DNA from: PVC group bacterium
GTDB taxonomy: Bacteria > Omnitrophota > Gorgyraeia > B26-G9
DNA: 64,000 nucleotides
Assembly (NCBI GenBank): GCA_024231215.1
Contig: JAAEQR010000202.1
Coordinates: forward strand, 302-64,301
Reading direction: 5' to 3'
Shown here: in pieces, positions 1 to 64,000 of the stretch
Position numbering within the stretch: position 1 is the first letter of the stretch
Layout: each line of letters opens with the position of its first letter
Program-made: the position numbers and the translations under genes
The notes under the pieces: model-generated
Database searches by the model: none
The model's input: only the letters and a program-made list of their open reading frames with translations
Told to the model about the DNA's origin: nothing

Positions 1-9463: not shown

Positions 9464-11088
9464 CACCGGAAGAGGAATTAAAAGATGTAATTAAGAGAGT
9501 CGGGGAGGATAACGTATATTCTGTAATATACAGGGAATTTCCGTGGCACTGGGCTGTTTATAGCAAGTTGCGACTACAGGCGTGTATGTTTTCTACTACT
9601 GGTATGGAATACCAAGCGGAAATAATGAACGAAAATAAGAAGCGAAAGAAATGTGCACTCAAGGGTGCACAGATGGCCATTTCAACCTCATTTATGCTCA
9701 GAAGTGTACACGGTCTAATTAATGGTAAATACCCAAAAGGTGTAATCTATTTCTTCCCAACATCAGACGATGCTTCGATTTATTCCAAAAGTCAGTTGCA
9801 GCCGATTATTAGCAATAATCCCGGTGCGGTCGGTAGTTTTATAAAGGACACCGATGCGGTCGAGGTTAAGCGTATAAACGATGCTGTGTTGTACATGCGT
9901 GGCGCAAAAGCAACACGAAAGGTTCAAGACCAGAAAGAAAGCTCTACGAAGCTGAAATCAATACCGGGTGATTGTGTTGTATTTGATGAGTATGATGAGA
10001 TGGATTTTGCGATGGTGTTGCTTGCCATAGAGCGTATGGCAGACAGCAAGGTTGCCGAGGAGATATATCTATCCACACCGACAATACCAGACTTTGGTAT
10101 TGACAAGCTCTATTCGGAATCCGATCAACGGCTATGGATGATTAAGTGCAAAAAATGTGGTAAATATACATGTTTGGAAGAGGAGTTTCCAAATTGCCTA
10201 GAAAAACTACCAAATGGCGATGTGATACGATTGTGCCAACGATGCCGTGACAGTGAAATATTTCCACAAGACGGGCGATGGATTGCCAGATATCCAGACC
10301 GGGAAATGGCCGGTTGGTGGATAAGTCAGTTAAACAAAGTTGGTAGTGTAATAGCGACACCAAAGAAAATCCTAGAAGCATATGAAAATCCACCGGAAGG
10401 CCGGTTGGAGGAAGTTTATAATTCAAAACTTGCCAGAGCCTATGTCGCAGCACATAATCGTTTAGGAATTGCCGAAATATTGTCGCTATGCAGCAACTAT
10501 GGCATAGCAAGTGATGATGACGGCCCGTGCTTTATGGGTGTCGATCAGGGCAATAAACTTCATGTGGTTGTCGGCAAAAAGCATTATGGCAAACGTGGTC
10601 AATTAATTCACATGGATATCTATAAGGATTTTGAAGAACTTGACCGATTGATGCGAATTTTCAACGTTCAGCTTTGTGTGATAGATGCAACGCCGAATAC
10701 GCATTCCGCCAGAGATTTTGCAAAAAGACATGCTGGCAGGGTATATCTTTCGTTTTATCAGGAACACCAAAAGGGCATGTATCGCTGGGATGAAAGTAAC
10801 ATGACGGTTGCTTCAAACAGGACAGAATCACTTGATGCATCACAAAACGAGGTTATGACTGGCGGCATAGTGTTTCCAAAAGAATGTGAAATAATGCGTA
10901 TATTTGCAAAACATCTGCATAATGTTGCCAAAAAGCTGGAAGAAGATAAAAGACACAACCTCAGATATAAATATTTAAAGCTTGGTGAAGATCATTTCCG
11001 CCATGCTTATAATTACGAATGTATGGCAAGGACTTATTTTCAACCAACGGTTTTTGATGACCTTGATTTTGATGGGGTGGCAATATAA
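9460..11088 (+). CDS. terminase large subunit
   Basis: 542 aa. It has a Walker-B-like hhhhDEYDE block (GDCVVFDEYDEMD), C-terminal acidic nuclease-like motifs (CVIDATPN) and a CxxC pair. It lies just upstream of the portal. Confidence 0.6.
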   Translation: MTPEEELKDVIKRVGEDNVYSVIYREFPWHWAVYSKLRLQACMFSTTGMEYQAEIMNENKKRKKCALKGAQMAISTSFMLRSVHGLINGKYPKGVIYFFPTSDDASIYSKSQLQPIISNNPGAVGSFIKDTDAVEVKRINDAVLYMRGAKATRKVQDQKESSTKLKSIPGDCVVFDEYDEMDFAMVLLAIERMADSKVAEEIYLSTPTIPDFGIDKLYSESDQRLWMIKCKKCGKYTCLEEEFPNCLEKLPNGDVIRLCQRCRDSEIFPQDGRWIARYPDREMAGWWISQLNKVGSVIATPKKILEAYENPPEGRLEEVYNSKLARAYVAAHNRLGIAEILSLCSNYGIASDDDGPCFMGVDQGNKLHVVVGKKHYGKRGQLIHMDIYKDFEELDRLMRIFNVQLCVIDATPNTHSARDFAKRHAGRVYLSFYQEHQKGMYRWDESNMTVASNRTESLDASQNEVMTGGIVFPKECEIMRIFAKHLHNVAKKLEEDKRHNLRYKYLKLGEDHFRHAYNYECMARTYFQPTVFDDLDFDGVAI

Positions 11089-11237
11089 AAATTGGATATT
11101 TACGAATACATGAGGCAAAATGGTCTTGCTTATTGGGAATACGATATAGAAGAAGAGGATTCGTTTGATGATTCTTTTGAGATATGTGAGTCTATAGATG
11201 ACCTTTTTCATTATGAACGAAGGAAGATTGACAGAGC

Positions 11238-11531
11238 ATGAGTGGTTGTTTGCTTGGTAGCAAAAAAAAACGAATTATTGAAAAACTAACTGGCAAAAAG
11301 GTGGATTTTGCGTTTGTTCGTGGTGGGTGGGAACATTTTTGGGCATGTGTTAATTTCGTAGGGGAAGAATATGATTGGTCAAAAGGCAAACCCCAACCAT
11401 TTGTAAATTATAAAACGGGCGAAGTCCGATATCCTAAAACAACAAAACAAAGGACATATATGCCAGAAACTGAGCAGCAGCGATTGTTTGACGAGGCCGT
11501 GAAGGAATTGGAGGATGCTGGTATATTGTGA
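11238..11531 (+). CDS. hypothetical protein
   Basis: 97-aa ORF. Confidence 0.3.
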   Translation: MSGCLLGSKKKRIIEKLTGKKVDFAFVRGGWEHFWACVNFVGEEYDWSKGKPQPFVNYKTGEVRYPKTTKQRTYMPETEQQRLFDEAVKELEDAGIL

Positions 11532-11669
11532 GAATCACATTTGATTTAATAAGAGAATATCTTGTTATAGATGCATACAGCCGCGGCTTAGCGTTTGTGA
11601 TAAGTGATGAGTATTGCCAGCGGTGGATTGATAGACTTGAATGTTTAACGACCATCAAAGACGCGAACA

Positions 11670-11909
11670 ATGAAAAAAATAAAATTTAGAAAATATGAGC
11701 AATTACCACAATATCAAAAACCATTAGTCAGTGGTTGGATACCACATGCCAGATTTTTAAATATTGCAGCAAAAGACCTGCCGGGATATAAATATTACAT
11801 ATTGCGTGATAAGCATAAAAAGGGTTCTATTTTGTTTTATTGTTATGATTTTATGTTCGAGATATGTAAATATATAGAAGAAAAAAAATATGCTCGCAAA
11901 ACCATATAA
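11670..11909 (+). CDS. hypothetical protein
   Basis: 79-aa ORF. Confidence 0.3.
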   Translation: MKKIKFRKYEQLPQYQKPLVSGWIPHARFLNIAAKDLPGYKYYILRDKHKKGSILFYCYDFMFEICKYIEEKKYARKTI

Positions 11910-12525
11910 ATCAAAATTAATGCCGGAACACGACACCGTAATGCTGTATTTTAAACCCGAGGACAATAACGGCTTAAATCAGGCTGAATATTACGTCAGG
12001 GGTGGTATAGTCTGGCCAAGGGGTATGATTGGCGGATATGGTATTGTGGCAGCACAAACGCTCACCACAAAAATAATTACAATCTATGCTCAATTTGAAT
12101 TTTCAACAATTGAAACGAGGTTTGTCGGCGATACGCAGACACGCGTCAAAGGTGCGAATGAGTATTTTGAGGAGATGTGGGAGAAATACGGATGCGATAC
12201 ATATTTTACTAGCGCAAGGGACAAGGAATTACACCGGCGATTTGACACCAAAATGTTCCGTGATTCATTTTTAAAGGTGCAGCCACACATCATAAAAACA
12301 CGCTATGGTGATAAAGAGGAGAATATTGATCCAATTATAGTAGAATATATAAGGTCAAGAAAGATAAAATACGACGGTACGTCATTGTTACATAAGCAAC
12401 TATTGGATTTTAAAAAGATGGGTGGTTTGGTCATTGATGAGAACAAAATCGCCCTTGTCGCTTTACGGCATCTTATCGCCGGAATAGAGAAATTTCCGTT
12501 TGAATTCCCAACTTACGAAGAATAA
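11890..12525 (+). CDS. hypothetical protein
   Basis: 211-aa ORF. A terminator hairpin follows it. Confidence 0.4.
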   Translation: MLAKPYKSKLMPEHDTVMLYFKPEDNNGLNQAEYYVRGGIVWPRGMIGGYGIVAAQTLTTKIITIYAQFEFSTIETRFVGDTQTRVKGANEYFEEMWEKYGCDTYFTSARDKELHRRFDTKMFRDSFLKVQPHIIKTRYGDKEENIDPIIVEYIRSRKIKYDGTSLLHKQLLDFKKMGGLVIDENKIALVALRHLIAGIEKFPFEFPTYEE

Positions 12526-12692
12526 TTACCATACCCCCATCTAAAAGTTTTCCAACTATATCCCCATGAATTGCCTTTAATAAACTCATTTCTATTTATA
12601 CAGATTTATAAAGAACAGTAAAAAAAGCTAAAGTTTTTACCAAAACTGACGATATAATACATATATTCATATTTTTCTGTCGAAAATTAGAG

Positions 12693-12730
12693 CCCTAACC
12701 ATGCATGGGTGGTTGGGGTTCTTTTTTTTG
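12693..12730 (+). terminator. rho-independent terminator
   Basis: CCCTAACCA-TGCATGGG-TGGTTGGGG hairpin followed by TTCTTTTTTTT. Confidence 0.55.
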
Positions 12731-12851
12731 GCGTGAGGGATTCTATGGAAAAACAAAAAGAAACGGCTGGACAGGTAATTACAGCTACTGGTTCCGCCAC
12801 ACAGCCTCCGAAACCAATTATCACAAAACCAATACATGGGCAAATTAAATA

Positions 12852-14798
12852 ATGGGTGAAACACCAAGAACCGGAACCGGATTACCGGACTGGGTAACAA
12901 CTATTTTTGATAATTTCAAAATAGATCGGCAATCCAAAAACGAGGAAAACTGGCAGATGGCCATTAACAGCTATCGTGGTTTTATGGATGAATCCCAGAA
13001 CTGGAAAAAAGGCGAGGCTGGTAAGGGTGGTAGAAAACAAGACAAGTGGAGAAGTGACGCATTTCCAATGTTGGTCAAGACAAAAGTAATTGCTTTTTAT
13101 AGCATTATGACCGACATGCTGCTTCAAGGTGGCGAAATACCATTCAATTTAACACCGGACGAGGGTGAGCCACCAAAAGCAAGCGAAGAAATGAACAAGA
13201 AAATCCGTCAGCAGTTAAAAGACGGCAAGGCCGACCGTGAATTAATTAAGGCTATTATGTCGCTTGGCATGTACGGTGGCGCATACATAAGAAGTCCGGC
13301 AATACGAACACTACCACTGAAACAGTGGAAAATGGTGAATATGGCACCACAGAATGTGCAGGGATTTGGCGATGAATATGTCAGACCACAATTGCAGGTT
13401 GAGGATGTTGATTCGCCAGTCATAGAATATTGGTCTGTGTGGGATGTTTTCAGGGATATGGAAACAGACGATATCCAACGTGGGCAAGGCGTATTTTTTA
13501 GAAAAATGCTTTCTCCATACGAACTCAGGCAGTTTAAGGGCGACCCATTCTTTGATGACGAAACCCTGGAAACGGCGGTTATGGATTCCGCAAAAGAGGG
13601 GGATGCTGTTGATGAAACAGATTTGTCACCGGGCCAACGTGATATAGCGTCACGTAACAAAACAATTCGTTACCTGGAAGCGTTTATCCGTGTGCCAACC
13701 TACAAACTCATTGCATTTTTGGACGACCACTCGGTTTACAAACCACAATTTAAAGGCGTTGATTTTGATAGCAAAGTAACCGTGGATGATGGCAGAGAGA
13801 CTGAGGTTTTTTGTTGTTTAGCTAATGATAACATTGTTCGTTTGGTTCCTTGGATGGGAGAAAGACCGGTAAAATATTGTCCCTGTGAACTTGTTTTGGA
13901 TGAAGCAACCGGGCGCGGCATAGCCGATAATCTAAAAAGCGACCAGAAACTGCTCACCGGCATTATGCGAAATATCGCCGACAACCTTGCAATAGCCGGT
14001 AGTCCAATATTTGCCGGTCACAAGAACAAACTGGCCACTGGAGAGAAAACAGAGTTCTATCCCGGTAAATATATGGATTTGAAGGATGGTGTTGACAATG
14101 TTGCACAAGCAATACAGCAATTTATCATTCAGGACGTATCTGCCGGATTGGTGCGATTTCAGGAAATTGTAAAGGATATGGCCGATTCTGATGCAAATAT
14201 ACCAAAATTGCTTGAGGGTGTATCAGGTACTGGTGAAAAGACTAAATTTGAGACAGACGTATTACAAACCAATGCCGGGAAGTATATTGGCGGTGTAATT
14301 AAAAACGTTGACGAACATTTTATAGAACCCATTATCGGTGATTATTACAATTACAACATGTCTGAACCCGGCAAATTGCCGGAAATGGGGCCGATGACCG
14401 TCCACGCAAATGGATTCACCAGCTTTCAGAACAGGTTTATGAGAGTGCGAAAGTTGCAACAGATGTTGCAATTATCACTATCCAGTGATGTTATGATGAA
14501 AGAAGTAAAGATAGATAAGCATTTGGAAGAAATATATAAGGGGCTTGACATTTCGCCAGAAACATTTCTTAAAACCGAGCAGGAGAAAGCAGAGGAACAC
14601 AGGAAGTCCATACAATTTGCATTAACAAATATTGCCGAGAATCTGGGCATACCTGTTAGTGACCTTGTGAAAGCCGCTCAACCGAAAGAACCAGGCACAC
14701 AACCGGGAGCAAACATTGAGGGCGGTGGCAAACCAGAACTTGTCGGTGGCGAAGAAAGTAAACCGCAGGCACCGGAAGCACTCGGAGGCGTATTATAA
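12852..14798 (+). CDS. portal protein
   Basis: 648 aa. It follows the large terminase and precedes the scaffold and capsid genes, and its size and charge pattern are typical of portals. Confidence 0.55.
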   Translation: MGETPRTGTGLPDWVTTIFDNFKIDRQSKNEENWQMAINSYRGFMDESQNWKKGEAGKGGRKQDKWRSDAFPMLVKTKVIAFYSIMTDMLLQGGEIPFNLTPDEGEPPKASEEMNKKIRQQLKDGKADRELIKAIMSLGMYGGAYIRSPAIRTLPLKQWKMVNMAPQNVQGFGDEYVRPQLQVEDVDSPVIEYWSVWDVFRDMETDDIQRGQGVFFRKMLSPYELRQFKGDPFFDDETLETAVMDSAKEGDAVDETDLSPGQRDIASRNKTIRYLEAFIRVPTYKLIAFLDDHSVYKPQFKGVDFDSKVTVDDGRETEVFCCLANDNIVRLVPWMGERPVKYCPCELVLDEATGRGIADNLKSDQKLLTGIMRNIADNLAIAGSPIFAGHKNKLATGEKTEFYPGKYMDLKDGVDNVAQAIQQFIIQDVSAGLVRFQEIVKDMADSDANIPKLLEGVSGTGEKTKFETDVLQTNAGKYIGGVIKNVDEHFIEPIIGDYYNYNMSEPGKLPEMGPMTVHANGFTSFQNRFMRVRKLQQMLQLSLSSDVMMKEVKIDKHLEEIYKGLDISPETFLKTEQEKAEEHRKSIQFALTNIAENLGIPVSDLVKAAQPKEPGTQPGANIEGGGKPELVGGEESKPQAPEALGGVL

Positions 14799-15079
14799 TG
14801 GGTGAGCACATAATTAATCCAAATGCGCAATTTCATAAAATACCAAAACCAACATTGAACATTGATGGATGTGAAAACTTTATTTGTAAGGATATCACAC
14901 ATAATCGACCCGGCGAAAACGGCGATGTTGTTGGTTGTGATAGTGATAAATTTGAAACCATGTGGGTTTTGAAAAAAGTGTCCGGAATTTTTACCAAATC
15001 CGGAAAAGAAGAAATAATGCCACTGGAATATTTTAAATGTAAAGAATGTGGGACAATGACAAGAATACTAAAGAGGTAA
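14798..15079 (+). CDS. zinc-ribbon small protein
   Basis: 93 aa with CENFICKD...CKECG cysteine pairs. The ATG overlaps the portal stop. Confidence 0.35.
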   Translation: MGEHIINPNAQFHKIPKPTLNIDGCENFICKDITHNRPGENGDVVGCDSDKFETMWVLKKVSGIFTKSGKEEIMPLEYFKCKECGTMTRILKR

Positions 15080-15094
15080 CGAAAGGAGTAAATA

Positions 15095-15265
15095 ATGGCG
15101 TTAAAGAGAGATCTGGGTGAAACCAGACTAAAAATTGACAACCTTGAGTCAAGGGTGAGTTCCCTTGAGGGGCAGATTGGGGATATAACCAACACCTTGG
15201 CACAGGCCGTAATAGCTAAAACAGAGAAGAAAGTTTCTGAAAAACCAAAGAAAACAGGGAAGTGA
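15095..15265 (+). CDS. small coiled-coil protein (not in track)
   Basis: 56-aa ORF MALKRDLGETRLKIDNLESRVSSLEGQIGD... with a heptad-like pattern. A GGAG ribosome-binding site lies upstream. Coordinates are approximate. Confidence 0.25.
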   Translation: MALKRDLGETRLKIDNLESRVSSLEGQIGDITNTLAQAVIAKTEKKVSEKPKKTGK

Positions 15266-15286
15266 AATTGTTAGTGGGAGCATTAA

Positions 15287-15556
15287 ATGCCAAAACCACG
15301 GGACATGGATTTTTCACCGGAGGACAAGGGTTTTTTTTACCAGCAAATTGTCCAGATATTTGAAGCAGATTTCAATGAACCGTTCATAAACTACTTAAAG
15401 GAATTACGAATTACTGTGGATGAAAAATTTCACAAAAGCAAAACAGCAGAGGATTTTAATAAATACCGAGGACAATGCGCCATAATTGATGAAATCCTTG
15501 ATGTGTATCCCAAAGCTATTAAAGAGCTAGATGATTATTTACATGGCGAGGATTGA
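15287..15556 (+). CDS. hypothetical protein
   Basis: 89-aa ORF. Confidence 0.35.
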   Translation: MPKPRDMDFSPEDKGFFYQQIVQIFEADFNEPFINYLKELRITVDEKFHKSKTAEDFNKYRGQCAIIDEILDVYPKAIKELDDYLHGED

Positions 15557-15595
15557 AAATATTATGAATAATATTAATAAACAGGAGGAACAAAC

Positions 15596-16600
15596 ATGAA
15601 AGGAATTATAATTTTTTTAGTAATACTGTTATTGGGAGGAGGGTTTGCGACAGATGTTGTGGCAGATAGTGTGAAGGAGAAACTTGATAGGATGTCTGCC
15701 GTTTTATCAACATCCCCATTTGGCCGTGAGTTTTATGTACTAAACAGCGATAGTCCACTTTATCCAATAGCACGGGAAAGATTAAAACCATACCCGGACG
15801 GTCAAAGAAAGTTATTTACTTCAATAGATAATGCTAATTCGGCATGTCTTGCAAACCGTGGTGATACAATTTATTTGATTGGTGGGTATACTAACACAAC
15901 ACTTGTGCCTGGTGTAACGTTTGCAAAGGATGACGTTAGCGTGATAGGTGTTGGGCCGTCAATCCCAACATTGGGTGGAAACGGTGTGGGGGCAGCAGTA
16001 ACAATAACAGCAGATAATTTCAAAATGAGGAATGTTGAAATTGTGGCTGGCAGAACTGACAATTCAATTGCTCTTATGTATATTGGGACTGGGGTAGGAA
16101 CACCCAAAAATGTAGTTCTGGAGGATATGCGATTTATAGCTGGAACAGAAACAAGATCAACTACAGATGCAATTATTATAGATAGTGTGGATTCTCTTGT
16201 TATGCGGAATTGTTTTATTTCAAATCCATTTGGTAATACATACGTCCCAGCTTCCTTGGTGGAGTTTGTGGGTGGGTGCACTAATAGCCGACTTGAGAAA
16301 AACATCATTACTGGTTATGTCAGCGGTGCTGCGCTTGAAGATCAATATGCATCAACCGGATTGATTCTGATCGATAATATTGTTGCTGTTAGTGGCACTA
16401 CAGCCGAGGCTGCGACACTCGATTCAAATCCAAATTTTCTAGTTTCTGTTAACAACAAATGGGCTGGTTCGGATACTACGTTAGCCAATATTGCTGAATT
16501 GGGCGCACAGGCTTTAATATTTGATAATCGTGTGCTTGAGGGTTCTCACCATCAAGACATTCAAGCAACAGATGTTGAACCGAGTATTGATACTGATTAA
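15596..16600 (+). CDS. right-handed beta-helix (pectate-lyase-like) protein with N-terminal signal/anchor
   Basis: 334 aa with an N-terminal hydrophobic segment. It has repetitive V/I-x-N/G-x beta-helix rungs (NVEIVAGRTDNSIALMYIGTG, NVVLEDMRFIAG, CFISNPFGN). Confidence 0.4.
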   Translation: MKGIIIFLVILLLGGGFATDVVADSVKEKLDRMSAVLSTSPFGREFYVLNSDSPLYPIARERLKPYPDGQRKLFTSIDNANSACLANRGDTIYLIGGYTNTTLVPGVTFAKDDVSVIGVGPSIPTLGGNGVGAAVTITADNFKMRNVEIVAGRTDNSIALMYIGTGVGTPKNVVLEDMRFIAGTETRSTTDAIIIDSVDSLVMRNCFISNPFGNTYVPASLVEFVGGCTNSRLEKNIITGYVSGAALEDQYASTGLILIDNIVAVSGTTAEAATLDSNPNFLVSVNNKWAGSDTTLANIAELGAQALIFDNRVLEGSHHQDIQATDVEPSIDTD

Positions 16601-16605
16601 TTAAT

Positions 16606-16920
16606 ATGCCACAAAATCAAGACAACGAGGGTTTCCTGCTGACCAGCATGGATTGTAATGATTCATTGCTTGAGGTGGACGACCTAACGAGGACAATTTT
16701 ACTGAATAGAATTCAGGAAATGCATGCAGCCATAATGATGGTAGATGGCCAGATGCCGACTCAGCAGGAACTTCTCGATTTTAGTAAAACCATTAATCAC
16801 GGTAATGCATTAACGTTTATATGGCGTGGACAACCATTGTTGCGCTTTGATGAGCCGATTTATATTGGTAATGACATTAAACAAAACGTGCATTATTTAT
16901 TTAACGTAGAGGAGCATTAA
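16606..16920 (+). CDS. hypothetical protein
   Basis: 104-aa ORF. Confidence 0.35.
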   Translation: MPQNQDNEGFLLTSMDCNDSLLEVDDLTRTILLNRIQEMHAAIMMVDGQMPTQQELLDFSKTINHGNALTFIWRGQPLLRFDEPIYIGNDIKQNVHYLFNVEEH

Positions 16921-16921
16921 A

Positions 16922-17887
16922 ATGCCTGATGAAGAAACCGAAGTTCAAGAAACTACAGAAGTATCGGAACCATCGGCCGAAGAAGTTTCACCCGAAGAAG
17001 AGGCCGAACCGGAAGAGGTAGATGAGGATGCGCTTTTCGATGAGGCTACAGACGAAACTGCCGTAGCGGAAAAAGAGGAGGAACCGGAAACCGAGGAACC
17101 CGAACCGGAAGAACCCCCAAAAGAAGTTGCGGAAGAAAAAGAACCCGAACCGGAAAAAGCAGAGCCTGAAGTAGCAAAAGAGAAATCGGCGAAAGAGTTG
17201 GCGGAAGAGGCCGGTGCAAGGAGAAGGGATGAGGTCAGGGATGAACCGGCACCGGTAAGGGGTGAGCCCGAACCACCACCGAAAGTCGAACCGAAAGCAG
17301 AGGTACCTGAAGTTAAACCACAGGATTTGCCTGAAGCTGACTGGGGGGAGGAGCTAAACGAGCATTTTGAGGAATACAAGGTTGAGGGTAGGGTTGCCAA
17401 AAGAGCATTTTCTGAATCTGTTAAGGCTGGTCGAGACTATACAAACACGCTTGGTAATTACACCCTTGAAAATTTCAAAAAGATGGGTGAACAACTGAAA
17501 ACACAGTCGGAGTTGATTGATAAACTAAACAACGAGCATGCACAGACGAGGTTTTGGCAAGATGTGATGCTGGACGGGGAACCTGATATACGAAGGACTG
17601 TGAACAGTGCTGGTTTTAAAGACTGGTTAGGTAAACAAAGCGAAAACACACAATTGCTGCACAATTCACCACACTCGAAAGATGCTGTTAAGTTAGTGAC
17701 TTTTTACAGGATGGACACAGCTAAAGAGGTTGTGAAAAAGCACGACGAGGAGAAGGGTGCCGCAAAGAAGCATATGGGGAAAATACTTAAACACACTGTT
17801 ACGCCTACAACTCGCTCCGGCGGCACAAAGAAAATTGATGTGGACGATGAGGATGCCGCATGGGATGAGGCTACGGCAGGGTCTTAG
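16922..17887 (+). CDS. scaffolding protein (acidic, E/P-rich)
   Basis: 321 aa. It has an extremely acidic low-complexity N-terminal half (EEPEPEEPPKEVAEEKEPEPEK) and sits between the portal and the major capsid gene. Confidence 0.5.
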   Translation: MPDEETEVQETTEVSEPSAEEVSPEEEAEPEEVDEDALFDEATDETAVAEKEEEPETEEPEPEEPPKEVAEEKEPEPEKAEPEVAKEKSAKELAEEAGARRRDEVRDEPAPVRGEPEPPPKVEPKAEVPEVKPQDLPEADWGEELNEHFEEYKVEGRVAKRAFSESVKAGRDYTNTLGNYTLENFKKMGEQLKTQSELIDKLNNEHAQTRFWQDVMLDGEPDIRRTVNSAGFKDWLGKQSENTQLLHNSPHSKDAVKLVTFYRMDTAKEVVKKHDEEKGAAKKHMGKILKHTVTPTTRSGGTKKIDVDDEDAAWDEATAGS

Positions 17888-17889
17888 TA

Positions 17890-18072
17890 ATGGATGATGA
17901 TGGTGTTAGATTCATAGTAGTGGATACTGAGCAAGAAATCAGGTGTCCTAATATAGTTGAAATCCACGGCAAAATGCAGCCATGTAACCGACTTTTAATG
18001 AAGGGAGAGATAAATAGCATTGAAACTGTTTGCCCGTCATGCAAGGGTAAACTCAACATAGAGCAGAGGTAA
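17890..18072 (+). CDS. zinc-ribbon small protein
   Basis: 60 aa with a CPN...C...CPSC pattern. Confidence 0.3.
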   Translation: MDDDGVRFIVVDTEQEIRCPNIVEIHGKMQPCNRLLMKGEINSIETVCPSCKGKLNIEQR

Positions 18073-18146
18073 AAAGTGCTGCCCAGATTCCATAAGAGAA
18101 CCGTTGGCGGAAATAATGATAATTATTATTCAGGGAGGTTCTTATT

Positions 18147-19172
18147 ATGGGAGCAGCAACAACTAGGTTTGGAGATATTACTCCAAGAACAGCGGTCTTT
18201 TCCGCTGCGGGTTTTTTAAAACGGGGGCAGCCGAGACTACTCACCGAACGATTTGGCCAACCCAAACCAATCCCCAAGAAACACAGTAAGGTAATTAAGT
18301 TTAGACGGTACGAAGCACTTGCCACGGTTGAAGCACCTTTGGCTGAAGGTGTGCCACCTACAGGTCAGAAATTAACAGCGACCGATTACACAGCCACATT
18401 GGAGCAATTCGGAGACTTTACAGAAATTACCGATGTTATTATGGATACCCACGAAGACAACGTGCTTCAGGAGGGTATTAAAACAGTTAGTGAGCAGGCC
18501 GCACAAACCATTGAACTTGTTCGTCTCGCAACGCTGAAAGCCGGTACAAATGTTTATTACGCTGGAACTGGTACAACCAGGGCGACAGTTGATGCCGCAC
18601 CGGCACGTAAGGATTTCAGGAAGATAGTTCGCGGTCTTAACAGGTACAATGCAAACACGATTGAATCAATCGTGAAGGCAAGTCCAAAGATAGACACCGA
18701 GCCGGTTAACCCCTCATTTTTTGGTATTTGTCACACCGATCTTAAACCCGACTTACGTGGCGTAACCAGCTTCATTGAAGTTAAGAATTACGCCGACAGT
18801 GACAAAAGCATAGCGGGTGAGTTCGGTTCTATTGAAGATGTCCGTCTTTGTTGCTCTACGATGGTTAAACCGTGGCTTGCACAGACTACCGATTCGTCAG
18901 TGACGTACCTGAGTAACGGTAGCGAAGTAACCACAGCAGGCGCATCCGACGTTTACCCCATTCTTGTTTTTGCACAGGACGCTTACGGCATTGTTCCATT
19001 ACAGGGTAAAAACGCGGTGAAACTGATGGTTATAAACCCCGACATGCCGTCAAAGGGTGACGAGTTAGGGCAAAAGGGTTTTGTGTCGTGGAAAATGTAT
19101 CAGGCTTGTGTGATTTTAAACCAGAACTGGATGGCACGACTGGAAGCATTGGTAGTAGCAGAACCTACTTAA
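18147..19172 (+). CDS. major capsid protein (HK97-like)
   Basis: 341 aa. Its size and position after the scaffold fit a major capsid protein. It has a strong ribosome-binding site (GGGAGGT) and a strong terminator sits two genes downstream. Confidence 0.55.
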   Translation: MGAATTRFGDITPRTAVFSAAGFLKRGQPRLLTERFGQPKPIPKKHSKVIKFRRYEALATVEAPLAEGVPPTGQKLTATDYTATLEQFGDFTEITDVIMDTHEDNVLQEGIKTVSEQAAQTIELVRLATLKAGTNVYYAGTGTTRATVDAAPARKDFRKIVRGLNRYNANTIESIVKASPKIDTEPVNPSFFGICHTDLKPDLRGVTSFIEVKNYADSDKSIAGEFGSIEDVRLCCSTMVKPWLAQTTDSSVTYLSNGSEVTTAGASDVYPILVFAQDAYGIVPLQGKNAVKLMVINPDMPSKGDELGQKGFVSWKMYQACVILNQNWMARLEALVVAEPT

Positions 19173-19240
19173 TAGTTTAGACGGGAAAGCGATTAACATG
19201 ACAGAATAACGATTAACAAACTAAACAGGAGGAAAGTATT

Positions 19241-19894
19241 ATGAAAATTGTAAGAGGTACAGTCGATGGTCACAGTGCTGATATGTATATATGTGTTGGT
19301 TTTGTACCGGATGAGATTTTTCTCAGGGTATATGACAGTTCAAACTACGAAACAGCATTGTGGCACAGGAATGCATCTGAATCAGCGACTGGGTTTTATG
19401 GTTTTTGGCAGGATGCTGATGACGAACAGACGGCTTTGACAGCTACAGATGGTATTACAATTTATGAGGGTGGTGACAGGATTACTACGTCAAGCGAAGC
19501 TTACAAATGGGCGGATGGTAGTGGTGATACAAGTGCCGACAAAAAGGGTGATATTACCAGTTTTACAGTTACGACATCGGCGAGTTATCAGGGTAAGTTT
19601 AATACTGCATTAGATTCATCAAAAACAAATGCTGTTGCATTGGGTTCTATAGTAACAATTGATGGCAAGGAATATAAAATTACAGCACTTACTGATACTG
19701 GTGAATCAGATGACGAGGTGACGCTTGATCGGTTGCCAAACCAAAACAATGTAATGGAGATAACACACATTACGGGGCCATATACTCATATTGCGGTGCC
19801 AGCGAACTTTATTACACCAGCCGGGTTTTGTGTTCAGACGGGCATATTGAACACAGACGCAGATTGGATTTTCTTCACAGCAACTAAGTATTAA
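19241..19894 (+). CDS. capsid-associated protein (possible decoration/head fibre)
   Basis: 217 aa with a GGAGGA ribosome-binding site. It is co-transcribed with the major capsid gene and followed at once by a strong terminator. Confidence 0.3.
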   Translation: MKIVRGTVDGHSADMYICVGFVPDEIFLRVYDSSNYETALWHRNASESATGFYGFWQDADDEQTALTATDGITIYEGGDRITTSSEAYKWADGSGDTSADKKGDITSFTVTTSASYQGKFNTALDSSKTNAVALGSIVTIDGKEYKITALTDTGESDDEVTLDRLPNQNNVMEITHITGPYTHIAVPANFITPAGFCVQTGILNTDADWIFFTATKY

Positions 19895-19899
19895 TCTAA

Positions 19900-19930
19900 C
19901 CGGGGGGTGAAATTCCCCCCACTTTTTTAA
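19900..19930 (+). terminator. rho-independent terminator
   Basis: CCGGGGGG-TGAAATT-CCCCCC hairpin followed by ACTTTTTTAA. Confidence 0.6.
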
Positions 19931-19943
19931 CAGGAGAGCAAAA

Positions 19944-20726
19944 ATGACAGAAGATACCGCAAGTGTCGAGAACACTCAGAGTACAGAAGTTGACTTTGGT
20001 GCCATACAAAACGCTCAAAAAACAAACAAGGTAAGTAGCGGAAAGAAGCGTGGCCGAAAGCCAAGAGCAAAAAAAGAACCGCCAAAACCGGAGTCATTAA
20101 TACCGCAGATGGTAGCAGAGGCTAGAGCGGAGGAGGAGAAAATTCGTTTTGCAACACCGGAAGTTAAGTCGGAACCGATAGCGTGGCAGGAAGAACTTGT
20201 TGTGAAAATACGTAAGGAATATCCTGAAGACGAAATATCATACAAGTATTCTGACGAGAAATTGAATCCATCCGAAAGTAAGCATTTTTACGAGGTGAAC
20301 GGAACAACGGTTAAAATTGACGGTGTGCACAATATCCACAATCTGGACAAAGCTGTTCGCAGGGCGGAAACCTATTATGAGGTTATTTTCGCCGAAAGGT
20401 CTGATCCAACCGCAACCAAACAGGTTAGTTTAACCGTTAATGGCGAACAACTTCTTTTTAAACGTGGGGTAAAAACGCTTATTCCACACAGGTTCCTTGC
20501 AGCCAACGAAAATGCCGTTAGGCCACTGTTTTTTCTTGGGTCTGAGGCATCAAAGAGAAAAGTCGTGGGCAAGCTCTCAACCTATCCGCGTTCAATTCAA
20601 CGAGAACCATATCATCACATCAAAAATCCCGATGGCGTTACAGAGGCAGAATATCTAAAACTCAAGAAGATTGGTGATGTTTTGATGCAAAAAGAAATTA
20701 GCAAACAGGAACGGGAACAAGAATAA
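19944..20726 (+). CDS. virion structural protein (basic N-terminus)
   Basis: 260-aa ORF. Confidence 0.35.
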   Translation: MTEDTASVENTQSTEVDFGAIQNAQKTNKVSSGKKRGRKPRAKKEPPKPESLIPQMVAEARAEEEKIRFATPEVKSEPIAWQEELVVKIRKEYPEDEISYKYSDEKLNPSESKHFYEVNGTTVKIDGVHNIHNLDKAVRRAETYYEVIFAERSDPTATKQVSLTVNGEQLLFKRGVKTLIPHRFLAANENAVRPLFFLGSEASKRKVVGKLSTYPRSIQREPYHHIKNPDGVTEAEYLKLKKIGDVLMQKEISKQEREQE

Positions 20727-21604
20727 TGACAAGATATCTTTCCGATGTTAAGCGGGCCGTGTCGGACATTTGTGGCAAAGACTATTCAGACGATGCGGTT
20801 ATTGACAGGCAAATTTTAGCTGGAATCAACTGGGCACGGAACGATATCGGGTTAGAACAATTAACTTTTTTAAGAACAAGGGCGTATATCAACGTAACTG
20901 CCAACACCCTGGTTTATGATCTTGCGAGTGATTTTAACACAATAGATAAAATTTTCATTTGTGCTACCACCAACGAAATAGGTGATGTTACCACATGGAC
21001 ACTAGACACCTCGGCAAACAAGACAGGACATGTTGACGCTGCGGTGGAAGACGATGTGGGTGAGGATTCTGTAATCCGAATAGGGGAGTTGGATTATGTT
21101 ATTCAATCCATAACCGGTGATGGCACTGCCGCTGATTCAATAGAATTGGATTATGCCGCTGCTTCGGGAACGGTTAGATATATCGGTGATGAGGATTATT
21201 CAAACAAACGAATGGAGGAACTTGACGAGGCCGAATACTTGCACGACATCACTAATTTTCCCGCATCTACCGACAAAAACGTTCCTGAGAAATTTAAAAT
21301 CTCCGGCGTAAACAGTGCCGGGACACAGACCATTTTTGTTGGTGACCCCACATCAGATGACAATTACCTTATAATATACGATTATTTCGCAGAACTAGCA
21401 GAAATGACGACAAACGGAACCGAATACGCACTTACAAAAGCGTATCGGGACATTACACCGCTTGTATATGGCGCAATAAGATATTGTTATCAGAATTTCT
21501 GGTTTGAAGACAAACTTTCTATCTATATTGGTCTGTATGCAGAGGAACGGACGAAGGTTATAAACAAATTGGGCATAAGACGAGAGGATGATATCTCAGG
21601 ATAA
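20726..21604 (+). CDS. virion structural protein
   Basis: 292 aa. Its ATG overlaps the upstream stop. Confidence 0.35.
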   Translation: MTRYLSDVKRAVSDICGKDYSDDAVIDRQILAGINWARNDIGLEQLTFLRTRAYINVTANTLVYDLASDFNTIDKIFICATTNEIGDVTTWTLDTSANKTGHVDAAVEDDVGEDSVIRIGELDYVIQSITGDGTAADSIELDYAAASGTVRYIGDEDYSNKRMEELDEAEYLHDITNFPASTDKNVPEKFKISGVNSAGTQTIFVGDPTSDDNYLIIYDYFAELAEMTTNGTEYALTKAYRDITPLVYGAIRYCYQNFWFEDKLSIYIGLYAEERTKVINKLGIRREDDISG

Positions 21605-21607
21605 ATC

Positions 21608-21985
21608 ATGGCCGATACAACTATTACCGTAGCATTTATGACCGAAGTATCCGAAGTTGTAGAAAGTGAAATGACTTTTGCTGCGGGTCTTATCACATTC
21701 GATTCGGGCGATTATCCAAACGGCGGGATAGCTTTTCTTGAGATTTACAGGCAATTCACAACTGTTTATGCTGTGTTTTTCACCGATGAAAGCGAAACCA
21801 CGTCAGAAACAGCCAACAGGCGGATATGGTGGGATAGCGATAACGACAAAATCAAGGTCTATACATATCACACGGCGGATTCAACCAAAGGGTTTACGGA
21901 GGCAAGAACGGTGGCATCGGGCAAAAGAATGGACTTGGCATACCCAAGCGGTGTTAAATTTTTAGCAGTGGGGTGGAGAAATTAA
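21608..21985 (+). CDS. virion structural protein
   Basis: 125-aa ORF. Confidence 0.35.
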   Translation: MADTTITVAFMTEVSEVVESEMTFAAGLITFDSGDYPNGGIAFLEIYRQFTTVYAVFFTDESETTSETANRRIWWDSDNDKIKVYTYHTADSTKGFTEARTVASGKRMDLAYPSGVKFLAVGWRN

Positions 21986-21986
21986 A

Positions 21987-23144
21987 ATGAAAGATAAATT
22001 AAAAACAACTTTATGTGTTGTTTTAATAGTGTTCTTTTTATGTCTATTGCAAAACCCCAACCTGTATTCTGCTTGGGATTATACAAGACCAAATATCTGG
22101 ACTGATACCGGGTCAACTGGCTCAACGGCATCACAGGCCAATTTCTCATGGCTAAATACATGGATAACGACACTATTTGGCCGGTGGGAAACAAATGTTT
22201 GGACAGACGGTGCCGATACTGACGGCCCCGGTAATATGCAATTCGCCGGGCCGGTAAGAAACATTGATGTAAGCACATATCCAATTGCTTCATCGCTGGC
22301 ATCACCTGATGATTGTAGTCTGCTTGTTGATACATCTGATGCCAATAATTATATCCTGAAAGTTTACAATTCAACAGAAGGTAGTTTTACCGGTGTTGCT
22401 GGTGTGAGTATGACCGGTATAGCCGGTTTAAGATATAACGATGCGCTTGGCACTGGACGGTCAACACCGACATCGTGGTATTTCACTGAGAATTACGTTA
22501 ACATTATGCTTGAGAATGGTCTTCGGTCTACACAGGCCACGGAAAACAGCATCCAAAAAATAACGCTTGATGGCGATGCGTTTTTACAACAGGACAAAAC
22601 TTGGCCAATACATGTTAGTGGGGTGGGCCTTGATGAATCTGCACCACCAGAAGTTAGTTGGAAAAGCCACACAACATGTACATATCTTAAATACAAGACG
22701 CTACTTTTTGATGACACTAATGCTGAGCGCATTCATTATGATACAGATATTCCAAGCAATGTATCAACAACATACAGTTCCGGTAATGTTTATATTGATG
22801 CAACCATGTCACCGGAGGGTGACGCAACAAGTGGTCACGCTGTTTTCGCAATGTATTTTGTGCCATACGCAGTTACTACAACGTTTTCTGATTATTCAAG
22901 AGACTTGTCTGTTTATCAAATAACAAATACTTGTTATTCAGTTACCACAACAAGATATTTCGATACCAGTCTAACAAATACCGCATATAGACTGCCATTT
23001 ACCATGACATATAACCTTATCGAAGCATTGAGTAGGGTCTATTTAACTATTGTCAGGCAGGGGCATGATGCCGAAGATACTTTTAAGGGTGATATCAGAA
23101 TGCTTCATTTGGGCATGAGGGGCAAAGTTAAAAACGTTGATTAA
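21987..23144 (+). CDS. structural/tail protein with N-terminal signal-like segment
   Basis: 385 aa. The N-terminal hydrophobic segment CVVLIVFFLCLLQ is signal-like, and the protein is Ser/Thr/Tyr-rich and fibre-like. Confidence 0.35.
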   Translation: MKDKLKTTLCVVLIVFFLCLLQNPNLYSAWDYTRPNIWTDTGSTGSTASQANFSWLNTWITTLFGRWETNVWTDGADTDGPGNMQFAGPVRNIDVSTYPIASSLASPDDCSLLVDTSDANNYILKVYNSTEGSFTGVAGVSMTGIAGLRYNDALGTGRSTPTSWYFTENYVNIMLENGLRSTQATENSIQKITLDGDAFLQQDKTWPIHVSGVGLDESAPPEVSWKSHTTCTYLKYKTLLFDDTNAERIHYDTDIPSNVSTTYSSGNVYIDATMSPEGDATSGHAVFAMYFVPYAVTTTFSDYSRDLSVYQITNTCYSVTTTRYFDTSLTNTAYRLPFTMTYNLIEALSRVYLTIVRQGHDAEDTFKGDIRMLHLGMRGKVKNVD

Positions 23145-23153
23145 GGATATAGT

Positions 23154-24236
23154 ATGAAAAAATATATAATTTTATTGGTGCTTCTGTCATTTTCTATTAA
23201 TGCACACGCAATTGGTGTTGACGATGCGCCGGAATCTATTTTTGGTGATGGGTCGGATGGAGCATTAAGCACTGTTGGTAATGTTACATATGGCTCTGCT
23301 AACCAAATGGCCGTCCATAAACAATACACTGATTTTACTCTAAATGCAGGGCATGTTGTAACGGTGGATACCGCTTGTCGTGGATTGTATATCCATGCTA
23401 CGGGTACAATAACATTAAATACTGGTCATGTAACAATGACTGGGTTGGGCTATTGTAATTCAAACGAGGGTGCTGGTTATCTTATAACAAAAACATCGTC
23501 TAATTTCACATTTGCTACATCAGCAACCACAACGAAATATTTTAAAGAAATTCGCGGCGCGGGTGGGGGTGCCGGTGGCGCGGGTGGTGCAAGCGCAGGT
23601 TGTCTGTTCGGTGGTTGTGTGGTGGGTGCTGGGGGTGCTGGGGGCGAAGGAAATATTTATGGCGGTGGTCTTGGTGGTGGTGGCGGTAGTGGGACTTGGC
23701 TTGACGATACTGGTGGTGATACTTGCGACGCCCCAGGCCAAGATGGTATGGATGCATATCAATGCGCTGGCGCAAATTCAGCAGCAACAATAAAAACGGT
23801 TGCCTGTGGGGTTGGGACGGCTGTAAATGCTCCCGGTGTTGGTGGTGTTAGTGGACTCAGGGCTGGGAATATATTTTTTATAGGCAGAGATATTGTATTA
23901 AACGGTGCCACTTTCAATTCTTTCGGTACGGTAGGTGGTTCTGGAACTGCAATGACACAGGTGGATTGTGCTGGAACTGCCGAGGATAGTGCTGGCGGGG
24001 GCGGTGCTGGCGGGGGCGGGGGCGGTGCTGTTACTTTCGTTTATAATACATTTACAGAAAGTTCTGCTGGAACATATAATCTTCAGGGTGCACTTGGTGG
24101 TGTTGGAGGTCAGGGTGGCACTAATGAGGGGTCTGGATGCGGTGGTGCTGACGGAAGCACTGGCAGTACAGGTTCAACTGGAAGAATTTATAAATACGAT
24201 ATACCAAACGAAACATTTACAGCAACGGCACCATAA
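23154..24236 (+). CDS. glycine-rich secreted or fibre protein
   Basis: 360 aa with a signal peptide (LLVLLSFSINAHA). It has long poly-Gly/Ala tracts (GAGGGAGGAGGASAG..., GGGAGGGGGGA) matching G-rich DNA repeats at 23560-23700 and 23990-24035. Confidence 0.4.
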   Translation: MKKYIILLVLLSFSINAHAIGVDDAPESIFGDGSDGALSTVGNVTYGSANQMAVHKQYTDFTLNAGHVVTVDTACRGLYIHATGTITLNTGHVTMTGLGYCNSNEGAGYLITKTSSNFTFATSATTTKYFKEIRGAGGGAGGAGGASAGCLFGGCVVGAGGAGGEGNIYGGGLGGGGGSGTWLDDTGGDTCDAPGQDGMDAYQCAGANSAATIKTVACGVGTAVNAPGVGGVSGLRAGNIFFIGRDIVLNGATFNSFGTVGGSGTAMTQVDCAGTAEDSAGGGGAGGGGGGAVTFVYNTFTESSAGTYNLQGALGGVGGQGGTNEGSGCGGADGSTGSTGSTGRIYKYDIPNETFTATAP

Positions 24237-25840
24237 TGCCGACACCAAAACAAAACAACAAAACATATTTCATGCCGTTGGGGTTAAGGTTAAACACAAC
24301 AACGCCAAGGCACCTTCTTGCGCCAGGGGAATCGCCGTGGATGAAGAATATCCAGTTGGGCAAGTTGGGTGTATTAAAAAAGCGGTTCGGTTATGCGGAA
24401 ATATATAATTTTGGTGGGCCGGTGCTTGGTTGGAAGCGAAGCGGGGATGACTATACAATTATCATTGCAAATGACGGTACTACCACAAAAATGTGGGAAT
24501 GGGACATGGAAACCGCTGATTCTGATGCTGAAATGATATCAGACGGGCATTTGGTCGATATTACACCGTCCGGGGTAACGCTTGACGATGATGCTGAATG
24601 GAGCATGGTAAAGCACTATGACACAAACGTTGGCGAAACCATAATGATGTGTAACGGCGAAGACGGGTTATTCGCATATGATGAGTCGGCGGGCACGGTT
24701 TCACAAATCAATTCCACTGATACGGATTTCTTACCGAAATTTGTAGCATCATATTATCAACGGCTTTTTGTTGCACATACTAATAATGCACTTGATGTGT
24801 CAAGCGAGCAATACGCACCTTTTGCCGTTTATTGGTCAACGGCTGGCGATGCTACGGACTGGACAGCGGCCAGTGGTGCTGGTTGGCAATACAGGTATGA
24901 GAGGGCGGCAGATATTACCGGACTTATTGTGTGGAATGATGGATTGTATCTTGGCAAAAGAGGTGAATGGTGGCAAGTATTCCCCGGTGGTGCGGGTATG
25001 CGGTTGGTAAATACCGAACATGGCCCACAGACGATTCACGGTGTTTTGGCTGCCGATAGACTTTATTTTGCGGAAGAGGGCAAAATATTCACATACCCTG
25101 ATAATCAATGGTTGTCATATCCCGTTCACAGTAACATGGCGGCATCGGCACCCGGAAGTTGGAACGAATTTTCATCAGCAGATGATGAGTATTTACAGCA
25201 GGTTATATTTTCAACCGGCCCAAGGATGTGGATATACGACAAGATGATGGATTCGTGGGGCATGTACGAATTCGTTGCATCGAAGGTTAAGGTTGTCGGT
25301 GATTTACCACCATATCAGAGATTCTTATATCAGCAGGGCGAAGTCATACTGGCCAACCAGAACATAATATTGGCAGAAGACGACATCCTGAGTGACATTG
25401 CGTTTGTAATAGACGACAGCATTTTATGTAAGCAGGTTCACGCATATTACGACGGTACACGTGATAACGAACAGCCGATACAGATGCAATATGATACAAG
25501 GTGGGAAAATTGTGGTGAGTATCAAAACAAGCGATTTAGGAAGATAACCGTACAGGGTAAAATAACAATATCGCCTGAATACTTGGATGCCGATACGGAA
25601 AATCCCGACACCGAGGATGTTGACATAATGTACGATGTTTCTGATTATCCCGGCCTGCCGAGTTTCCCGACAAGCACCGAATCGGTGAAAAGAAAAACAT
25701 GTACTTTTCGTGGCGGAGAAGCAAATTTTAATATTGACGCAACCGGTAGGTGGATAACGGTTCGCTTGGAAGAAACATCGAAATATAACGTTGAGCTTTA
25801 CAATATCATGGTTGAATGGCAACCGGCAGGAGATAGATGA
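24236..25840 (+). CDS. tail or virion structural protein
   Basis: 534 aa. The ATG overlaps the upstream stop (TAATG). Confidence 0.4.
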   Translation: MPTPKQNNKTYFMPLGLRLNTTTPRHLLAPGESPWMKNIQLGKLGVLKKRFGYAEIYNFGGPVLGWKRSGDDYTIIIANDGTTTKMWEWDMETADSDAEMISDGHLVDITPSGVTLDDDAEWSMVKHYDTNVGETIMMCNGEDGLFAYDESAGTVSQINSTDTDFLPKFVASYYQRLFVAHTNNALDVSSEQYAPFAVYWSTAGDATDWTAASGAGWQYRYERAADITGLIVWNDGLYLGKRGEWWQVFPGGAGMRLVNTEHGPQTIHGVLAADRLYFAEEGKIFTYPDNQWLSYPVHSNMAASAPGSWNEFSSADDEYLQQVIFSTGPRMWIYDKMMDSWGMYEFVASKVKVVGDLPPYQRFLYQQGEVILANQNIILAEDDILSDIAFVIDDSILCKQVHAYYDGTRDNEQPIQMQYDTRWENCGEYQNKRFRKITVQGKITISPEYLDADTENPDTEDVDIMYDVSDYPGLPSFPTSTESVKRKTCTFRGGEANFNIDATGRWITVRLEETSKYNVELYNIMVEWQPAGDR

Positions 25841-26067
25841 TAACTGATGCTGATATACAAGAATTTATGGTTGACGGCAGGTGGGAATGTACTATGTGCG
25901 GTGCCTGTTGCAAAATTTTTAATTGTAAATTACTAACAGATATGAATACATGTTCAATATATGAAACTAGACCGGAATTATGCAAAACAGAAAATTTCAA
26001 CAGAACAGACATTGAAAGAGCGAGAGCTTGTTTTATGCTTAAGGAATTTATAAACGTTGGGAGGTAA
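25837..26067 (+). CDS. CxxCGxCC cysteine-cluster protein (YkgJ/UPF0153-like)
   Basis: 76 aa with the signature CTMCGACCKIFNC...C. Confidence 0.4.
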   Translation: MITDADIQEFMVDGRWECTMCGACCKIFNCKLLTDMNTCSIYETRPELCKTENFNRTDIERARACFMLKEFINVGR

Positions 26068-26073
26068 ATAATT

Positions 26074-26550
26074 ATGCCAGATCCAGTAACGGCAGGAGTT
26101 GTGGCAACTGGTTTAACAGCCGGTGAGGGGATAGCAATAGCTGGCGGATTACAAGCAATTGGGGGGGTTGCCGGTGCTATGGGCCAAGAAGACCCCGAAT
26201 CTGAATTACAAGAACAGCAGGCCAGAACGGTTAAACAACAGCGGGAAGCAACATATCTTTACCCCAACATAAGCCCGGAAGTGAAAAGCGGTGTTGCTAA
26301 ACGGCCAATAGCTGCCAGAGGATTAAGTACGGCAGTAATAGCGGGGCAGTTTGCGAAAGGGTTGGCTGATACGGGGTCTATAGAGGGCGGAATTGAAAAC
26401 ATATCAGATGACGCAAAGTATGCTTTTTTTCAGCCAACGGATTTGGCGCAAGCGCAGCAGAATCAGCTTGCACAGATGGATGCACAAAGAAAAAAAACTA
26501 ACATAGCGAAATTAATGATAATGCCTTATACGGCATCATTGCTATTGTAG
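26074..26550 (+). CDS. virion/internal protein
   Basis: 158 aa with an Ala/Gly-rich N-terminus. Confidence 0.35.
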   Translation: MPDPVTAGVVATGLTAGEGIAIAGGLQAIGGVAGAMGQEDPESELQEQQARTVKQQREATYLYPNISPEVKSGVAKRPIAARGLSTAVIAGQFAKGLADTGSIEGGIENISDDAKYAFFQPTDLAQAQQNQLAQMDAQRKKTNIAKLMIMPYTASLLL

Positions 26551-26560
26551 GGGAATTAAA

Positions 26561-27787
26561 ATGGCACAATTAGCTGAAGTAAGAGCAAATTTAGCAGCAA
26601 ATCGAGCCGAGAGGCGTGGTACGGCTGCCGAATTTTGGGAAACTGGTTTAAAACAATATTTACCCAGAGCAGATGTTAGGGCCGATAGGTGGAGAAACAG
26701 ACAGGAACAGTCACTTGAAAGACAGAAACAGATAGAGGAGCGTGGATTACCGGGACAGCAGTGGTATGACCAATGGGAAGAAATATTACCGAGATTACCC
26801 GGTGGTGGCGGTAATGAACCAGAAACAGGTTTGGGTTCGTGGGATTACGAAAGCTGGATGGACACAATAGACAGGGGAAACTTACCACAACCAGATACCG
26901 CAGCATGGCAGGATGCTGTCAGTGGGTTTGACCCAACGCAATTTCAAGGTGCAGCAAATCAGTGGATAGACCAGTGGGGGCAATTTGGCCCAGCCGGTTC
27001 TACGTATTCTGGTGATGAGGCAAATGCGCTGGCCAGACTTTCAGGGTTAGGTGGTGCTGGTCAAACTGGCGGCGAATTTACAAACCTCATGAGTGATGTT
27101 AGGGCAGGCATTGGTGCACCGAGCGGATTACAGGGGCAATTAGAACGGAAATACAGACAAGCATTAGCCCCCGGCTTAACCGGTGCCGGTAAGGAATATT
27201 ATAATGCCCTTGATTTACAGATGCAGGTTGAAGAAGAAAAAACAATGGCGAGAGTTTTTGGTGATCTTGCCAATCAGAATATGCTTGGTGGTAGCATGGA
27301 GTTTCAGGCGAGGGAAAATTTACTTACAGATATGAACATAAGCAGAAATGCTTTGCTTGCCGGTATAAAACGAGAGGATTCAAAGGAAGCCGCAAATTGG
27401 ATTATGCAGGATAGGGGATTTATATTATCAATGGCTGGTGTTGCTAAAGACCTTGCATCCATATCCGGGCAAACCGAAATTGCCGCCATGCAAACCACAT
27501 TGGGGCATATAGCGAATCAATCAGCAACCGCTGTTTCACAAGCCAATACAGCACTGGCACAGGGAGAGCTTGATTTGCAGGCACAGTTAGCGCAAATAAC
27601 ATCACAGGCTGGATTGGCGCAGGGACAATTTGGTATGGAAACGCAAGCCATACAAACCGAAGCAGATATTCAGAATATGTACCAGGATAATTTTAGCCAG
27701 TTTTTAGGTGTTATGCTGCCCAGTATTTTTGGTTTAGGTTGGGGTGGCGGTGGCGGTATGAATATTGATTTCAGCAAAATTGGATAA
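26561..27787 (+). CDS. virion/internal protein
   Basis: 408 aa, Q/A/G-rich with a GGGGGM C-terminus. Confidence 0.35.
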   Translation: MAQLAEVRANLAANRAERRGTAAEFWETGLKQYLPRADVRADRWRNRQEQSLERQKQIEERGLPGQQWYDQWEEILPRLPGGGGNEPETGLGSWDYESWMDTIDRGNLPQPDTAAWQDAVSGFDPTQFQGAANQWIDQWGQFGPAGSTYSGDEANALARLSGLGGAGQTGGEFTNLMSDVRAGIGAPSGLQGQLERKYRQALAPGLTGAGKEYYNALDLQMQVEEEKTMARVFGDLANQNMLGGSMEFQARENLLTDMNISRNALLAGIKREDSKEAANWIMQDRGFILSMAGVAKDLASISGQTEIAAMQTTLGHIANQSATAVSQANTALAQGELDLQAQLAQITSQAGLAQGQFGMETQAIQTEADIQNMYQDNFSQFLGVMLPSIFGLGWGGGGGMNIDFSKIG

Positions 27788-27806
27788 GACATAACGGAGA
27801 AATGCA

Positions 27807-29063
27807 ATGGCTTCAAAAAAAGCTTTAAGAGGACTTGGCGCAGGGTTATCAGCTGCTGGCGATATTATGGGCAGTTATTATGGCAGACAGGCAATTTATG
27901 GCGATAGACAAACACCAAAAGAAAAACAAACGATGGGTTTAGACACTGCTCAGAAGAAAAGCGATATTATAACAACCCGTCAAATAGGGCAGGAGGGTAG
28001 AGCAAGAACCGAAGCCGACAGGGTGGCTGCTCAAGAAGAACAGAATGAGGTTTATACACACAAGATGCAGGGAATCGGAGCATTTTATGATGGTGAAATT
28101 AATGCCGACCAACTGTTTAAACAATATGGAATTAGGGAAGAGGATTTAACACGGGGTAAAGGCGGTAAACCACTTGACAAATGGACACGAGAAGACCACC
28201 AGAACGAAGCTTTAAGCAAAATTGTTGCTACGCAGATGTGGGTTGGTGGTAAAATGACAACCAAAGAATTTACAAGGCATACTGGCCTTAATCCCGATGA
28301 CGCACAATATACAAAAGCTGCCGATTCAATGGCCGCCGGTATAGACAATATGAAACAACGGATGGGGCCGGTTCGTGGTGCTAGAGACATTGGCATCCGA
28401 CAGGGCGCAATGAATGCCGGGATACCAGAGAAGTACCCACTTGCATATTCAGCTGGGTTACAGGAGAAAGCAACAGGAGATAAGATGGCAATAAATAAGG
28501 CTCAAAAAATAGCGGAGCAGAGGGCGTTGACCCAAAAACCACAGATTGATAACAGTTTTATACATCCGGTTAGTAAAGAGCGTGGTTCGGTAGAGAGTTA
28601 CTATAATACAAAAACTGGGTGGACACCGAACCTAAATACGTTTGTAAGTGATAAACCAGTTGGGCAACTAACACCAAAGGAAGCTGTAGCTCATCACAAG
28701 GGGCAGTATAATAGAAATTTAAAGGCTATTGAAAGGGAGGGCAACAGCATTATAGCCTTGTGGGGTGAAAGTGATTACATGCATAAAGACACATTGGATA
28801 AGTACAATAAAAAAGCAAAAGAATATGGCCGTGAAATTGTAAAAACCGTTACTGAGGCACAGTCTGGTGAAATGCCTTGGTATCGTCCCGATAAAGACCC
28901 TACAGAAACATTTGGTTATACTCTATCAGTTATTGATGAGGAAGCAGAAACAAACTATATAAATAGCAAAATGGGCGAGATGCAAAATCCTTATAGTAAT
29001 GCAGTTCCGGGCGGTGGTTTAACAGAACAACAGAATAACATATTACAAGAGTTTGGGAGGTAG
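27807..29063 (+). CDS. virion/internal protein
   Basis: 418-aa ORF. Confidence 0.35.
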   Translation: MASKKALRGLGAGLSAAGDIMGSYYGRQAIYGDRQTPKEKQTMGLDTAQKKSDIITTRQIGQEGRARTEADRVAAQEEQNEVYTHKMQGIGAFYDGEINADQLFKQYGIREEDLTRGKGGKPLDKWTREDHQNEALSKIVATQMWVGGKMTTKEFTRHTGLNPDDAQYTKAADSMAAGIDNMKQRMGPVRGARDIGIRQGAMNAGIPEKYPLAYSAGLQEKATGDKMAINKAQKIAEQRALTQKPQIDNSFIHPVSKERGSVESYYNTKTGWTPNLNTFVSDKPVGQLTPKEAVAHHKGQYNRNLKAIEREGNSIIALWGESDYMHKDTLDKYNKKAKEYGREIVKTVTEAQSGEMPWYRPDKDPTETFGYTLSVIDEEAETNYINSKMGEMQNPYSNAVPGGGLTEQQNNILQEFGR

Positions 29064-29481
29064 TGCTATGCCTTGGGGTTCTGGTGGCGGTGGCGGTGGT
29101 TGGGATTCTGCCACGCAAACATCTTGGGAGGCAATGAGCCCAAGTTGGGAAAGATTTGCGAGAGATTGGGAAGCTCGTGGTACTGATGCATTTAAAGACT
29201 TGGAATTACAGAAGGCGGCATGGCGGGGGGACAAGGTAGAAAAAACCAGCCCCATGAAAATGCTGTGGCAAAAATTGCTTGGCGGTAAAGAGAAAAAGAA
29301 AAAAGATTCATTGGTTAGTTATGAACGAAACCAAACAAAAAAAATGAATGCTGAAGATTGGGCAATGGCATTGCAGGAAATGATGAGTATTGGGCAAGAA
29401 AAACGACCGTTGAACCCTTATATTTCGCAAGGACTGGCTGGATTACCACGATTGGATGAAATAGGACAAGTGAGGTATTAA
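29053..29481 (+). CDS. virion/internal protein
   Basis: 142 aa with an N-terminal GGGGGGW tract. Confidence 0.3.
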   Translation: MGGSAMPWGSGGGGGGWDSATQTSWEAMSPSWERFARDWEARGTDAFKDLELQKAAWRGDKVEKTSPMKMLWQKLLGGKEKKKKDSLVSYERNQTKKMNAEDWAMALQEMMSIGQEKRPLNPYISQGLAGLPRLDEIGQVRY

Positions 29482-30536
29482 TGTTAACAGAAGAACATAA
29501 AATAGATTTGGCCGAAACGCTCATTAAAATGAGGGGCAGTGGCGAAACACCAGAACGGATGCAATTGCTATCAGATGCTTATCGCCAAAAATATGACGTA
29601 CCGCAACAAGGTCTTGCCCAACCGGACGTTGATGTACCAGAACAACCTGCGCCAGTAGCCCCGATATCAGAAGAACCGCCAGAGACAATACCATTCTCAT
29701 ATATGGGTATACCGGCACAGTCCTTTCAGGGGGCTGGAGAATATGTAGAAGAAACAGCGGTAGACACTGGTTTGAAAACTGTTGCCAATATTAACAGAAA
29801 TGTACACAGATTATCTTCAACGGCACCTAAAATATTACAAAGTGTAATCAAAGATTCCGGGCACCCGTTAGAAAAGCCAGTTAATGATTTGGTAAATCGA
29901 TTAGATGAATATTACAATACAAATATAGAACATATTGAATCTCAAGTAAAAAACAAGGGGGCAATAGACAGTAATATAATAGCAACGCTTATTGGTGATG
30001 TGCCGTTTGGTGTGGCTGAATTTGCTGGTGGTAAGATGCCGTGGGCTGCTGCAACGGCAGTTGCCGAAGGCGAGAATCCACTGACGGCTATGGCAAAATG
30101 GTATGGATTAAGTAAAGCACTACACCTCGCTAACAAGTTCAGTGTGCCGATAAAGACGTCAGCAATGTCGGCAATATTCGGTGGACAGACCGCAATAGAG
30201 GGCGGTGATTATAAAGACATTATAGAGAGTACAGCGGTTGGTGGAATACTTGCGAATTTTGGCAGTAGCAAAAGGGGGATCGGGGCAAAAGACATTTATA
30301 ACAAATTAACAAAGAGGATATCATCAGAGAAAAAACCACCAGCGGGTCAAGAGAAAATAAAAATAGGTGAATTTGAACTCACAAAAGAACAGGCTGAAAA
30401 AGATATTACAAGCGAAGTTGAGATTGAAGGTAAAAAAATGAGGCGTGTGGACGGCAAAGCCAAAGATTTGCTGAAAGAAAACGAAGCCAAACGCAGCAAA
30501 TATGATGCATTACTCAAATGTTTAAATGCTAAATGA
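29481..30536 (+). CDS. virion/internal protein
   Basis: 351-aa ORF. Confidence 0.35.
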   Translation: MLTEEHKIDLAETLIKMRGSGETPERMQLLSDAYRQKYDVPQQGLAQPDVDVPEQPAPVAPISEEPPETIPFSYMGIPAQSFQGAGEYVEETAVDTGLKTVANINRNVHRLSSTAPKILQSVIKDSGHPLEKPVNDLVNRLDEYYNTNIEHIESQVKNKGAIDSNIIATLIGDVPFGVAEFAGGKMPWAAATAVAEGENPLTAMAKWYGLSKALHLANKFSVPIKTSAMSAIFGGQTAIEGGDYKDIIESTAVGGILANFGSSKRGIGAKDIYNKLTKRISSEKKPPAGQEKIKIGEFELTKEQAEKDITSEVEIEGKKMRRVDGKAKDLLKENEAKRSKYDALLKCLNAK

Positions 30537-30919
30537 AAACTTACACCACAGAAGAAGCTACCATACTTCGCAACAAAGGTGTTGTGTTTCTTACCCCAGA
30601 CGGCAAGAAAGCACCGGCAACGCTGAAACCAAGGATTGAGCCGACAAAAGAAGATAAACAGGCCAGAGCAATAGCAGATATCCTTGATTATTTAAAAAAG
30701 GCCACAGACAGAACAGAGAATAATGTTGAGCAGATAAAGACTGGTCTATTATTAAAGGTACTTGACAAATTAAAGCTTGCCGGTGGGCAGCCAATTACGG
30801 TGAATGTGCCGCCAATTAAAATACCAATCATAGAAAAACCCAAGAAAAAATGGGCTATATTTGACATAGAGAGAACTAACGACAAATTGATAAAAAGTCT
30901 CAAGATAGAAGAATTATGA
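30533..30919 (+). CDS. hypothetical structural protein
   Basis: 128-aa ORF. Confidence 0.3.
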   Translation: MKTYTTEEATILRNKGVVFLTPDGKKAPATLKPRIEPTKEDKQARAIADILDYLKKATDRTENNVEQIKTGLLLKVLDKLKLAGGQPITVNVPPIKIPIIEKPKKKWAIFDIERTNDKLIKSLKIEEL

Positions 30920-31251
30920 TTTCAGCCGAGGCCGGTGGCGGCGGTCAATCACAAACATATACAGAAGTAACAGTAACAAGTTCGGGACTTAGTACCGCGC
31001 AGGTAGATGCCAGCGATATTATAGCTGTTACTGGTGGCGGGGCAAATGTAACTGGTGCTGAAATTCAGGCACCAACGGCGGATTATAAAGAATTGACTTT
31101 AATTGGTGTTGGCAATGGCGTGGTTACGTTCCCAAATACCGCAGCGGCCAACGTGGATTTTAGGCAAGTTCATAAATACGACAGAGGTAGCAGGGGCGAA
31201 TTATTTTGGTCAAAGGATATAGGACTTTGGCGTGGTCGATTCACGCCATAA
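30916..31251 (+). CDS. hypothetical structural protein
   Basis: 111-aa ORF. Confidence 0.3.
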   Translation: MISAEAGGGGQSQTYTEVTVTSSGLSTAQVDASDIIAVTGGGANVTGAEIQAPTADYKELTLIGVGNGVVTFPNTAAANVDFRQVHKYDRGSRGELFWSKDIGLWRGRFTP

Positions 31252-31259
31252 TTATTATC

Positions 31260-33362
31260 ATGTGTTTTGCTAGTACAGCGCAGGCACGATATTATTTGCA
31301 AGATAAACTTGGTTACATGATAACCGAGACAGAGGCACTGTATCTTACACCAACTGCGCTTTATGCCGAAGTGGTTAGTGCCACATGGCTGCAAGGCAAT
31401 AACGCTTATATAGATGTGATAACAGATACCAATGGCAGAAGAAGGACGTTGGCTGATATTTTGCCAGCAGATCATATTTCAGCCACTTATTTGCAAAGTG
31501 TAACAAATGCTTTTATTACAAACAGTTATTTAACTTCAATAACACCCATATATATATCCGGTATGGCAGTAGATACTACCGGCAAAATATCATCTACGTC
31601 AACATACATGGGCATGGGCGAGGCTGAAGATGATGACTATACTGATGGGTTGTGGGTTAGTATAAATGGCGAAACCAAAATCGGCACAATGATGGATAGA
31701 ATAAACGAGGTTTTGGGTAGCCTTGCACCGTCTGCGGCACCGGCATTAGATGATGTGGATATTGATACAAATGGGGAAACAAGCGATATTACGTGGGATG
31801 CAGGCGATGCGCTTGGTGGATACGCAAATGTTACCGGCATAGGTGCCTTGGGTGCTGTAAACGTAGACGGTTCTTTTGCTGATAGTGGCGATAGGGCCGG
31901 TGTTATAGCTACTGCTATTGATACGACCGGAACATTGAATGAGGACGTTGCTGCTGATGCTGACGGGGCGTATCCAGCAAATGCCTTCGGCAATGCAGAT
32001 CAAGGTGATTTGAAATTAGAAGTCAACGGCGTTGTGGTGAGAACCATAGATTTAACCAATGCGTCTGCCGTAGATGATGGGACAGCAACAAGTGGTTTTG
32101 ACATAAGCGCATCGACATCTGTTGAGTTTCCCAACAGTGATCCATTTGACGTATTTAAATACAGAACTGGTAGCTGGCGAATAGATAGTGGTGATGCTAA
32201 CTTAACAAATGGATGGAATTATGTAAAGGTTACGCATACAATAAGCGGTTCAGATACGGATACTAATTACGTGGATTGGGTGGTAGATGACGATACAACA
32301 GACACCACTTATTCCAGCGATGCATTACAAAATCTTGTAATGGGGTATTCTGGTGCAGAACCATATTTGTCAGGGGTTAGATATTTTGAAACTGGTGTAG
32401 CAAATTATGTAATTGATATAGATAATGCATTCAGAAATACGTATAAAACAGGGGATGCCATAACATTTATCTATTCTGGTGGTACAGTTTCTAACCAGTC
32501 ATTAGGCAATAGTGGTGGGAATCAGGCACTACAGAAAGCTGTAGACGAAGTTTTTACTGTTAGTACGAGCAGAAAATTAAATGCTTCGATTACATGTAAA
32601 ACAGAGGTAGACAGAACTTTTAATACTAATGAAAGTAATGACCCATCTGACACCAAAACCATTACTGGACTTCTTCAAGACCCATATATCCATTCGTCAC
32701 CGACACAGGACGATAATACCGAGGGGTTCGATGCTGAGGGGTATCGTCAAGAAAGCACTTTTGATATTACTGATGTCACGTATGCATCTGGTACAGGCAA
32801 TGGTGTGTCGATGTGGGATGCCACCGAAAGCTTGGTGGGTGCTGATGCCGGGCACAATGACGGGCTTTTGGTATATAATGATGCACTTCGTTATCCAAAA
32901 GAAGGTGCACTTAGCGGTGATTTTAGTTCGGTATCAAACGGCCCTGCTGCCAACCCGGATTATTCTGCTGCGGCAGGCGAAAGGACATACATAAGGTATT
33001 TTTATGATGCTTCCAGTCGTAGTAATTTCAGACTTGGTATTTCTGTTTCCGGGTGTACTTGGGTGGCGGCAAGTAATATTGGCGGTCTTGCTTCAACAGA
33101 ATGCGCCTGTGAAATATTAGCCCCAAATACTACACAGGACGTAGGGGCTACGGTAGAATTTAAAGATATGAAAACAGCTTATACTGATGATGATTCTATA
33201 GGTGCTTACGCATCAGCTTTTGGGTCATCTATTCCAGATACTTGGGGTGGGACGATAGGTACTAGATCCACATCTACCAGTGGAAATGTACTTGTGATTA
33301 GATTAACAATAGGTGCAGATTGGACTGGCAATATTAGTCATATAGAGATGACATTTTTATGA
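31260..33362 (+). CDS. tail fibre/receptor-binding-like protein
   Basis: The track ORF is 31206..33362. The first ATG after the upstream stop is at 31260. The protein is about 700 aa, Thr/Ser/Asp/Gly-rich and fibre-like. Confidence 0.4.
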   Translation: MCFASTAQARYYLQDKLGYMITETEALYLTPTALYAEVVSATWLQGNNAYIDVITDTNGRRRTLADILPADHISATYLQSVTNAFITNSYLTSITPIYISGMAVDTTGKISSTSTYMGMGEAEDDDYTDGLWVSINGETKIGTMMDRINEVLGSLAPSAAPALDDVDIDTNGETSDITWDAGDALGGYANVTGIGALGAVNVDGSFADSGDRAGVIATAIDTTGTLNEDVAADADGAYPANAFGNADQGDLKLEVNGVVVRTIDLTNASAVDDGTATSGFDISASTSVEFPNSDPFDVFKYRTGSWRIDSGDANLTNGWNYVKVTHTISGSDTDTNYVDWVVDDDTTDTTYSSDALQNLVMGYSGAEPYLSGVRYFETGVANYVIDIDNAFRNTYKTGDAITFIYSGGTVSNQSLGNSGGNQALQKAVDEVFTVSTSRKLNASITCKTEVDRTFNTNESNDPSDTKTITGLLQDPYIHSSPTQDDNTEGFDAEGYRQESTFDITDVTYASGTGNGVSMWDATESLVGADAGHNDGLLVYNDALRYPKEGALSGDFSSVSNGPAANPDYSAAAGERTYIRYFYDASSRSNFRLGISVSGCTWVAASNIGGLASTECACEILAPNTTQDVGATVEFKDMKTAYTDDDSIGAYASAFGSSIPDTWGGTIGTRSTSTSGNVLVIRLTIGADWTGNISHIEMTFL

Positions 33363-36300
33363 TAAAATTAGTTATAATTACAATGGTTTTATTTATACCA
33401 AAAATATCGTATGGTGATTTCGATTCTGAGACATTATCTCAAGCTGCGTTTAAGAGACTTTTCGGCAAAACACATACGGAGCAAAAACATCTGGCTAATG
33501 AGTCTATCCCGTCTACATATACACTATCATCTGCCAAGGTGTTTGCTGAAACCATACCGTTAACGGCACCAGCAACACACACAAGCATTATGGTAGTGTG
33601 TGCTGATTCTGATGAAAGTGCATTAAAACTTGTTGAAATAGCCGCATCTAATGGTAATTCTTATGAAGCTACAGTACCCAACGCTAATCACCAATTAACA
33701 AACTATACCAATCCAACCACGGGTGCTGCTTATGCTAGTGGTGACAGAGTCTCATTTACAATACCATCCTCCTTTGGGACATCTTACAGACCAATATTAT
33801 ATGATAATAGTGTTGAGGTTCCACCGCTAGATGCTTCCGATTGGTTTTTGGATGAAAATGCCGGTGTTATTCATTCGGAAACAGACTTGGGTTTAAGCAC
33901 GACGGGTACACTGGATGCTTGGGTATATGTTGGCAAAATGGTAAATAGCTTTCATCCGTCTTATGATTTCATGACACCGACTTATTATAATAAACCTACT
34001 CACCCCGGATTAGTAGATAGTTCTTATGTGACAGCCACATACGAACCAGCTGGCAGTATACCGGACAGCAGCTTTCTTACTAACACTTATCATACTCAAG
34101 CATATTTAACACCAACTTATTACAACAAAGTTGTTCATCCGGGCTTGGTTGATAGTTCGTTTATTACCGAGACAAAACAGTTTATTACTAACACATACAC
34201 ACCGAGAAATGAATGGCTTCAAAATGGATTTCCGGCAGCATCAGATGTAACCATAACATGGTATGATGTAACGAGAACGCTTTACATTAGCCCCACTGGA
34301 ACTGATTTTTCTTATACATTGGATGGGATATTATATACAGAATCAGATGCTATTTATGAGACAATAGCAGATTCAACCAATTTATGGGTGTTCTATATTA
34401 GTGCCGAAGGCGTAATGGATAGCATTGAAAATCCCAACGAATCACAGGTGGACAGTATAATTGAAAACGAATGCATTGTTGCTTTTGTTTATTGGAATAC
34501 CGCAGCAAGCATATCTGACGGTAAATTATTCCATGAACTTCATGGCAATAGGATGAGTCCCCACACACACCACTGGATACACGATAACATTGGTGCTGTA
34601 TATAAGTCCGGCATGGCTTTGTCTGATTTTGTCGTTGACCAAAATGGCGATGATAATGAAGATGCACAATTCAGTGTAGCGTCGGGTGAATTTTACGATG
34701 AGGATGTTGAACACGATATGGGGGCTGTCGCAAAAGCAACCGGGATAGAAATTTGGTCGTTGGATGGGGGTGATTGGCAATGGTATACTAATGCAGGGTT
34801 TTCTGTAACTAATACTTACGGCCTTAATGATCGATTGGCGTGGAATGACGGTGGCACACAGGCGGAAGTTGATAATAATGATTTTGTTCTTTGCCATATA
34901 TTTGCTACAAATATTTCTAATGATTATGGTGTTGGCCGAAAATATATAGCCATTCAAGGGCAAGCAGAATATAACACAAAGGGGCAAGCGCGAGAAGGGG
35001 CTGAAACAGAAATTAATGATTTAACTTATGGGAATTTACCTTTGCCCGAATTGGTGCCGATTGCTACAATTATTTTTCAATCTGGTAACGGTTATAATAA
35101 TGATGTTAAAGCAAAAATCGTATCAACTGACGCTGGGGATAATTATATTGATTGGCGAGGAAGTGGCATAAAAGCAACTGGTGGGTCTGTGGCAGATCAT
35201 GGTGCATTGGCTGGTCTTGCAGATGATGACCATACGCAATATTACAAAGATGGCGATATCACAAATACATATTGGACAACAGATGTGAGTGCAGATAACG
35301 TAATAGATGGTGTTAATTTAAAAGACGATACGGTGGATTCGCAGCATTATGTGGCTGGTTCGATTGATGAAGAACATTTAAATTCAACAAACGAACCAAC
35401 AGATAATTATGTACTGTCTTATAATTTGGCTGGTACAAATTTCACATGGATAGAGGCAGCAGCCGGGGGTGGCGATGCGTGGAGTGATCCAGTAGATTCC
35501 AGTCTTATACCAGATGCAGACAACACGTATGATATCGGAAGTAGCGGCTATGAATTTAAAGACGGGTATTTTGATGGCACATTAGAGGCAGATGAAATCA
35601 CCGAAGGCGGCAGTGCAGTATTTAGTTCCGGGGAGGCCGCCACATTCTCTACAGTTAATACAGGACAGGGTGCTTATGAACTGTACGCCATGAATCAAGA
35701 TGTTGAAAGTACTGACGCAGTTACCTTTCTTACTGTAGACACAGGACAAGGTGCAAACGAATTATACACAATGAATCAAGACGTAGAATCTACAGATACC
35801 GTTACTTTTGATGCTGTAACAACCGACCTTATTAGCGATGCTGGTGATATTGATTTTCAACCAAGCGGTGATTCAGATGACTATTTTACAATGAAAACCA
35901 CATCCAATACGCCGACATTTTTAAGCACTGGTGGGGGGATGATAATAGAATCTGAAGATTCATATGATATCCATTTAAAACCAAGCAGTGGGATAGCTTT
36001 AATTACTGGTGCTATTAGTGAAACAAATTCACATGGCCCAGTCTTGCCCGAAGCTAAATCGCTCCCACCGGGATATACATTCTTACATACCACCACTGGA
36101 CGATCTATTCTATATACTTCAGACGGTTCGAACTGGACTCCCGTGCAGTCTATTGGGACTATGGTGCTGTATGTAGATGCTACTGATGGAGAAAACATTC
36201 TTGGAACAAAGGGGACAGGTGTTGATGGTGATGCTTTTGCTACTATTCAATTTGCTTGGGATGCTATACCCCCCATCTTTAATGGAGATGTTACTATTAA

Positions 36301-37204
36301 CATTAACTCTGAAATATATGAAGAGACTTTAGAATTGTACGGGAAAACTCCTGGTGGGCCTTATAGTATTACTTTTGAAGGAACCTTATCAGCATCAGTC
36401 GATGATGGGACAGCGGAAGCATCATCATCTAAGGGTGCCGCATCGACAAGGGCGCATGTTGATGACGCTAATGAATTTCCTGATTCAGCAACAGGTATGT
36501 TGCTTAATTTAGATGCTGGTGGTGATAATGATTGGCGAATTATACGTTCTATAGATGCTGGTGAGGATATTGCTACTCTTTGCGGAATGACTACGAGCGA
36601 ACCTGATGCTAATGCTTGGGCAGTTTATGAATGGGCTACGGAAATAGATGGAAAGGGTTCCACAACAATTCTATTAGATGGACAAAAGAATGTTATATTT
36701 AAAAACATAAAGTTTTCGTCAGATGGTTCTACTTTCCTAGCTACTATACAAAATTTTAGCACCGCAGAGTTTTGGTATTGCCATCTTGAGGGGAGAGTAG
36801 ATTTTAGACTATCTAAGGGGGTTATTGATACCTGTTATTTTAACACAAGTGACAATGTTATAAATCTGTATTCACGGGATAGTTCGCTTATAGATTGTTT
36901 TAGATCACTTTTCGTAAATGATAGACAAACTGCTGTATGGGTATTTATAGTATCTGGAATTAACTTTGGGTATGGAAGTACCATAGATGAGGTGGATAAT
37001 GGTGCAGATGCTATAAGAATTTACAGAAACTCTGTAGGGGTTATTTATGGGGGTGGGACGTATGGTAATGCGTGGTTTGAAAACGCTGACAATGCCATAA
37101 CATCAGACTATGGTGGTCAGGTTTTGGGAGTAGGTGCAGCTGTTTACCTTTTCAACAATGGCGACGAAAACGCAGTAGCAGCATCTTATGGGTATATAGA
37201 CTAA
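33359..37204 (+). CDS. large tail fibre/tailspike protein with internal tandem repeats
   Basis: 1281 aa with a hydrophobic N-terminus. It has a degenerate ~45-aa repeat (TPTYYNKPTHPGLVDSSYVTATYEPAGS / TPTYYNKVVHPGLVDSSFITETKQF) and a ~27-aa tandem repeat (TGQGAYELYAMNQDVESTDAVTF x2). The C-terminal region is beta-helix-like. Confidence 0.5.
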   Translation: MIKLVIITMVLFIPKISYGDFDSETLSQAAFKRLFGKTHTEQKHLANESIPSTYTLSSAKVFAETIPLTAPATHTSIMVVCADSDESALKLVEIAASNGNSYEATVPNANHQLTNYTNPTTGAAYASGDRVSFTIPSSFGTSYRPILYDNSVEVPPLDASDWFLDENAGVIHSETDLGLSTTGTLDAWVYVGKMVNSFHPSYDFMTPTYYNKPTHPGLVDSSYVTATYEPAGSIPDSSFLTNTYHTQAYLTPTYYNKVVHPGLVDSSFITETKQFITNTYTPRNEWLQNGFPAASDVTITWYDVTRTLYISPTGTDFSYTLDGILYTESDAIYETIADSTNLWVFYISAEGVMDSIENPNESQVDSIIENECIVAFVYWNTAASISDGKLFHELHGNRMSPHTHHWIHDNIGAVYKSGMALSDFVVDQNGDDNEDAQFSVASGEFYDEDVEHDMGAVAKATGIEIWSLDGGDWQWYTNAGFSVTNTYGLNDRLAWNDGGTQAEVDNNDFVLCHIFATNISNDYGVGRKYIAIQGQAEYNTKGQAREGAETEINDLTYGNLPLPELVPIATIIFQSGNGYNNDVKAKIVSTDAGDNYIDWRGSGIKATGGSVADHGALAGLADDDHTQYYKDGDITNTYWTTDVSADNVIDGVNLKDDTVDSQHYVAGSIDEEHLNSTNEPTDNYVLSYNLAGTNFTWIEAAAGGGDAWSDPVDSSLIPDADNTYDIGSSGYEFKDGYFDGTLEADEITEGGSAVFSSGEAATFSTVNTGQGAYELYAMNQDVESTDAVTFLTVDTGQGANELYTMNQDVESTDTVTFDAVTTDLISDAGDIDFQPSGDSDDYFTMKTTSNTPTFLSTGGGMIIESEDSYDIHLKPSSGIALITGAISETNSHGPVLPEAKSLPPGYTFLHTTTGRSILYTSDGSNWTPVQSIGTMVLYVDATDGENILGTKGTGVDGDAFATIQFAWDAIPPIFNGDVTININSEIYEETLELYGKTPGGPYSITFEGTLSASVDDGTAEASSSKGAASTRAHVDDANEFPDSATGMLLNLDAGGDNDWRIIRSIDAGEDIATLCGMTTSEPDANAWAVYEWATEIDGKGSTTILLDGQKNVIFKNIKFSSDGSTFLATIQNFSTAEFWYCHLEGRVDFRLSKGVIDTCYFNTSDNVINLYSRDSSLIDCFRSLFVNDRQTAVWVFIVSGINFGYGSTIDEVDNGADAIRIYRNSVGVIYGGGTYGNAWFENADNAITSDYGGQVLGVGAAVYLFNNGDENAVAASYGYID

Positions 37205-37473
37205 TGCAAATATATTTTGTAGAAGCTACAGGTAGAATATTAAGAGCAATATATGATAAGGATATTTTTGTTACTCGAGTAAACTTTAACATATCTACAG
37301 AAACATTTGAGATAGATGAGATTGATCCTGACAATAAAGAACTGTGCCGAGATATTGCAAGCACTATTAGACGAAAAGATGCTGAAGGAGATCCAAAATA
37401 TTATATGTATGATAATGCTGGGACATGGGAGCTACATGACAAAGACGGTTGGCAAGAACAGATGGGGGTATAA
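37204..37473 (+). CDS. hypothetical protein
   Basis: 89-aa ORF. Confidence 0.3.
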   Translation: MQIYFVEATGRILRAIYDKDIFVTRVNFNISTETFEIDEIDPDNKELCRDIASTIRRKDAEGDPKYYMYDNAGTWELHDKDGWQEQMGV

Positions 37474-37664
37474 TGTCTAAAATAACACCTACGGTAGATT
37501 TGGACAAGTCAGCTTTAAGAGCGAGTTATATACAAGCTGTATCCGATTTAGGGACTGCCCCTACTGCTAATTTAAATACAATATCTAAACTTGAAACAGC
37601 TTTCAAATTGCATGCAGCAATTACTCTTAAACTACTCAAGGGTATCAAGAGGTTAATAACATAA
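37449..37664 (+). CDS. hypothetical protein
   Basis: 71-aa ORF. Confidence 0.25.
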   Translation: MARTDGGIMSKITPTVDLDKSALRASYIQAVSDLGTAPTANLNTISKLETAFKLHAAITLKLLKGIKRLIT

Positions 37665-37775
37665 TGCATGATGAATTACTCACGTTGGATTCCCAATAGA
37701 ATAATAAAATGGCTATGGCTGCCATACTTGAAAAGACACTTAAAGTTATAAAACGAACATTATAATACATGGATT

Positions 37776-38246
37776 ATGCCACGTATAGAAGCAACATTTA
37801 CACGAACCGGTGCGCCAGAAGGTGGTTTAACACCGACTATAAAAATTTGGGATGCGACAAATAACAGTCAAATTGTAAATACTGCTGCCAATATAACAGA
37901 AATAGATGATACTGAAACAAGTGGGCGATATATATATATTTTTAACGCAGCCGCAGGTTATTTACCAACCATAGATTATGTTGGGCATTGGGACGGCGGC
38001 ACAGGATTAACCGGTTCTGAACGATATAAATATTTTTCATCGGCAAGCATTTTAACTACAGAAGTTGAGGGGGCATTAACATACGGCGAAATAGTGCGAA
38101 TCATGTTAAGTTGGATGACAGGGCTGGTTAGTGGTGCAGGGTCAGATAATATTAAATGGCGAGATTATGCCAACAGTAAAAACAGGATTGAAGTAACGGC
38201 AGATGAATTTGGTAACAGACATTCGGTTACGCTTGATGGTGAATAA
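37776..38246 (+). CDS. hypothetical structural protein
   Basis: 156-aa ORF. Confidence 0.35.
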   Translation: MPRIEATFTRTGAPEGGLTPTIKIWDATNNSQIVNTAANITEIDDTETSGRYIYIFNAAAGYLPTIDYVGHWDGGTGLTGSERYKYFSSASILTTEVEGALTYGEIVRIMLSWMTGLVSGAGSDNIKWRDYANSKNRIEVTADEFGNRHSVTLDGE

Positions 38247-38470
38247 TGACATTTCTATACAATGGTGCATTACCGCATCGAGGGCAAGCACTGAAGGGGT
38301 GGGCAGAACGCAGCATCCCCGGCATGCCCATAAGTTATTTTGCCCCAAGGCGTGTGGGCGGCCAGCCTGTTAGTATAGGTATTGACAGAAGATTGGTAGT
38401 AGCAAGAAAACAAGATGACGAAATGCTGGAATTAATAACAATAATTACAGGTTCAGGGATACTAAATTAG
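38246..38470 (+). CDS. hypothetical protein
   Basis: 74-aa ORF with overlapping stop/start. Confidence 0.3.
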   Translation: MTFLYNGALPHRGQALKGWAERSIPGMPISYFAPRRVGGQPVSIGIDRRLVVARKQDDEMLELITIITGSGILN

Positions 38471-41400
38471 TGGCATCTTTTGATTATTGTAAAAAATTAC
38501 TCGGGTTGTCGGATGGTTTTTTGGCAGAATTTGCGCAACGCCAGAAAGAAATAATTGCATCTGGCAAAAAGAAAGCAACTGGCTTGGTGGGTTTTGACGC
38601 AGAAACTGTTAAAACATTTACAGAAGAACTTCGTGGTGAACGCGATGCTATACTAAAACAAGTAGGGTACGAAAAACCAGTTACGGTTGAACCTGAAGCG
38701 GCACCCAAAGCTAGAAAAACTATCCCCATCAAAGACACCGGTCTGCAATTTGACAAAAAGGGATATGAACTTGCTGACAAATTTAACAAGGCGAATCCTG
38801 AATTTAATTTAGAGTACAAAGGCACCACTGGCGAATTAAGTCAATTTCACCCTAAGGGTCTGCCAGAGAATATGCGGTCTGACATAGTGACAAAGAATTT
38901 TGGCTATGTTGATCTTATTAATAAAACCAAGGATTTAAAAGAACGATTTGCTAAAGAAGTACCCAAAGAGGTTACGCCGGAGAAAAAAGCCGCGGTGGGG
39001 GTTGAAAAATTAGAAGAAATTAAAACTATTCTGGCCAAAGACAATTTAAAAATTACAGACGAAACAGCATTAAAAGAGTCACTAAAAAAGGATCAAGATA
39101 AATGGCGTGACGAAATAAGGAAAATCGATGACTATCCACACCCGCGACAAATTGATATACCAATTCTAGCAGATACCCTAAAAAAAATGAATCTCAAACC
39201 GTGGGGGGATACCAAAAAGGAATTCCCTATAATTACAAAATTCTTGGAAGAAAGTTTTTTGGGTGAAAAGAAGCCAAAAGATTTGACTATAAAGGAAATG
39301 GTCGAAGGCGAGGGCGAAGTTGGTGCTTATAAGATAGGTAAGCATGATGCCAAAATAAGTATTCTTAAAAAAATAAAATCTAAGAGAGTTGAAGTAGCTG
39401 ACATTAAAAAAAGCATATTGGATTATTCAAAACAAAATCTAACAGAATTGGATAGAAACAAAATACATCGACTCACTACCAAAGCTACAACACAACTCGG
39501 ATTAAATAGGGCATTAAAAGAAATTGACAGGGTAGAAGAAAGATACCAGAGAAAAACTGCTGTTGCTGATTTAAAGGAAACAAGGGCATCCATTGATTTT
39601 AAGCAACTACGTCCAGAATATAAATCGACAATTGAGAGTATTTTTACTGACGTTGATTTAGTGAATCGTGCCGACAAAACTACCAGAGGATTAGAAAGTC
39701 TTGCCGATCATCTTGAACGAAATCCAGATGCTAATATACCACCGCAATATATACGAAAACTGGGTAGATTAGAGAAGAAGGAAATTAAGGACTTAGCAAC
39801 AGAAGATATAACACTAATTAATAATTCAGTAAAAAGTTTAGTTCATCAAGAAAAACAAAAAAATAAATTCCTTGCTGTGGGGAAAGTACGGGATTTTAAT
39901 AAGGGTAAAGCACAGGCAATAGAAAATGTTAAAAGCGATAAGGGGCGTGTTTTTAAAAAGTATAAAAACAAGGAGCCGGGGTTATTGCGCACAACCGGAA
40001 TAGACTTTCTTAACATGGAGTATATGGCTAAACATTTGGACAAAGCAGACAGAGATATAAATAAAGCCATTACTTATGATGTTTTAAACGAAGGTGTTAG
40101 AGATACTATAAAAATGAGGCGTGATGCAAAATCAGAACTACGTGGAAAAACGAAAGACGTTGATATGGATAACTGGAGTGAATCTTTTCATGTCCAGCGC
40201 AAAGAGGGCAAAAACAGGAAAAAAGTAGACTATAAGAAAATTAAACTTTCTTCGGGAAAAACCATAGAACTTAACTCTGCGGAAAGAATACAGATGTATT
40301 TGCTTGGTCAAAGAGAACAGGCATTGGGGCATTTGCTTGCAGATACCGGGGGAATACGCATTGAGCAGGATTATAAAAAACCGAGATATAAACTTACCGG
40401 TGAGGATATAGATGCCATAACAAAACTAACGCCGGGGGAAAAAAGGGTGGCGGATGCGCTGCACGATTATTATAATATCACACAAAAAAACAAAATTAAT
40501 GAAACCAGTGTGAAAATTAATAACCGAGAAGATGCAACAGAAAAAAATTATGTTCGTATAAGAATATTTGGTGAAGACATCCAACGCGACTATCTAACAA
40601 AAGGCATGTTGCCCGGAGATATGAATAATTTCACCAAATTTTCAGTTGAGGGCATGGGTTGGTTAAAACCTACAACACCAGGAGCAAAGCAACCAATTTT
40701 ATTAGAAGATGCTTTCAATGCTCATATGCGAAGCATGATAGAAGCATCTGCATATCACGGTTTAGCTGCACCACTTAGAGATGCAAAGGCTCTTATAAAA
40801 GACCCCGATTATAGAAAAACCATACGGAATAATTATGGTGAACATTATTTAAAATACATGGATAGATATTTAGTTGAAATGGAGGGCGAGTATAGAAACG
40901 TTGATAATGTTGAAAAAATAACACAGGAGGCAATAAACAGACTAGACAGTGCTTTCTTGGGTGCAAATCCGTGGATTATGGTTAAACAGACAATTTCATA
41001 TTTTGGTGCTTCTCAGGAAATAAAGTGGAAATATCTATTAAGGGCATCCAAAACAAAGGGTGTATCGGATGAAGTTATTAAAAAATATAGTCCCGAAGGT
41101 GGGGAGCGATTAGAGGGGAAAATAACTAGGGAGTTAGGGGAGGTTGCTAATGTTGGTAAGGTACGGCAATTTTGGACAGACAAAACGACCTTACCACAAA
41201 AAACAATGGCCGGTATTAGAAAATTTGATAGTGCAACTATTAAAAGAATTTGGAAGGCAGTGGAATATGAAACTAACGAACTTCATCCCAAACTTAAGGG
41301 TGATGAACGAATGAATCACATTGCACGTAGGGCAGAGGAGGTTATACGTTTAACGCAGCCTACATTTGAAACAAAAGATCGCTCTGCTATAGGCCGTAGT

Positions 41401-42045
41401 CCAGCCACATTTACAAGACTTATTACAAAATATTCATCGCAAAGAAACAAAAACGTGATGATGGAGCATAGAGCGATTAACAAATATTTACAGAGTGAGA
41501 GAACATCACATGATAAAAAAGCCCTTGCAAGTGCTGTTGTAACGCTTGGTGTGTTAAAGGCACTTACTTTGTATAGTGTGGATGAGTTGCGGAACCTTAC
41601 CTATGGCAGAAAAGAACCAGACAATAAGAACAGACATAGGGCACTCAAATGGATGGAATATACCCTTGGTGATATTTATGTCGTTGGAAATATATTTAGT
41701 AACATAGTGAGTGGTATTGAGTATGGTAGTTTCGCTAAAGGACAATCTGACATTATATCCTCTACGGCTGGGGACTTCACAGATGCTATGGTCGCCGCTT
41801 GGAATGCAGCAGGGGAATGGGTTGACCAAAGCACTTTTGAATCGGGGAAAAACGAGGACGAAAAGAAATGGATCAATTCTATTATAAAAGCCGCTGATAA
41901 TTCTGCCGCCGTCTATCTTCACGTAAGGCGTGGAATACCATATAGAACAATTAAAAAGATGGTTGGAATACCATTTGTCGATAGGAGTAAAGAAAAAAAA
42001 TCAACTGGCAAAACCACCACAAGACCCGTTAGGAAAGAAAATTAA
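38470..42045 (+). CDS. large K/E-rich internal virion protein (ejection/tape-measure-like)
   Basis: 1191 aa with a strongly charged lysine/glutamate-rich N-terminal 700 aa and predicted coiled coils. Confidence 0.4.
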   Translation: MASFDYCKKLLGLSDGFLAEFAQRQKEIIASGKKKATGLVGFDAETVKTFTEELRGERDAILKQVGYEKPVTVEPEAAPKARKTIPIKDTGLQFDKKGYELADKFNKANPEFNLEYKGTTGELSQFHPKGLPENMRSDIVTKNFGYVDLINKTKDLKERFAKEVPKEVTPEKKAAVGVEKLEEIKTILAKDNLKITDETALKESLKKDQDKWRDEIRKIDDYPHPRQIDIPILADTLKKMNLKPWGDTKKEFPIITKFLEESFLGEKKPKDLTIKEMVEGEGEVGAYKIGKHDAKISILKKIKSKRVEVADIKKSILDYSKQNLTELDRNKIHRLTTKATTQLGLNRALKEIDRVEERYQRKTAVADLKETRASIDFKQLRPEYKSTIESIFTDVDLVNRADKTTRGLESLADHLERNPDANIPPQYIRKLGRLEKKEIKDLATEDITLINNSVKSLVHQEKQKNKFLAVGKVRDFNKGKAQAIENVKSDKGRVFKKYKNKEPGLLRTTGIDFLNMEYMAKHLDKADRDINKAITYDVLNEGVRDTIKMRRDAKSELRGKTKDVDMDNWSESFHVQRKEGKNRKKVDYKKIKLSSGKTIELNSAERIQMYLLGQREQALGHLLADTGGIRIEQDYKKPRYKLTGEDIDAITKLTPGEKRVADALHDYYNITQKNKINETSVKINNREDATEKNYVRIRIFGEDIQRDYLTKGMLPGDMNNFTKFSVEGMGWLKPTTPGAKQPILLEDAFNAHMRSMIEASAYHGLAAPLRDAKALIKDPDYRKTIRNNYGEHYLKYMDRYLVEMEGEYRNVDNVEKITQEAINRLDSAFLGANPWIMVKQTISYFGASQEIKWKYLLRASKTKGVSDEVIKKYSPEGGERLEGKITRELGEVANVGKVRQFWTDKTTLPQKTMAGIRKFDSATIKRIWKAVEYETNELHPKLKGDERMNHIARRAEEVIRLTQPTFETKDRSAIGRSPATFTRLITKYSSQRNKNVMMEHRAINKYLQSERTSHDKKALASAVVTLGVLKALTLYSVDELRNLTYGRKEPDNKNRHRALKWMEYTLGDIYVVGNIFSNIVSGIEYGSFAKGQSDIISSTAGDFTDAMVAAWNAAGEWVDQSTFESGKNEDEKKWINSIIKAADNSAAVYLHVRRGIPYRTIKKMVGIPFVDRSKEKKSTGKTTTRPVRKEN

Positions 42046-42070
42046 AATTAATATAAGGAGGTAACAAGTA

Positions 42071-42544
42071 ATGACACTTAAAAAAACGCTACTCATTTTA
42101 CTGGCAATTCTGATTATACCCACCACGGCGTTTTGCCTTGACGAAATGAAGGAATTTAAGTCTACACCAATTATTTGGTATAATTGGCAGAACATTTCGA
42201 TGACGCAGGCAATCAATGCTATTTCTCTTACATCAAAACCAATCCCAATACATAATGACACCGGGTATTTCAGCGTAGAGGGTTATTTAGAGGGGGGCGG
42301 TACAATAGATGTTGAATACCGAGCCAGTAACAGGGGACAAGACTATGTAAGACCTGAAAATGTCGGCAATTTTTTGTCTGATTTCAATGGTAGCGGCCAC
42401 GCCAGTCCGGGTGGGTCGGCATCAGACGGTCGTTTCATAAAAAGTCTTGCACCGATTCCATGTGCGTTTATAGTATTTTATATATCAGAAACAACGTTTA
42501 ATACCGGCATATCGCCAACAAGATGGGTGTTGGGGCATCAATAA
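42071..42544 (+). CDS. secreted protein (signal peptide)
   Basis: 157 aa with N-terminal LLILLAILIIPTTAFC and a GGAGGT ribosome-binding site. Confidence 0.4.
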   Translation: MTLKKTLLILLAILIIPTTAFCLDEMKEFKSTPIIWYNWQNISMTQAINAISLTSKPIPIHNDTGYFSVEGYLEGGGTIDVEYRASNRGQDYVRPENVGNFLSDFNGSGHASPGGSASDGRFIKSLAPIPCAFIVFYISETTFNTGISPTRWVLGHQ

Positions 42545-42582
42545 AATGAGCATTTCAATAACGCAAAAAAGTTAATTATTGG

Positions 42583-43071
42583 TTGGAGGCAGTGATGACA
42601 AAAAAACTATTTTTATATATCTTGATGTTGATTTTCATACCATCGTTTTGTATGGCTGCGGGCAGTGCATGGGATACTGGTGTAGACATACACGAAGAGA
42701 CTTGGACGCTTGCAGACCGTGGTGATTGGAAAGAAGAAGCTTGGGTGTTGGGTGGCCCACCCGAAGATAATGGCTGGAGCATTCAATCCATAGTTGCCGT
42801 TATTTCAGCCACATCTTACGCTACAATGACTTTTAATTTGGCCGAGGTTGCTTTTGGGCCGCTTACCGACACACGTAGCTACTTATCTACCCCAAATATC
42901 CTAGTCGATACTAATGCCATTAGTGTAACAGCCGCGGCTTTAGCTGATACGAGTATAGCAGCGAGGTCTAAGATATTATTTACCACACCAAACGTAATGG
43001 CGGTGGATACAAGCGGTGCAAATCCTGTGTTTATTAACGTAACCATTGAATATAAATTGGTGGCACCATAA
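42583..43071 (+). CDS. secreted protein (signal peptide)
   Basis: 162 aa with N-terminal LFLYILMLIFIPSFCMAAGSA. Confidence 0.4.
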   Translation: MEAVMTKKLFLYILMLIFIPSFCMAAGSAWDTGVDIHEETWTLADRGDWKEEAWVLGGPPEDNGWSIQSIVAVISATSYATMTFNLAEVAFGPLTDTRSYLSTPNILVDTNAISVTAAALADTSIAARSKILFTTPNVMAVDTSGANPVFINVTIEYKLVAP

Positions 43072-44555
43072 TGAAAAAACTAATTATTATATTCATAATT
43101 TTATTTTGGGCAAGTGGAGCGTGGGGGGCTAATTGGTATGTTGATATGGACGGAGCCAATGGTGATGGGTCGCAGGGTACTCCGTGGAATGAGCTTGAGA
43201 ATGTAACAGGAACGTCACCTGGGGATAGTATTTATGCTAGAGGTACCTTAGTAGATACATCATCAGAACAAAAGATTCGCAGGTGTACTGGGACTTATTG
43301 GTATGGCAATGACCCTACTTGGGCTGGAAGCAACCAAGCAACGGTAATTATGCCAGGAGACAATTATGGAATAGTTTTTGAATCTGGCGAAAATTCTAAT
43401 ATTGTAATTGATGGATTTTATGTGTCTAATCCTATTGCGGATGGCAAGTCTGCATTATATGTTGGATCATATAATAGTGAAATACGAAATTGTATAATAA
43501 AAGATGCTGGTGCAAGTGCATTTTCTGTACGAGCATACAAGAGTGATATTACCAAAACTTATATCCACAATAATGATATAAATGGTGTTGGGTTAACTGA
43601 TTCCGAAAGTGGTTATGGAATTAATCTTACACCCAATCCTACAACATACAATTATCTAGGCGGCTTTACGGTCACCTACAATACATGGAGAAATTTAAGT
43701 GAATCTCCAATAGGAACTATGGGGTCATATGTTTTAGTTGCAAATAATTATGTTTGGGGAGTGGGAGAGCTTAGTCCAAGCGGAAATGAAAATTGTTGGC
43801 AACATAATGCCAGATCCGGCGTGAAAGACACCAACTTAATATTTATAAATAATGTTTGTGCAAATATTACGGGTTCCGGGGCTACCCCAAGCATTGGTGC
43901 AGGTGAATGGATAAGTAATATATTTGTACAAAATAATATTTTCGCTAATGCTACAGGCATTAATACTGTTGCTAATTTTGCTACGGGTCATCTAGGGTAC
44001 AGATCAGATCAGTTTGTTTTTAAAAACAACATAGTTTACAATTTTGGAACGGCTGATTGTGTTAATGAAACCAATATTTTTGGTGGAGCTATTAGAATCT
44101 ATTCTTTTAAACCATCTGGAATAAACATGGTTACGGGAACGTACATTAAAGATAATATTTTTTTTAATGATAAGTATCCAGATGATAACATTATTTGCGT
44201 TACTGACCCATACGCAAATTATGATGTTGCTGGGATGGAGACATGGGTTAATGACACCAAGGGGGGTACGGCAAGCGGGAATAAGCAAATTAAACCGGCC
44301 ATTGGTTCAGTATTCACTGATGAAGTAACCAATTTTATGCTTGCTACAGAAAACGCAGCCGGGGCTAAGTCATCGAACATCACCGGTGGAAATACTTATG
44401 CCGCAACGGTACAGATTGGTACCGATGGTGATGGTGATCCATGTGTATTATTTCCTGACGATTATAACGGTGATACCAGACCAACAGGAGCAGATCCGTG
44501 GAACATGGGGCCATTCAGCACATACAACGAGGGGCGGCGAAGAAGAACACAATAA
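43071..44555 (+). CDS. secreted right-handed beta-helix protein (polysaccharide lyase/depolymerase-like)
   Basis: 494 aa with the signal peptide MKKLIIIFIILFWASGAWGANW. It has many NNxI/V rungs (NNDINGVGLT, NNVCANITG, QNNIFANATG, KNNIVYNFG) typical of pectin-lyase-fold proteins. Confidence 0.45.
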   Translation: MKKLIIIFIILFWASGAWGANWYVDMDGANGDGSQGTPWNELENVTGTSPGDSIYARGTLVDTSSEQKIRRCTGTYWYGNDPTWAGSNQATVIMPGDNYGIVFESGENSNIVIDGFYVSNPIADGKSALYVGSYNSEIRNCIIKDAGASAFSVRAYKSDITKTYIHNNDINGVGLTDSESGYGINLTPNPTTYNYLGGFTVTYNTWRNLSESPIGTMGSYVLVANNYVWGVGELSPSGNENCWQHNARSGVKDTNLIFINNVCANITGSGATPSIGAGEWISNIFVQNNIFANATGINTVANFATGHLGYRSDQFVFKNNIVYNFGTADCVNETNIFGGAIRIYSFKPSGINMVTGTYIKDNIFFNDKYPDDNIICVTDPYANYDVAGMETWVNDTKGGTASGNKQIKPAIGSVFTDEVTNFMLATENAAGAKSSNITGGNTYAATVQIGTDGDGDPCVLFPDDYNGDTRPTGADPWNMGPFSTYNEGRRRRTQ

Positions 44556-44616
44556 TTTATTATTTTCTAATAATGTCCAATATATATATTAAGAATGTTT
44601 TTGAGGACATATTAAA

Positions 44617-44796
44617 ATGAAACCAGAAGAGAAAATGGACATAGAAGACGGGGTTATTAATACCATTATAGCACCGGTTGTGGTAGAAATTAAAAAAATT
44701 AACAAATCCATTGAAATTATTAATGAACGAATGGAGAAGTTAGCAAACCTAACCCACGACCTTGGAGTAAATAATGTTAATAAAAACGGGCGTTGA
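44617..44796 (+). CDS. small hypothetical protein (not in track)
   Basis: 59-aa ORF MKPEEKMDIEDGVINTIIAPVVVEIKK... with a GAGGA ribosome-binding site. Coordinates are approximate. Confidence 0.25.
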   Translation: MKPEEKMDIEDGVINTIIAPVVVEIKKINKSIEIINERMEKLANLTHDLGVNNVNKNGR

Positions 44797-45115
44797 TATA
44801 TCGAGATTACAGCGCACAATTCGCCGTGCACTCAACACCGTTAATAGCACTTTCAATAAATACAACCAAGAAGCCGTAATTACCAGTACATATGAGGGTT
44901 CGCATTCTGCCGGGTCGCTGCATTATGCGAATTTAGCCTTTGACGTAAGACTGCCAACCAGAACAGACAAAAATATGCTTCAAGTCGATGAGGATAATAT
45001 CAGAATAGATTTAATCAAAAAGCTGAAAGCTTATAGCAAATATTACCAACTTATTTTTTTAGATCCAAACGGATTAAGGAAAAACCATTGGCACATTGAA
45101 TATGACAGGGGCTAG
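44774..45115 (+). CDS. endolysin, peptidase M15 family (L-alanyl-D-glutamate peptidase-like)
   Basis: 113 aa. It carries the zinc-ligand motifs SHSAGSLHYANLAFD (H..G.A.D) and HWHIEYD (H.H), characteristic of small M15 phage endolysins. Confidence 0.55.
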   Translation: MLIKTGVDISRLQRTIRRALNTVNSTFNKYNQEAVITSTYEGSHSAGSLHYANLAFDVRLPTRTDKNMLQVDEDNIRIDLIKKLKAYSKYYQLIFLDPNGLRKNHWHIEYDRG

Positions 45116-45124
45116 GAGGTCAAA

Positions 45125-45421
45125 ATGCCAGAAAAATCAAACAATAACGGGCAAACATTGAGGTGGGCGTTAGGTATTTTGGTTTCATTGCTCATGCTTC
45201 TCATTGGCATTAATTACAGAAGCGATGCCAGAACAGCAGAAAGCGTCCATTTAAAAAGCGACAGAACCGAGTGTGTGCAGAAAAAAACAGAGCTGAAGCA
45301 GGAAATGCGAGAAGTTGAGCAACGACTGGTAAAACGATTCGACAAAATGGAAATCCGGCAGGAAAAACGAAATGAAGCCAACTCTAGAAAGCTCGACAGA
45401 ATACTTGAGAAAATCCGCTAA
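45125..45421 (+). CDS. i-spanin-like protein (N-terminal TM + coiled coil)
   Basis: 98 aa with one N-terminal transmembrane segment (WALGILVSLLMLLIGI). The rest is charged and coiled-coil-like. It lies next to the endolysin. Confidence 0.4.
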   Translation: MPEKSNNNGQTLRWALGILVSLLMLLIGINYRSDARTAESVHLKSDRTECVQKKTELKQEMREVEQRLVKRFDKMEIRQEKRNEANSRKLDRILEKIR

Positions 45422-45490
45422 TATTAAAGTTCTTGCCAAACCTGCCGATATATATAATGGCAGCTATTAATATGCAAAGGGAGCAAAACA

Positions 45491-45664
45491 ATGCGAATTT
45501 TAGAGGGTAAAAAGACCTACGTTGTTGCCATTTTGATTGGGTTGGCGAATGCCGCACATTTTATGGGGTATATAACCCCGGAACAACTCACATTAATATT
45601 GGGACTCTTGGGTGCTGGCGGATTGGCTAGTTTGCGGGACGGCGTTAAAAAATCAGGTAAATAA
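45491..45664 (+). CDS. holin-like small membrane protein (not in track)
   Basis: 57 aa, MRILEGKKTYVVAILIGLANAAHFMGYITPEQLTLILGLLGAGGLASLRDGVKKSGK, with two hydrophobic helices and a charged C-terminus. A GGGAG ribosome-binding site lies upstream. Confidence 0.35.
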   Translation: MRILEGKKTYVVAILIGLANAAHFMGYITPEQLTLILGLLGAGGLASLRDGVKKSGK

Positions 45665-45864
45665 TGGACGGCATACCTGTTAAATTAAATAATGGCGAAA
45701 TCTGGTACGCATACCCTGCCGAATACATAAACAGCCTAGTTAGTTCAAACGAATTATGGGTGTGGGTGGTTGGTGCCAGCATTCTTTGGTTGATAGTTGG
45801 TCTGTTATTTTCGCTTAGACGCATAAAAAGACCTGTTAAAATGATTAAAAACAAAAGGAGATAA
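45664..45864 (+). CDS. holin/membrane protein
   Basis: 66 aa with a central transmembrane segment (LWVWVVGASILWLIVGLLFSL) and a basic C-terminus. Confidence 0.35.
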   Translation: MDGIPVKLNNGEIWYAYPAEYINSLVSSNELWVWVVGASILWLIVGLLFSLRRIKRPVKMIKNKRR

Positions 45865-45865
45865 C

Positions 45866-46315
45866 ATGGATAAGGGAGCAAAATTATTAATAGTTATATT
45901 GTGCCTGTATTTTTGTGGTTGTGCAAGTTCAGTAATTGGTAGATTGGGGCCGAATACCGAAGTCACGGTGGCCACATCAGACATAGTCATTACAGGCAAC
46001 GGCAAAGATGCGCTGAAACCCACGATAACGTTCAATCCAGCGGCAGATACGGTGGCTGGCAGCATGAGCATTGACGTTGAGGGTGCTTACAATGTCCAGT
46101 CCAGCGGCAATATGTGGCAGTCTAAAACAGTGGGTCGCAGCAAAAGCCTAAATGGTGTATTCGTTGGCAATTACACTATACGAAATGGCGAACCAGATCA
46201 CACTATTCATTTTAATTATACCGAGGGTGGTGGCTTGTTTGATGATTTCTTTGGCGGCTGGCAGCTTGACCAAAATCAGGTGCTAGTGCCAGAAACGGAC
46301 AATTGTACGAAATGA
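45866..46315 (+). CDS. lipoprotein (possible o-spanin or lysis-associated lipoprotein)
   Basis: 149 aa with a lipobox-like signal (LCLYFCGCASS). Confidence 0.4.
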   Translation: MDKGAKLLIVILCLYFCGCASSVIGRLGPNTEVTVATSDIVITGNGKDALKPTITFNPAADTVAGSMSIDVEGAYNVQSSGNMWQSKTVGRSKSLNGVFVGNYTIRNGEPDHTIHFNYTEGGGLFDDFFGGWQLDQNQVLVPETDNCTK

Positions 46316-46599
46316 GAGCAGAAAAACTTAACGAATATAAGCCCGATTATGCTATCCCACCGGGTTATACGATTAGTGAATGCATGAAATATGAGGAAAT
46401 AACAAAGCGTGAATTGGCAAATCAATTAAACATCACAAGACAAACGCTAGATGAAGTATTTATGGGCGAAGCACCTATCACACCGGAAATGTCTAAAAAA
46501 CTCAGCACTATTTTTGGTGCGTCTGAAGCCTTTTGGAACAATTTACAAAGAAATTACGAAGAAACTAAGGAGCGTTTAGAGCGTGAAAATACCAGATAA
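46303..46599 (+). CDS. HigA-family XRE-type HTH protein (antitoxin-like)
   Basis: 98 aa. The segment ISECMKYEEITKRELANQLNITRQTLDEVFMGEAPITPEMSKKLSTIFGASEAFWNNLQRNY matches the HigA/VapI HTH_3 antitoxin pattern, including the ...FW.NLQ..Y tail. Confidence 0.5.
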   Translation: MYEMRAEKLNEYKPDYAIPPGYTISECMKYEEITKRELANQLNITRQTLDEVFMGEAPITPEMSKKLSTIFGASEAFWNNLQRNYEETKERLERENTR

Positions 46600-47101
46600 A
46601 GTAAAAATACAAATAATCTGCGCTATATTCAGGACAAGCTCGCTGTATCTTGGGCGCATGATGGACAGACTTATGCCGATAGCAATACAGAACAACGGTA
46701 ATCGTGAACTAAAACGACTTCAGGGCATAGCTAATGATGCCCAAAAACTTGACAACGCACTTATGAAATATCAGTATATTAATGACCCACTAAATGGTAG
46801 ACTCAACATTATGTTCCCGACATGGTTTACGTGCTGGACTCGCCAAGGAGACTGTGATGACTCTATGAACTTACTATCCAACATTTTACGTGGGCAGATG
46901 TGGGTGATAGTGAAAAACATTACAAATACGGACGCAGGCGGTCATTGTGTGTTTTTGGATAACAAACGCAACCTGTGGAGCGACTTCAGACTTGAAGAAA
47001 CAAACGTAACCGACATACGCAAAGCATCCAAGAAATACATAAGCAATTATAAATATTTAATCCACTTGGGGCGTGACCTTAAAATTAAGCGGATAATTTA
47101 G
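46583..47101 (+). CDS. transglutaminase-like/papain-fold cysteine peptidase domain protein
   Basis: 172 aa. It has the candidate catalytic triad order Cys (QGDCDDSMNLL), His (GGHCVFLD) and Asp (NLWSDF), as in transglutaminase-like cysteine peptidases. Confidence 0.35.
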   Translation: MKIPDKVKIQIICAIFRTSSLYLGRMMDRLMPIAIQNNGNRELKRLQGIANDAQKLDNALMKYQYINDPLNGRLNIMFPTWFTCWTRQGDCDDSMNLLSNILRGQMWVIVKNITNTDAGGHCVFLDNKRNLWSDFRLEETNVTDIRKASKKYISNYKYLIHLGRDLKIKRII

Positions 47102-47103
47102 CG

Positions 47104-47502
47104 ATGAAACTACCCCAAATAGGCGATACGATAACAACCCTCAGGGCTATTGAACTGTGTAAACACTTTAAGTTTTACGAATTATCTGCATACATAAATA
47201 GAGATATAGAGAAGTTCAAACCTTGGGTTTTTGACGGGGCATCCATGTTGCCGGATAAATGGTTTGTTAAGACATCCAAAATACCCAACTTAATAGAAAT
47301 TGCACTCAAGCATGATTTGGAATATGCTTATGGCGAGCATGGCGATAAAGTCCGAAGAAAAGAAGTTGACCTCAAGTTTAGAAAAAATTTACGCAAAGAT
47401 GGGGTTGGCCCGGTACTAGCAGAAATCATGTATCGTGCTGTCCGTTTTGGGGGTTCCGAGATATTGAAAAGAAGTTTTTCATGGGGATATGCGAGAAAGT
47501 GA
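47104..47502 (+). CDS. DUF1353 family protein
   Basis: 132 aa with WVFDGASMLPDKWF, ALKHDLEYAYGE and LAEIMYRAVRFGG, matching the DUF1353 conserved blocks. This is from memory. Confidence 0.45.
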   Translation: MKLPQIGDTITTLRAIELCKHFKFYELSAYINRDIEKFKPWVFDGASMLPDKWFVKTSKIPNLIEIALKHDLEYAYGEHGDKVRRKEVDLKFRKNLRKDGVGPVLAEIMYRAVRFGGSEILKRSFSWGYARK

Positions 47503-47510
47503 AGATATTA

Positions 47511-47524
47511 CTCATTATAATGAG
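47511..47524. promoter_or_regulatory. 14-bp palindrome CTCATTATAATGAG (copy 2)
   Basis: Exact match. Its internal ATG starts the lipoprotein ORF. Confidence 0.45.
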
Positions 47525-47777
47525 CGTTCTGCTCGGTGGTTGCACTTATACTGTGCGAGAATTTGCTCACGGCGATGATAATGAAACATTTAGACTTAAA
47601 TCCCGCTGGACGAGGGTTTCATATGAAGGCAAAAACCGCACCATAAATATGCATGCACCAGCCAATCCCGGCGGTATCGTCGATTCTTTTTGGAAACTAT
47701 TAGACAGGGCTGCTTACCCAATTGGACAAATGGCTGGGAAACCTGAATACAACGAGGAAACAAGATTGGGGGAATAG
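47519..47777 (+). CDS. small lipoprotein
   Basis: The track ORF is 47481..47777. The ATG inside the CTCATTATAATGAG palindrome gives MSVLLGGCTYTV, a lipobox (LLGGC). Confidence 0.35.
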
Positions 47778-47805
47778 ACTTATCTGCCATGTGTAGAAAA
47801 AGATC

Positions 47806-47852
47806 CTATGCCGTCTTTTAATTAAGGCGGCATTTGCTATTTCATGCCGCAG
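47806..47852. terminator. bidirectional terminator region at the convergence of late (+) and early (-) transcription
   Basis: Three mutually complementary segments (ATGCCG / CGGCAT / ATGCCG) form alternative hairpins flanked by T-runs on both strands. The region overlaps the stop of the minus-strand gene ending at 47842. Confidence 0.4.
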
Positions 47853-48336
47853 CCCCCCTTGCCTGTTTTTGCATTTTAGCAGTAGCGTAATCGCTAAGTG
47901 CCCTATTTTTGCGCCACATTACATACCACGACCACGATATCGTTTCGCCATTATCGGATATGCCGGATTCAACATGTTTCTTCACCAAAAACGGCACATC
48001 ACATTCAATAAAATGTTTCCGCCATTTGGTTAAATCGTCAAGTGGTTTATAGAAAAAGGTATAGATGGTGCGACGCTGGTGTTTTTCATCTTCTTCCCAA
48101 CTCGTGTCTTCGTAATAAGGCAAAATAGGGAACCGGTCTTCTGGTTTTAGCTTCTCAATTTCAGCATGTCTGTACGATAATTCAGGCATTATTTTGCCTT
48201 TACTCCAGTCTTTGCAGTAGACTTCTTTATAAGCATTCTTGCAGTGCTGATTACATAATGGCGGGATTGTGGATTGCTTCACCGCGCTCGACGTTTTTGT
48301 AATTATATTGTGGCATACTACGCATACGGTTATCAT
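47842..48336 (-). CDS. hypothetical protein
   Basis: 164-aa ORF with an N-terminal CxxC...CNQHC cysteine cluster. Confidence 0.35.
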   Translation of the reverse strand: MITVCVVCHNIITKTSSAVKQSTIPPLCNQHCKNAYKEVYCKDWSKGKIMPELSYRHAEIEKLKPEDRFPILPYYEDTSWEEDEKHQRRTIYTFFYKPLDDLTKWRKHFIECDVPFLVKKHVESGISDNGETISWSWYVMWRKNRALSDYATAKMQKQARGAAA

Positions 48337-48348
48337 AATTGTCCCCTG

Positions 48349-48885
48349 TTAGGCTAATTCAATTTGAAGGTCAGGCCAACGCCCTATTAATTCCCTTGCC
48401 TCAGACAAAATATATCTTCTTGCATCTTTTTTTTGGGGTTTAAGAAGACCCCCAAACGCCCGATAATGATTAAGTCTGGTGTTATATAGCACGTACCCAG
48501 CCACATCGTCGGGCACTGCTTTTGCCATACCAACAGAACTACCCGGTCTATTTACCACATATTGGGCTTTGTAATAATTCCCCCACACAGGGCCAGATGG
48601 TATTTCCCCAACAATTGGTTCTTTAAGTGGATCATGCTTCTTTATTGCATCTACTAATAGCTGAAGATCGTCGCGGGCGTATTTTAAATTACTGAGTGCT
48701 GACAGACGACCCCGTCTGCCATGACACATTTCATAAATAACGCAGTCAGAACAATTTTGTGGGCCTTTTGATCCACAAAAATAACACGGGGGGTCATCCT
48801 CAATTTCTTCAATTAATGCTTGTACCAACTCAAGCCTTTCATCATCCCATTTTGTTAACGTTTCTTCATACGTCACTTTACTCAT
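48349..48885 (-). CDS. Cys-rich hypothetical protein
   Basis: 178 aa with a CYFCG....C.DC....C cluster. Confidence 0.35.
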   Translation of the reverse strand: MSKVTYEETLTKWDDERLELVQALIEEIEDDPPCYFCGSKGPQNCSDCVIYEMCHGRRGRLSALSNLKYARDDLQLLVDAIKKHDPLKEPIVGEIPSGPVWGNYYKAQYVVNRPGSSVGMAKAVPDDVAGYVLYNTRLNHYRAFGGLLKPQKKDARRYILSEARELIGRWPDLQIELA

Positions 48886-49312
48886 GTTTTGCCTCGCTTT
48901 CTAATGTCTCAAGACACACAACTGTCCTTTCGTTTTTGCCATCTATAAACTGCTCATGCTCGCCCTCGATAATAGTTTTTTCATCATCATCCTTAATGAT
49001 TTTTGCTCGTACCAATGCGTCATCCCACGGCTTTAACCCACCCATAAAGTTCTTCCAATCCCGTATCCGCCGTTTGCGGTAGGTGAAATAGGTCAAAATA
49101 CAGCCATTATAAAACGATGATGGGTCAACACCACAGGATTTGCACTCTGTCCTGAATATAATACCAAGCTCTTTGGCCAGTTCTTTCTTAATTCTCGACC
49201 TTTGTGGCCATTTCAAATCATCCCAGCCATTTTGAGACATGACTTTTTGGTAAGATGTGAGCCGGATTTTTGCCATTATTTCACACTTTCCAAATATGGC
49301 CAAGAAGGACAA
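48878..49312 (-). CDS. RusA-like Holliday junction resolvase
   Basis: 144 aa. The C-terminal block RIRDWKNFMGGLKPWDDALVRAKIIKDDDEKTI fits the RusA catalytic pattern D.(D/K)N..K...DAL......DD..I. The true start may be the internal Met at about 49276. Confidence 0.45.
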   Translation of the reverse strand: MSFLAIFGKCEIMAKIRLTSYQKVMSQNGWDDLKWPQRSRIKKELAKELGIIFRTECKSCGVDPSSFYNGCILTYFTYRKRRIRDWKNFMGGLKPWDDALVRAKIIKDDDEKTIIEGEHEQFIDGKNERTVVCLETLESEAKHE

Positions 49313-49409
49313 GAATATCTAACTTCTCTTTTAATTCTGTACAGCTTTCCTCAGCCCAACACCCCACAGCACAAAATGTTAGCAAAATTGTTAATAATAG
49401 TGTTTTCAT
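49281..49409 (-). CDS. small signal/lipo-peptide (42 aa, not in track)
   Basis: MKTLLLTILLTFCAVGCWAEESCTELKEKLDILVLLGHIWKV. An AGGAGA ribosome-binding site lies upstream. Confidence 0.2.
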   Translation of the reverse strand: MKTLLLTILLTFCAVGCWAEESCTELKEKLDILVLLGHIWKV

Positions 49410-49428
49410 GGTTTGTCTCCTCTTTGAG

Positions 49429-49839
49429 TTAAGGTTTATCTTTTATTCTCACCCACTCGTCCACCGTATACTCTCTCATCATATTAAATCGTTTAACGGG
49501 CTGCTTTTTATAACACGCCGTTGGGGTAACGCCAATTTGCACAAATATCTTTTTGCCGTCAGGCATTTTAACTTCCTCTATGTCAAGATATTTAATAATC
49601 CGACTTTGTTTTGCATTAAGCCTGTGAACTAACTTAGACAATTGTTTATTTTCATTCTTGAAATTGCTTTTATAGGTGTAATCACCCCATATATCTATAA
49701 TACCCTGTTCTGATAATTCAGCTATTAAACTCGACAACTTGGCTCTTTGTAGTTTATAGTCCTCAGCATCAAAAAAAACTTGTTTATCCCCACACCCCCA
49801 AAACACTAACAAAATTACTGCTAAAATTGCTTTTTTCAT
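49429..49839 (-). CDS. lipoprotein
   Basis: 136 aa with signal peptide and lipobox (LLVFWGCGD). Confidence 0.4.
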   Translation of the reverse strand: MKKAILAVILLVFWGCGDKQVFFDAEDYKLQRAKLSSLIAELSEQGIIDIWGDYTYKSNFKNENKQLSKLVHRLNAKQSRIIKYLDIEEVKMPDGKKIFVQIGVTPTACYKKQPVKRFNMMREYTVDEWVRIKDKP

Positions 49840-49850
49840 GATTTATCTCC

Positions 49851-50204
49851 TTAATATTTACGCCTCAATAATTTACCGTTTCTCACAACCCTTCTTTTTC
49901 CACCTTTAAAAACATGCATATCGTCAAAACGAGGGGTATAGCCCAAAACACGCCTACCAAAACTGTACCCAGCATCTGCAATATCGTAATCATTTTTAAA
50001 AATATAGTACATTTCATATAATGTGAAATTATTACAGCTATAAAACTGCATATAACACAATAGCTTAAAAAGCCCATGTATCCACCGGGGTGCCGTTAGA
50101 TCAGTAATATGACAATCATAAAACATTGCATAACATACTACCTTAATTACAGATGATATCTGACTTTGCTCGTCTATTTCTTTATAAATACCGTCTATAT
50201 CCAT
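49851..50204 (-). CDS. hypothetical protein
   Basis: 117-aa ORF. Confidence 0.35.
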   Translation of the reverse strand: MDIDGIYKEIDEQSQISSVIKVVCYAMFYDCHITDLTAPRWIHGLFKLLCYMQFYSCNNFTLYEMYYIFKNDYDIADAGYSFGRRVLGYTPRFDDMHVFKGGKRRVVRNGKLLRRKY

Positions 50205-50330
50205 AGCATTCTCCTTGATTTGCGTTTGCGTTACGTCGTGCTGGCTAAGAGGCCCTGAGAGTCACGAGGATGCCCCACAATCGATTAAACCCCCTCTAAT
50301 GTAAAATACCTCAACTTTTTCAATCGTTGC

Positions 50331-50543
50331 TTATTTACCCCTTTTCGTAAACGGGTGCAGATCTGGCATACACCCACAGTGGGTAGATTTTTCAGCCATA
50401 TCCTTCCAAAGCTTCCTTTTCTCCCCACAATACTTACATCGATACCAACCAAGATAGACTATATTACCATCCATGTCGCGAAATTGACCCGCATCGCCTA
50501 AATATTTCATTTTTTGATATGTTTTCATTTTATTACCCCCCAT
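50331..50543 (-). CDS. zinc-ribbon small protein
   Basis: 70 aa with CKYCG...HCGC. Confidence 0.3.
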   Translation of the reverse strand: MGGNKMKTYQKMKYLGDAGQFRDMDGNIVYLGWYRCKYCGEKRKLWKDMAEKSTHCGCMPDLHPFTKRGK

Positions 50544-50722
50544 TTTTCATCACATTTATAATTATGCTTCTGGGCATATTTCTCCCATGCTTTTTGAGCC
50601 TCTTCCCTGGTAGCATAATCCAACCTACTGTGTATTTCTTCTTCTACCCCCCTTGCCCTCCATGTGAAACGACCCCAAGGTGATAGTTCTCCGGTAATTA
50701 CACATATTTTCTCTTTTTTCAT
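50525..50722 (-). CDS. hypothetical protein
   Basis: 65-aa ORF. Confidence 0.3.
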   Translation of the reverse strand: MKKEKICVITGELSPWGRFTWRARGVEEEIHSRLDYATREEAQKAWEKYAQKHNYKCDEKWGVIK

Positions 50723-50958
50723 ATCACCCCCCTTTTATATTGTTTATATGCAGCTTTAGTATCAAATGCGGTTTCACCATACTCCCACGGTATGGCCGGA
50801 CATCGCTTAATTAAGTTCAACCATGCCATCCTTGCCGTTCTTTTTGAAACATGGCGGTTTGGGCCGAAAAACACCCACCCCGTTTTTGAGCATGTAGCAT
50901 CAATTATAAATTTTCTTGGTTCAACATCGCTATGTACTATATTTACAAGCATTTTCAT
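50719..50958 (-). CDS. hypothetical protein
   Basis: 79-aa ORF. Confidence 0.3.
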   Translation of the reverse strand: MKMLVNIVHSDVEPRKFIIDATCSKTGWVFFGPNRHVSKRTARMAWLNLIKRCPAIPWEYGETAFDTKAAYKQYKRGVI

Positions 50959-50976
50959 ATTATGTCCTTTTTAAAA

Positions 50977-51068
50977 GGGCTGGCGGAATTGGGGTACGCT
51001 CCTAGCAAAATTTTTCATTTAATTTATTAATACCACAAAACGGATTCTTATAACCACACCGCCAGCCC
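50977..51068. repeat. stem-loop element, copy A (GGGCTGGCGG...CCGCCAGCCC)
   Basis: 10-bp perfect inverted-repeat arms flank a 72-nt AT-rich loop. The first 30 nt match copy B at 53698. Confidence 0.5.
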
Positions 51069-51132
51069 GTATTTTACTTTTCGGTATGAATGAGGCGGGA
51101 CTTTAACATTATTTTGAATGGGGGCAAAAAAA

Positions 51133-51318
51133 TCATAAACCCCATACCGCCATAAATACCCCAACAAACGCTGCGACAACACCCAAAGCAAGTAGAATTG
51201 CAACAATGGTCTGAAACCACATGGGGGTTTCGTCGGTACCGGGGCTTACTTGTATCACCATTACCATCAAAACAACAATCGTTAAGCCAGATGAAGCTAT
51301 TTTTAAACCCAACATCAT
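51133..51318 (-). CDS. small membrane protein (two TM helices)
   Basis: 61-aa ORF. Confidence 0.35.
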   Translation of the reverse strand: MMLGLKIASSGLTIVVLMVMVIQVSPGTDETPMWFQTIVAILLALGVVAAFVGVFMAVWGL

Positions 51319-51536
51319 TTTATATCCTCCAATTCAATCAGCAAATCGACATAATGTTTAATTTTCTGTATATCCTGTAACGGGGTGCCTTTCTGGTTAT
51401 ACCGGCACGCGTATTTTATTATCGACCCCTGGATGAAGCTCAAATTGTTTTTGGCAATAAATTCTATCGGCTGTATGGCGAAATTCTTATAGTGGCTGCC
51501 GCCCACCTGCGTATCGCTTGCTTTTTGCTTTTTCAT
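51315..51536 (-). CDS. DUF3310-like phage protein
   Basis: 73 aa with GGSHYKNFAIQPIEFI...IKYACRY..KG, matching the DUF3310 signature. This is from memory. Confidence 0.4.
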   Translation of the reverse strand: MKKQKASDTQVGGSHYKNFAIQPIEFIAKNNLSFIQGSIIKYACRYNQKGTPLQDIQKIKHYVDLLIELEDIK

Positions 51537-51781
51537 ATTATCTTGCTTTTCTTCAATACTTCTTCAACCAAGTCCAAATCACCACGCCAGTCATCGTGTT
51601 TGTTGTTGCAATCACCGGCGCAATGTGCGAATTTGCGAATCAACCTTATCCTACTTTTTGGCTGCATTTTTAACTCCGGGTATGTCAACCCCTCTATTAC
51701 CAGCAATATGCGTTTAAGTTCGGCGATTTTTATTGTGGCTTCTTGAAGTGCCAGTAAAAGGTGTTCTTCGTTGCTTATCAT
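51533..51781 (-). CDS. hypothetical protein
   Basis: 82 aa. The CTCATTATAATGAG palindrome lies 9 nt upstream. Confidence 0.35.
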   Translation of the reverse strand: MISNEEHLLLALQEATIKIAELKRILLVIEGLTYPELKMQPKSRIRLIRKFAHCAGDCNNKHDDWRGDLDLVEEVLKKSKII

Positions 51782-51789
51782 GGCATTTG

Positions 51790-51803
51790 CTCATTATAAT
51801 GAG
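51790..51803. promoter_or_regulatory. 14-bp palindrome CTCATTATAATGAG (copy 3)
   Basis: Exact match, 9 nt 5' of the minus-strand gene starting at 51781. Confidence 0.5.
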
Positions 51804-52180
51804 GATTCTGGTATTTGGTCTATATACACCAATGTGGGTTCTCGGCTTTCTTCGTACCTGTAATAACCAATAAATTCACCCTCACACCACGGCTTAATAA
51901 ATTCAAAAAATTTCTCAATTTCGCTCCCATAATTTTTAATATCACCCTTGGCAAGTAGCGAATATTGTTCACTGATTTTATCATAAGTAAGCAGGCCACA
52001 TTCTGTGTTTGGCGTGTAATAGCTACCATTGTTAAATAAATATGGCCATCTCCCCCCTGAGTTTTTAAAACACTCAGCCGAAGCGTCCTTGTCACACATT
52101 GCCCGAAGTATGTCTATTACTTCTTGTGGCGTGTCTGTTTTTAAATCCACGTTTACATAAATTTCTGTGTACATACCCAT
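51794..52180 (-). CDS. hypothetical protein
   Basis: 128-aa ORF. Confidence 0.35.
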   Translation of the reverse strand: MGMYTEIYVNVDLKTDTPQEVIDILRAMCDKDASAECFKNSGGRWPYLFNNGSYYTPNTECGLLTYDKISEQYSLLAKGDIKNYGSEIEKFFEFIKPWCEGEFIGYYRYEESREPTLVYIDQIPESSL

Positions 52181-52190
52181 AATTGTCTCC

Positions 52191-52979
52191 TTATTTGTTA
52201 TGCGGCGATTCTAATAACGCCTTCACCCCTGCCCACGTATAGCCACCGCCACCAAAAATCTTCAACCTATCAATATCCAAACAACCGTCATGGTAATCTG
52301 TATGGTGTTTTCGACAAAGAATCATGGTGGGGCCGGTAATGCTGCTTACCCCAGCAGACCGAAAAATCAGGTGGTGAATATCCAAACCAGTACGGCAGCC
52401 ACATTTTGCACAGACAATGGCTGAATTTTCAAACCAGGCTATGGTAGACAGCTTTTTCATCGCCAATTCTTTTTCATCCTTTGTGAAAAGTCGTAAGGTC
52501 GAAACCGTGCGGTCTACCTTTGATTCATTTACCGGCGGCAGGCCGTTTGCATCTTTCAATTCTTCGGTTATGTCTTGAATAGGTAATTCAAGCAAGGTTT
52601 TCGCCTTATCCCAACCCTGTTCTAGTGCAAACGTTTTTAGTTTGTCAAGCTTATCTTGGGGTGCACCCAATAATTCTTTTGGCGGTACATTAAGTTTTAA
52701 AATATATGTTTCGTATAATCGAATGTATTTATCTACTGCGCTTGACCCAACACCAAAACAGCTATAACAGAATTCACTGTAATTTTCAGCATAACCCCGC
52801 CATTTTTTCCCATCTTTAAAATATTTGGCAATTTCACCAGCACGAAAAATGCATTTAATCATTAACGCCGTAATATAAATAGCATATTTTCTAAGTTCTT
52901 CGGCGTTATCCTCTTCAACTTTTCGGTGTATCGCCAGATCAATTTCTTCACCCCATAGCATTAATTTATTTTCTGTCAT
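52191..52979 (-). CDS. HNH endonuclease domain protein
   Basis: 262 aa. The C-terminal CAKCGC....DIHHLIFRSAG...LCRKHHTDYHDG block is an HNH motif with a zinc-binding CxxC pair. Confidence 0.5.
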   Translation of the reverse strand: MTENKLMLWGEEIDLAIHRKVEEDNAEELRKYAIYITALMIKCIFRAGEIAKYFKDGKKWRGYAENYSEFCYSCFGVGSSAVDKYIRLYETYILKLNVPPKELLGAPQDKLDKLKTFALEQGWDKAKTLLELPIQDITEELKDANGLPPVNESKVDRTVSTLRLFTKDEKELAMKKLSTIAWFENSAIVCAKCGCRTGLDIHHLIFRSAGVSSITGPTMILCRKHHTDYHDGCLDIDRLKIFGGGGYTWAGVKALLESPHNK

Positions 52980-52985
52980 CTCACC

Positions 52986-53351
52986 TCATGCAATATAACC
53001 TTTGCTGAAAATAATTTCATCTTCGTTTGGCTCTTTAAATTCGGGCGGGATTTTAAAATCAACCACCGCATTTAATCTCTTTTTTCTGCACTTCTTGTGC
53101 CAATTATTGTCCGACAATGCGTGTTTGGCACAGCGAATACCACCAGAAACCGGCATATCACATTCTACACACAACCCATTCTTTTTTCTCTTGTCCCGTC
53201 TTTTCTGCACTGACTTCTTTTGGTAAATTAAATGCTTTTCACAATAAGCACGACCGGGCACGACCGGGTTATTGCACCGCTGGCATAATGAGCTTTCTTT
53301 TCTTCTCTTATACCGAAGTCTTTCGTATGCTCGTTTTTCTTCTAACGTCAT
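52986..53351 (-). CDS. zinc-finger protein
   Basis: 121 aa with repeated CxxC(n)CxxH units. Confidence 0.35.
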   Translation of the reverse strand: MTLEEKRAYERLRYKRRKESSLCQRCNNPVVPGRAYCEKHLIYQKKSVQKRRDKRKKNGLCVECDMPVSGGIRCAKHALSDNNWHKKCRKKRLNAVVDFKIPPEFKEPNEDEIIFSKGYIA

Positions 53352-53470
53352 TTCCCTGCCGGTAATTTAAGTTTTTTTAAGTGCCACCCCACCACAACGG
53401 CGAAAACGAGGGCGGCTGCCACCCATATCGCCAGAAACTCTAATATGTAGAGCAGGATTATCATAATTAA

Positions 53471-53632
53471 GCTCCACACGTACACTCTTCACCACAAAAT
53501 ACCATCTTCGCCGCACATGCCTTTTTATGCCCAGCCTTCATATACTTATCAAACTCAATGTCATCTATTATACAATTTAAGCAAAGGCGGTATAAATATG
53601 CCTCTTCTTCCCCACATCTGCGACAATTCATG
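53471..53632 (-). CDS. zinc-ribbon peptide (not in track)
   Basis: 53-aa ORF MNCRRCGEEEAYLYRLCLNC... Coordinates are approximate. Confidence 0.2.
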
Positions 53633-53697
53633 GTTTCACCCCATTTGTATAAATTCTAAATTGTCTTTTTTGCTCATAATATCACCTGTTAAATAAG

Positions 53698-53759
53698 GGG
53701 CTGGCGGAATTGGGGTACACTCCTGGAAAAGTTTCCTCTTATTAATTTGCCGCCAGCCC
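53698..53759. repeat. stem-loop element, copy B (GGGCTGGCGG...CCGCCAGCCC)
   Basis: 10-bp perfect arms with a 42-nt loop and an internal GGAAA/TTTCC hairpin. The 3' arm overlaps the stop of the 53742..53945 gene. Confidence 0.5.
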
Positions 53760-53945
53760 TATTATAGTTATCGGTTCACCATTAGCCAAGCTTAAGGTTT
53801 TTTTGCATGGGCGTGAATTTTTTGGTAATATTGAAAAACCCTCTAGTTTTAACATATATTCTGCCCACACTTCGCAACCACGGCATGGTTCGTCCATAAT
53901 GCACTTAACTGCTTCGTCATATGGGCATTGCTTTTGTTTGTTCAT
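53742..53945 (-). CDS. Cys-containing small protein
   Basis: 67-aa ORF. Confidence 0.3.
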   Translation of the reverse strand: MNKQKQCPYDEAVKCIMDEPCRGCEVWAEYMLKLEGFSILPKNSRPCKKTLSLANGEPITIIGLAAN

Positions 53946-53947
53946 GG

Positions 53948-54139
53948 CTATTTACACCTTTTTACAACAGGACACTTACCATAAGAACAACGAACATCCA
54001 TCATTGGCGCACCCCATCCTGTATTAAATTGACACCACAATTTATCTTCTTGTTCATCTACCCATCTACAATTTTTTCGAAATGTCCTAAAGCTTACATA
54101 TAAACTAGGACTGCCCGTACCCTTTACATATTTTTTCAT
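53948..54139 (-). CDS. hypothetical protein (start at internal Met MKKYVKG)
   Basis: The track ORF extends to 54229, but a start at 54139 leaves the palindrome 10 nt upstream, as for the other early genes. The protein is Cys-rich. Confidence 0.3.
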   Translation of the reverse strand: MKKYVKGTGSPSLYVSFRTFRKNCRWVDEQEDKLWCQFNTGWGAPMMDVRCSYGKCPVVKRCK

Positions 54140-54148
54140 AGCATAATC

Positions 54149-54162
54149 CTCATTATAATGAG
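54149..54162. promoter_or_regulatory. 14-bp palindrome CTCATTATAATGAG (copy 4)
   Basis: Exact match, 10 nt 5' of the minus-strand start at 54139. Confidence 0.5.
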
Positions 54163-54215
54163 CATTTTGGTGGGGCCGGGCGGAATCAAACCGCCACACA
54201 CCTGCTTTCTTTAAA

Positions 54216-54401
54216 TTAACTGCCGTCATCGTTTAAAATTGACTCTATAATCTTAGCCAATGCAGATATGGCTGCCCCTTGGTTCCCAAAGTATTCAGCA
54301 ACGGTTTTTCCGTTAAAGGGGCGACCATCAAATTTTTTTGCATCATTTTTCATATCTACTGCTATCATTTTTAAGACTTTAATTCTTTTATCGTCAGCCA
54401 T
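54216..54401 (-). CDS. hypothetical protein
   Basis: 61-aa ORF. Confidence 0.3.
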   Translation of the reverse strand: MADDKRIKVLKMIAVDMKNDAKKFDGRPFNGKTVAEYFGNQGAAISALAKIIESILNDDGS

Positions 54402-54558
54402 TTTTTAATCCTCCTTTTAGTTAACCATAATCGTCGTTTCTTTTCTGTTTTAGAAAATATATAAAATCGTCGTCGGTTAGTTTGAAAAAATGGGTGAAGG
54501 ACAAGCCCTGTATCATGCCCCCCACCCGGTTATCCACAGACACCCGGAAGGTATGGGT

Positions 54559-55041
54559 TTAACGGATCGTCTGTGGTTTATGTTCAAGCGTATATTCTTT
54601 ATTGTTAATAATTATGCTTTCATCACGTTCTAGCTGTGCAATTTCGTCCCGTTTCAAAAATGCAATGTTGGCATGGTAGCTACTGCAAAAACTACAGCGC
54701 AGACAGGTGGTGTATTTTCTCCCATCAATCACATGCTTTATAAAAATAAGACCAATATCACAATGATTACATTCAGTACCGTCCCAGTGTGACTCCCCGG
54801 TTTCGCCTTGGTCGCTACGTGCTTTCTGCTCCTGTTTTCGCACCATATACCGTAAATACTTATAAGTGAATTTAGCGTCTGTGTCACCCGTTGTTATTTC
54901 TTCTGCCGCTGCTTCTAAATGCGAAAGTTTGCTATATTTTAACTTATCCCATGCAAAATCTATAAAATCCTTTTTAACAACAAGGTTATTCAGCACCACT
55001 ATTCGCTTAATTACGGTTGAAAATTCGGCTATTGAGATCAT
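54559..55041 (-). CDS. Cys-rich hypothetical protein
   Basis: 160 aa with a CNHCD...CLRCSFC cluster. The palindrome lies 7 nt upstream. Confidence 0.35.
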   Translation of the reverse strand: MISIAEFSTVIKRIVVLNNLVVKKDFIDFAWDKLKYSKLSHLEAAAEEITTGDTDAKFTYKYLRYMVRKQEQKARSDQGETGESHWDGTECNHCDIGLIFIKHVIDGRKYTTCLRCSFCSSYHANIAFLKRDEIAQLERDESIIINNKEYTLEHKPQTIR

Positions 55042-55047
55042 AATACC

Positions 55048-55061
55048 CTCATTATAATGAG
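55048..55061. promoter_or_regulatory. 14-bp palindrome CTCATTATAATGAG (copy 5)
   Basis: Exact match, 7 nt 5' of the minus-strand start at 55041. Confidence 0.5.
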
Positions 55062-55693
55062 CATTTTACTTTATAAACAATTGGTTTTTGAAACTCACCC
55101 AATATGTAATTTTTGTTATCACCTTTTGGATAAGGTTTGGTTTTATAATTTAATTTTAAAATAACCTGTTTTTTAAATTTTCTGTTTTTTATTGCAAAAA
55201 AAACATACCTGTGTTTGGCTGTCCTTATTTTTCTAAACTCACCCTGATCTTTATTTTTAGTATGTCTTGAATGTTTATTGCCTAATGTGTATTTAACAGT
55301 TCTTTGTTTTGTACAACCAGTATATAAAAAATTACACGCTTGATAAATATACCCATGATGATCCATATTCGTATCACTATAGGCAACAATTATTACATTT
55401 TCAAAACTAAGTCGCCTTAAACAAGCACCAACAAATGCACTTAATGGTTCATTTAAATCATCTACACGGCAAAGCCTATTTAATTCAAAAACCATAAAGG
55501 AGAATTCTTTACCACATATACCATTGCATAAAGTGTTAGAGGCTGGTTTACCAAAAGTGCAAACAGCTTGTAATTTGTTATCAATAAACCAACCCCACGC
55601 CCAAGAAATAGACGGCATACGTCCCGAATAGTGCTTTGGTAGTAAAAAATCCCGACATTCTTTATATGTTAAGTGTTTTATTTTGCCCCTCAT
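55052..55693 (-). CDS. possible Mom-like (acyltransferase-fold) DNA-modification protein
   Basis: 213 aa. The N-terminal KHYSGRMP...FGKP and C-terminal AYSD...HHGYIYQACNFLYTGCT blocks resemble phage Mu Mom as recalled from memory (..HYS...P..FGRP / ..YAD...GH.GTIYQAAGW.Y.G). No alignment was run. Confidence 0.3.
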   Translation of the reverse strand: MRGKIKHLTYKECRDFLLPKHYSGRMPSISWAWGWFIDNKLQAVCTFGKPASNTLCNGICGKEFSFMVFELNRLCRVDDLNEPLSAFVGACLRRLSFENVIIVAYSDTNMDHHGYIYQACNFLYTGCTKQRTVKYTLGNKHSRHTKNKDQGEFRKIRTAKHRYVFFAIKNRKFKKQVILKLNYKTKPYPKGDNKNYILGEFQKPIVYKVKCSL

Positions 55694-56409
55694 ACATATT
55701 CACTTTCTTTCGGCTGCCGGTATTCTATAACTTCGTCCTCCCACCGGCGACCATTCAAATAGGTTGACGGGTGCGGTATATACTGCGGTTCACGCCATTG
55801 CACTTCAATTTGTCGTGCAACCGCCGCCATAATTTCTGTAATTAGTTCTTCGTCAGGTTTTAACTTATAAAATGCTTTACGTGCCTGTTCTTTGTTCGTC
55901 CTTCTGGGGTAGCAGAAATAAAACCATTCAAAAAAAAGGTTTTGGTTACTGTCAGGCGTGACAACGCCTTCTCTTATATTATATTCTATTATATTATAAT
56001 TATAATTAGGGGCACATTTGGCAACCTGAAGTTCACCAAAACCAAGGGCTTCGTGCTTGTCTGGATTATATTCAGGCAGTTCGCTTTTTTGGTAACGGTC
56101 AGACCTAAATGTTTGAAATTTAGCCCATTTTAAGATTTGTATATATTTATTGCCGGTCGAAATGTCAGCGTACCAGATAATTAAATTATTGACCGATAAA
56201 TCGCATAAGAATGACCGGACTTTGCTCGTTTTGTGTTTTAAAAGTGGAAACACGAGTCCCTTGATGTAATTTTCTTCACCTTGGATGCGCCCGTCGTCGT
56301 CACAATGTGGTATTAACCACGTAAAAAGTAACCTCGCAGTGTCACTTTTTAACCTCGAAACTCTTAAACTTGTGCAAATTGATTTTGCTAACATACGTTT
56401 GGTTGCCAT
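55690..56409 (-). CDS. phage replisome organizer / replication initiation protein-like
   Basis: 239 aa. The N-terminal ARLLFTWLIPHCDDDGRIQG resembles the phage replisome-organizer N-domain. The C-terminal FEWFYFCYPRR..KEQARKAFYKLKPDEEL..IM.AV.RQ...W.....IPHPSTYLNGRRWEDE matches the conserved C-terminal domain of phage replication proteins. Confidence 0.45.
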   Translation of the reverse strand: MATKRMLAKSICTSLRVSRLKSDTARLLFTWLIPHCDDDGRIQGEENYIKGLVFPLLKHKTSKVRSFLCDLSVNNLIIWYADISTGNKYIQILKWAKFQTFRSDRYQKSELPEYNPDKHEALGFGELQVAKCAPNYNYNIIEYNIREGVVTPDSNQNLFFEWFYFCYPRRTNKEQARKAFYKLKPDEELITEIMAAVARQIEVQWREPQYIPHPSTYLNGRRWEDEVIEYRQPKESEYV

Positions 56410-56422
56410 TTTTTTAACCTGT

Positions 56423-56968
56423 TTATAATTGTATTACTGCGGCAGAATATACTTTGTCTCGCAGTAATTTTGTTGGTATTGCTACATTGTGTGTGTTGTA
56501 ACCCTTGTTTTTTGCTGGCGGTATTTTAAAGTTGATTTTCCACTCATTTTTAAATTTTAACCAAACCCTTCTTAGTAATTGCCACGGAAATAAATAACAA
56601 ACTTGTGTTGGCATAAAAGCATAAGCTAAATAGTCTATTAGCAGGTCTTTTTCCATCCAGCCGGGTGCACCAGTCGTGTCATTTGATAAGTATTCAAGAA
56701 GAATGTCATTATATGTGCCCCGTCTTTTTTTCTCATCAATATATAATGTTTTACCGCTTTTTAAGTAGATTAGTCTGTCAATGCCCAAACGCTGTCCTTG
56801 GTTATTGCCTTTACATTGAATATTATAAAGCATGTCTGGAAAAGCTTTGGTATAAATTGCTTGCCAAAAATTCTCTTCACTGGCATTTTCGCTAAATTTT
56901 AAATCCTCGTGAAAATTATTTAATTTCGTTGCCATAACTTGTCCAACCCTCTCTTTCTTCTCTTGCAA
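56423..56968 (-). CDS. hypothetical protein, possible PD-(D/E)XK-like nuclease
   Basis: 181 aa. The GIDRLIYLKSGKTLYIDEKK block could be a D...(D/E)xK core. This is weak. Confidence 0.25.
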   Translation of the reverse strand: MQEKKERVGQVMATKLNNFHEDLKFSENASEENFWQAIYTKAFPDMLYNIQCKGNNQGQRLGIDRLIYLKSGKTLYIDEKKRRGTYNDILLEYLSNDTTGAPGWMEKDLLIDYLAYAFMPTQVCYLFPWQLLRRVWLKFKNEWKINFKIPPAKNKGYNTHNVAIPTKLLRDKVYSAAVIQL

Positions 56969-58016
56969 AAACTTCTGCTTTGGGTAAATCCGGATACATT
57001 TTCTCTATTATTTCATAAAACACCTGCGGTTTTTTACTGTGTTCTAATCGTGGTGCAATAACGACAGAAGCTATTCTGTCCTCTGGTTCTGGCATGGGTG
57101 GTTCGCCTATTTTTGCTATTAAAAGTAATTCGTGTTTTTGCCTTACGTAATAGCCCATACCAATTTTGTCTTTCACCCACACCATGCAGGTTCTATAATT
57201 AAAATTCCATTGGTTTATAACTTCAATGCTTTCGGCTAGTTTGGGGCTGGTTGTCCACAAAAATAAAATACAATTATTTGCTGTAATTTTGTGGATCGGG
57301 TAGTTTTTTATGTCTTCTAACTGCATTGTTGGATATTGTTTTTCAATTGCTCGGCTATGCGAAACAACGTGTTCATATTGCCACGGTGGGTCACAATATA
57401 AAACAGCATGTTTTTTATTGTCCAAGCAGTCTGTAATAATGCTTTCGTGCCGCATTATTTTTTTTTCTTGCCCTGTAATATTTTTATATATTTCATTAAT
57501 AGAACTATTTCCTTCTGTAAGGGCTTCTTTTTGCTCAGCTGTTGCCTGCTGATTTATTTTTTTTACTTTGGTTATTGTATCGTGTGAAACACCGGCCTCT
57601 TTAGCAAGTTCTTGGCGTGTTTCTATAGCTTTGGCAGAAGTCTGCGGAACCTTTTCAACCCCCCCCGCCTGTTGTTTTGTTTTGGCTTTTGCTTGATAAT
57701 ATTCTTCAAGTTGTAATGCTAAAACACTGCGTTGATATGCGTTTATATTTCTCCTTCCAAACTGATTTTTAACAATCCATATTTTTGCTGCTGCTTCAGA
57801 TTCAATAATATATTTTATTTTTTTTATGTCAAAATCAATGTCGTGTTTATGGCATATTGCATACCGATTATGCCCATCAATTATGGTATCACGCCACGTT
57901 ATAATGGGGTTTAGACATCCATTTGTTAAAATATTTTGTTCTAGTTGTTTATATTCTTGTTCGGTGAGTGGTGGTATTATTGCTTTAAATTCGGGGTTCA
58001 CGGCAATTTCTTTCAT
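56916..58016 (-). CDS. ParB-like nuclease domain fused to N6-adenine DNA methyltransferase (MT-A70/DPPW type)
   Basis: 366 aa. The N-terminal ParB/Sulfiredoxin-like region reads IDGHNRY. The C-terminal methyltransferase has a DPPW catalytic motif (LYCDPPWQYE). Confidence 0.6.
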   Translation of the reverse strand: MKEIAVNPEFKAIIPPLTEQEYKQLEQNILTNGCLNPIITWRDTIIDGHNRYAICHKHDIDFDIKKIKYIIESEAAAKIWIVKNQFGRRNINAYQRSVLALQLEEYYQAKAKTKQQAGGVEKVPQTSAKAIETRQELAKEAGVSHDTITKVKKINQQATAEQKEALTEGNSSINEIYKNITGQEKKIMRHESIITDCLDNKKHAVLYCDPPWQYEHVVSHSRAIEKQYPTMQLEDIKNYPIHKITANNCILFLWTTSPKLAESIEVINQWNFNYRTCMVWVKDKIGMGYYVRQKHELLLIAKIGEPPMPEPEDRIASVVIAPRLEHSKKPQVFYEIIEKMYPDLPKAEVFAREEREGWTSYGNEIK

Positions 58017-58033
58017 ATTTCGGCCTTTCGTAG

Positions 58034-58113
58034 AAAAAATTAAAGGCAGAAAGAGCTAAATAAGGTATAGAGATCACCTCTGCTGGTGTTGCCACTCAGC
58101 AACTCTTTCTGCC
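58034..58113 (-). terminator. rho-independent terminator (long hairpin)
   Basis: 11-bp perfect arms GGCAGAAAGAG / CTCTTTCTGCC followed on the minus strand by TTTAATTTTTT. It lies downstream of the tRNA pair and upstream of the ParB-MTase start. Confidence 0.5.
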
Positions 58114-58251
58114 TGGTTGTTTGTTGGATTGTTTGTTTAAAAAATGACATACAGCCTCTTGTTTTTATTTATACTCAACAGTATAGCATACCCACCCACC
58201 TTGTCAAGCCCTAAAAGTTGTTGTTTCAAATGCGGCGGATTCAAATAAAAC

Positions 58252-58373
58252 GGCTGGCGGGCAGGATTCGAACCTGCACGGGGAGGCGTTCTCAGCCTTT
58301 ATCCCCTCTTGACATTGGTGCCTAGGACATGCCTTCCAGCGTCTAGCCATACACATTTCCGCCACCGCCAGCC
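58252..58373 (-). ncRNA. aberrant tRNA-like element (122 nt) with canonical T-arm and acceptor pairing
   Basis: On the minus strand it has GCAGG-TTCGAAT-CCTGC (T-arm) followed by CCGCCAG-C. This pairs with a 5' CTGGCGG (or GGCTGGCGG, 9 bp) followed by U at the position-8 equivalent. A long GGGGA...TCCCC hairpin sits where a variable arm would be. No standard anticodon arm is found and the element is about 35 nt longer than a class II tRNA. Confidence 0.3.
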
Positions 58374-58381
58374 GTTATTAT

Positions 58382-58457
58382 TGGCGAATCGGCGGGGACT
58401 CGAACCCCGAACCGCTGGTTTTGGAGACCAGTGCTCTAGCCGTTGAGCTACCGACTC
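58382..58457 (-). tRNA. tRNA-Trp (anticodon CCA), CCA 3' end encoded
   Basis: Manual fold: acceptor GAGTCGG/CCGATTC (one G-U), D-arm GCTC-AACGGCTA-GAGC, anticodon arm CTGGT-CTCCAAA-ACCAG, variable CGGTT, T-arm CGGGG-TTCGAGT-CCCCG, discriminator G, then CCA. Confidence 0.75.
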
Positions 58458-58463
58458 GATTTA

Positions 58464-58477
58464 CTCATTATAATGAG
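58464..58477. promoter_or_regulatory. 14-bp palindrome CTCATTATAATGAG (copy 6)
   Basis: Exact match, 6 nt 5' of the tRNA-Trp 5' end on the minus strand. Confidence 0.5.
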
Positions 58478-58561
58478 TGTTTTAATAAAGGCACCGACCG
58501 CCACAAACAGCCGCAGAAAAGGGGGGTAAGCTGCGGTTAGGGGTCAGTCGGTGCCGCTTGT

Positions 58562-58714
58562 TTATCTAGTAAAAGCAAAATAAATAACATATAGCCACCC
58601 AAAAATGCCGTGCAAAATGGCCCACAAGATAGATTTGTATAATGACCATGAAATGGATACGGCTATAGCTGCTCCCAGCGAAATGCCTGTACTCGTTGTG
58701 GTTGAATTTGCCAT
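58562..58714 (-). CDS. small membrane protein (about 50 aa, not in track)
   Basis: MANSTTTSTGISLGAAIAVSISWSLYKSILWAILHGIFGWLYVIYFAFTR with an AAAGGAGAAAAT ribosome-binding site upstream. Confidence 0.3.
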   Translation of the reverse strand: MANSTTTSTGISLGAAIAVSISWSLYKSILWAILHGIFGWLYVIYFAFTR

Positions 58715-58737
58715 AATTTTCTCCTTTTTATAATCGT

Positions 58738-64000: not shown

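Follow-up and report, generated by a model that had tools for sequence, protein, structure and literature searches.

Lambda Lom and Bor and phi80 Cor are exported accessory proteins encoded in late or tail regions of phages. Together with T5 Llp, an exclusion lipoprotein (PMC9586334), and T4 Spackle, a periplasmic exclusion protein (PMC7677548), they form a group of phage products that bear Sec or lipoprotein signals and act in the envelope; the genes of some neighbour tail-fibre genes. Each is a small non-fibre protein that occurs singly, and in many cases it is expressed early, from the prophage or from a promoter of its own. Endolysins with signal peptides (SPs) or SAR sequences offer a precedent for host Sec placing a late phage protein in the periplasm before lysis, and one account reports endolysins that need no holin and leave the cytoplasm by means of signal-arrest-release sequences (PMC7143992). 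Pantoea stewartii WceF, encoded in an exopolysaccharide (EPS) gene cluster, has an export signal and a tailspike-like beta-helix and shortens the chains of its own polymer, stewartan (PMC7949094); it belongs to a class of EPS-cluster glycanases that includes AlgL/AlgG, PslG and RbmB. Virion-bound tailspike depolymerases (P22, HK620, Det7, Sf6) have the same beta-helix fold class, preceded by an N-terminal particle-binding domain and no SP.

The window analysed here by computation, a stretch of 64,000 nucleotides, belongs to an uncultured tailed phage whose host is probably a PVC-group bacterium. The phage genome has a GC content of ~40%, and no integrase was found in the phage sequence. Its late-gene block (12.8-46.3 kb) encodes on the + strand a portal protein (12852..14798; phrog_332, phrog_1216 and Pfam SU10_portal), an HK97-fold, N4 gp56-like major capsid protein (18147..19172; phrog_1357, E=9e-61) with 40% identity to Pseudoalteromonas phage vB_Pun_Y3 (tblastn), a head-to-tail adaptor-like protein (20726..21604; weak Pfam SU10_adaptor match), a nozzle or "stabilization"-type virion protein (24236..25840; phrog_3287, E=5e-11), and a 1191-aa protein (38470..42045; phrog_28077, E=6e-137, and phrog_22978) that is related to giant virion proteins in their C-terminal region and precedes the terminal cassette of SP genes. 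The scaffold (16922-17887) lies just past the portal-scaffold slot. Among the relatives, a clade defined via the major capsid protein, the adaptor-like protein is kept across 18 loci, and equivalents of the nozzle-like protein are ~510-530 aa long. The SP genes are directly seen to be embedded within one late transcription unit, flanking terminators being absent, and no family model confirmed the putative lysis genes.

At least eight proteins of this virion operon bear predicted Sec/SPase-I-type SPs, called with our own rule-based heuristic and comparative evidence. A preliminary description had listed seven of them as starting with signal-like N-termini, and n-regions, cores and cut motifs of the cleavable Sec type were indeed seen in all seven; the eighth is the 718-aa product of 31206-33362 (AQA|R). 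These sequence features are direct observations. In the seven listed + strand ORFs the n-regions are short and basic (net +1 to +2), the hydrophobic cores run uninterrupted for 10-15 residues and usually end in a Pro/Gly/Asn break, and small residues occupy positions -3/-1 of the predicted cuts (with a weak -3 in 21987), which are GFA|T (15596), YSA|W (21987), AHA|I (23154), SYG|D (33359), AFC|L (42071), CMA|A (the "42583" ORF) and AWG|A (43071). Mature residues 1-10 are neutral or acidic, and none of the seven shows a TM segment further on, a lipobox or an RR Tat motif. The eighth protein has the same architecture in core length, n-region, -3/-1 residues and mature start, and it too lacks a further TM segment. 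Unlike Lom- or Llp-type proteins, the set numbers eight, the longest being 1281 aa, includes fibre and glycanase homologues and is encoded in one late operon.

That SP proteins are unusually many here, as the preliminary description also held, was borne out by a count over genes of >=100 aa with one heuristic used throughout: 10 of 38 + strand genes in the window are SP-like, compared with 86 of 2307 across 244 loci of related phages (3.7%; Fisher p=1.5e-6). This enrichment is likewise directly observed. SP-like genes number one in L001 and none in L002, both cultured relatives, and none in L003 or L004. The reading that we favour, tentatively and at a little less than an even chance, is that the SPs are genuine and cleaved by SPase I after Sec export, that host-surface proteins are exported late in infection, and that the beta-helix proteins are free enzymes. 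Given SPs on its host-surface proteins, the phage probably produces them beyond the cytoplasm, the compartment in which its virions are put together.

Misassigned start codons, or hydrophobic N-termini arising by chance where the AT content is high, are a highly improbable source of the pattern, even though the base composition favours Ile/Leu/Phe/Lys codons, the heuristic is home-made and the SP of 31206 hinges on a TTG start. The starts that create SPs are preceded by ribosome-binding sites, merely two SP-like genes lie beyond the late block (an anchored esterase at 4410 and a lipobox protein at 49429) and the background in relatives is low, and both the 494-aa and the 334-aa protein described below have homologues in which the SP is conserved. 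AGGAGG/GGAGG-type sites support the starts of 15596, 42071, 42595 and 21987, and translational coupling supports those of 33359 and 43071. Since the TTG start of 31206 has AGGGG upstream and no ribosome-binding site precedes the other candidate start, ATG 31260, its SP is rated probable. The 158-aa ORF previously given as starting at TTG 42583 most likely begins at ATG 42595, which sits 5 nt past GGAGG.

Uncleaved N-terminal membrane anchors used during assembly had been put forward as an alternative; such anchors in the inner membrane, whether they provide a platform for assembly or allow release to be controlled, are improbable. Cores of 10-12 residues, found in seven of the eight proteins and followed by Pro/Gly and AXA-type sites, are too short for a stable span; the basic n-regions predict an N-in/C-out orientation by the positive-inside rule, so that the bulk of each protein would be periplasmic regardless; and cellular homologues with near-identical N-termini are of the secreted type. 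The 21987 protein, with its 15-residue core and poor -3 (Tyr), may remain anchored, and the N-termini of the SGNH esterase at 4410 and of a 284-aa protein of L089 resemble true anchors; the esterase also suggests further glycan modification. Signal-anchor-release endolysins are a precedent for the regulated release of anchored phage proteins, but their cores are Gly/Ala-rich, whereas those of the eight proteins are strongly hydrophobic, and they are peptidoglycan hydrolases, whereas none of the eight matches a lysin family. The 49429 protein, SP-like with a lipobox, lies outside the late-gene block.

Four of the SP proteins are orphans. Two of their genes follow the adaptor-like gene on the + strand: 21987..23144 (385 aa, GGAG upstream), which lies between the adaptor and the nozzle-like gene, and 23154..24236, which encodes a 360-aa glycine-rich protein with a canonical SP (MKKYIILLVLLSFSINAHA|I), nine Cys in its mature part and FGDGSDGAL within the mature N-terminus. 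Homologues of both were sought in family libraries, the related loci fetched and a phage database, and none was found. The other two, also on the + strand, encode proteins of 157 aa (42071..42544; SP MTLKKTLLILLAILIIPTTAFC|L, ribosome-binding site AAGGAGG) and 158 aa (42595..43071; SP MTKKLFLYILMLIFIPSFCMA|A), for which a search for homologues likewise found none.

The final structural gene (43071..44555, + strand), after which the putative lysis genes come, encodes a 494-aa protein in which the SP (MKKLIIIFIILFWASGAWG|ANWYVD...) stands directly before a right-handed beta-helix, assigned by HMMER, AF2 with Foldseek, and the Pfam matches of homologues. An exhaustive HMMER search returned only three full-length homologues (P0003-5), each with its own SP and each aligning from residue 1; the homology extends to residue ~483 of 494, so that no phage-specific particle-binding domain or virion anchor fits. 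All three keep a "YY.D..G.NG.G..PF" cap behind the SP, and P0004 and P0005 pass Pfam PF13229 (Beta_helix); the 494-aa and 334-aa proteins themselves match no Pfam model. The AF2 model of the 494-aa protein (pTM 0.63, pLDDT 54) was compared with the PDB by Foldseek, and nearly all matches were right-handed beta-helices, mostly glycan-active (tailspikes, with Det7 and HK620 on top, PL6 lyases, RbmB, GH28 and AlgG), at TM-scores of 0.2-0.5. Structure prediction, proposed earlier as a check, thus yielded almost exclusively the expected fold, and by this model the protein is a right-handed beta-helix; the fold class can be read directly from the comparison. The AF2 model is mediocre, however, and no catalytic residues were identified in the beta-helix proteins; like these TM-scores, both points weigh against the favoured reading.

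Both homologue lineages whose contigs were examined sit in bacterial Wzx/Wzy-type EPS clusters, a context observed directly: genes for Wzz, Poly_export, a flippase, a glycosyltransferase, an epimerase, a sulfotransferase and a deacetylase neighbour P0004 and P0026. The 494-aa protein therefore resembles the EPS-cluster glycanases in the genomic setting of its homologues, in its Foldseek matches and in the export signal placed directly before the helix. WceF differs in having a Tat signal and a P22-like N-terminal domain, whereas 43071 has a Sec-type signal and no such domain; sequence similarity between the two is undetectable; and the WceF gene lies in an EPS locus, whereas the 43071 gene ends a phage structural operon. 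With tailspike depolymerases the protein shares its fold class and a gene position far out in the structural module, at its distal end, but before its helix cap there is no room for the particle-binding domain of tailspikes, and an SP stands there instead. In two other phage contigs as well, the structural block ends in runs of SP-bearing beta-helix proteins. Reading the predicted product of 43071-44555 as a soluble glycanase that is exported rather than built into the tail fits well.

A 334-aa protein (15596..16600, + strand; ribosome-binding site AGGAGG) occupies the slot between portal and scaffold. The preliminary description had exchanged the places of this gene and the 494-aa one, and its assignment of both proteins to this fold holds for the 494-aa protein and is probable for the 334-aa one. 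The latter has an SP (MKGIIIFLVILLLGGGFA|T) where tailspikes have their particle-binding domain, and only a ~22-aa linker before the cap. Beta-helix rungs are visible in its sequence, and hhalign matched its N-cap and first rungs at 82.5% probability (E=1e-5) to the family of the 494-aa protein; searches of Pfam, PHROG and NCBIfam gave no match. The rungs and the alignment give moderate support for a right-handed beta-helix. In its family (A3), members in L193 and L194/195 have an SP and the L005 member has none, so that export is not intrinsic to the family. The contents of the portal-scaffold slot are hypervariable among relatives: unrelated SP proteins occur there in at least nine lineages of the clade, and an SP beta-helix in L031 (Pfam, 1e-22), which is typical of an accessory host-interaction slot. 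It is plausible that 15596-16600 encodes a soluble exported enzyme.

The genes at 31206..33362 and 33359..37204 (+ strand) form, by homology, a widespread adjacent tail-fibre gene pair, coupled translationally through an ATGA overlap. The pair corresponds to the "M-x10-AFK(N/R)L-GK" fibre family and its upstream partner family, and in 19 of 19 loci the 1281-like gene comes immediately after the 718-like one. Members of these families are found in IMG/VR phages, 10-480 kb in size, as well as in the huge phages LR756500-LR756508. The 718-aa protein has a probable SP (...CFASTAQA|R), and its residues ~113-717 match the fibre-protein family at ~30-36% identity (~34% to huge-phage proteins, whose genes sit amid genes with fibre-type N-termini). 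In the 1281-aa protein the SP (MIKLVIITMVLFIPKISYG|D) is followed by an "AFK(R/N)L-GK" fibre N-terminal domain (residues 21-198; 28-45% identity to homologues), and residues 287-620 form a central domain also present in an SP-less L038 protein. The C-terminus of the 1281-aa protein looks beta-helix-like by eye. In homologues of its N-terminal domain, tail fibre or tail spike domains of PHROG are present, and PHROG annotation and gene neighbourhoods indicate that both families are elsewhere virion components. The earlier suggestion of soluble enzymes rather than tail components, apt for 43071 and plausible for 15596, does not fit 31206 and 33359.

Homologues elsewhere begin straight at the conserved N-terminus, and only the window proteins prefix an SP, as is directly observed (0/57 for 31206 in IMG/VR; 0/18 for 33359). 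In alignment A4, residues 2-19 of 33359 are the sole insertion (a clean 18 residues), and the predicted cut would place the motif in the register of most Met-less homologues, which suggests that the N-terminal attachment function is kept. That both members of the pair gained SPs fits their co-localisation. In the slot after the adaptor, L005 and L023 have SP-less tailspikes or fibres, whereas SP proteins are found here and in L047; together with fibre-pair membership, this comparison means that the SP proteins are not simply non-structural extras. Every recognisable fibre- or spike-like candidate after the adaptor carries an SP, and from its gene content the phage appears to export its whole set of candidate receptor-binding proteins.

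These observations also bear on a second reading, possible though rather unlikely, in which the SP proteins are real receptor-binding fibres and spikes that mature in the periplasm, where disulfides and Ca2+ are available and premature action on cytoplasmic precursors is avoided, and dock to fibreless particles built in the cytoplasm only later, in the lysate or once the holin/lysis step has brought the two compartments together. T4 and P22 fibres and tailspikes join particles spontaneously in vitro. The SP-less fibre homologues, the retained register after the cut, the post-adaptor slot and the single late transcription unit all agree with it, and so does the genome, which has zero remaining SP-less fibre candidates. 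The last point counts against our favoured reading: if all fibre and spike candidates stay free, the podovirus tail lacks a recognisable SP-less receptor-binding protein. The virion role of the fibre-pair families elsewhere, the attachment function that the restored register suggests and the SP-less L005 homologue of the 334-aa protein count against it too. Periplasmic maturation with later docking, however, has no tailed-phage precedent that we found in the open-access literature; assembly would be inefficient once lysis had diluted the parts; 43071, which lacks a particle-binding domain, is cellular-enzyme-like end to end; and the lysis genes matched no confirming family model.

Exported phage exclusion proteins are well known, among them P22 SieA (PMC10883804), and the fibre-like and beta-helix proteins could instead bind the receptor that the phage itself uses, or destroy it, on an infected cell or a lysogen, blocking secondary adsorption and protecting progeny much as T5 Llp or T4 Spackle do. 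Receptor-binding domains would suit such blocking ideally, and the portal-scaffold slot is hypervariable as other host-interaction genes are. This explanation is nonetheless unlikely, clearly more so than periplasmic maturation: known exclusion proteins are small, early- or prophage-expressed and not fibre-related, whereas here eight proteins, the largest 1281 aa, are co-transcribed with late structural genes; an integrase was not found; and a periplasmic location alone falls short of receptors on the outer surface.

Under the favoured reading, in which we infer export, cleavage, enzymatic activity, substrate and timing alike, essentially all host-surface-directed proteins would cross the inner membrane via Sec late in infection, with the assembly of heads and tails staying cytoplasmic. 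The exported set would comprise two or three beta-helix glycan-active proteins, both fibre-pair partners and the four orphans. Their signals would be cleaved in the periplasm, where the proteins would then fold; 33359 is the sole checkable case, in which cleavage would regenerate the native N-terminus of the family. The fibre-pair proteins would be exported jointly because, we propose, they function as a complex, and they may either stay free or join virions after the membrane is breached; we keep both readings. Sec reaches only the periplasm, and crossing of the outer membrane before lysis lies outside this explanation, which counts against it. The beta-helix proteins, 43071 for certain under this reading and 15596 probably, would work free and not virion-bound, trimming or degrading the Wzx/Wzy-type exopolysaccharide or capsule of the host during its polymerisation and export, and acting next on the surrounding matrix after the cell opens. 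If this is true, the path would be cleared for progeny and the receptor on debris destroyed.

The source contig is a tailed-phage genome, not a bacterial chromosome. The window covers nearly the entire 64,661-bp NCBI contig labelled 'MAG: PVC group bacterium' (locus tags GY853_) and holds no bacterial flanking genes, so that what was deposited as a bacterial-MAG contig is a near-complete phage, a mis-binned or co-binned virus. Its genes include a gpA-type large terminase (9460–11088), an SU10-like portal (12852–14798), a scaffold-like acidic protein (16922–17887), an N4-gp56/HK97-type major capsid protein (18147–19172), an adaptor-like protein (20726–21604), a nozzle or 'stabilization'-type protein (24236–25840), Gly/Gln-rich candidate internal proteins (26–31 kb), a 1191-aa relative of giant virion proteins (38470–42045), and, on the opposite strand, a divergent module of genes for replication and DNA modification. 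All conclusions presented here are computational.

The capsid protein is only 33–40% identical to those of the nearest cultured phages, and IMG/VR, 241 M metagenome records, and the GTDB genomes yielded no capsid relative above 56% identity. A 107.8-kb contig of a Lentisphaerae MAG contains the best genomic relative (54%), an integrase-bearing element, and a further relative (43%) lies within a Brevifollis (Verrucomicrobia) MAG; these relatives, together with the bin label, make a diderm host of the PVC group plausible, not proven. The 38470–42045 protein aligns with no more than the C-terminal ~900 of the 1524 positions of phrog_28077 and with positions 2452–3048 of phrog_22978 (3513 positions). 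It is a shortened form of the giant (~2,150–3,400 aa) virion proteins encoded at the equivalent place in relatives, of which the StenR_269 copy is annotated as a putative virion RNA polymerase. Directly after the capsid gene lies the gene of a 217-aa protein (19241–19894), probably for capsid decoration or a head fibre, that is kept in 30 related loci; the closest relative, L005, has three paralogues of it in tandem (11101–13260). A 76-aa Cys-rich protein (25837–26067; CTMCGACCKIFNC...C...C), whose gene follows the nozzle-like gene and precedes those of the candidate internal proteins, may be a small metal-binding or Fe-S-type protein of the tail module. Among the non-structural genes, Pfam identified DNA-modification proteins of the MT-A70 (E=4e-27) and Mom (E=5e-27) families in addition to DUF3310, DUF1353, and DUF551. 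The 57 window proteins scanned gave no match to an integrase, a repressor-type lysogeny gene, or an endolysin family, and a temperate lifestyle or lysogenic conversion was set aside for lack of an integrase family match, an absence that is weak evidence.

Eight proteins of this genome begin with Sec-type signal peptides (SPs), starting at 15596 (334 aa), 21987, 23154, 31206 (718 aa), 33359 (1281 aa), 42071, 42595, and 43071 (494 aa). The calls were made by a rule-based heuristic, not a trained predictor, that looks for the Sec/SPase I features of a basic n-region, a hydrophobic h-region of 7–15 residues, and small uncharged residues at −3/−1. In all eight, the core spans 10–15 residues and the n-region has a net charge of +1 to +2; a Pro, Gly, or Asn break usually follows the core, and mature residues 1–10 are neutral or acidic. 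The predicted cuts are GFA↓T, AHA↓I, AQA↓R, SYG↓D, AFC↓L, CMA↓A, and AWG↓A, plus YSA↓W in 21987, where the −3 residue is poor. A preliminary description had reported signal-like N-termini in seven proteins, and n-region, core, and −3/−1 residues indeed fit in all seven, including the ORF it placed at 42583, whose SP holds while its start is more probably the ATG at 42595; the eighth, 31206–33362, had been overlooked. Lipoprotein, Tat, prepilin-type, T9SS C-terminal-domain, and PEP-CTERM sorting were discarded since none of these signals is present in the eight proteins (L-x-[GA]-C lipobox, RR motif, and G↓F-T-L-I-E prepilin site, 0/8). We consider it likely that the SPs are functional and cleaved, and that the surface-directed proteins are therefore periplasmic while capsids and tails are cytoplasmic; indirect support comes from 33359, where the predicted cut brings back the N-terminal register of its SP-less family. 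Transmembrane (TM) scans of the eight proteins found the N-terminal segment and no second TM segment, and retention of that segment as an uncleaved membrane anchor, at odds with the predicted cuts, is very unlikely.

Most of the SP-creating starts have a ribosome-binding site (RBS): AGGAGG before 15596, AAGGAGG before 42071, GGAGG before 42595, GGAG before 21987, and AAGGA before 23154. Both 33359 and 43071 are translationally coupled to the upstream neighbour gene, and 31206 has AGGGG upstream of a TTG start, the alternative ATG at 31260 being without an RBS. These sites argue against a start-codon artefact. When the identical heuristic was applied to + strand genes of at least 100 aa, 10 of 38 window genes were SP-like versus 86 of 2307 (3.7%) in 244 related loci (Fisher p=1.5e-6), and cultured relatives have 0–1 such genes each. 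Only two SP-like genes lie outside the 12.8–46.3 kb late block, an anchored esterase and a lipobox protein on the opposite strand. Such within-genome and between-genome controls speak against an AT-bias artefact. Because the starts are RBS-backed and the enrichment holds against relatives, the SP excess in the window is real and far above chance, and an artefactual origin is extremely improbable.

The only strong + strand terminators of the late region are intrinsic-terminator-like hairpins at 12689–12722 (before the portal gene), 19902–19920 (after the capsid and decoration genes), and 47808–47833 (at the end of the + strand block), of which the second is likely an attenuator for high capsid expression. 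Promoter-like sites were not enriched over shuffled sequences, as judged with a consensus tuned to sigma-70 that may not suit a PVC host, and several SP genes overlap or abut their neighbours. The SP genes thus belong to the late transcription unit and are not morons; autonomous Lom/Bor-like units were rejected since neither flanking terminators nor own promoters were seen in these scans, which are weak for a PVC host.

Other envelope-related genes were also observed. Three small proteins have lipobox-type N-termini: 45866–46315 (+, …FCG↓C), 47481–47777 (+, …LLGG↓C), and 49429–49839 (−, …VFWG↓C). The first adjoins TM proteins at 45125–45421 and 45491–45664 and a 113-aa protein (44774–45115) with an LAS-peptidase-like 'S-x-H-x2-N-x-A-x-D' motif, and the 44.8–46.3 kb region looks like a putative spanin, holin, and endolysin cassette, although no family model matches its genes. 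A low-GC island at 3900–5650 (31% versus ~40%) encodes three small membrane proteins (3962–4255, 4237–4401, and 5422–5625) and an N-terminally anchored GDSL/SGNH-type esterase (4410–5474; Pfam Lipase_GDSL, 23.9 bits, barely above the cut-off), and may be a glycan O-acetyl esterase or modification cassette complementing the beta-helix proteins.

The 494-aa protein (43071–44555) had itself no match in Pfam (E<0.01) or PHROG. Exhaustive HMMER searches recovered three full-length homologues with 30–35% identity, all aligned from residue 1 and each with its own SP and a conserved 'YY.D..G.NG.G..PF' cap; two of them (P0004 and P0005, 30–33% identical to 43071) exceed the gathering score of Pfam Beta_helix PF13229 (39 and 36 bits). 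The AF2 model from the four-sequence alignment (pTM 0.63, pLDDT 54), which contains an N-terminal helix followed by periodic short strands, is mediocre and usable for topology; the single-sequence model reached pLDDT 33. Among the Foldseek PDB matches listed (E 2e-4 to 9e-3, TM 0.2–0.5), almost all are right-handed beta-helices and most are glycan-active, including the Det7 and HK620 tailspikes, RbmB, PL6 alginate and chondroitin lyases, GH28, and AlgG. A right-handed parallel beta-helix is therefore the fold class supported by modelling, because the homologues pass Pfam Beta_helix and the structural matches are nearly all of this fold. No particular enzyme class is supported: no catalytic residues were recognized, no lyase or hydrolase family was matched in Pfam or NCBIfam, and the Foldseek matches are scattered over PL6, GH28, tailspikes, and an epimerase with no single CAZy family. 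A PDB profile search for the beta-helix protein gave no match, indexed homology searches with the 494-aa protein and profile A1 returned essentially the query alone, profile A1 had no match in the genome collection, and the exact protein was not in the contig index.

Those homologues with fetched contigs are not phage genes and lie inside bacterial exopolysaccharide (EPS) or capsule clusters, where their neighbours encode Wzz, a Wza-type exporter, a Wzx-type flippase, glycosyltransferases, a 2-epimerase, a sulfotransferase, and a deacetylase. Homology to these cellular proteins covers residues 1–483 of 494, which therefore leaves no phage-specific particle-binding domain, and no virion anchor was recognized, the helix cap beginning at mature residue 1. 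Tailspikes, in contrast, carry an N-terminal particle-binding or adaptor domain before the beta-helix. In its sequence features, 43071 seems to fit the cellular EPS-cluster enzymes and not a virion-anchored tailspike. The best-characterised analogue of such cellular enzymes is Pantoea WceF, a protein with an export signal and a tailspike-like fold whose gene lies in an EPS cluster and which trims the polymer to shorter chains (PMC7949094).

The 334-aa protein (15596–16600) had no Pfam match (E<0.01) and is an orphan in the indexed database, where a homology search returned essentially the query alone. Its small family was found only in the portal-scaffold slot of relatives, with an SP in L193 and L194/195 and without one in L005, whose homologue begins at the residue aligned with window residue 41. 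An hhalign comparison of the 334-aa family with the 494-aa family profile gave a match (82.5% probability, E=1e-5) at the helix cap and the initial rungs, and the protein is probably a beta-helix as well; only a ~22-aa linker precedes the helix, with no N-terminal particle-binding domain. Of the two parallel beta-helix proteins claimed in the preliminary description, which had named structure prediction as a check, 43071 is thus supported by AF2, Foldseek, and its homologues in PF13229, and 15596 is linked to its family through hhalign. Their positions had been swapped: 15596–16600 lies between portal and scaffold, not just before the lysis cassette, and 43071–44555 is the last structural gene, not a neighbour of the portal.

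Where capsid identity is 50% or more, relatives usually have 2–4.6 kb between portal and capsid genes, occupied by the scaffold and one to three additional genes; more distant relatives have the scaffold alone. The slot genes belong to many unrelated families (149–826 aa). At least nine lineages have slot proteins with classical SPs, after which a fibre-like 'R-G-x3-F-T-G-x-V-T-F' start often comes; three genes of this kind occur in L031, one of them with a Pfam Beta_helix match (E=1e-22). The slot is a plastic, host-interaction slot, in which an accessory exported enzyme fits better than a head component. The otherwise unrelated slot proteins of L009, L010, L172, L193, L194, L198, L203, and L237 share a similar mature N-terminus just after the SP ('..R-G-x3-F-T-G-x-V-T-F..'), which suggests that the exported proteins of this phage clade have a module in common, for docking or fibre initiation.

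Weaker matches to the 494-aa protein, with nearly identical SP and cap, led to two further, unrelated phage contigs. L342 (Logan SRR29243421, 54.6 kb), which carries a giant virion protein, encodes at the end of its structural block (6094–12294) a 987-aa Pel9A-like beta-helix followed by 198-, 232- (beta-helix), and 523-aa proteins, all SP-like. At the same place in L341 (ENA ERZ28669879, 42 kb; 2534–5027) are a 128-aa protein with SP, a 146-aa protein without, and a 571-aa SP beta-helix, a layout resembling the 42071/42595/43071 cassette of the window. SP proteins also occupy fibre positions in L076 and L011. The signature is therefore recurrent in environmental phages, nowhere as complete as in the window.

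Pfam, PHROGs, and NCBIfam left the eight SP proteins unassigned save for one weak tail PHROG match in 33359; tblastn against 50,697 phage records gave no match for 43071, 15596, 21987, or 23154, and IMG/VR single-protein scans and PDB sequence and profile searches gave none either. Compared by hhalign with beta-helix profiles, the 33359 C-terminus, 23154, and 31206 matched over the SP alone or not at all, which gives no support to a candidate third beta-helix in 33359. Two of the eight nevertheless belong to recognizable fibre families. Residues ~113–717 of the 718-aa protein (31206–33362) are ~34% identical to proteins of several 460–735-kb huge phages, encoded there among genes with classic fibre N-termini, and residues 21–198 of the 1281-aa protein (33359–37204) match the product of the next gene downstream. 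IMG/VR profile scans yielded 57 homologues of the former and 18 of the latter in phages of 10–480 kb, with the 1281-like gene immediately downstream of the 718-like gene in all 19 loci holding both; the window pair has the identical order, its genes overlapping by ATGA. In several 1281-like homologues, domains further downstream have the PHROGs annotation tail fibre, tail spike, or virion structural protein, from which we infer that this AFK(N/R)L-GK family comprises virion components. An SP-like N-terminus was found in 0/57 and 0/18 homologues, respectively, and the earlier proposal that the SP proteins may be enzymes rather than tail components does not fit this pair.

In the alignment, the sole N-terminal difference of 33359 is the insertion of residues 2–19 (IKLVIITMVLFIPKISYG), and its AFK(N/R)L-GK motif comes to residue ~12 only after removal of residues 1–19. 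A cut after SYG brings F31 and K32 to mature positions 12 and 13, the register of most homologues minus the initiator Met. Because this insertion alone differs and the cut restores the family register, a cleavable SP is predicted to have been grafted onto the fibre protein with its native N-terminus preserved, and the partner 31206 to have gained one too. The preserved register would be accounted for if the fibres are true virion parts that are added after membrane breach. So would the lack of a receptor-binding protein without an SP: nowhere in the genome was a fibre or spike candidate recognized that has none, and the post-adaptor slot, which holds an SP-less pectate-lyase-type tailspike in L005 and an SP-less 708-aa fibre in L023, encodes SP proteins in L047 and in the window (21987 and 23154). 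However, this assembly has no precedent in the open-access literature searched, where SPs on tail fibres are likewise not reported, and we regard it as the main rival reading, possible but rather unlikely. Somewhat more doubtful is a two-compartment particle, with cytoplasmic heads and tails and with all receptor-binding fibres and spikes Sec-exported, matured by SPase in the periplasm, and joined at lysis; it might be an adaptation shared by phages of PVC-group or EPS-rich hosts because SP proteins recur in structural modules of related and unrelated environmental contigs.

We tentatively favour a free, exported, glycan-active kit, a reading that falls just short of an even chance. Nascent and matrix polysaccharide would be the target of the beta-helix proteins, which would work in the manner of the cellular EPS-cluster enzymes, perhaps with help from the anchored SGNH esterase; the two fibre proteins would be exported jointly as a complex, and the glycan-active proteins would be fully released at lysis. 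Receptor masking or superinfection exclusion by the exported proteins is improbable. Exported phage proteins are already known (Lom, Bor, Cor, Llp, Spackle, and SP or SAR endolysins), as are virion-bound and soluble phage depolymerases. What is new is the combination and scale, with eight SP proteins in one late operon including a glycanase-like protein of a cellular EPS-cluster family, and above all the SPs on both members of a fibre pair whose ~75 homologues all lack one.

Annotation pipelines and host-range engineering depend on the assumption that tailed-phage virion proteins are cytoplasmic. Besides the SPs on its fibre proteins, this phage has acquired an SP-bearing beta-helix protein whose family occurs in cellular EPS gene clusters. 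If the SP proteins are virion parts, they would define a new assembly pathway, and post-export virion assembly, if shown, would be categorically new. If they act free, this would be a phage with a secreted 'glycan-clearing kit' deployed before lysis, which would bear on biofilm and EPS turnover and on enzyme discovery in the poorly studied PVC bacteria. The same signature in L031, L076, L341, L342, and others indicates that these proteins may represent an overlooked class, not a single oddity.

Follow-up and report, generated by a model that had tools for sequence, protein, structure and literature searches.

A transglutaminase-like cysteine peptidase gene and a predicted phospholipase A2 gene next to putative phage lysis genes

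Described systems closest to the locus

Lysis of Gram-negative hosts by phages is usually divided into three steps, assigned to holin, endolysin and spanin. Extra envelope-directed hydrolases or lipoproteins may be encoded beside these genes, such as the mycobacteriophage LysB esterase and the lambda Bor lipoprotein, and lambda bor and lom also serve as the moron comparison for cargo genes of late operons. The locus described here resembles LysB and Bor in this arrangement, but the protein families are unrelated.

In the catalytic triads of cysteine peptidases of the kind encoded here, the third residue is Asp, Asn or Glu, or Ser or Thr in vasohibins. The pseudomurein endoisopeptidases PeiW and PeiP of archaeal viruses use a Cys-His-Asp triad and act on archaeal pseudomurein, and the biology of vasohibin is tubulin detyrosination. 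LapG, of the BTLCP family (MEROPS C93), is a periplasmic calcium-dependent cysteine protease whose role is the release of a surface adhesin from the cell (PMC4359373; PMC3032545). LapG binds calcium next to its nucleophile, at the acidic residues on either side of it in the G-D-C-[DE]-D motif (PMC4359373, PMC4866520). The LapG-related protein HvyA controls capsule and phage susceptibility (PMC4241560).

DUF1353 is no longer a domain of unknown function, since phospholipase A2 activity was demonstrated for TtaP, with which the family was founded (PMC11525133). The TtaP gene lies in the typhoid-toxin islet and adjoins the gene for the phage-type muramidase TtsA, and DUF1353 also occurs fused to lysozyme domains (PMC11525133). 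Deletion of TtaP gave no envelope phenotype (PMC11525133).

Gene layout and the upstream lysis genes

The window, i.e. the whole stretch of 64,000 nucleotides that was analyzed, contains late genes on the plus strand converging with early genes on the minus strand. The features around this junction are the following:

44774..45115, plus strand: LAS/Hedgehog-type (M15-like) zinc peptidase, candidate endolysin, first gene of the lysis block
45125..45421, plus strand: Rz-like i-spanin candidate, with an N-terminal TM segment and a coiled coil read from the sequence
45491..45664, plus strand: 57-aa holin-like protein containing two hydrophobic segments, weak phrog_6116 holin match (E = 0.029)
45664..45864, plus strand: 66-aa single-TM protein, its start overlapping the holin-like stop by 1 nt
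45866..46315, plus strand: putative lipoprotein of 149 aa (…LYFCGC…), coding score positive
46303-46599, plus strand: ORF1, HigA-family XRE HTH protein
46583-47101, plus strand: ORF2, transglutaminase-like (LapG/vasohibin-like) cysteine peptidase of 172 aa, family undescribed
47104-47502, plus strand: ORF3, predicted DUF1353/TtaP-class phospholipase A2
47481-47777, plus strand: ORF4, putative lipoprotein of 98 aa
47511..47524, no strand: 14-bp perfect palindrome CTCATTATAATGAG, containing TATAAT and codon-aligned within the ORF4 signal peptide
47808-47833, plus strand: intrinsic terminator separating the convergent late (+) and early (-) gene sets

An earlier note on this DNA had described ORF1 to ORF4 as an accessory island located after a lysis cassette and before a convergent terminator. 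The four genes were recovered in the ORF list at these coordinates, and for each of them the codon-usage score was positive in the gene's own frame alone, the remaining five frames scoring negative. The terminator was also confirmed, with a 10-bp stem including 5 GC pairs, a T-rich tail and a folding energy of -17.9 kcal/mol (z = -3.84) that none of 200 shuffles equalled in stability. However, the cluster is not separable from its surroundings: the holin-like gene, ORF4 and the five genes between them (seven genes, 45491 to 47777) all overlap or are separated by no more than 2 nt, and the cluster overlaps or abuts the lysis genes. Its GC content (0.37-0.45) equals that of the flanks, which rules out a compositionally foreign island. 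We also rejected a sigma-70 promoter of its own for the cluster, since the plus strand from 45700 to 47800 had no promoter-like site, and such sites were no more frequent in the region than in shuffled sequence. Searching the DNA from 44500 to 48500 against GenBank phages gave no match.

The genes upstream of ORF1 fit a lysis cassette, in agreement with the position assigned to the cluster. Alone, the candidate endolysin had no match in Pfam, but a profile built with four Microviridae homologues matched the Sonic hedgehog N-domain (E = 1.7e-5) across the motif H..SLHY.G.A.D, with H44, H50, D57, H105 and H107 invariant. The following gene had weak PHROG matches to the Rz-like spanin families 312 and 739 (E = 0.01-0.016). 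Family searches returned no match for the proteins encoded at 45664..45864 and 45866..46315, the latter being possibly an o-spanin or another envelope protein. In the window, spanin and holin were assigned from weak matches (E = 0.01-0.03), a point that weighs against a lysis reading of the region.

The four genes and their relatives

ORF1 scored 55.3 bits against the curated equivalog TIGR02607 antidote_HigA (cut-off 47.7), scored 27.6 bits against HTH_3 and matched phrog_1381 at 5.6e-15, so its earlier description as a HigA-type HTH protein stands. Translation likely starts at the ATG at 46312, in an ATGA overlap with the stop codon of the preceding gene. Like HigA antitoxins, it has about 95 aa and a single XRE HTH domain; unlike them, it sits in a phage late operon and has no adjacent HigB or RelE-type partner. 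The absence of HigB had been noted before and was borne out here: the only neighbors of ORF1 are the 149-aa lipoprotein gene and ORF2, neither of which matched a toxin family, and no other ORF of at least 50 aa adjoins it. We take ORF1 as an orphan DNA-binding protein of the HigA family that, most simply, would be a late-expressed regulator, possibly acting on the 14-bp palindrome, rather than a functional partner of ORF2.

ORF2 starts with a GTG located 10 nt after an AAGGAG site and overlaps ORF1 by 17 nt. On its own, it belonged to no family of Pfam (including Transglut_core, PF01841), PHROG, NCBIfam or PADLOC. It had no match among PDB sequences or, by tblastn, in GenBank phages, and no significant Foldseek match in the BFVD viral structures; a word-indexed protein search returned only ORF2 itself. 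PF01841 matched distant relatives only, i.e. one member of alignment A1 (E = 1.1e-6) and, on a precomputed record, P0020, while P0021 remained below the cut-off (22.7 versus 23 bits). An apparent relative of 1571 aa (P0013) was discarded as a repetitive artefact. Pattern-based locus scans of viral, metagenome and genome contigs with alignment A2 gave pattern matches but no true relatives, and alignment A1 was too divergent for such scans.

The earlier note had proposed a Cys-His-Asp order as in transglutaminase-like cysteine peptidases. The fold and the Cys-His order were confirmed, but not Asp as a conserved third residue. Across 18 relatives, D90, C91 (within the motif GDCDD) and H121 are invariant. 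In the structure model, C91 starts a helix (91-101) and H121 lies in a strand (120-126); the protein has the invariant Cys at a helix N-terminus, the invariant His on a later strand and the alpha/beta fold of the transglutaminase-like cysteine peptidase superfamily (clan CA). A single-sequence AlphaFold prediction (pLDDT 35) was not usable. No Asp is invariant as a third triad residue in the 18-sequence alignment; S133 is invariant instead, and position 134 is D in ORF2 and N in most relatives. When the PDB was searched with a profile limited to the C-terminal half, all matches were spurious ones to RCC1 repeats. Inteins are characteristically found in essential active-site motifs, and in the relative P0015 a LAGLIDADG intein is placed precisely such that the catalytic Cys is its +1 residue. 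Within the transglutaminase-like superfamily of cysteine peptidases, ORF2 belongs to a small undescribed family.

LapG was the only significant PDB match of the ORF2 profile search, although a weak one (E = 0.0079), in which the segment before the cysteine aligned together with the G-D-C-[DE]-D motif. Some ORF2 relatives are secreted, which is a further likeness. Still, identity is about 10% and PF06035 (BTLCP/LapG) had no match at E <= 1 in 18 family members; ORF2 is phage-borne and lysis-associated, and no LapD- or LapA-like partner was seen. Having neither the BTLCP profile, nor a conserved catalytic Asp, nor periplasmic targeting, ORF2 falls outside that family. PeiW and PeiP matched structurally at a greater distance than LapG, but ORF2 has no wall-binding domain, and vasohibin and CPR-C4 have no detectable sequence similarity to it. 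The nearest structural neighbors of ORF2 cleave proteins, not peptidoglycan, which counts against a part in lysis. ORF2 itself has no signal peptide; four of its relatives carry Sec or lipoprotein signal peptides, suggesting that the family acts outside the cytoplasm.

The neighborhoods of ORF2 homologues were read from the DNA of ten loci and from the gene list of one further contig; seven loci were independent and had at least 4.6 kb of context. A peptidoglycan-active enzyme was encoded within 2.5 kb of the homologue in six of these seven, two of which also had a spanin-like or holin gene. The clearest arrangement (L003/L004/L005) consists of a beta-helix tail gene, Phage_lysozyme, an Rz-like spanin (phrog_7686, 2e-6), one gene, the homologue, a holin-like gene and convergent genes, and places the homologue in the position that ORF2 occupies in the window. 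The gene directly 3' of the L003 homologue encodes 50 aa, with which the holin-like protein of the window aligns along its entire length, ungapped, at 36% identity. In other loci, the homologue was followed directly by an SLT transglycosylase gene (L011), adjoined Peptidase_S11 (L006), lay 2.3 kb from an Amidase_3 gene that itself adjoins a holin gene (L007), or had a faintly matching Peptidase_M15_4 three genes upstream (P0005 contig). One relative adjoins an RHS protein with no lysis gene nearby, which speaks against a general link to lysis. No HTH gene adjoined a homologue in the ten loci or the further gene list, no ORF1 relative was found in the ten loci read as DNA, and no homologue locus had a DUF1353 gene. 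Thus, the homologues are lysis-associated rather than virion-associated, and the gene-neighborhood check suggested by the earlier note gave no HTH pairing. A literature search for transglutaminase-like proteins together with endolysin and holin found no paper. Taken with its relatives, the locus indicates a family of cysteine peptidases that is rare, lacks annotation and recurs inside or beside lysis cassettes.

The assignment of ORF3 to DUF1353 (PF07087) was upheld, marginally, with 23.5 bits for a gathering cut-off of 22.5. H70, D71, Y74 and D89 are invariant in 14 family sequences, and the ORF3 profile matched the PDB phospholipase A2 8k1w (E = 0.0049), the invariant residues falling on the HD..Y and D motifs of solved phospholipase A2 structures. 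The catalytic His-Asp pair and the downstream Asp of TtaP (H70, D71, D85) have counterparts in ORF3 (H70, D71, D89), which, like TtaP, has about 130 aa and neither a signal peptide nor disulfide cysteines. Its predicted activity is that of a TtaP-class phospholipase A2, judging from the family profile and the published TtaP residues; unlike TtaP, it is phage-borne and located in a late operon. The tblastn search of ORF3 against GenBank phages gave no match, and phage FNU1 has a DUF1353 gene two genes from its amidase endolysin. The closest relatives of ORF3 (52-55% identity) are single genes among housekeeping genes in bacterial chromosomes, suggesting horizontal exchange, and their chromosomal setting is at odds with a lysis role, as is the missing envelope phenotype of the TtaP deletion.

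ORF4 overlaps ORF3 by 22 nt and has a coding score of +0.111, positive in its own frame only. Family searches gave no significant match and tblastn found no homologue in GenBank phages, so ORF4 is an orphan. Its N-terminus, MGICEKVKILLIIMSVLLGG followed by the lipobox Cys and ending in LLGG before it, reads directly as a lipoprotein signal peptide. The earlier note had described a lipoprotein whose start is embedded in a regulatory palindrome. The lipoprotein reading holds and the palindrome is real, but the start codon (47481) lies outside CTCATTATAATGAG, which begins 30 nt inside ORF4 and covers codons 11-15. The only ATG within this copy is the internal M14, and starting there would make the signal peptide too short. 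The window has seven exact copies of the palindrome, a count reached by none of 100 shuffles. The other copies lie mostly 6-9 nt upstream of minus-strand (early-gene) starts, and one is 6 nt upstream of a tRNA-Trp gene. An RNA hairpin was ruled out for CTCATTATAATGAG, which is absent from the minimum-free-energy fold.

A proposed accessory role in lysis and the alternatives

Given the tight packing, the lack of an internal promoter-like site and the uniform GC content, our tentative reading, to which we would give somewhat less than an even chance, is that the four genes form the distal end of the phage late lysis block and comprise accessory envelope-degrading genes and an orphan HTH regulator rather than a self-contained island. 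Based on gene position, ORF2 and ORF3 are putative members of the lysis cassette. The end of a late operon also collects morons, hence closeness to lysis genes is no proof of a role in lysis.

From the observed folds and families, invariant residues, gene packing and recurrent lysis-gene neighborhood of the ORF2 relatives, we infer a site of action, a substrate, calcium gating and a contribution to lysis. Lacking a signal peptide, ORF2 would accumulate in the cytoplasm until the holin fires and would then reach the envelope, as canonical endolysins do. There, its target may be a peptide or isopeptide bond of the envelope, either in a stem peptide or in a protein that is linked to peptidoglycan or anchored in the outer membrane, and ORF2 may thereby help the LAS-type endolysin and the spanin-like proteins to dismantle the envelope. 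ORF3 would hydrolyze membrane phospholipids at the same stage, and ORF4 would be an envelope lipoprotein. Enzymes of both classes typically depend on calcium, so that its low level in the cytoplasm could hold ORF2 and ORF3 inactive until their release.

In this locus, the peptidase directly precedes a predicted phospholipase A2 of a class without an established biological role, including its founding member TtaP. If the accessory lysis reading is correct, proteolytic and lipolytic steps would be added to envelope breakdown, the commonness of DUF1353 genes in prophages would be explained, and the locus would supply two small enzymes that act on the envelope, possibly upon activation by calcium, and are of practical interest. 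A more far-reaching version, which we consider rather improbable, makes the ORF2 family a new class of phage lysis effectors: calcium-gated transglutaminase-fold cysteine (iso)peptidases, probably with a Cys-His-Ser triad, that would be released by holins and sever protein tethers of the Gram-negative envelope (outer membrane-peptidoglycan links or adhesin anchors) alongside a phage phospholipase A2. This would represent a fourth enzymatic lysis step beside holin, endolysin and spanin, and the first biological role for phage DUF1353 phospholipases.

The alternative that survives best, though we regard it as unlikely, is that the genes are morons remodeling the host surface, comparable to lambda bor and lom and with no part in lysis. 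In this case, an adhesin or phage receptor would be removed from the surface by the LapG-like protease, which, together with the lipoprotein, could bring about superinfection exclusion, keep progeny from being trapped on debris, or disperse biofilm. Morons are classically found directly ahead of a terminator, as the cluster is, yet the cluster has neither a promoter-like site nor a terminator of its own, overlaps the late lysis genes and is not foreign in composition. Precedents for such an activity are LapG, which cuts a surface adhesin off the cell (PMC4359373; PMC3032545), and HvyA, which governs capsule and phage susceptibility (PMC4241560). Some ORF2 relatives are indeed bacterial and secreted, but ORF2 itself has no signal peptide, so that a periplasmic substrate would be out of its reach in a lysogen, and a scan limited to 20 large ORFs found no integrase or lysogeny gene. 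The chromosomal singletons related to ORF3 and the orphan lipoprotein ORF4 with its regulatory motif would suit cargo, whereas the L003 homologue lies between the spanin and holin genes and not after the cassette.

Improbable as well, in our view, is a function of ORF1 alone, either as an orphan antitoxin directed against a host HigB-type toxin (counter-defense) or as a late repressor of the early minus-strand units at the 14-bp palindrome. Membership in the HigA family without a toxin partner agrees with this, as does the frequency of HigA-like genes in phages, with ORF1 homologues in 106 GenBank phage records. The seven TATAAT-containing palindromes, most of them before early-gene starts and one before the tRNA gene, would suit binding by a dimeric HTH protein, but nothing in the data links ORF1 specifically to this motif.

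The neighborhood data largely refute the toxin-antitoxin, abortive-infection or anti-defense pair put forward in the earlier note, in which the HTH protein would neutralize or regulate a toxic peptidase: despite a HigA-equivalog score without HigB, weak PADLOC matches of ORF1 to HTH components (e.g., RmrA, HTH_VI) and a 17-nt overlap suggestive of translational coupling, this very improbable pairing is unique to the window, ORF2 has no PADLOC match, its gene recurs beside endolysin, spanin and holin genes, four relatives are secreted, and the overlap is not special, since all genes from the holin-like gene to ORF4 are equally tightly coupled. Even if the accessory genes do not act in lysis, the analysis does away with a toxin-antitoxin annotation ("HigA plus peptidase") that looks plausible but is not supported. 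The mixture of signal-less and secreted forms in the ORF2 family is a pattern known among endolysins.

Four genes at the end of the late lysis block

The window represents a phage genome, with terminase, portal, head and tail genes on the + strand. Encoded on the - strand from about 47.8 kb on are a ParB-methyltransferase, an exonuclease, tRNA-Trp and a protein of the Mom family. The two sets of genes run toward each other and meet at an intrinsic terminator, in agreement with the earlier note. No DNA relatives of the locus were found among 50,697 GenBank phage records. The main features are as follows:

9460-11088, +, large terminase
12852-14798, +, portal/adaptor
18147-19172, +, major head protein
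46303-46599, +, ORF1, HigA-family helix-turn-helix (HTH) protein
46583-47101, +, ORF2, transglutaminase-like protein
47104-47502, +, ORF3, DUF1353 protein
47481-47777, +, ORF4, lipoprotein
47808-47833, intrinsic terminator (10-bp stem, -17.9 kcal/mol, z = -3.84)

Two other + strand genes were noted: a GDSL-like lipase/acylhydrolase ahead of the terminase (4410-5474; 23.9 bits, cut-off 23.6) and, in the tail region, a 1191-aa protein (38470-42045) matching the function-unknown family phrog_28077 (5.7e-137).

The positions first reported for the four ORFs were exact. A codon-usage score, with 19 long genes from the window as its training set, was positive in the frame of each and negative in the other five, even for the orphan ORF4. 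ORF1 likely starts at ATG 46312, in an ATGA overlap with the upstream stop. ORF2 starts with GTG, 10 nt 3' of an AAGGAG site, and its relatives align from residue 1 onward, as do those of ORF3. The four genes had been described as an accessory island, a view that the gene layout does not support. From the holin-like gene (45491) to the end of ORF4 (47777), the coordinates give seven genes that either overlap or are separated by no more than 2 nt, the GC content of the cluster (0.37-0.45) equals that of its flanks, and the + strand from 45700 to 47800 showed no promoter-like site. Hence, the cluster is not separable, and ORF1 to ORF4 are the end of the late lysis block.

Upstream in this block, the 113-aa product of 44774-45115 had no Pfam match on its own; among GenBank phages, relatives could be detected only in nine Microviridae genomes, where they are labelled hypothetical proteins. 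A five-sequence profile matched the Sonic hedgehog N-domain (E = 1.7e-5) in the region of the zinc-binding motif H..SLHY.G.A.D, and a C-terminal H.H motif is invariant. Judging from these motifs, the product is a small zinc peptidase of the LAS / Hedgehog / DD-peptidase fold, the fold of M15-type peptidoglycan peptidases. Its homologues are probably the lysis enzyme of the nine microviruses too. It is followed by genes with weak matches to Rz-like spanins (E = 0.01) and holins (E = 0.029), a single-TM protein and a 149-aa lipoprotein.

A rare peptidase family next to a DUF1353 protein

ORF2 matched no curated family in Pfam, PHROG, NCBIfam or PADLOC, and a word-indexed protein search returned only the identical protein. 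An exhaustive HMMER search of 1.84 billion cluster representatives yielded only 19 ORF2-family proteins, indicating that the family is rare. D90, C91, H121 and S133 are invariant in the alignment, within the pattern G-D-C-D-D ... G-H ... W-S-N-F. Using this alignment, AlphaFold produced a confident model (pLDDT 93.3, pTM 0.90), in which helix 91-101 starts at C91 and strand 120-126 contains H121. LapG was the best Foldseek match to the model, full-length and weak (E = 0.074), and the sole significant match of the family profile to the PDB (E = 0.0079), the latter alignment spanning the GDC[DE]D motif together with the segment before the cysteine. Within Pfam, Transglut_core was touched by two distant relatives and the BTLCP model by no family member. 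The transglutaminase-like fold anticipated for ORF2 was therefore right. As for the Cys-His-Asp order read from the sequence, Cys and His are invariant but the Asp is not conserved, while S133 is. This recalls the Cys-His-Ser triad of vasohibins (PMC4866520), with S133 as the putative third residue. ORF2 is a member of the transglutaminase-like superfamily but of no described family. P0015, an ORF2-family protein encoded elsewhere than in the window, contains a LAGLIDADG-type intein (CVPKDTEIY ... TLMHN|C; Cys first, HN last) at a point where the catalytic cysteine of GD|CDD serves as the +1 residue of the C-extein, providing independent evidence that the GDCDD motif is the functional core.

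The DUF1353 assignment of ORF3 stood, its gathering score being narrowly passed. The ORF3-family profile matched solved phospholipases A2 (8k1w, E = 0.0049; 4aup; 7ygk) with the HD..Y and D motifs aligned. TtaP, a DUF1353 protein without signal peptide, was shown biochemically to be a phospholipase A2; its gene lies beside that of the phage-type muramidase TtsA, and DUF1353 also occurs fused to lysozyme and protease domains (PMC11525133). The catalytic residues of TtaP are H70, D71 and D85 (PMC11525133); those invariant in the 14 members of the ORF3 family are H70, D71, Y74 and D89; ORF3 likewise lacks a signal peptide. A DUF1353 gene is found two genes from an amidase endolysin in phage FNU1 and amid tail genes in phage KIRK. 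The closest relatives of ORF3 (52-55% identity) stand alone in bacterial chromosomes, among them that of a methanotrophic Bathymodiolus symbiont. At the chromosomal locus of the closest homologue (L013), a 62-aa ORF (6326-6514) overlaps the homologue's start by 4 nt and could encode its partner or inhibitor.

Neighbourhoods of ORF2 relatives and proposed roles

Ten loci encoding ORF2 relatives were examined as DNA and one contig as a gene list only. In none of them did an HTH gene adjoin the peptidase, and BLASTP with ORF1, ORF3 and ORF4 as queries gave no match among all ORFs of the ten loci in six frames. Since the pairing is not conserved at these loci, we rejected a toxin-antitoxin, abortive-infection or anti-defence module formed by ORF1 and ORF2; the observations of the earlier note were largely confirmed and its folds were right, but this concept was wrong.

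At L003, L004 and L005, a homologue with 24% identity to ORF2 occupies the matching place in the genome. The order there runs from a beta-helix tail gene through two small genes, Phage_lysozyme, an Rz-like spanin (phrog_7686, 2e-6) and one further gene to the homologue, after which come a 50-aa membrane protein (36% ungapped identity to the holin-like protein of the window) and then convergent genes. Secreted homologues lie directly upstream of an SLT transglycosylase (L011) or 2.3 kb away from an Amidase_3 gene with an adjoining holin gene (L007; phrog_6918, 1.8e-6). The gene for P0005, a relative with a signal peptide, comes three genes after a Peptidase_M15_4-like gene (faint match), with a GDSL lipase between it and the terminase, both downstream; in the window, too, a GDSL-like gene precedes the terminase. 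In the bacterial L006, a Peptidase_S11 DD-carboxypeptidase abuts the homologue. The sole exception was L010, where a lipoprotein-form homologue lies beside an RHS protein; on the short contigs L001 and L002 the neighbours match function-unknown PHROGs. A peptidoglycan-active enzyme was thus found within 2.5 kb of the homologue in six of the seven loci with usable context. At an assumed chance of about 0.1 per locus, the probability of six in seven is about 1e-5, a rough estimate confounded by the gathering of both morons and lysis genes at late-operon ends.

The best-supported reading assigns ORF2 and ORF3 to the lysis block as accessory envelope hydrolases. ORF2 is predicted to act on the envelope as a cysteine peptidase and ORF3 as a phospholipase A2; what they cleave, where they act and whether they contribute to lysis are inferred. 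As neither has a signal peptide, both would be set free by the holin. Secreted phospholipases A2 are usually calcium-dependent. So is the LapG class (PMC4359373, PMC4866520), and low cytoplasmic calcium may therefore hold both enzymes inactive until release. The main rival, to which the same late-operon position lends itself, is that the genes are moron cargo remodelling the host surface. Within a known superfamily, the cluster holds an undescribed peptidase family with a recurrent, previously unremarked association with phage lysis genes, here adjoining a newly understood phospholipase class.

ORF1, ORF4 and a repeated palindrome

ORF1 is, as first called, a HigA-family XRE HTH protein (TIGR02607, 55.3 bits, cut-off 47.7), also matching HTH_3 and phrog_1381 (5.6e-15). 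No HigB-like ORF was found beside it, in line with the absence noted earlier. Its relatives are found in 106 phage records, among them those of Vibrio, Stx2a-converting and Microcystis phages. The preferred view of ORF1 is that of an orphan HigA-like regulator independent of its neighbours; it could be a counter-defence antitoxin or a palindrome-binding protein. ORF4 has the lipoprotein signal peptide expected from the initial reading and no detectable relatives.

The perfect palindrome CTCATTATAATGAG (14 bp, with TATAAT inside it) has seven exact copies in the window (3778, 47511, 51790, 54149, 55048, 58464 and 61811) and a one-mismatch copy at 29520, with flanks tending to aacg...caaa. Its - strand copies lie 6-9 nt upstream of ATG starts (51781, about 54139 and 55041) and another lies 6 nt upstream of tRNA-Trp, so that it behaves like a -10-containing promoter/operator of early genes, and the mRNAs that it heads are possibly leaderless or near-leaderless. 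The palindrome said to embed the start of ORF4 is real but covers codons 11-15, not the start codon. The flank of this copy resembles those of the leftward copies, and transcription from it would run antisense to ORF3 and ORF2.

The early region also includes the tRNA-Trp (CCA) gene (58382-58457, -), with a palindrome directly before it, a Mom-family DNA-modification protein (55052-55693, -; 5.1e-27) and a ParB-like / DNA methyltransferase fusion (56916-58016, -). These two proteins suggest DNA modification countering restriction.

What the first reader, a model, noticed from the sequence alone, without database searches (positions are those of the whole stretch)
50977..58373. Stem-loop element family GGGCTGGCGG...CCGCCAGCCC in three copies, one of which is a 122-nt tRNA-like RNA
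Copies A (50977-51068) and B (53698-53759) share perfect 10-bp arms and their first about 30 nt (GGGCTGGCGGAATTGGGGTAC[G/A]CTCCT...). Their loops differ.

Copy C (58252-58373) shares the same 9-bp arms. Inside, it has a canonical T-arm (GCAGG-TTCGAAT-CCTGC) and the arms serve as its acceptor stem.

This could be a tRNA-derived mobile minihelix or MITE-like element spreading in the early region. It could also be a family of structured RNAs such as processing sites or attenuators. A third possibility is a tRNA gene interrupted by an insertion or intron.

A degenerate relative, GGCGGAATCAAACCGCC, lies at about 54181.
Basis: seen in the sequence. Interest (0 to 1): 0.7.

Follow-up and report, generated by a model that had tools for sequence, protein, structure and literature searches.

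The report
tRNA-derived hairpin repeats in a phage
An uncultivated phage carries three copies of one identical GC-rich hairpin stem: one copy closes a degenerate, oversized tRNA-like gene next to a real tRNA-Trp, and the other two are cut-down, flipped copies sitting between early genes, most likely serving as transcript-end or attenuator hairpins rather than anything unprecedented.

Summary
GGCTGGCGG occurs six times, as three inverted pairs, against 0.13 expected. The tenth, outermost pair is G-C in A and B and C-G in C.

C (58251-58374, minus strand) lies 8 nt after tRNA-Trp. It has a 7-bp acceptor stem, a canonical T-arm and a tRNA-Leu-like D region, but no normal anticodon arm. Default ARAGORN misses it. 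Rfam tRNA-Sec scores 27.7 bits against a threshold of 47. Intron mode calls tRNA(GGA) with a 44-nt insert, and 4.7% of interior-shuffled controls also get a call.

A and B are paralogues whose homology extends beyond the arms. Their conserved core matches positions 8-31 of E. coli tRNA-Leu on the plus strand only, so they look like truncated copies inverted relative to C.

All three lie in non-coding gaps (B's 5' arm overlaps an ORF end) of the minus-strand early region, each downstream of a repeated palindrome, CTCATTATAATGAG. U-rich tracts follow A and C, and weakly B. A near-consensus sigma-70 promoter follows C.

No homologues turned up in viral, genome or metagenome collections, so structure and function remain inferred.

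Best reading: tRNA-derived terminator, attenuator or stability hairpins. The MITE, intron-tRNA and processing-site readings are weaker but not excluded.

The parts
58251..58374 (-). Copy C: a 120-124-nt tRNA-like element. The closing helix is CGGCUGGCGG/CCGCCAGCCG. Of this, the 7-bp acceptor stem is CUGGCGG/CCGCCAG; the rest is leader/trailer pairing.
   Evidence: MFE -54.9 kcal/mol, z -3.0, five-way junction; tRNA-Sec 27.7 bits, threshold 47; ARAGORN intron mode, 58252-58371
58261..58277 (-). T-arm of C, GCAGG-UUCGAAU-CCUGC, stacked directly on the 3' acceptor strand.
58339..58364 (-). tRNA-Leu-like U8-C25 region of C, UGGCGGAAAU[GUGUAU]GGCUAGACGC. It forms a tandem UGGCGG-UGGCGG with the 5' arm.
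   Evidence: alignment to E. coli leuV: p=0.0075 on the minus strand, not significant on the plus strand
58243..58250 (-). U-tract UUUUAUUU immediately after C's closing helix.
   Evidence: read directly
58180..58207 (-). Near-consensus sigma-70 promoter TTGACA-16-(TG)TATACT, about 35 nt after C's U-tract. It drives the ParB/MT-A70 methyltransferase operon.
   Evidence: 11 of 12 matches, the best in the region
58382..58457 (-). Genuine tRNA-Trp(CCA) with an encoded CCA end, 8 nt upstream of C on the same strand.
   Evidence: RF00005, 66.8 bits
58464..58477 (.). Palindrome CTCATTATAATGAG, 6 nt upstream of the tRNA-Trp 5' end. It is the putative promoter or operator of the tRNA-Trp + C unit.
53698..53759 (.). 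Copy B: 10-bp arms (11 bp with the G-U pair 53697/53760) around a 42-nt interior. The tRNA-Leu-like core reads on the plus strand. The surrounding genes are transcribed on the minus strand.
   Evidence: B+ versus leuV p=0.0015; B- not significant
50977..51068 (.). Copy A: 10-bp arms around a 72-nt interior. It is equivalent to B plus a 32-nt AT-rich extra segment. The tRNA-Leu-like core GGCGGAAUUGGGGUACGCUCCUAGC reads on the plus strand.
   Evidence: A+ versus leuV p=0.0005; A- not significant
50951..51085 (.). Full A repeat unit. A/B homology continues about 25 nt to the left, covering the RBS and ATG of the next minus-strand gene 50719-50958, and 16 nt to the right.
   Evidence: left flank p=0.02; right flank 13 of 16 identical, p=0.0075
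53671..53776 (.). Full B repeat unit, with the same extent as A's. The stop codon of ORF 53742-53945 lies inside B. An AGGTGA RBS and an ATG at 53678 follow.

Best explanation
The three elements are a lineage-specific family of stem-loops derived from a type-II (Leu-like) tRNA gene.

C is the most complete copy. It is co-transcribed with tRNA-Trp from the palindrome-associated start site. It keeps the acceptor stem, T-arm and D-loop signature. Its D-loop, anticodon region and variable arm are expanded, so it is probably not a decoding tRNA. Its acceptor helix is lengthened to 12 bp by leader/trailer pairing and is followed by UUUUAUUU. That helix ends the small RNA-only unit just before a strong sigma-70 promoter.

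A and B are truncated copies, inverted relative to C. They keep only the helix, the D-arm remnant and short flanks. The arms are a perfect inverted repeat, so the same helix, 5'-GGGCUGGCGG...CCGCCAGCCC-3', forms in RNA read from either strand. In the minus-strand early mRNA, A and B therefore sit as strong hairpins between a stop codon and the next ribosome-binding site. Each one closes a short gene group that begins at a CTCATTATAATGAG motif. The proposal is that they act as leaky intrinsic terminators (attenuators) and/or as 3'-end hairpins that stabilise the upstream message.

Shown: the repeat, the fold potential, the tRNA similarity with its strand specificity, the position in non-coding gaps, and the flanking signals.
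Inferred: transcription, termination or stabilisation, and the evolutionary origin.
For: - Non-random family: 6 matches against 0.13 expected. Such families are absent from about 160 control loci.
- Constraint on the helix: 18 of 18 arm bases are identical in all three copies and the tenth pair is flipped compensatorily. Meanwhile the A/B interior is about 20% diverged with indels, and C's interior cannot be aligned to it.
- tRNA ancestry: C has a canonical T-arm abutting the acceptor stem. The leuV 5' half matches A+ (p=0.0005), B+ (p=0.0015) and C- (p=0.0075), and does not match the reverse orientations.
- Gene-cluster context: C lies 8 nt after a genuine tRNA-Trp on the same strand.
- Terminator-like context on the transcribed strand: UUUUAUUU after C, UUUU after A, and a weaker CUUAUUU after B. 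The best sigma-70 promoter of the region starts about 35 nt after C's U-tract.
- Unit architecture: each of A, B and C lies 100-800 nt downstream of a copy of the palindromic motif, which recurs every 3-4 kb.
- Folding: all three fold better than shuffles, with z-scores of -2.4 to -3.9.
- Cassette-like duplication: the A/B repeat unit includes the downstream RBS and ATG.
Against: - No homologue exists in any collection searched, so there is no covariation or conservation test.
- Loops of 42-104 nt are far outside the 3-8 nt typical of intrinsic terminators, and the terminator scan did not call these elements.
- B's U-tract is poor.
- Genes after A and B have no recognisable promoter of their own, so any termination must be partial.
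- Nine invariant pairs alongside fully diverged interiors suggest sequence-specific recognition, which simple hairpin stability does not explain.
- The conserved U-rich tail of A and B (UAUUUUACUUUUCGG) lies on the plus-strand side, antisense to the genes.
- There are no expression data.
Confidence: 0.45

Rival explanations
1. tRNA punctuation. The shared helix mimics an acceptor stem and recruits tRNA-processing enzymes (RNase P at its 5' side; RNase Z/E and the CCA-adding enzyme at its 3' side). These enzymes cut the polycistronic early transcript at A and B and release C as a stable tRNA-like RNA.
For: - The helix is exactly C's acceptor stem and reads the same from either strand.
- C sits in tandem with tRNA-Trp, as in tRNA clusters.
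- Nine invariant base pairs suggest recognition of a specific helix, not just of stability.
- From general knowledge, E. coli RNase P is known to cut some intercistronic hairpins.
Against: - A and B lack a T-arm, so there is no 12-bp acceptor/T coaxial stack.
- No RCCA follows the helices.
- RNase P is not known to need a particular stem sequence, so the sequence invariance is not explained either.
- None of this was testable here.
Confidence: 0.15
2. C is a functional decoding tRNA, with anticodon GGA or another, that carries a 44-nt insertion or intron at position 37/38. The insert is either removed or tolerated. A and B are unrelated by-products.
For: - ARAGORN in intron mode returns a 76-nt cloverleaf with anticodon loop CUGGAAA and the insert at the canonical 37/38 site.
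- The acceptor stem and T-arm are perfect.
- Rfam tRNA-Sec gives E=0.0007 on the local search.
Against: - Default ARAGORN makes no call.
- The Rfam score is 27.7 bits against a threshold of 47.
- 4.7% of interior-shuffled controls are also called.
- The predicted D stem and anticodon stem contain mismatches.
- That D stem conflicts with the better-supported Leu-like D-arm reading.
- No bulge-helix-bulge motif could be drawn by eye.
- From general knowledge, bacterial tRNA introns are group I introns of more than 200 nt.
- A class-I tRNA with a Ser anticodon would lack the long arm that SerRS needs.
Confidence: 0.07
3. MITE-like or other mobile element. A short non-autonomous element with 10-bp terminal inverted repeats has inserted three times, once into or next to a tRNA gene.
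For: - Identical 10-bp terminal inverted repeats enclose variable interiors of 42, 72 and 104 nt.
- The copies occur in both orientations.
- The copies lie in non-coding gaps between genes, with B's 5' arm overlapping an ORF end.
Against: - No target-site duplication is present at any copy.
- A/B homology runs past the repeats into the flanks, which fits segmental duplication better than transposition.
- In C, the 'terminal repeats' are the functional acceptor stem of a tRNA-like fold.
- No transposase was found in the window.
- No copies were found elsewhere.
Confidence: 0.08
4. DNA-level signal. GGCTGGCGG is a protein or nuclease recognition sequence, for example a host Chi-like octamer presented in both orientations. 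Alternatively, the repeats are recombination cassettes like T4-type PeSLs, which shuffle gene modules.
For: - GCTGGCGG differs by one base from E. coli Chi, GCTGGTGG (from memory). It occurs 11 times against 1.7 expected under an order-3 Markov model.
- A and B are direct repeats that bracket a 2.6-kb block of small accessory genes, including an HNH-like ORF.
- C plus the downstream sigma-70 promoter resembles a composite terminator/promoter cassette (PMC4122927).
- The same 10-11-mer ends an Rfam RNA (RF02932) upstream of the homologous methyltransferase gene in another phage lineage.
Against: - Six of the 11 octamer copies are the arms themselves. The remaining five, against about 1.7 expected, are unremarkable on a G-rich coding strand.
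- The host and its Chi sequence are unknown.
- A/B homology of 60-135 nt is short for recombination.
- There is no promoter after A or B.
- The RF02932 match has p of only 0.01-0.05, and C does not score against that model.
Confidence: 0.1
5. Decaying tRNA-gene debris with no present function. The arms are identical only because the duplications are recent.
For: - This is a singleton genome with no conservation data.
- Other tRNA scraps are nearby: 54168-54195, and GGCGGATTCAAA at 58234.
- C fails the tRNA models.
Against: - The arms are 100% identical, while the adjacent D-arm remnant and interiors have diverged strongly or beyond alignment.
- The outermost pair is compensated.
- All copies sit in non-coding gaps between a stop codon (or the tRNA) and the next start signal.
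Confidence: 0.12

Closest known systems
Bacterial type-II tRNA genes (tRNA-Leu; compared with E. coli leuV) and phage pseudo-tRNAs
   Same: C has a 7-bp acceptor stem, U8-G9, a GCGG-AA..GG..AGACGC D region, a GU junction before a canonical GGUUCGAAUCC T-arm, and a tandem position after tRNA-Trp. A and B retain the U8-to-31 segment.
   Different: C is about 120 nt rather than 85-87 nt. It has no 5-bp/7-nt anticodon arm and no encoded CCA, and it scores below every tRNA model threshold. A and B lack the T-arm and the whole 3' half.
PeSLs: composite terminator/promoter cassettes of T4-type phages (PMC2839356, PMC4122927)
   Same: These are repeated, conserved stem-loop cassettes in non-coding gaps among small early accessory genes. 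C is followed by a near-perfect sigma-70 promoter. The A/B unit carries expression signals (RBS and ATG) along with the hairpin.
   Different: PeSL stem-loops are short, simple hairpins followed by a promoter, and there are dozens of copies per genome. Here there are three copies with 42-104-nt interiors and a tRNA origin. A and B have no promoter after them, and this is not a T4-like phage.
Correia repeat-enclosed elements and other bacterial MITEs (PMC2649163, PMC2229807)
   Same: Both are short elements of 60-150 bp with terminal inverted repeats and size variants caused by internal deletion. Both are co-transcribed with neighbouring genes, so the repeats form an mRNA hairpin.
   Different: Correia elements have 26-bp repeats, TA target duplications and hundreds of copies. 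None of those features is seen here.
Intrinsic (including bidirectional) terminators
   Same: A GC-rich helix is flanked by an A-rich tract upstream and a U-rich tract downstream on both strands. C sits at the end of a transcription unit.
   Different: The 'loop' is 42-104 nt of structured or AT-rich sequence, not 3-8 nt. B's U-tract is weak.
Rfam RF02932, Betaproteobacteria-1 RNA
   Same: It is about 120 nt and lies immediately upstream of the homologous ParB/MT-A70 methyltransferase gene in loci L079-81 and L383. Its conserved 3' end, CGGCUGGCGGG, equals C's arm.
   Different: No other similarity was found. C gives no hit to the model even at E<=10. RF02932 has no T-arm. The shared 10-11-mer may be chance (p 0.01-0.05).

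Membership tests
tRNA (RF00005 / ARAGORN), copy C | 7-bp acceptor stem, with the T-arm (5 bp plus a UUCRANY loop) directly abutting its 3' strand | tested here: met
   CUGGCGG/CCGCCAG and GCAGG-UUCGAAU-CCUGC
tRNA (RF00005 / ARAGORN), copy C | Contiguous 5-bp anticodon stem with a 7-nt loop | tested here: not met
   It can only be drawn by removing 44 nt, and the stem then has an A-C mismatch. The MFE fold shows three irregular hairpins instead.
tRNA (RF00005 / ARAGORN), copy C | Score above the detection threshold of standard tRNA finders | tested here: not met
   Default ARAGORN makes no call. The best clan member, tRNA-Sec, scores 27.7 bits against 47. The intron-mode call has a 4.7% false-positive rate in shuffles.
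tRNA-Sec | 13-bp acceptor-plus-T stack (8/5 or 9/4), a 6-bp D stem with a 4-nt loop, and a UCA anticodon | tested here: not met
   The helix is 7/5, or 9-10/5 if the flanks are counted. The D stem in the alignment has a mismatch. No UCA loop is present.
Intrinsic terminator | GC-rich stem immediately followed by a U-tract on the transcribed strand | tested here: met
   C: UUUUAUUU. A: UUUU. B: the weaker CUUAUUU.
Intrinsic terminator | Compact hairpin with a loop of about 3-8 nt | tested here: not met
   The interiors are 42, 72 and 104 nt, and the scan did not report these elements.
MITE | Terminal inverted repeats | tested here: met
   10 bp, perfect, in all three copies
MITE | Target-site duplication flanking each copy | tested here: not met
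   The flanks are AAAA/GTAT, TAAG/TATT and AAAC/GTTA, with no direct repeat.
MITE | Many dispersed copies and/or a parent transposase | tested here: not met
   There are three copies in one genome. No homologue was found in IMG/VR or JGI metagenomes, and no transposase was found in the window.
PeSL cassette | Stem-loop followed at a short distance by an early sigma-70-type promoter | tested here: inconclusive
   Met for C. Not met for A or B, where the RBS follows directly.
PeSL cassette | Repeats bound indels between closely related phage genomes | not testable with these tools
   No close relative exists. The nearest methyltransferase homologue is 55% identical and the nearest capsid protein about 50%.
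RF02932 Betaproteobacteria-1 RNA | Covariance-model match | tested here: not met
   No hit at E<=10 on the window, although L079 scores 91 bits.
tmRNA (for the hairpin at 54168-54195) | Full tRNA-like domain plus a tag reading frame | tested here: not met
   beta_tmRNA scores 20.8 bits against 84, covering only model positions 86-157. ARAGORN finds no tmRNA. The would-be 5' half lies inside a real gene.

The most novel reading that the evidence does not exclude
The identical helix is a portable acceptor-stem tag. Under this reading the phage uses tRNA-processing or tRNA-binding machinery (RNase P/Z, the CCA-adding enzyme, or a phage protein specific for this helix) to punctuate and regulate its early polycistronic transcripts. 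This would parallel mitochondrial tRNA punctuation. C would be a stable, non-decoding tRNA-like RNA, possibly a decoy or regulator, made alongside tRNA-Trp.
Probability: 0.12. Interest if true: 0.7.

Novelty: new variant of a known kind. Interest (0 to 1): 0.35.

Why it matters
If the reading is right, a phage has recycled pieces of a tRNA gene, in both orientations, as regulatory hairpins for its early operons. That would link pseudo-tRNAs, terminator cassettes and modular gene shuffling.

The strict invariance of nine base pairs hints at a specific helix-recognising factor worth looking for.

As it stands, this is a single uncultivated genome with no relatives and no expression data. The finding is a tidy curiosity rather than a general principle.

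Tried and rejected
1. Homologue searches.
- Megablast of 50000-59000 against INPHARED phages found no match.
- Exact 20-26-mers from the A/B core and from C's T-arm plus acceptor found nothing in IMG/VR.
- Arm-pair patterns with gaps gave more than 120 hits per scan in IMG/VR. All were chance or coding matches in GC-rich phages. A 113-nt class is a methyltransferase coding segment.
- A JGI metagenome scan with the A/B core plus arms gave 11 hits, all GC-rich coding matches such as the peptide LAELA.
- nhmmer of A, B and C against 400 fetched loci found only themselves.

2. Host tRNA or attP idea. C's T-arm plus acceptor 3' end has only two irrelevant exact matches in 185,579 GTDB species genomes.

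3. Synteny. Loci encoding the homologous methyltransferase have no tRNAs and no comparable hairpin family. One lineage carries RF02932 at the equivalent position. Its shared CGGCUGGCGGG is probably coincidence.

4. A fourth tRNA-like element at 54168-54276. Rejected because its 5' half lies in a real gene with a strong RBS.

5. Coding reading. The ORFs overlapping C (53 aa) and A (52 aa) have no PHROG hits. That is uninformative, but there is no support for a coding role.

6. Chi-like enrichment. It is weak once the arms are excluded.

7. Plus-strand promoters upstream of A and B. None was found.

8. Literature. The Weinberg 2017 main text has nothing on Betaproteobacteria-1, and no supplements are held.

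Full report
What the window is. The window is a phage-like contig. Structural genes (terminase, portal, major head protein) lie on the plus strand up to about 47.5 kb. Small early and replication genes lie on the minus strand from 47.8 kb to the end. An identical copy of the methyltransferase at 56916-58016 is recorded once, on a 64.6-kb contig binned as a 'PVC group bacterium' MAG. The next-best homologue is 55% identical. The best capsid relatives in IMG/VR are about 50% identical. The finding therefore sits in a genome without close relatives, which limits every comparative test below.

The observation. GGCTGGCGG occurs six times, as three inverted pairs. The expectation is 0.13, and none of 100 shuffles reached six. 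A (50977-51068) and B (53698-53759) have perfect 10-bp arms. C (58251-58374) has the same nine pairs, with the tenth flipped from G-C to C-G, and its helix extends to 12 bp. A and B are homologous through their interiors (score 47 against 15 +/- 2.8). They are also homologous beyond the arms: 25 nt on the left (p=0.02) and 16 nt on the right (13 of 16 identical, p=0.0075). C shares only the arms with them. In about 160 loci from distant relatives, only two showed any repeated 9-mer inverted pair. Each had two copies, and both were in GC-rich coding DNA. The family is real.

What C is. C lies on the minus strand, 8 nt after a genuine tRNA-Trp(CCA). It has a 7-bp acceptor stem, CUGGCGG/CCGCCAG, with leader and trailer adding 3-5 further pairs. 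A canonical T-arm, GCAGG-UUCGAAU-CCUGC, stacks on it. The 5' region, UGGCGGAAAU..GGCUAGACGC, aligns to positions 8-25 of E. coli tRNA-Leu with a 6-nt insertion. Its predicted fold is a five-way junction (-54.9 kcal/mol, z -3.0).

C fails as a standard tRNA. Default ARAGORN is silent. The best Rfam model, tRNA-Sec, gives 27.7 bits against a threshold of 47. No 5-bp/7-nt anticodon arm is present.

With introns allowed, ARAGORN proposes a 76-nt tRNA(GGA) with a 44-nt insert at position 37/38. When I kept the acceptor and T-arm and shuffled the interior, 14 of 300 sequences were also called. The proposed stems contain mismatches. They also conflict with the Leu-like D-arm reading. I therefore regard C as a tRNA-derived, probably non-decoding RNA, while keeping the insert-bearing tRNA as a low-probability rival.

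What A and B are. It matches on the plus strand only: A+ p=0.0005 and B+ p=0.0015, with the reverse orientations not significant. C matches on the minus strand (p=0.0075).

A and B therefore look like truncated copies of a C-like element, inverted relative to C and to the surrounding genes. They have lost one of C's tandem UGGCGG units, the anticodon and variable region, and the T-arm. Because the arms are a perfect inverted repeat, the helix reads identically in RNA from either strand. An inverted copy thus preserves the helix in the minus-strand mRNA.

Context. On the transcribed (minus) strand, each element sits in a gap.
- B begins within the last codons of ORF 53742-53945 and is followed by an AGGTGA RBS and an ATG.
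- A is followed by UUUUAAAAAGGA and the ATG of gene 50719-50958.
- C is followed by UUUUAUUU. About 35 nt later comes the best sigma-70 promoter of the region, TTGACA-16-TATACT with a TG extension, which drives the methyltransferase/replication operon.

A 14-16-bp palindrome, CTCATTATAATGAG, occurs seven times (0.02 expected). It recurs every 3-4 kb through the early region, 6-12 nt before start codons and 6 nt before tRNA-Trp. A, B and C each lie 100-800 nt downstream of a copy. This gives units of motif, then short genes or RNAs, then hairpin. Some other motif copies are preceded by ordinary small hairpins (the one at 61811, and a less certain one at 58464), and 54149 is preceded by the T-arm-like hairpin at 54168-54195.

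This arrangement is what one expects if the helices mark transcript ends or attenuation points. Genes after A and B have no evident promoter, so any termination there must be leaky.

Constraint. Eighteen of 18 arm bases are identical across copies, while the interiors are 20% diverged (A against B) or cannot be aligned (A/B against C). The one difference in the helix is compensatory. This argues for selection on the helix. Because so little covaries, it argues for selection on the helix's sequence as well as its pairing. Hairpin stability alone does not explain that. It leaves room for a helix-specific factor, such as tRNA-processing enzymes or a phage protein, or for a DNA-level signal.

Alternatives examined.
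- MITE: inverted repeats are present, but there are no target duplications, homology runs into the flanks, there is no transposase, and no copies exist elsewhere.
- Host tRNA or attP fragment: no GTDB genome carries this T-arm and acceptor end in a tRNA.
- Chi-like signal: GCTGGCGG is enriched (11 against 1.7 expected), but six copies are the arms.
- RF02932: this Rfam RNA lies just upstream of the homologous methyltransferase gene in another phage lineage and ends in CGGCUGGCGGG. However, C does not match the model, and the shared 10-11-mer has p of about 0.01-0.05. I record it as an unresolved coincidence.
- PeSL cassettes of T4-type phages (PMC2839356, PMC4122927): these are the nearest described analogue of a conserved hairpin-plus-expression-signal cassette. 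C plus its promoter fits that pattern. A and B do not.

The 'degenerate relative'. The sequence at 54168-54195 (minus strand) is GGCGG-UUUGAUU-CCGCC-CGGCCCC-ACCA. It resembles a tRNA 3' fragment and gives weak partial tmRNA hits (20.8 bits against 84). Its would-be 5' half lies inside a real gene with a strong RBS, and ARAGORN finds nothing there. It does not carry the family arms.

Verdict. The most likely account (about 0.45) is a small, lineage-specific family of tRNA-Leu-derived stem-loops. One is still a tRNA-like RNA co-transcribed with tRNA-Trp, whose extended acceptor helix plus U-tract ends the unit. The other two are inverted, truncated copies kept as hairpins between early genes, acting as attenuators or RNA-end stabilisers. 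Transcription, termination and processing are all inferred. With no relatives and no expression data, the finding is of moderate interest. It is a new variant of known kinds (pseudo-tRNA, terminator cassette). A minority possibility is that the invariant helix is a recognition tag for tRNA-processing machinery.

Noticed in passing
window 3778, 47511, 51790, 54149, 55048, 58464, 61811 (each 14 nt): The palindrome CTCATTATAATGAG, often extended to the 16-bp GCTCATTATAATGAGC, has seven exact copies against 0.02 expected. It recurs every 3-4 kb in the early region, 6-12 nt before start codons and 6 nt before tRNA-Trp. It is likely a phage promoter (-10 TATAAT without a clear -35) and/or the operator of a dimeric regulator.
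   Followed up: partly
window 54168-54195 (-): A T-arm-like hairpin, GGCGG-UUUGAUU-CCGCC, is followed by CGGCCCC-ACCA, which resembles a tRNA or tmRNA 3' end. It sits between the stop codon of gene 54216-54401 and the palindrome at 54149. The beta_tmRNA hit is weak (20.8 bits against a threshold of 84), and ARAGORN finds nothing.
   Followed up: partly
L079 9743-9865, L080 1971-2093, L081 9743-9865, L383 9743-9864: Rfam RF02932 (Betaproteobacteria-1 RNA, 91 bits) lies about 135 nt upstream of the ParB/MT-A70 methyltransferase gene, which is homologous to window 56916-58016. Its conserved 3' end, CGGCUGGCGGG, equals the arm of copy C, which occupies the equivalent position in the window. This may be chance (p 0.01-0.05).
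   Followed up: partly
window 58180-58207 (-) and 58035-58115 (-): A near-consensus extended sigma-70 promoter drives the methyltransferase/replication operon. Its roughly 155-nt 5' UTR contains a long hairpin, seen as a weak rli24-like hit of 21 bits.
   Followed up: no
window 53637-53678 (-): A 13-codon mini-ORF (MSKKDNLEFIQMG) with an AGGTGA RBS lies directly after copy B. Its stop overlaps the RBS and start region of the next ORF (53467-53631), which suggests a leader peptide or translational coupling.
   Followed up: no
window-wide; 23991, 24006, 26140, 45614, 56514 plus the six arms: The octamer GCTGGCGG differs by one base from E. coli Chi (from memory). It occurs 11 times against 1.7 expected under an order-3 Markov model. 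The five non-arm copies are all on the plus strand.
   Followed up: partly
window 47808-47833: A 10-bp hairpin, ATGCCGTCTT-TTAATT-AAGGCGGCAT, sits at the point where the plus-strand late genes and the minus-strand early genes converge. It is a likely bidirectional terminator.
   Followed up: no
window 58204-58365 (-): A 53-codon, Cys-rich ORF with a GTG start runs through copy C. It has no PHROG match and no obvious RBS, so it is probably spurious. This was not tested against the large protein databases.
   Followed up: partly

Follow-up and report, generated by a model that had tools for sequence, protein, structure and literature searches.

Tailed phages may carry both a DNA methyltransferase and a protein resembling Mom of phage Mu, and such a combination raises the question of whether the two enzymes belong to one DNA-modification system or to separate ones. 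We analyzed this question in the window, a stretch of 64,000 nucleotides recorded under PVC group bacterium (GCA_024231215.1, JAAEQR010000202.1:302-64301). A preliminary description of this DNA had proposed a single cluster in which a ParB-methyltransferase fusion and a possible Mom-like protein modify adenine, coupled to early replication by a replisome organizer encoded between them. Our results suggest that two DNA-modification modules, independent of each other, probably lie around a replication-initiator-like gene in this region: a restriction-modification-like pair of methylase and nuclease, and a Mu-like Mom protein.

Organization of the operon

The presence of genes for a terminase, a portal protein and a major head protein identifies a tailed phage. 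In the explanation that we consider probable overall, an uncultured tailed phage has here a densely packed operon on the minus strand, and the region covers its promoter-proximal part, with the following features:

58180..58207, minus strand: candidate sigma-70-like promoter upstream of the operon (TTGACA-16-TG-TATACT, 11/12 matches; consensus scan)
56916..58016, minus strand: DNA adenine methyltransferase, 366 aa, with an N-terminal ParB-like/HTH module and an MT-A70 domain
57381..57392, minus strand: DPPW motif, methyltransferase residues 209-212 (read off the translation)
56423..56935, minus strand: PD-(D/E)XK nuclease-fold protein, 170 aa (AF2 model, Foldseek, invariant residues)
55690..56409, minus strand: replication-initiation/organizer-like protein, 239 aa (PHROG matches)
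55052..55693, minus strand: Mom-family GNAT enzyme, predicted DNA adenine-N6 hypermodifier, 213 aa (Pfam, BLASTP, AF2, Foldseek)
54559..55041, minus strand: Cys-rich protein, 160 aa, the next operon gene, 10 nt past Mom

Every junction in the operon is an overlap or a gap of at most 13 nt. The recomputed bounds of the 366-, 239- and 213-aa ORFs agree exactly with those given earlier. The 170-aa gene had been overlooked; it starts with ATG, overlaps the methylase stop by 20 nt and appears in the ORF listing as a 181-aa ORF with a TTG start. Its location between the methylase and the replication gene places Mom three genes downstream of the methylase and not two as described; a replication-initiator-like gene does lie between them, but two genes intervene instead of one. 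In an ATGA, the start codon of the Mom gene overlaps with the stop codon that ends the replication gene. One strong promoter-like site is present upstream of the operon, from a consensus scan that returned 23 sites with 18.7 expected. The single terminator-like match on the minus strand falls within the Mom gene and looks spurious. Among the five proteins, none matched NCBIfam and the methylase alone matched PADLOC. The 160-aa Cys-rich protein also had no match in Pfam or PHROGs and was not found adjoining Mom homologues at other loci.

The 213-aa protein belongs to the Mom family

The 213-aa protein matched the Pfam Mom family (PF25680) with 95.3 bits against a cut-off of 27.1, its residues 5-190 aligning with positions 4-202 of the 202-position profile, and PHROG 1384, 'Mom-like DNA modification protein', with an E-value of 2e-52. 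A BLASTP comparison of the product of 55052..55693 with Mu Mom gave 26% identity (E 2e-7). When the AF2 model (pLDDT 88.3) was searched with Foldseek, Mu Mom was the nearest solved structure (8bv8, E 5e-12, TM 0.67-0.71), followed by more than 40 GNAT acetyltransferases. Hence, the 213-aa protein is a true Mom-family protein and a relative of Mu Mom, and its gene adds a new member to a family already known. The preliminary description had arrived at Mom from characteristic sequence blocks, and this assignment held in all the profile and fold comparisons proposed there; HYSGRMP and GYIYQACNFLYTG are indeed present, but the 'YAD' of the description reads YSD here.

The protein shares with Mu Mom the GNAT fold, the core residues and the character of a single-gene phage system. 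The active-site residues H58, Y59, R111, S124, D149 and Y159 of Mu Mom, mutation of which cripples the enzyme (PMC7261163, PMC13219725), correspond to H21, Y22, R73, S85, D107 and Y117. These six positions are invariant in 48 close homologues and in an alignment of 18 diverse members (A2), with the exception of S85 (17 of 18). Beyond the low overall identity, there are several differences. R151, which is essential in Mu Mom, aligns with N109, a variable position with G, E or A in the clade; W48, involved in dimerisation, and W181 are not conserved and align with K11 and N139. Alignment A2 shows R151, W48 and W181 to be Mu-specific rather than family-wide. Mu Mom also requires an HTH-like insertion (residues ~175-209) for activity. 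The corresponding insertion in the GNAT core (residues ~135-152, pLDDT 62-75) is about 12 residues shorter than in the proteins of Mu, VSiA, TwoStep and BarretLemon. The clade has in addition a conserved C-terminal segment of about 23 aa and invariant H112, H141 and H144.

Genetic context differs as well. The Mom gene is part of an early/replication operon and is translationally coupled to the replication gene, whereas mom of Mu belongs to the late genes and is under the control of Dam/OxyR and the adjacent com gene. No com gene adjoins Mom here, and the only candidate is a weak Com-like ORF 37 kb away on the opposite strand. Hia5/Hin1523, non-specific methylases that replace mom in Mu-like prophages, were considered as MT-A70 enzymes and dropped, as published work shows that they are Dam-related.

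The 213-aa protein is 48-56% identical over its full length, including the C-terminal extension, to A511/P100-type 'Mom-like DNA modification proteins' of Listeria, Staphylococcus, Bacillus, Proteus and Salmonella phages, and judged by sequence they form the same subfamily. The subfamily is a large, A511/P100-like one, and some of the phages in it are applied against Listeria and Staphylococcus. The gene context is different, and Mom has no shared neighbours in the cultured phages BC-6, PM87 and A511. A literature search returned no activity data for these proteins; aminoacyl-tRNA-based DNA hypermodification by Mom was solved recently, and for Mu only, with the Gly-tRNA mechanism and the SAS target published (PMC13219725). 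Whether the A511/P100-like proteins make the Mu adduct matters for restriction evasion, for host range and for artefacts in sequencing.

The methyltransferase carries a predicted N-terminal DNA-binding module

The 366-aa protein had been described as a DPPW adenine methyltransferase, and the profile searches agree. Residues 205-364 matched positions 3-172 of the 172-position Pfam MT-A70 profile (PF05063; E 3.6e-27, 95.8 bits, cut-off 23.9), with DPPW at residues 209-212. The protein also matched PHROG 359 DNA methyltransferase (9e-63) and PADLOC MTase_II (7.9e-51), and its nearest sequences in the PDB were the Tetrahymena DNA 6mA methylase MTA1 (1e-16) and METTL3 (7e-8).

Residues ~1-190 are predicted to form a ParB-like/HTH DNA-binding module, and the label 'ParB' comes only from names in PHROG and GenBank together with a DGxNR motif. 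The best match was PHROG 12047, 'ParB-like partition nuclease' (2.2e-12), along with three other ParB-named PHROGs; homologues in GenBank phages are called ParB or partition proteins, which are annotation names only, and IIDGHNRY at residues 45-52 contains the motif. Pfam ParBc (PF02195), in contrast, did not match the N-terminus even at E<=5 and did not match seven relatives at E<=0.1 or 0.01, and the N-terminus matched no ParB sequence in the PDB. The 'ParB' of Leptospira phage LE1, which we used in an attempt to validate the label, is not recognised by Pfam either. The ParB-like domain of the preliminary description is therefore supported by named relatives and a motif, but not confirmed by the Pfam family.

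The architecture resembles phage fusions of a ParB fold with a DNA methyltransferase (PMC12704722), with the difference that Pfam ParBc does not recognise the module in our protein. Fusions of ParB with MT-A70 are enriched in archaea rather than phages (PMC12704722). Methanoculleus virus L4768 has the same N-terminal module, at 39% identity, joined to an N6_N4 methylase, and some relatives of the methylase that, like this one, are followed by a nuclease gene bear a different N-terminal HTH module (for example, at locus L005).

A nuclease-fold protein is the conserved partner of the methylase

The product of the overlooked gene was modelled with AF2 (pLDDT 89.7). A Foldseek search of the PDB gave modest scores (best TM 0.39-0.46), with the homing endonuclease I-Ssp6803I as the best match (3.8e-4) and with D212 nuclease, SPARDA nuclease, EcoRV and MspI among the others; matches in BFVD were PD(D/E)XK endonucleases, RecU and Cas4. 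Across an alignment of 62 diverse family members, D53, K69 and E81 never vary and position 67 holds D or E throughout, in keeping with the D...(D/E)xK catalytic motif of the superfamily. In the model, D53 precedes strand 54-58 and D67-E68-K69 lie within strand 63-71. According to this confident model and to fold matches that are consistently PD-(D/E)XK proteins, the 170-aa protein has a PD-(D/E)XK nuclease fold.

Its family is uniformly stand-alone and comprises 2,074 clusters (>2,000 clusters at 50% identity). The protein had no match in PADLOC, Pfam, PHROG or NCBIfam, and no known restriction-enzyme model fits it. Comparing the family profile with PDB sequences and scanning all 42 family members with Pfam returned only noise, and a scan of viral contigs with three distant single proteins found nothing; the 62-sequence alignment was too diverse for deriving search patterns. 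The family is abundant in environmental viromes, is absent from cultured phages and lacks annotation in Pfam, PHROGs, NCBIfam and PADLOC.

We then analyzed which genes accompany the nuclease. Among evaluable metagenome loci, 75 of 78 have an MT-A70 gene immediately upstream, at a median spacing of 5 nt; so do 19 of 20 loci of a second set and three of four loci in MAGs. Taken together, the nuclease directly follows an MT-A70 gene at about 95% of some 100 loci. The position of the nuclease gene is fixed, often overlapping the methylase stop, while the genes flanking the two-gene cassette vary among loci. With the methylase as query, only two of 48 loci carried the nuclease, the relatives at the other 46 being without it. 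This asymmetry, with the nuclease rarely lacking the methylase and the methylase often lacking the nuclease, is what a dependence of the nuclease on the methylase would lead one to expect. Two cases, independent of each other, deviate: one nuclease lineage is without any MT-A70 gene and lies beside a serine recombinase in a bacterial MAG, and locus L112 also has no methylase. Pairwise divergences of methylase and nuclease correlated weakly (r = 0.24), and we draw no support from co-divergence. The cassette was never found in 50,697 GenBank phage records and occurs in only four MAGs among 185,579 species genomes; its other occurrences are in phage-like metagenomic contigs. Overall, the real conserved partner of the MT-A70 methylase is the 170-aa nuclease-fold protein and not Mom, which is absent from all 104 cassette loci.

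Comparison with restriction-modification systems

Restriction-modification-like pairs occur in chlorella viruses, and the cassette resembles them in combining a methylase gene with a small PD-(D/E)XK protein. It also resembles Type II restriction-modification systems whose methylases are related to MT-A70 (PMC4738411 cites the BglII system), in which a methylase gene is followed by a gene for a small PD-(D/E)XK protein and the genes overlap. Another likeness to Type II systems is that the nuclease is almost never present without the methylase, and related methylases occur alone. However, the nuclease family matches no known restriction-enzyme profile, the methylase has an extra N-terminal ParB-like/HTH module, and the cassette is confined to phage-like metagenomic contigs and the four MAGs. 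We regard the cassette as an unannotated form of a kind of system that is already known. The preliminary description had linked this fusion architecture to the self-protection of phages against restriction; because it is part of a tight two-gene cassette with a nuclease-fold protein, the methylase is probably not a simple orphan enzyme of this kind.

Two proposed modification modules

In the first of the two proposed modules, the MT-A70 N6-adenine methyltransferase, equipped with its own N-terminal DNA-binding module, would mark phage DNA in a presumably sequence-specific manner, and the PD-(D/E)XK nuclease encoded by the overlapping second gene would cut unmarked DNA, for example that of the host chromosome or of rival phages. 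The analysis establishes family and fold membership, conserved catalytic residues, gene layout and the statistical linkage of methylase and nuclease; the enzymatic activities, among them a restriction-like action of the nuclease, are what we infer from it. In the second module, by analogy with Mu Mom, the Mom protein would take glycine from host Gly-tRNA(Gly) and acylate adenine N6 in double-stranded phage DNA. The adduct would then rearrange to N6-carbamoylmethyl-deoxyadenosine, blocking many host restriction enzymes. With the SAS specificity of Mu Mom, up to about 14% of dA would carry the modification. As genes for an N6-adenine methyltransferase and for a genuine Mom-family enzyme are both present in the phage, the earlier suggestion of an adenine hypermodification besides methylation is a reasonable prediction from the sequence. 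Both enzymes would target adenine N6 and are encoded in one operon, which makes the phage a natural system for the partitioning of two modifications on one atom.

Alternative explanations and the replication gene

The nuclease-fold protein might instead serve the mobility of the methylase gene as a free-standing homing endonuclease, or it might be a RecU- or resolvase-like recombination or repair nuclease that merely travels along. The best PDB fold match is a homing endonuclease and not a restriction enzyme, RecU and Cas4 are among the BFVD matches, and the cassette shows other selfish insertions, L018 having an HNH ORF and L017 a methylase that is interrupted; the nuclease lineage without methylase and the weak co-divergence point the same way. 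Homing endonuclease genes are, however, normally sporadic, while this gene occupies a fixed position in about 95% of the sampled loci and belongs to a large, uniformly stand-alone family, and we know of no reason for a resolvase to track one methylase clade across differing flanking genes. We therefore regard a homing or repair function as rather unlikely. A comparable, minor chance is given to the Mom-like protein making an adduct unlike that of Mu, through a different aminoacyl or acyl group or a different target, or acting on something besides phage DNA. The Mom donor or product could differ from that of Mu because R151 is lost, neither W48 nor W181 is kept, the insertion is reduced in length and a C-terminal segment is added; the three invariant histidines of the clade are consistent with this, and according to the Mu study, the structure does not allow co-substrate and substrate to be predicted (PMC13219725). 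Against it, the core residues are kept, Mu Mom is the nearest fold, and Mom homologues mined from metagenomes, perhaps of another clade, are described as active in an in vivo assay (PMC13219725). The cassette could also be an undescribed, phage-specific offensive restriction-modification system, in which phage DNA would be marked and unmarked host or rival DNA destroyed. That either this or a novel adduct of the Mom clade applies seems doubtful to us even when the two readings are taken jointly. If true, a phage-borne restriction-like nuclease would represent a new nuclease family and an example of the offensive use of modification by phages.

The two-module reading leaves the role of the gene in between to be considered. 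The 239-aa protein matched PHROG replication-initiation/primosomal families (E 4e-16, 1.7e-15 and 6.8e-15), with matches of these families to both halves of the protein (E 4e-16 to 7e-9), and had no match in Pfam, NCBIfam or PADLOC; the PHROG matches fit the replisome organizer of the preliminary description. We consider it improbable that this gene joins methylase and Mom into one integrated adenine-modification cluster coupled to early replication, even though all genes share an operon and the translation of Mom is coupled to that of the replication gene. The methylase-nuclease cassette occurs about 100 times elsewhere without Mom, and homologues of the replication gene accompany it in only three of the 104 loci. 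Conversely, close Mom homologues at four other loci are located in replication modules without a methylase of this kind. Because the cassette occurs without Mom and Mom homologues without this methylase, the 'cluster' is better read as two independent modules. Mu Mom, moreover, acts post-replicatively on finished double-stranded DNA (PMC13219725). Of the proposed coupling to early replication, the ATGA overlap and the recurrent adjacency of Mom-like and replication genes would indicate co-expression at most. This adjacency is seen in unrelated phages, in which Mom-like genes recur beside DNA polymerases or replication genes; in Enterococcus phage TwoStep, the gene order is methyltransferase, polymerase, Mom-like.

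A nuclease-fold gene follows the MT-A70 methylase

The preliminary description had placed a ParB::DPPW methylase, a possible Mom-like protein and a replisome organizer in a single modification cluster. The ORF positions it gave are exact when checked against the ORFs of the window, and it lacked a 170-aa gene that separates the methylase from the replication gene. The genes of this region are:

56916-58016, minus: methylase, 366-aa MT-A70 protein
56423-56935, minus: nuclease, 170-aa PD-(D/E)XK-fold protein
55690-56409, minus: replication gene, 239-aa product
55052-55693, minus: Mom, 213-aa protein

The ATG of the 170-aa gene has GAGAGGG ahead of it, and the gene begins 20 nt before the methylase gene ends. 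The protein had no match in Pfam, NCBIfam, PHROG or PADLOC and no homologues in 50,697 GenBank phage records. A large protein collection contained 409 homologues, and a profile search recovered 2,074 clusters at 50% identity, every one stand-alone. AlphaFold2 modelled the protein with confidence (pLDDT 89.7), and the fold matches of the model in the PDB, with modest scores, are consistently PD-(D/E)XK proteins (I-Ssp6803I, D212, SPARDA nuclease, MepB, EcoRV and MspI); matches in BFVD include "PD(D/E)XK endonuclease", RecU and Cas4. When comparing 62 diverse members of the family, we observed invariant D53, K69 and E81, with D or E always at position 67. These residues make up the classic D...(D/E)xK motif, and in the model they occupy the strands where it would be expected. 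This unannotated nuclease family tied to a methylase is a more interesting element than Mom, and the nuclease partner alters the interpretation of the methylase.

The nuclease depends on one methylase clade

The 170-aa gene comes after a 370-387-aa MT-A70 gene in three independent metagenomic contexts, with varying remaining neighbours. The methylase is directly upstream of the nuclease in 19 of 20 loci (14 viral and 6 metagenomic) and in 3 of 4 MAG loci, and it is upstream in 75 of the 78 evaluable loci among 80 metagenome loci, where the median distance between aligned ends is 5 nt. Three comparison loci depart from the simple arrangement:

L018, 5610-5996: 128-aa HNH endonuclease ORF between methylase and nuclease, pair retained
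L017, 4125-6008: MT-A70 gene split by ~750 bp between residues ~290 and ~286, pair retained
L035, 7998-8507: lone nuclease homologue without an MT-A70 gene, on a Thermodesulfovibrionales MAG contig; same element in L083 and L086

The insertions in L017 and L018 are selfish-looking. True exceptions to the linkage are the lineage of L035, L083 and L086, and a further locus, L112. The L035 homologue is full length, has its catalytic residues intact and follows a serine recombinase at a distance of ~1.2 kb. The reverse test started from the methylase as query: of the 48 loci it recovered, only 2 contained the nuclease, and methylases without it share at most 46% identity with the window enzyme. 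From the linkage counts and the reverse test, we therefore conclude that the nuclease relies on a single methylase clade, which does not in turn rely on the nuclease. Pairwise co-divergence of the two proteins is weak (r = 0.24) and was not used as support.

Methylase and nuclease very probably form a functional pair. A role resembling restriction-modification is possible, if somewhat doubtful: the nuclease would cut DNA without the methylase mark, possibly that of the host. In such a model the pair would resemble those of chlorella viruses. There is precedent for an MT-A70-related methylase in a Type II system, namely BglII (PMC4738411). The main rival explanations take the 170-aa protein to be a homing or a recombination nuclease.

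The N-terminal module of the methylase

The assignment of the 366-aa protein to MT-A70 was borne out by a Pfam match across the whole profile (E 3.6e-27), with DPPW at residues 209-212. In PADLOC the protein matched a model for Type II methylases (7.9e-51), and among sequences with solved structures it comes nearest to the DNA 6mA methylase MTA1 of Tetrahymena (1e-16) and to METTL3. The ParB label was the weakest part of the earlier observation. The N-terminus resembles PHROGs named ParB-like (best 2.2e-12) and phage proteins in GenBank with ParB or partition annotations, and it contains an IIDGHNRY motif, but Pfam ParBc matched neither this N-terminus, even at E≤5, nor those of seven relatives, and none of the ParB sequences in the PDB matched it. 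ParB-fold::methylase fusions are documented in phages (PMC12704722). A related fusion is found in Methanoculleus virus L4768:

L118, 2498-4274: gp52-gp53, ParB-like/HTH module fused to an N6_N4 (DPPY) methylase, then a 189-aa protein

The ~190-residue module is 39% identical between the two proteins. Since it is fused there to a different methylase type, it is a DNA-binding module that is portable. In some methylases of the cassette, for example that of L005, another HTH module takes its place. In L4768 the fused methylase is followed by an overlapping gene for a 189-aa protein of unknown function, which by sequence is not homologous to the 170-aa family.

Mom belongs to a known family and a separate system

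The earlier observation was real, and its main point, Mom, was correctly recognised. The 213-aa protein matched Pfam PF25680 Mom with 95.3 bits (threshold 27.1) and PHROG 1384 "Mom-like DNA modification protein" (2e-52). The preliminary description had proposed a BLAST comparison with Mu Mom and a check for the GNAT fold, and the protein passed both. It is 26% identical to Mu Mom from NC_000929 (BLASTP E 2e-7), and the best PDB match of its AlphaFold2 model (pLDDT 88.3) is the Mu Mom crystal structure 8bv8 (E 5e-12, TM 0.67-0.71), followed by dozens of GNAT acetyltransferases. The Mom motifs given in the preliminary description were essentially right for HYSGRMP and GYIYQACNFLYTG, whereas the "YAD" block reads YSD here. 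In an alignment of the protein that included Mu Mom, nine homologues from metagenomes and seven Mom-like proteins from cultured phages, H21, Y22, R73, D107 and Y117 are invariant and S85 is nearly so; with S85 in sequence order they correspond to Mu H58, Y59, R111, S124, D149 and Y159, mutation of which impairs Mu Mom (PMC7261163; PMC13219725). The protein is thus almost certainly a Mom family member. Among cultured phages its nearest relatives, at 48-56% identity, are the Mom-like proteins from phages of Listeria (A511/P100 type), Staphylococcus, Bacillus, Proteus and Salmonella; no activity data for the A511/P100-type subfamily were found in the literature. The gene adds a member to a known, widespread family, of which the Mu study recovered >8,000 homologues from metaviromes (PMC13219725).

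Mu Mom uses Gly-tRNA(Gly) as donor and attaches its glycine to adenine N6 at SAS sequences of double-stranded DNA, after which the glycyl adduct rearranges on the base to N6-carbamoylmethyl-dA (PMC13219725); an earlier proposal involved acetyl-CoA and iron (PMC7261163). Unlike in Mu, R151, which is essential there, falls on a variable position (N109), W48 and W181 are not conserved, and the HTH-like insertion required in Mu is ~12 residues shorter. The window clade also differs in a conserved C-terminal extension (N193, Y196, L198, G199) and in invariant H112, H141 and H144. Because of these active-site differences, we regard Mu-like chemistry (Gly-tRNA to 6-NcmdA), by analogy, as only somewhat favoured.

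Methylase and Mom do not form one system. Neither tblastn nor a Mom HMM revealed a Mom homologue in any of the 104 nuclease loci; 46 of these loci extend at least 1.5 kb downstream, and some of them occur in more than one collection. The homologues closest to the window Mom come after genes for DNA polymerase or other replication proteins, and an MT-A70 gene is absent from their neighbourhood. Among cultured phages, the Mom-like gene adjoins a polymerase gene in Salmonella VSiA and Enterococcus TwoStep and a ParB-like gene in Arthrobacter BarretLemon. The order in TwoStep (L031, 1-3537) is DNA methyltransferase, DNA polymerase, Mom-like protein, which parallels methylase, replication gene and Mom in the window. 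The 239-aa product is a putative replication protein, its sole matches being to PHROG families with the names replication initiation and primosomal protein. The start of Mom overlaps this gene by ATGA; together with the recurrent placement in replication modules, this supports early or middle co-expression of Mom with replication genes. That much of the proposed coupling to early replication stands, but these features do not demonstrate a mechanistic coupling. By contrast, Mu mom is a late gene under Dam/OxyR and Com, a translational activator of mom. No com gene adjoins the window Mom, and the sole Com-like ORF in the window is weak, 37 kb away and on the opposite strand:

17890-18072, plus: Com-like 60-aa zinc-ribbon ORF, flanked by a scaffold-like gene and the major head gene

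It matched Mu Com with a tblastn E of 0.006 and Pfam Zn_ribbon_Com with 15.8 bits, under the 22.9 cut-off.

Phage genome and surroundings

The window is a tailed-phage genome and has no DNA-level similarity to GenBank phages. From ~48 kb on, gene orientation and GC skew change to the minus strand. Further features are:

1 to ~47.5 kb, plus: large terminase, portal or adaptor, major head protein
52191-52979, minus: 262-aa protein, C-terminal HNH motif (PHROG HNH endonuclease, 2e-4)
58252-58371, minus: tRNA-like element, just downstream of tRNA-Trp (58382-58457, minus)
59699-60634, minus: 311-aa Cys-rich protein (PHROG exonuclease family, 1.6e-15)

The tRNA-like element has a perfect T-arm and a poor D-arm. 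Its match to Rfam tRNA-Sec is weak (E 0.004; 27.7 bits against a gathering threshold of 47), and ARAGORN reported tRNA-Ser(GGA) with a 44-nt anticodon-loop intron only with introns permitted and the threshold lowered; it may be a phage tRNA that has degenerated or contains an intron. The two further nuclease-type genes share the minus-strand block with the cassette and Mom. Short palindromes are avoided throughout the window (observed/expected: GATC 0.47, CGCG 0.41, TCGA 0.59, GGCC 0.63, TGCA 0.72) and 13 six-base palindromes are missing, a pattern suggestive of prolonged pressure from restriction even though modification genes are present.

Follow-up and report, generated by a model that had tools for sequence, protein, structure and literature searches.

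A tRNA-Trp gene, an anticodon-less tRNA-like RNA and a DNA methyltransferase leader probably form two adjacent transcription units in an orphan phage

The window, a stretch of 64,000 nucleotides of DNA, harbours a palindrome, a tRNA-Trp(CCA) gene, a 123-nt tRNA-like RNA and a long hairpin, which the initial annotation described as one compact RNA operon lying in front of a ParB-like methyltransferase (MTase) gene. Each of these features was found on the minus strand, and all four are present at the coordinates claimed for them, yet they probably do not form one operon. We favour, with some reserve, two adjacent minus-strand transcription units instead, the first including a tRNA mimic and the second including an attenuator leader. 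The locus thus read would offer a clean example, in which an ordinary tRNA and a class II mimic devoid of an anticodon arm appear to be carried on one short transcript. The features are the following.

58484..58555, minus strand: long hairpin resembling a terminator, belonging to the 50-aa gene upstream, GGCACCGAC...GUCGGUGCC then UUUAUU (fold, z = -4.7)
58478 to about 58243, minus strand: unit 1, with the palindrome, tRNA-Trp(CCA) and the tRNA-like RNA
58463..58478, no strand assigned: palindrome ACTCATTATAATGAGT, perfect over 16 nt and centred on TATAAT, which may be a promoter or operator of the phage (sequence)
58382..58457, minus strand: tRNA-Trp, anticodon CCA, discriminator G73, CCA encoded (ARAGORN; Rfam RF00005, 66.8 bits)
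58374..58381, minus strand: 8-nt spacer AUAAUAAC between tRNA-Trp and the tRNA-like RNA (sequence, promoter scan)
58251..58373, minus strand: 123-nt tRNA-like RNA (sequence, folding, scaffold comparison)
58243..58250, minus strand: U-tract UUUUAUUU directly 3' of the terminal stem, where the transcript of tRNA-Trp and the tRNA-like RNA probably ends (sequence)
58180..58207, minus strand: sigma-70 promoter TTGACA-16-(TGc)TATACT, extended -10 TG, 11/12 positions (promoter scan)
58040..58150, minus strand: putative 36-codon ORF (MSFFKQ...SSFCL) with ribosome-binding site AAGAGG (ORF list)
58034..58115, minus strand: long hairpin and UUAAUUUUUU, candidate attenuator or leaky terminator in the ParB-MTase leader (fold, inverted repeat)
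56916..58016, minus strand: ParB-like / MT-A70 DNA methyltransferase gene, the cargo of unit 2 (PF05063)

Unit 1 would begin past the terminator-like hairpin of the upstream gene. The palindrome lies just upstream of tRNA-Trp as described earlier, although the gap between them is 5 nt (58462-58458) and not 6 nt. Related copies of the palindrome with up to three mismatches occur eight times in the window, against 0.62 expected, and none of 100 shuffles reaches eight. TATAAT is perfect in these copies, five of which are located within the 16-kb early arm, and they sit 5-8 nt ahead of start codons or of the tRNA. Because it recurs at eight sites, the sequence suggests a phage-specific signal. A sigma-70 promoter would have -35 and -10 hexamers spaced 16-18 nt apart; no convincing -35 box accompanies the palindrome, a sigma-70 scan did not call it, and a search for the motif in IMG/VR gave no match. 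The nearly leaderless primary transcript proposed before is plausible, since the -10-containing palindrome is directly upstream of tRNA-Trp; this phage-specific palindromic -10 element would start a short transcript about 2-4 nt 5' of tRNA-Trp(CCA).

The tRNA-Trp is a canonical tRNA with a full cloverleaf and a 7-nt anticodon loop. ARAGORN calls it as Trp(CCA) and it scores 66.8 bits against RF00005 (gathering score 29), in agreement with the initial annotation, which had described a real tRNA-Trp with an encoded CCA end. The promoter, the ribosome-binding sites and the G73 of the Trp tRNA indicate a bacterial host, and the tRNA, of ordinary bacterial type, would add to or stand in for the host's sole Trp tRNA. 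Codon-usage compensation, previously offered as its role, is a weak reading, because there is just one codon for Trp, and UGG accounts for no more than 1.6-1.8% of codons in the phage. Phage tRNA genes are now being recast as counter-measures to host tRNA-cleaving defences. The tRNA-like RNA starts 8 nt downstream, as annotated, and the spacer carries neither a promoter nor a terminator signal; the co-transcription of both genes suggested earlier is therefore likely. The same transcript would encode, 8 nt on, a 123-nt RNA with a class II (tRNA-Leu-like) scaffold.

The tRNA-like RNA has a predicted minimum free energy (MFE) of -56 kcal/mol (z = -3.2) in one fold and of -52.2 kcal/mol in another, and possesses an acceptor stem, a D-arm with GG in its loop and a T-arm with UUCGAAU. 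Its terminal stem comprises 9 bp (GGCUGGCGG/CCGCCAGCC), extendable to 12 bp, and the linker is U-G; with the flanks included, the terminal-stem inverted repeat (I1) reaches 19 nt. The D-arm is of the tRNA-Leu type (GGCG-GAAAU[GUGUA]UGGCUAGA-CGC), with a 3-4-bp stem and an 18-nt loop that keeps the GG and bears a 5-nt insertion. It is accompanied by a variable arm of 27 nt (GGGGA..UCCCC), followed by GU, and a T-arm (GCAGG-UUCGAAU-CCUGC) with a perfect 5-bp stem and a canonical T-loop. In the ensemble, pair probabilities are 0.8-1.0 for the terminal stem, the T-arm and the variable arm, except for one variable-arm pair at only 0.38, the other pairs of this arm being at 0.98-0.99. The D-stem, which was assigned by homology, has an ensemble pair probability of only 0.01.

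An anticodon arm with a 5-bp stem and a 7-nt loop, 1 nt past the D-stem, is absent from the tRNA-like RNA, and manual registers fail. The central 31 nt fold weakly (about -3.7 kcal/mol) into many competing structures. Because this weak, non-canonical region replaces the anticodon arm, the RNA would be unable to decode. The RNA encodes no CCA end, and its discriminator is C (with a 7-bp acceptor) or G (with a 9-bp acceptor) rather than the A73 of tRNA-Leu, so that aminoacylation appears doubtful. The tRNA-elbow parts and the acceptor/T minihelix are retained. We infer a stable, non-decoding tRNA mimic that is processed by RNase P. RNase P and 3' trimming would free both tRNA-Trp and the tRNA-like RNA, which would then persist as a decoy or binding partner of a tRNA-recognising factor or, alternatively, may serve as a scaffold displaying its variable central domain. 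The 9-12-bp terminal stem together with the U-tract UUUUAUUU is probably the end of the unit 1 transcript; some read-through is likely, since the U-tract is interrupted.

ARAGORN with default settings gave neither a tRNA nor a tmRNA call on the tRNA-like RNA and found only the Trp tRNA. No match in the Rfam tRNA clan reached its gathering score, the best one being tRNA-Sec (RF01852) with 27.7 bits against the required 47; as only this match survives in the clan, the RF00005 score must be below 29. Similar to tRNA-Sec, the RNA has an extended acceptor stem, a long variable arm and a similar T-arm. However, it lacks the 6-bp D-stem with a 4-nt loop and the UCA anticodon, and the Rfam alignment contains mismatched pairs and places its acceptor in a shifted, mismatched register. 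The tRNA-like domain of tmRNA also combines an acceptor stem and a T-arm with other structure in place of the anticodon arm, but the RNA is far too short at 123 nt, its acceptor pair 3 is C-G and not G3:U70, and neither a tag ORF nor pseudoknots were found. The tmRNA and intron-tRNA calls of ARAGORN appear at lowered thresholds only and are spurious, those at -ps60 being meaningless.

The acceptor branch of allo-tRNAs measures 12 bp, divided 8/4 or 9/3; their D-arm resembles that of tRNA-Sec in its long stem and tetraloop, and they have a real anticodon arm (Mukai et al. 2017, PMC5389517). The tRNA-like RNA does not belong to them, with a branch of 9/5 (14 in total) or 7/5, a Leu-like D-arm with a large loop and no anticodon arm. 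tRNA-like genes of irregular build, whose acceptor stems are lengthened and whose variable arms are long as in our RNA, have been described in Acidobacteria, Clostridia and phages; some are translation-inactive and were proposed to be regulatory non-coding RNAs, and five-stem junctions and polycistrons were reported as well (Mukai et al. 2017, PMC5389517). [quoted passage not shown] Nevertheless, the topology differs: YrlA has the order T, acceptor-like loop and D, and ends at the anticodon-stem position, whereas in the tRNA-like RNA D precedes T. Y RNA genes also adjoin rsr (Ro60), whereas no TROVE protein was detected among the 20 ORFs scanned here.

The RNA also resembles bacterial class II tRNA-Leu and the species 1 RNA of phage T4. 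With tRNA-Leu the RNA shares the U8-G9 linker, the D-arm motif GGCGGAA(U/A)UGG.AGACGC (matching the motif UGGCGGAAUUGGUAGACGC of E. coli tRNA-Leu), a long variable arm, GU before the T-stem and the canonical T-loop. It differs from tRNA-Leu in the 5-nt D-loop insertion, the 9-12-bp terminal stem, the 27-nt variable arm, the absence of the 5-bp/7-nt anticodon arm, A73 and CCA, and its rejection by ARAGORN and Rfam. T4 species 1 RNA (rnaC) is, by analogy of layout only, the closest classical analogue. It is likewise distal in a phage tRNA unit (in the order tRNA-Arg, rnaD or species 2, rnaC), is of similar size (139 nt versus 123 nt) and combines a terminal stem with additional arms and, beside the 3' strand, a T-arm of canonical GGGUUCGAAUCCC sequence. 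In contrast, it lacks a tRNA-Leu-type D-arm and has U-U mismatches in its terminal stem, whereas the element in the window is clearly class II. A blastn search against 50,697 phage records revealed no homology to rnaC; its sole matches were tRNAs aligned with the Trp portion of the query. Stable non-decoding tRNA-like RNAs have been known for decades, since T4 species 1 RNA, and still lack an explanation; to our knowledge, no function has been assigned to species 1 RNA to date.

The same scaffold, with unrelated central inserts, is present in viral contigs, metagenomes and bacterial metagenome-assembled genomes, the latter assigned to Lachnospiraceae, Clostridia, Acidobacteriota and Dehalococcoidia. 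A search with the 3' 19-mer alone recovered viral elements in which the 5' signature, GGCGG-YGGYG plus the D-hairpin, is independently present. Across 13 scaffolds 96.8% of the cells pair and 8 of the 17 pairs are changed on both sides, with compensatory changes in all three scaffold helices; part of this agreement is built in, since the family was gathered with patterns fixing GGCGG and the T-loop, an acceptor-pairing filter was applied and the D-stem was chosen by best pairing. None of 500 shuffles reached the covariation score, and slid partners pair at only 36-42%. The element in the window was re-aligned with its D-loop insertion trimmed (alignment A2), as the GGCGG-UGGCGG repeat had misled MAFFT in alignment A1. 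The covariation covers the scaffold helices among the relatives, and not the central domain of the window RNA, which has no orthologue. ARAGORN called none of the relatives as tRNA, blastn of one family member against isolated phages returned ordinary tRNAs only, and an all-against-all BLAST of neighbouring ORFs revealed no conserved protein partner.

Judged from the following searches, the phage is an orphan and its tRNA-like RNA is without an orthologue. An exact 26-mer from the 3' end of the RNA was absent from IMG/VR and GTDB genomes, and megablast of positions 57000-59500 against phage records gave nothing. The 198-aa upstream neighbour protein matched only itself, no homologue of the methylase exceeded 55% identity and an exact look-up of the methylase matched no contig. 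In 48 viral loci and 7 contigs with methylase homologues, no tRNA or tRNA-like gene was found upstream.

The RNA belongs to a scattered, barely described set of tRNA look-alikes. Tentatively, and as a possibility rather than an expectation, we propose that it is part of a widespread, unnamed class of tRNA-Leu-derived scaffolds in phages and bacteria, whose acceptor, D and T modules would be under selection, whose anticodon arm would be replaced by a hypervariable cargo domain and which would here yield an RNase P-processed mimic made beside a real tRNA. Such a mimic might divert a host defence or enzyme that targets tRNAs, or might stabilise and present a regulatory RNA as its scaffold. This design, an intact scaffold with a replaced centre, occurs across viral contigs and several bacterial phyla and escapes annotation by standard tools; if the scaffold RNAs are expressed and processed, they would, as a family, be readily accessible to tests of what phages gain from tRNA mimicry. 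An antisense target of the central domain was considered and discarded: late genes contain CATTGGTGC four times, but this count is also reached in 1 of 100 shuffles and the 9-mer was picked post hoc. Bacterial Schlafen as a type II tRNA-specific nuclease was also set aside, as the paper does not report that.

That the tRNA-like RNA is instead a decaying class II tRNA pseudogene (tRNA-Leu, possibly UAG), with insertions in the D-loop, anticodon and variable arm and at most a terminator function, we regard as unlikely. The missing canonical anticodon arm, CCA and A73, the weakly folding centre (about -3.7 kcal/mol) and a loop CCUAGGC, similar to the anticodon loop of Leu(UAG) except for its C33, would all fit decay, inactive irregular tRNAs are on record (PMC5389517), and conservation cannot be shown because the phage is an orphan. 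However, the damage is limited to the decoding part, while the terminal stem, the T-stem and the UUCGAAU loop are perfect and the D-loop GG is kept. The intact scaffold around a replaced centre is found again, with compensatory changes, in many contigs of unrelated viral and bacterial origin, which speaks for a scaffold under selection. Quite unlikely is an element that serves mainly for punctuation or termination, built on a GC-rich stem common to two further hairpins, B and C, with a tRNA-like interior that only recruits RNase P. The 10-bp stem GGGCUGGCGG/CCGCCAGCCC does occur again at 50977-51068 and 53698-53759 (B and C), each time between small early genes about 20 nt ahead of a start codon; as it closes two hairpins that are not tRNA-like, the terminal stem may be a module for termination or processing that the phage uses repeatedly, and not an acceptor stem. 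All three stems are followed by U-rich sequence, and ahead of their 3' arms B and C have a segment that could fold into a 5-bp hairpin stacked on an 8-bp stem, a minihelix geometry. Nevertheless, RNAfold does not predict this T-like hairpin, T-loop and D-arm are both missing from B and C, which match nothing in Rfam, the U-tracts are weak, and full D-, variable and T-arms are needless for a terminator. A search of IMG/VR with the conserved block of B and C gave no match. Hardly credible is a functional tRNA, either a tRNA-Ser(GGA) with a 44-nt intron at 37/38, as ARAGORN reports with -i -ps70, or a tRNA-Leu(UAG) that has expanded arms and decodes. Viral tRNA matches of 112-128 nt with insertions do exist in other contigs, but the intron call needs a lowered threshold, its stems amount to just -13.3 kcal/mol against the MFE of -52.2, and it uses AGACG, part of the D-arm by homology, while ignoring the variable-arm helix (0.98-0.99, one pair 0.38). 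The indicated host is bacterial (promoter, ribosome-binding sites, G73 of the Trp tRNA), and no RNA ligase or endonuclease domain was detected in the 20 ORFs scanned. Protein-dependent tRNA splicing is not known from bacteria, and a group I intron would have to be far longer than 44 nt.

The remaining alternative concerns the locus as a whole, namely a single compact RNA operon running from the palindrome through tRNA-Trp and the tRNA-like RNA to a terminator at 58034, insulated from the ParB-MTase gene; this is improbable. The four parts do lie one after another on a single strand, the perfect 12-nt arms of the hairpin are followed by a U-run, and the interruption of UUUUAUUU makes some read-through likely. 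However, the best sigma-70 promoter of the region (58207-58180), matching at 11/12 positions with an extended -10 and absent from the initial annotation, is located past the tRNA-like RNA but ahead of the long hairpin. A ribosome-binding site and the 36-codon ORF follow; the ORF spans the hairpin and its stop codon abuts the 3' arm. The arms (58114-58103/58055-58044) comprise 12 nt (12-13 bp), are 100% complementary and enclose a branched interior of 47 nt, and UUAAUUUUUU follows, reaching 58034. The hairpin has the stem and the U-run of an intrinsic terminator, but also a 47-nt loop and a location in a promoter-proximal leader and ORF, and the next start codon is 18 nt off. The MTase start codon at 58016, preceded by the ribosome-binding site AAAGG (58028-58024), is 18 nt past the U-run and only about 20 nt past the hairpin. 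Since these roughly 20 nt leave no room for a promoter, the methylase must be transcribed through the hairpin.

The terminator with 11-bp arms and a T-run, which had been thought to close the RNA unit, thus exists as a hairpin and T-run (with arms of 12 nt), but probably does not simply close that unit: the tRNA-like RNA has its own stem and UUUUAUUU tail, and a promoter intervenes. With that promoter lying before the hairpin and after the tRNA-like RNA, the hairpin is probably part of the ParB-methyltransferase leader and an attenuator. In the two-unit arrangement, the near-consensus sigma-70 promoter would drive a leader of about 160 nt. This leader, in which the 36-codon ORF is found along with the long hairpin and the U-run behind it, would most likely attenuate or tune read-through into the ParB-methyltransferase operon. 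To place the hairpin in the leader of the DNA methylase, and not at the end of an RNA gene, alters the reading of early-region regulation. Homologues of the methylase share this promoter-plus-leader layout, with TTGACA-17-TATACT promoters and long structured leaders upstream.

The window covers almost the whole of a 64.6-kb contig filed as a "PVC group bacterium" MAG, and its sequence is a tailed-phage genome, with genes for a large terminase of GpA type, a portal of SU10 type, a Mom-like protein and a ParB-like/MT-A70 methyltransferase. Late genes occupy the plus strand to ~47.5 kb, and early genes the minus strand beyond it. The methylase corresponds to GY853_13615 (100% identity). The phage is an orphan; the closest methylase homologue shares 55% identity, and the 198-aa protein encoded upstream of the RNA genes matched only itself among 5.8 billion proteins searched. 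The Mom-family gene is located ~1.2 kb downstream of the methylase gene in one early operon, and the two products suggest a DNA-modification, anti-restriction module.

The four minus-strand features of the initial annotation, described there as one RNA operon, are all present; their reading as an operon holds in part. Features in this part of the early arm are:

58484-58555, minus: terminator-like hairpin of the upstream 50-aa membrane-protein gene (hairpin 58555-58490, then UUUAUU)
58478-58463: palindrome ACTCATTATAATGAGT, 16 nt
58457-58382, minus: tRNA-Trp(CCA)
58373-58251, minus: 123-nt tRNA-like element, after an 8-nt spacer
58207-58180, minus: promoter TTGACA-16-TGcTATACT
58150-58040, minus: 36-codon ORF, AAGAGG ahead, stop codon abutting the 3' arm of the long hairpin
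58114-58103 and 58055-58044: perfect arms of the long hairpin, 12 nt each, then UUAAUUUUUU
56916-58016, minus: ParB-like/MT-A70 methylase gene
55052-55693, minus: Mom-family protein gene (Pfam E = 5e-27)
53759-53698, minus: intergenic hairpin C, AT-rich interior of 42 nt
51068-50977, minus: intergenic hairpin B, AT-rich interior of 72 nt

The palindrome was found where a promoter had been proposed, 5 nt from the tRNA-Trp gene and not 6 nt. The window has eight occurrences of its motif NCTCATTATAATGAGN, where 0.62 would be expected (16 nt each, at 3777, 29519, 47510, 51789, 54148, 55047, 58463 and 61810), including five copies in the 16-kb early arm. TATAAT is perfect in seven of the eight, and, with the copies oriented by local gene direction, the flanks common to them are AAAAY upstream and AAAT downstream. 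In four copies the motif lies 5-8 nt ahead of a start codon or tRNA 5' end, three of these being early-arm start codons. None of the eight shows a consistent -35 box, the palindrome at 58463-58478 went uncalled in the sigma-70 scan, and the extended motif had zero matches in IMG/VR. The most economical reading of this pattern would be a phage-specific -10-type promoter giving nearly leaderless transcripts, possibly doubling as a dimer-binding operator; the palindrome may also act as a hairpin at the RNA level. The terminator-like hairpin of the upstream gene fits a fresh transcription start at the palindrome. This hairpin has 9-11-bp GC-rich arms ~50 nt apart with an inner hairpin between them, an unusual build that is the same in the long hairpin downstream and may be a house style of terminators in this phage.

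The tRNA-Trp with encoded CCA was borne out by ARAGORN, which called it at the expected place, and by Rfam (66.8 bits). The gene carries G73, the discriminator for bacterial TrpRS. UGG accounts for 1.6-1.8% of phage codons and, as Trp has a single codon, the "codon compensation" proposed initially can mean supply only. Replacement of a nuclease-destroyed host tRNA-Trp is an equally good guess; phage tRNAs in general have been argued to replace host tRNAs lost to nucleases (PMC10264068).

tRNA-Trp, promoter motif and hairpins are all ordinary for a phage, and the moderate interest of the region lies in the tRNA-like RNA. The aberrant tRNA-like element noted initially 8 nt past the tRNA-Trp is indeed there, built as follows:

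terminal stem: GGCUGGCGG/CCGCCAGCC, 9 bp, 12 bp with flanks (repeat I1)
linker: U-G
D-arm: GGCG-GAAAU[GUGUA]UGGCUAGA-CGC
anticodon-arm position: ~30 nt, weakly structured
variable arm: GGGGA...UCCCC, 27 nt, then GU
T-arm: GCAGG-UUCGAAU-CCUGC, perfect
3' end: no CCA; UUUUAUUU follows directly

The scaffold is of tRNA-Leu type: aligned with E. coli tRNA-Leu, the element shows the D-arm of a bacterial tRNA-Leu and also its "variable arm plus GU" junction. Ensemble pair probabilities are 0.8-1.0 for the terminal stem, T-arm and variable arm (one variable-arm pair, 0.38). The D-stem is not favoured in the thermodynamic ensemble, and many near-equivalent folds exist for the central region. A 7-nt loop CCUAGGC, with C33, can be drawn on a bulged 7-bp stem and resembles a Leu(UAG) anticodon loop, but is not energetically preferred.

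Models of tRNA, tRNA-Sec and tmRNA rejected the element. ARAGORN at default settings passed over it; its calls as tmRNA at -ps60 are noise, and the tRNA-Ser(GGA) with a 44-nt intron, obtained with the intron option on and the threshold lowered, has stems of only -13 kcal/mol and conflicts with the homology. The top Rfam match was tRNA-Sec, yet at 27.7 bits it is below the gathering score of 47 and the register is mismatched. In T4, where the gene order is tRNA-Arg, species 2 RNA, species 1 RNA, the 139-nt species 1 RNA combines a terminal stem with two long arms and a T-arm of canonical form; it resembles the element in gross layout and in genomic position, without sequence similarity. The nearest described class is that of allo-tRNAs and irregular tRNA polycistrons, whose definition calls for a Sec-like D-arm and an acceptor branch split 8/4 or 9/3 (Mukai et al., PMC5389517), neither of which is found here. 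Y RNAs of YrlA type are circularly permuted relative to tRNA and Ro60-linked (PMC4201824), and membership fails here too. As these three memberships all fail, the element is treated as a novel form within the general kind of non-decoding tRNA-like RNA. It is best read as a class II tRNA mimic that is real, unable to decode and so far unannotated, and its relatives are scattered.

Scanning IMG/VR with the 3' 19-mer alone (T-loop, 3' T-stem, CCGCC) returned 38 loci, about half without an ARAGORN tRNA call, and many independently carry the 5' signature NNGGCGG, Y-G and a D-hairpin. A gapped pattern gave further viral-contig relatives, and a pattern based on the window's tRNA-Leu-type D-arm found L131 and L133/L134 in metagenomes. 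A broader 5' pattern in genomes found L135/L136 (Lachnospiraceae), L139 (Clostridia), L137/L140/L141 (Acidobacteriota) and L138 (Dehalococcoidia). In this subgroup the terminal stem is usually 9-10 bp. Across 13 scaffolds 96.8% of cells are paired, with both-sided changes at 8 of 17 pairs; pairing falls to 36-42% when partners are slid, and none of 500 shuffles reached the covariation score. The patterns fixed GGCGG and the T-loop, loci were filtered for acceptor pairing and D-stems were picked by best pairing, which biases this evidence; the T-stem and outer acceptor pairs are least affected. Central domains of 20 to 137 nt are unalignable, and no protein gene is consistently adjacent across the relatives. 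Acidobacterial chromosomal copies have a true anticodon arm (UGG) and A73 and pass the Rfam tRNA threshold, unlike most phage copies, including the window element.

The terminal stem is part of a module repeated in the phage: the 10-bp stem GGGCUGGCGG/CCGCCAGCCC closes the tRNA-like RNA and also hairpins B and C. In both, the block AGGAGYGUACCCCAAUU is conserved ahead of the 3' arm, and a start codon follows ~20 nt downstream. Neither has a T-loop or D-arm, the Rfam search of both was empty, and neither was matched in IMG/VR. B and C may be terminators, RNase P-type minihelices or mobile-hairpin copies. This repetition keeps alive the explanation of the tRNA-like element as a punctuation/terminator module. 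Under the tRNA-mimic reading, transcription would start at the palindrome, tRNA-Trp and tRNA-like RNA would be co-transcribed, and the latter's terminal stem and U-tract would end the transcript. RNase P and 3' trimming would then process the RNAs, leaving a presumably stable tRNA-like RNA as decoy or scaffold.

The long hairpin, with its 12-nt arms and UUAAUUUUUU, probably does not close this unit as initially proposed, because the promoter at 58207-58180, the region's top match, intervenes, 40 nt past the U-tract of the tRNA-like RNA. Within 18 nt of the hairpin's U-run come the ribosome-binding site and start codon of the methylase, which means that transcription of this gene and of those behind it must pass through the hairpin. 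Promoters also precede homologous methylases (TTGACA-17-TATACT in L049; TTGTCA/TTGACA in L053/L055), with long structured leaders or small ORFs in L049, L050 and L053 (leader regions: window 58016-58207, minus; L049 ~3790-4000; L050 1505-1623; L053 3680-4000). Given the read-through and this layout in homologues, the hairpin is best read as a putative leader element, an attenuator or leaky terminator, and translation of the small ORF could relieve attenuation. Promoter and leader or small ORF may be a conserved regulatory arrangement of the ParB-like/MT-A70 methylase family. A near-consensus TTGACA-16/17-TATACT recurs ahead of such methylases in unrelated contigs.

The 9-mer CATTGGTGC, complement of GCACCAAUG in the central domain of the tRNA-like RNA, occurs at four sense-strand sites in late genes (7628, 27109, 34588 and 43892, plus); the total of five, including the element itself, was matched in 1 of 100 shuffles for a word picked post hoc, and the recurrence is probably chance. 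The Acidobacteriota MAG copies (L137 4663-4774, minus; L140 1871-1970, minus; L141 5920-6025, plus) have a tRNA-Leu-type D-arm, a 9-bp terminal stem, a 30-40-nt variable arm, A73 and, in a canonical anticodon arm, the proline anticodon UGG. ARAGORN missed all three; L137 and L140, the two scanned, score 50-58 bits with Rfam tRNA. Possible roles are those of a Pro-to-Leu missense tRNA or a regulatory RNA. Polycistrons of irregular tRNA-like genes of ~116-123 nt are found in Lachnospiraceae MAGs and viral contigs (L136 5551-5990, plus; L133/L134; L135; L058 526-947, minus), and a small hairpin with UGNNNG as its hexaloop, e.g. GUUUCA-UGCUCG-UGAAAC, is common to their central inserts. L058 contains three tandem ~118-nt tRNA matches, each with a ~45-nt insertion. 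The viral contig L113 carries the scaffold 3' end GCAGGTTCGAATCCTGC CCGCTGG twice in tandem (offsets ~1094-1257 and ~1788-2010, minus), each followed by an A-run.
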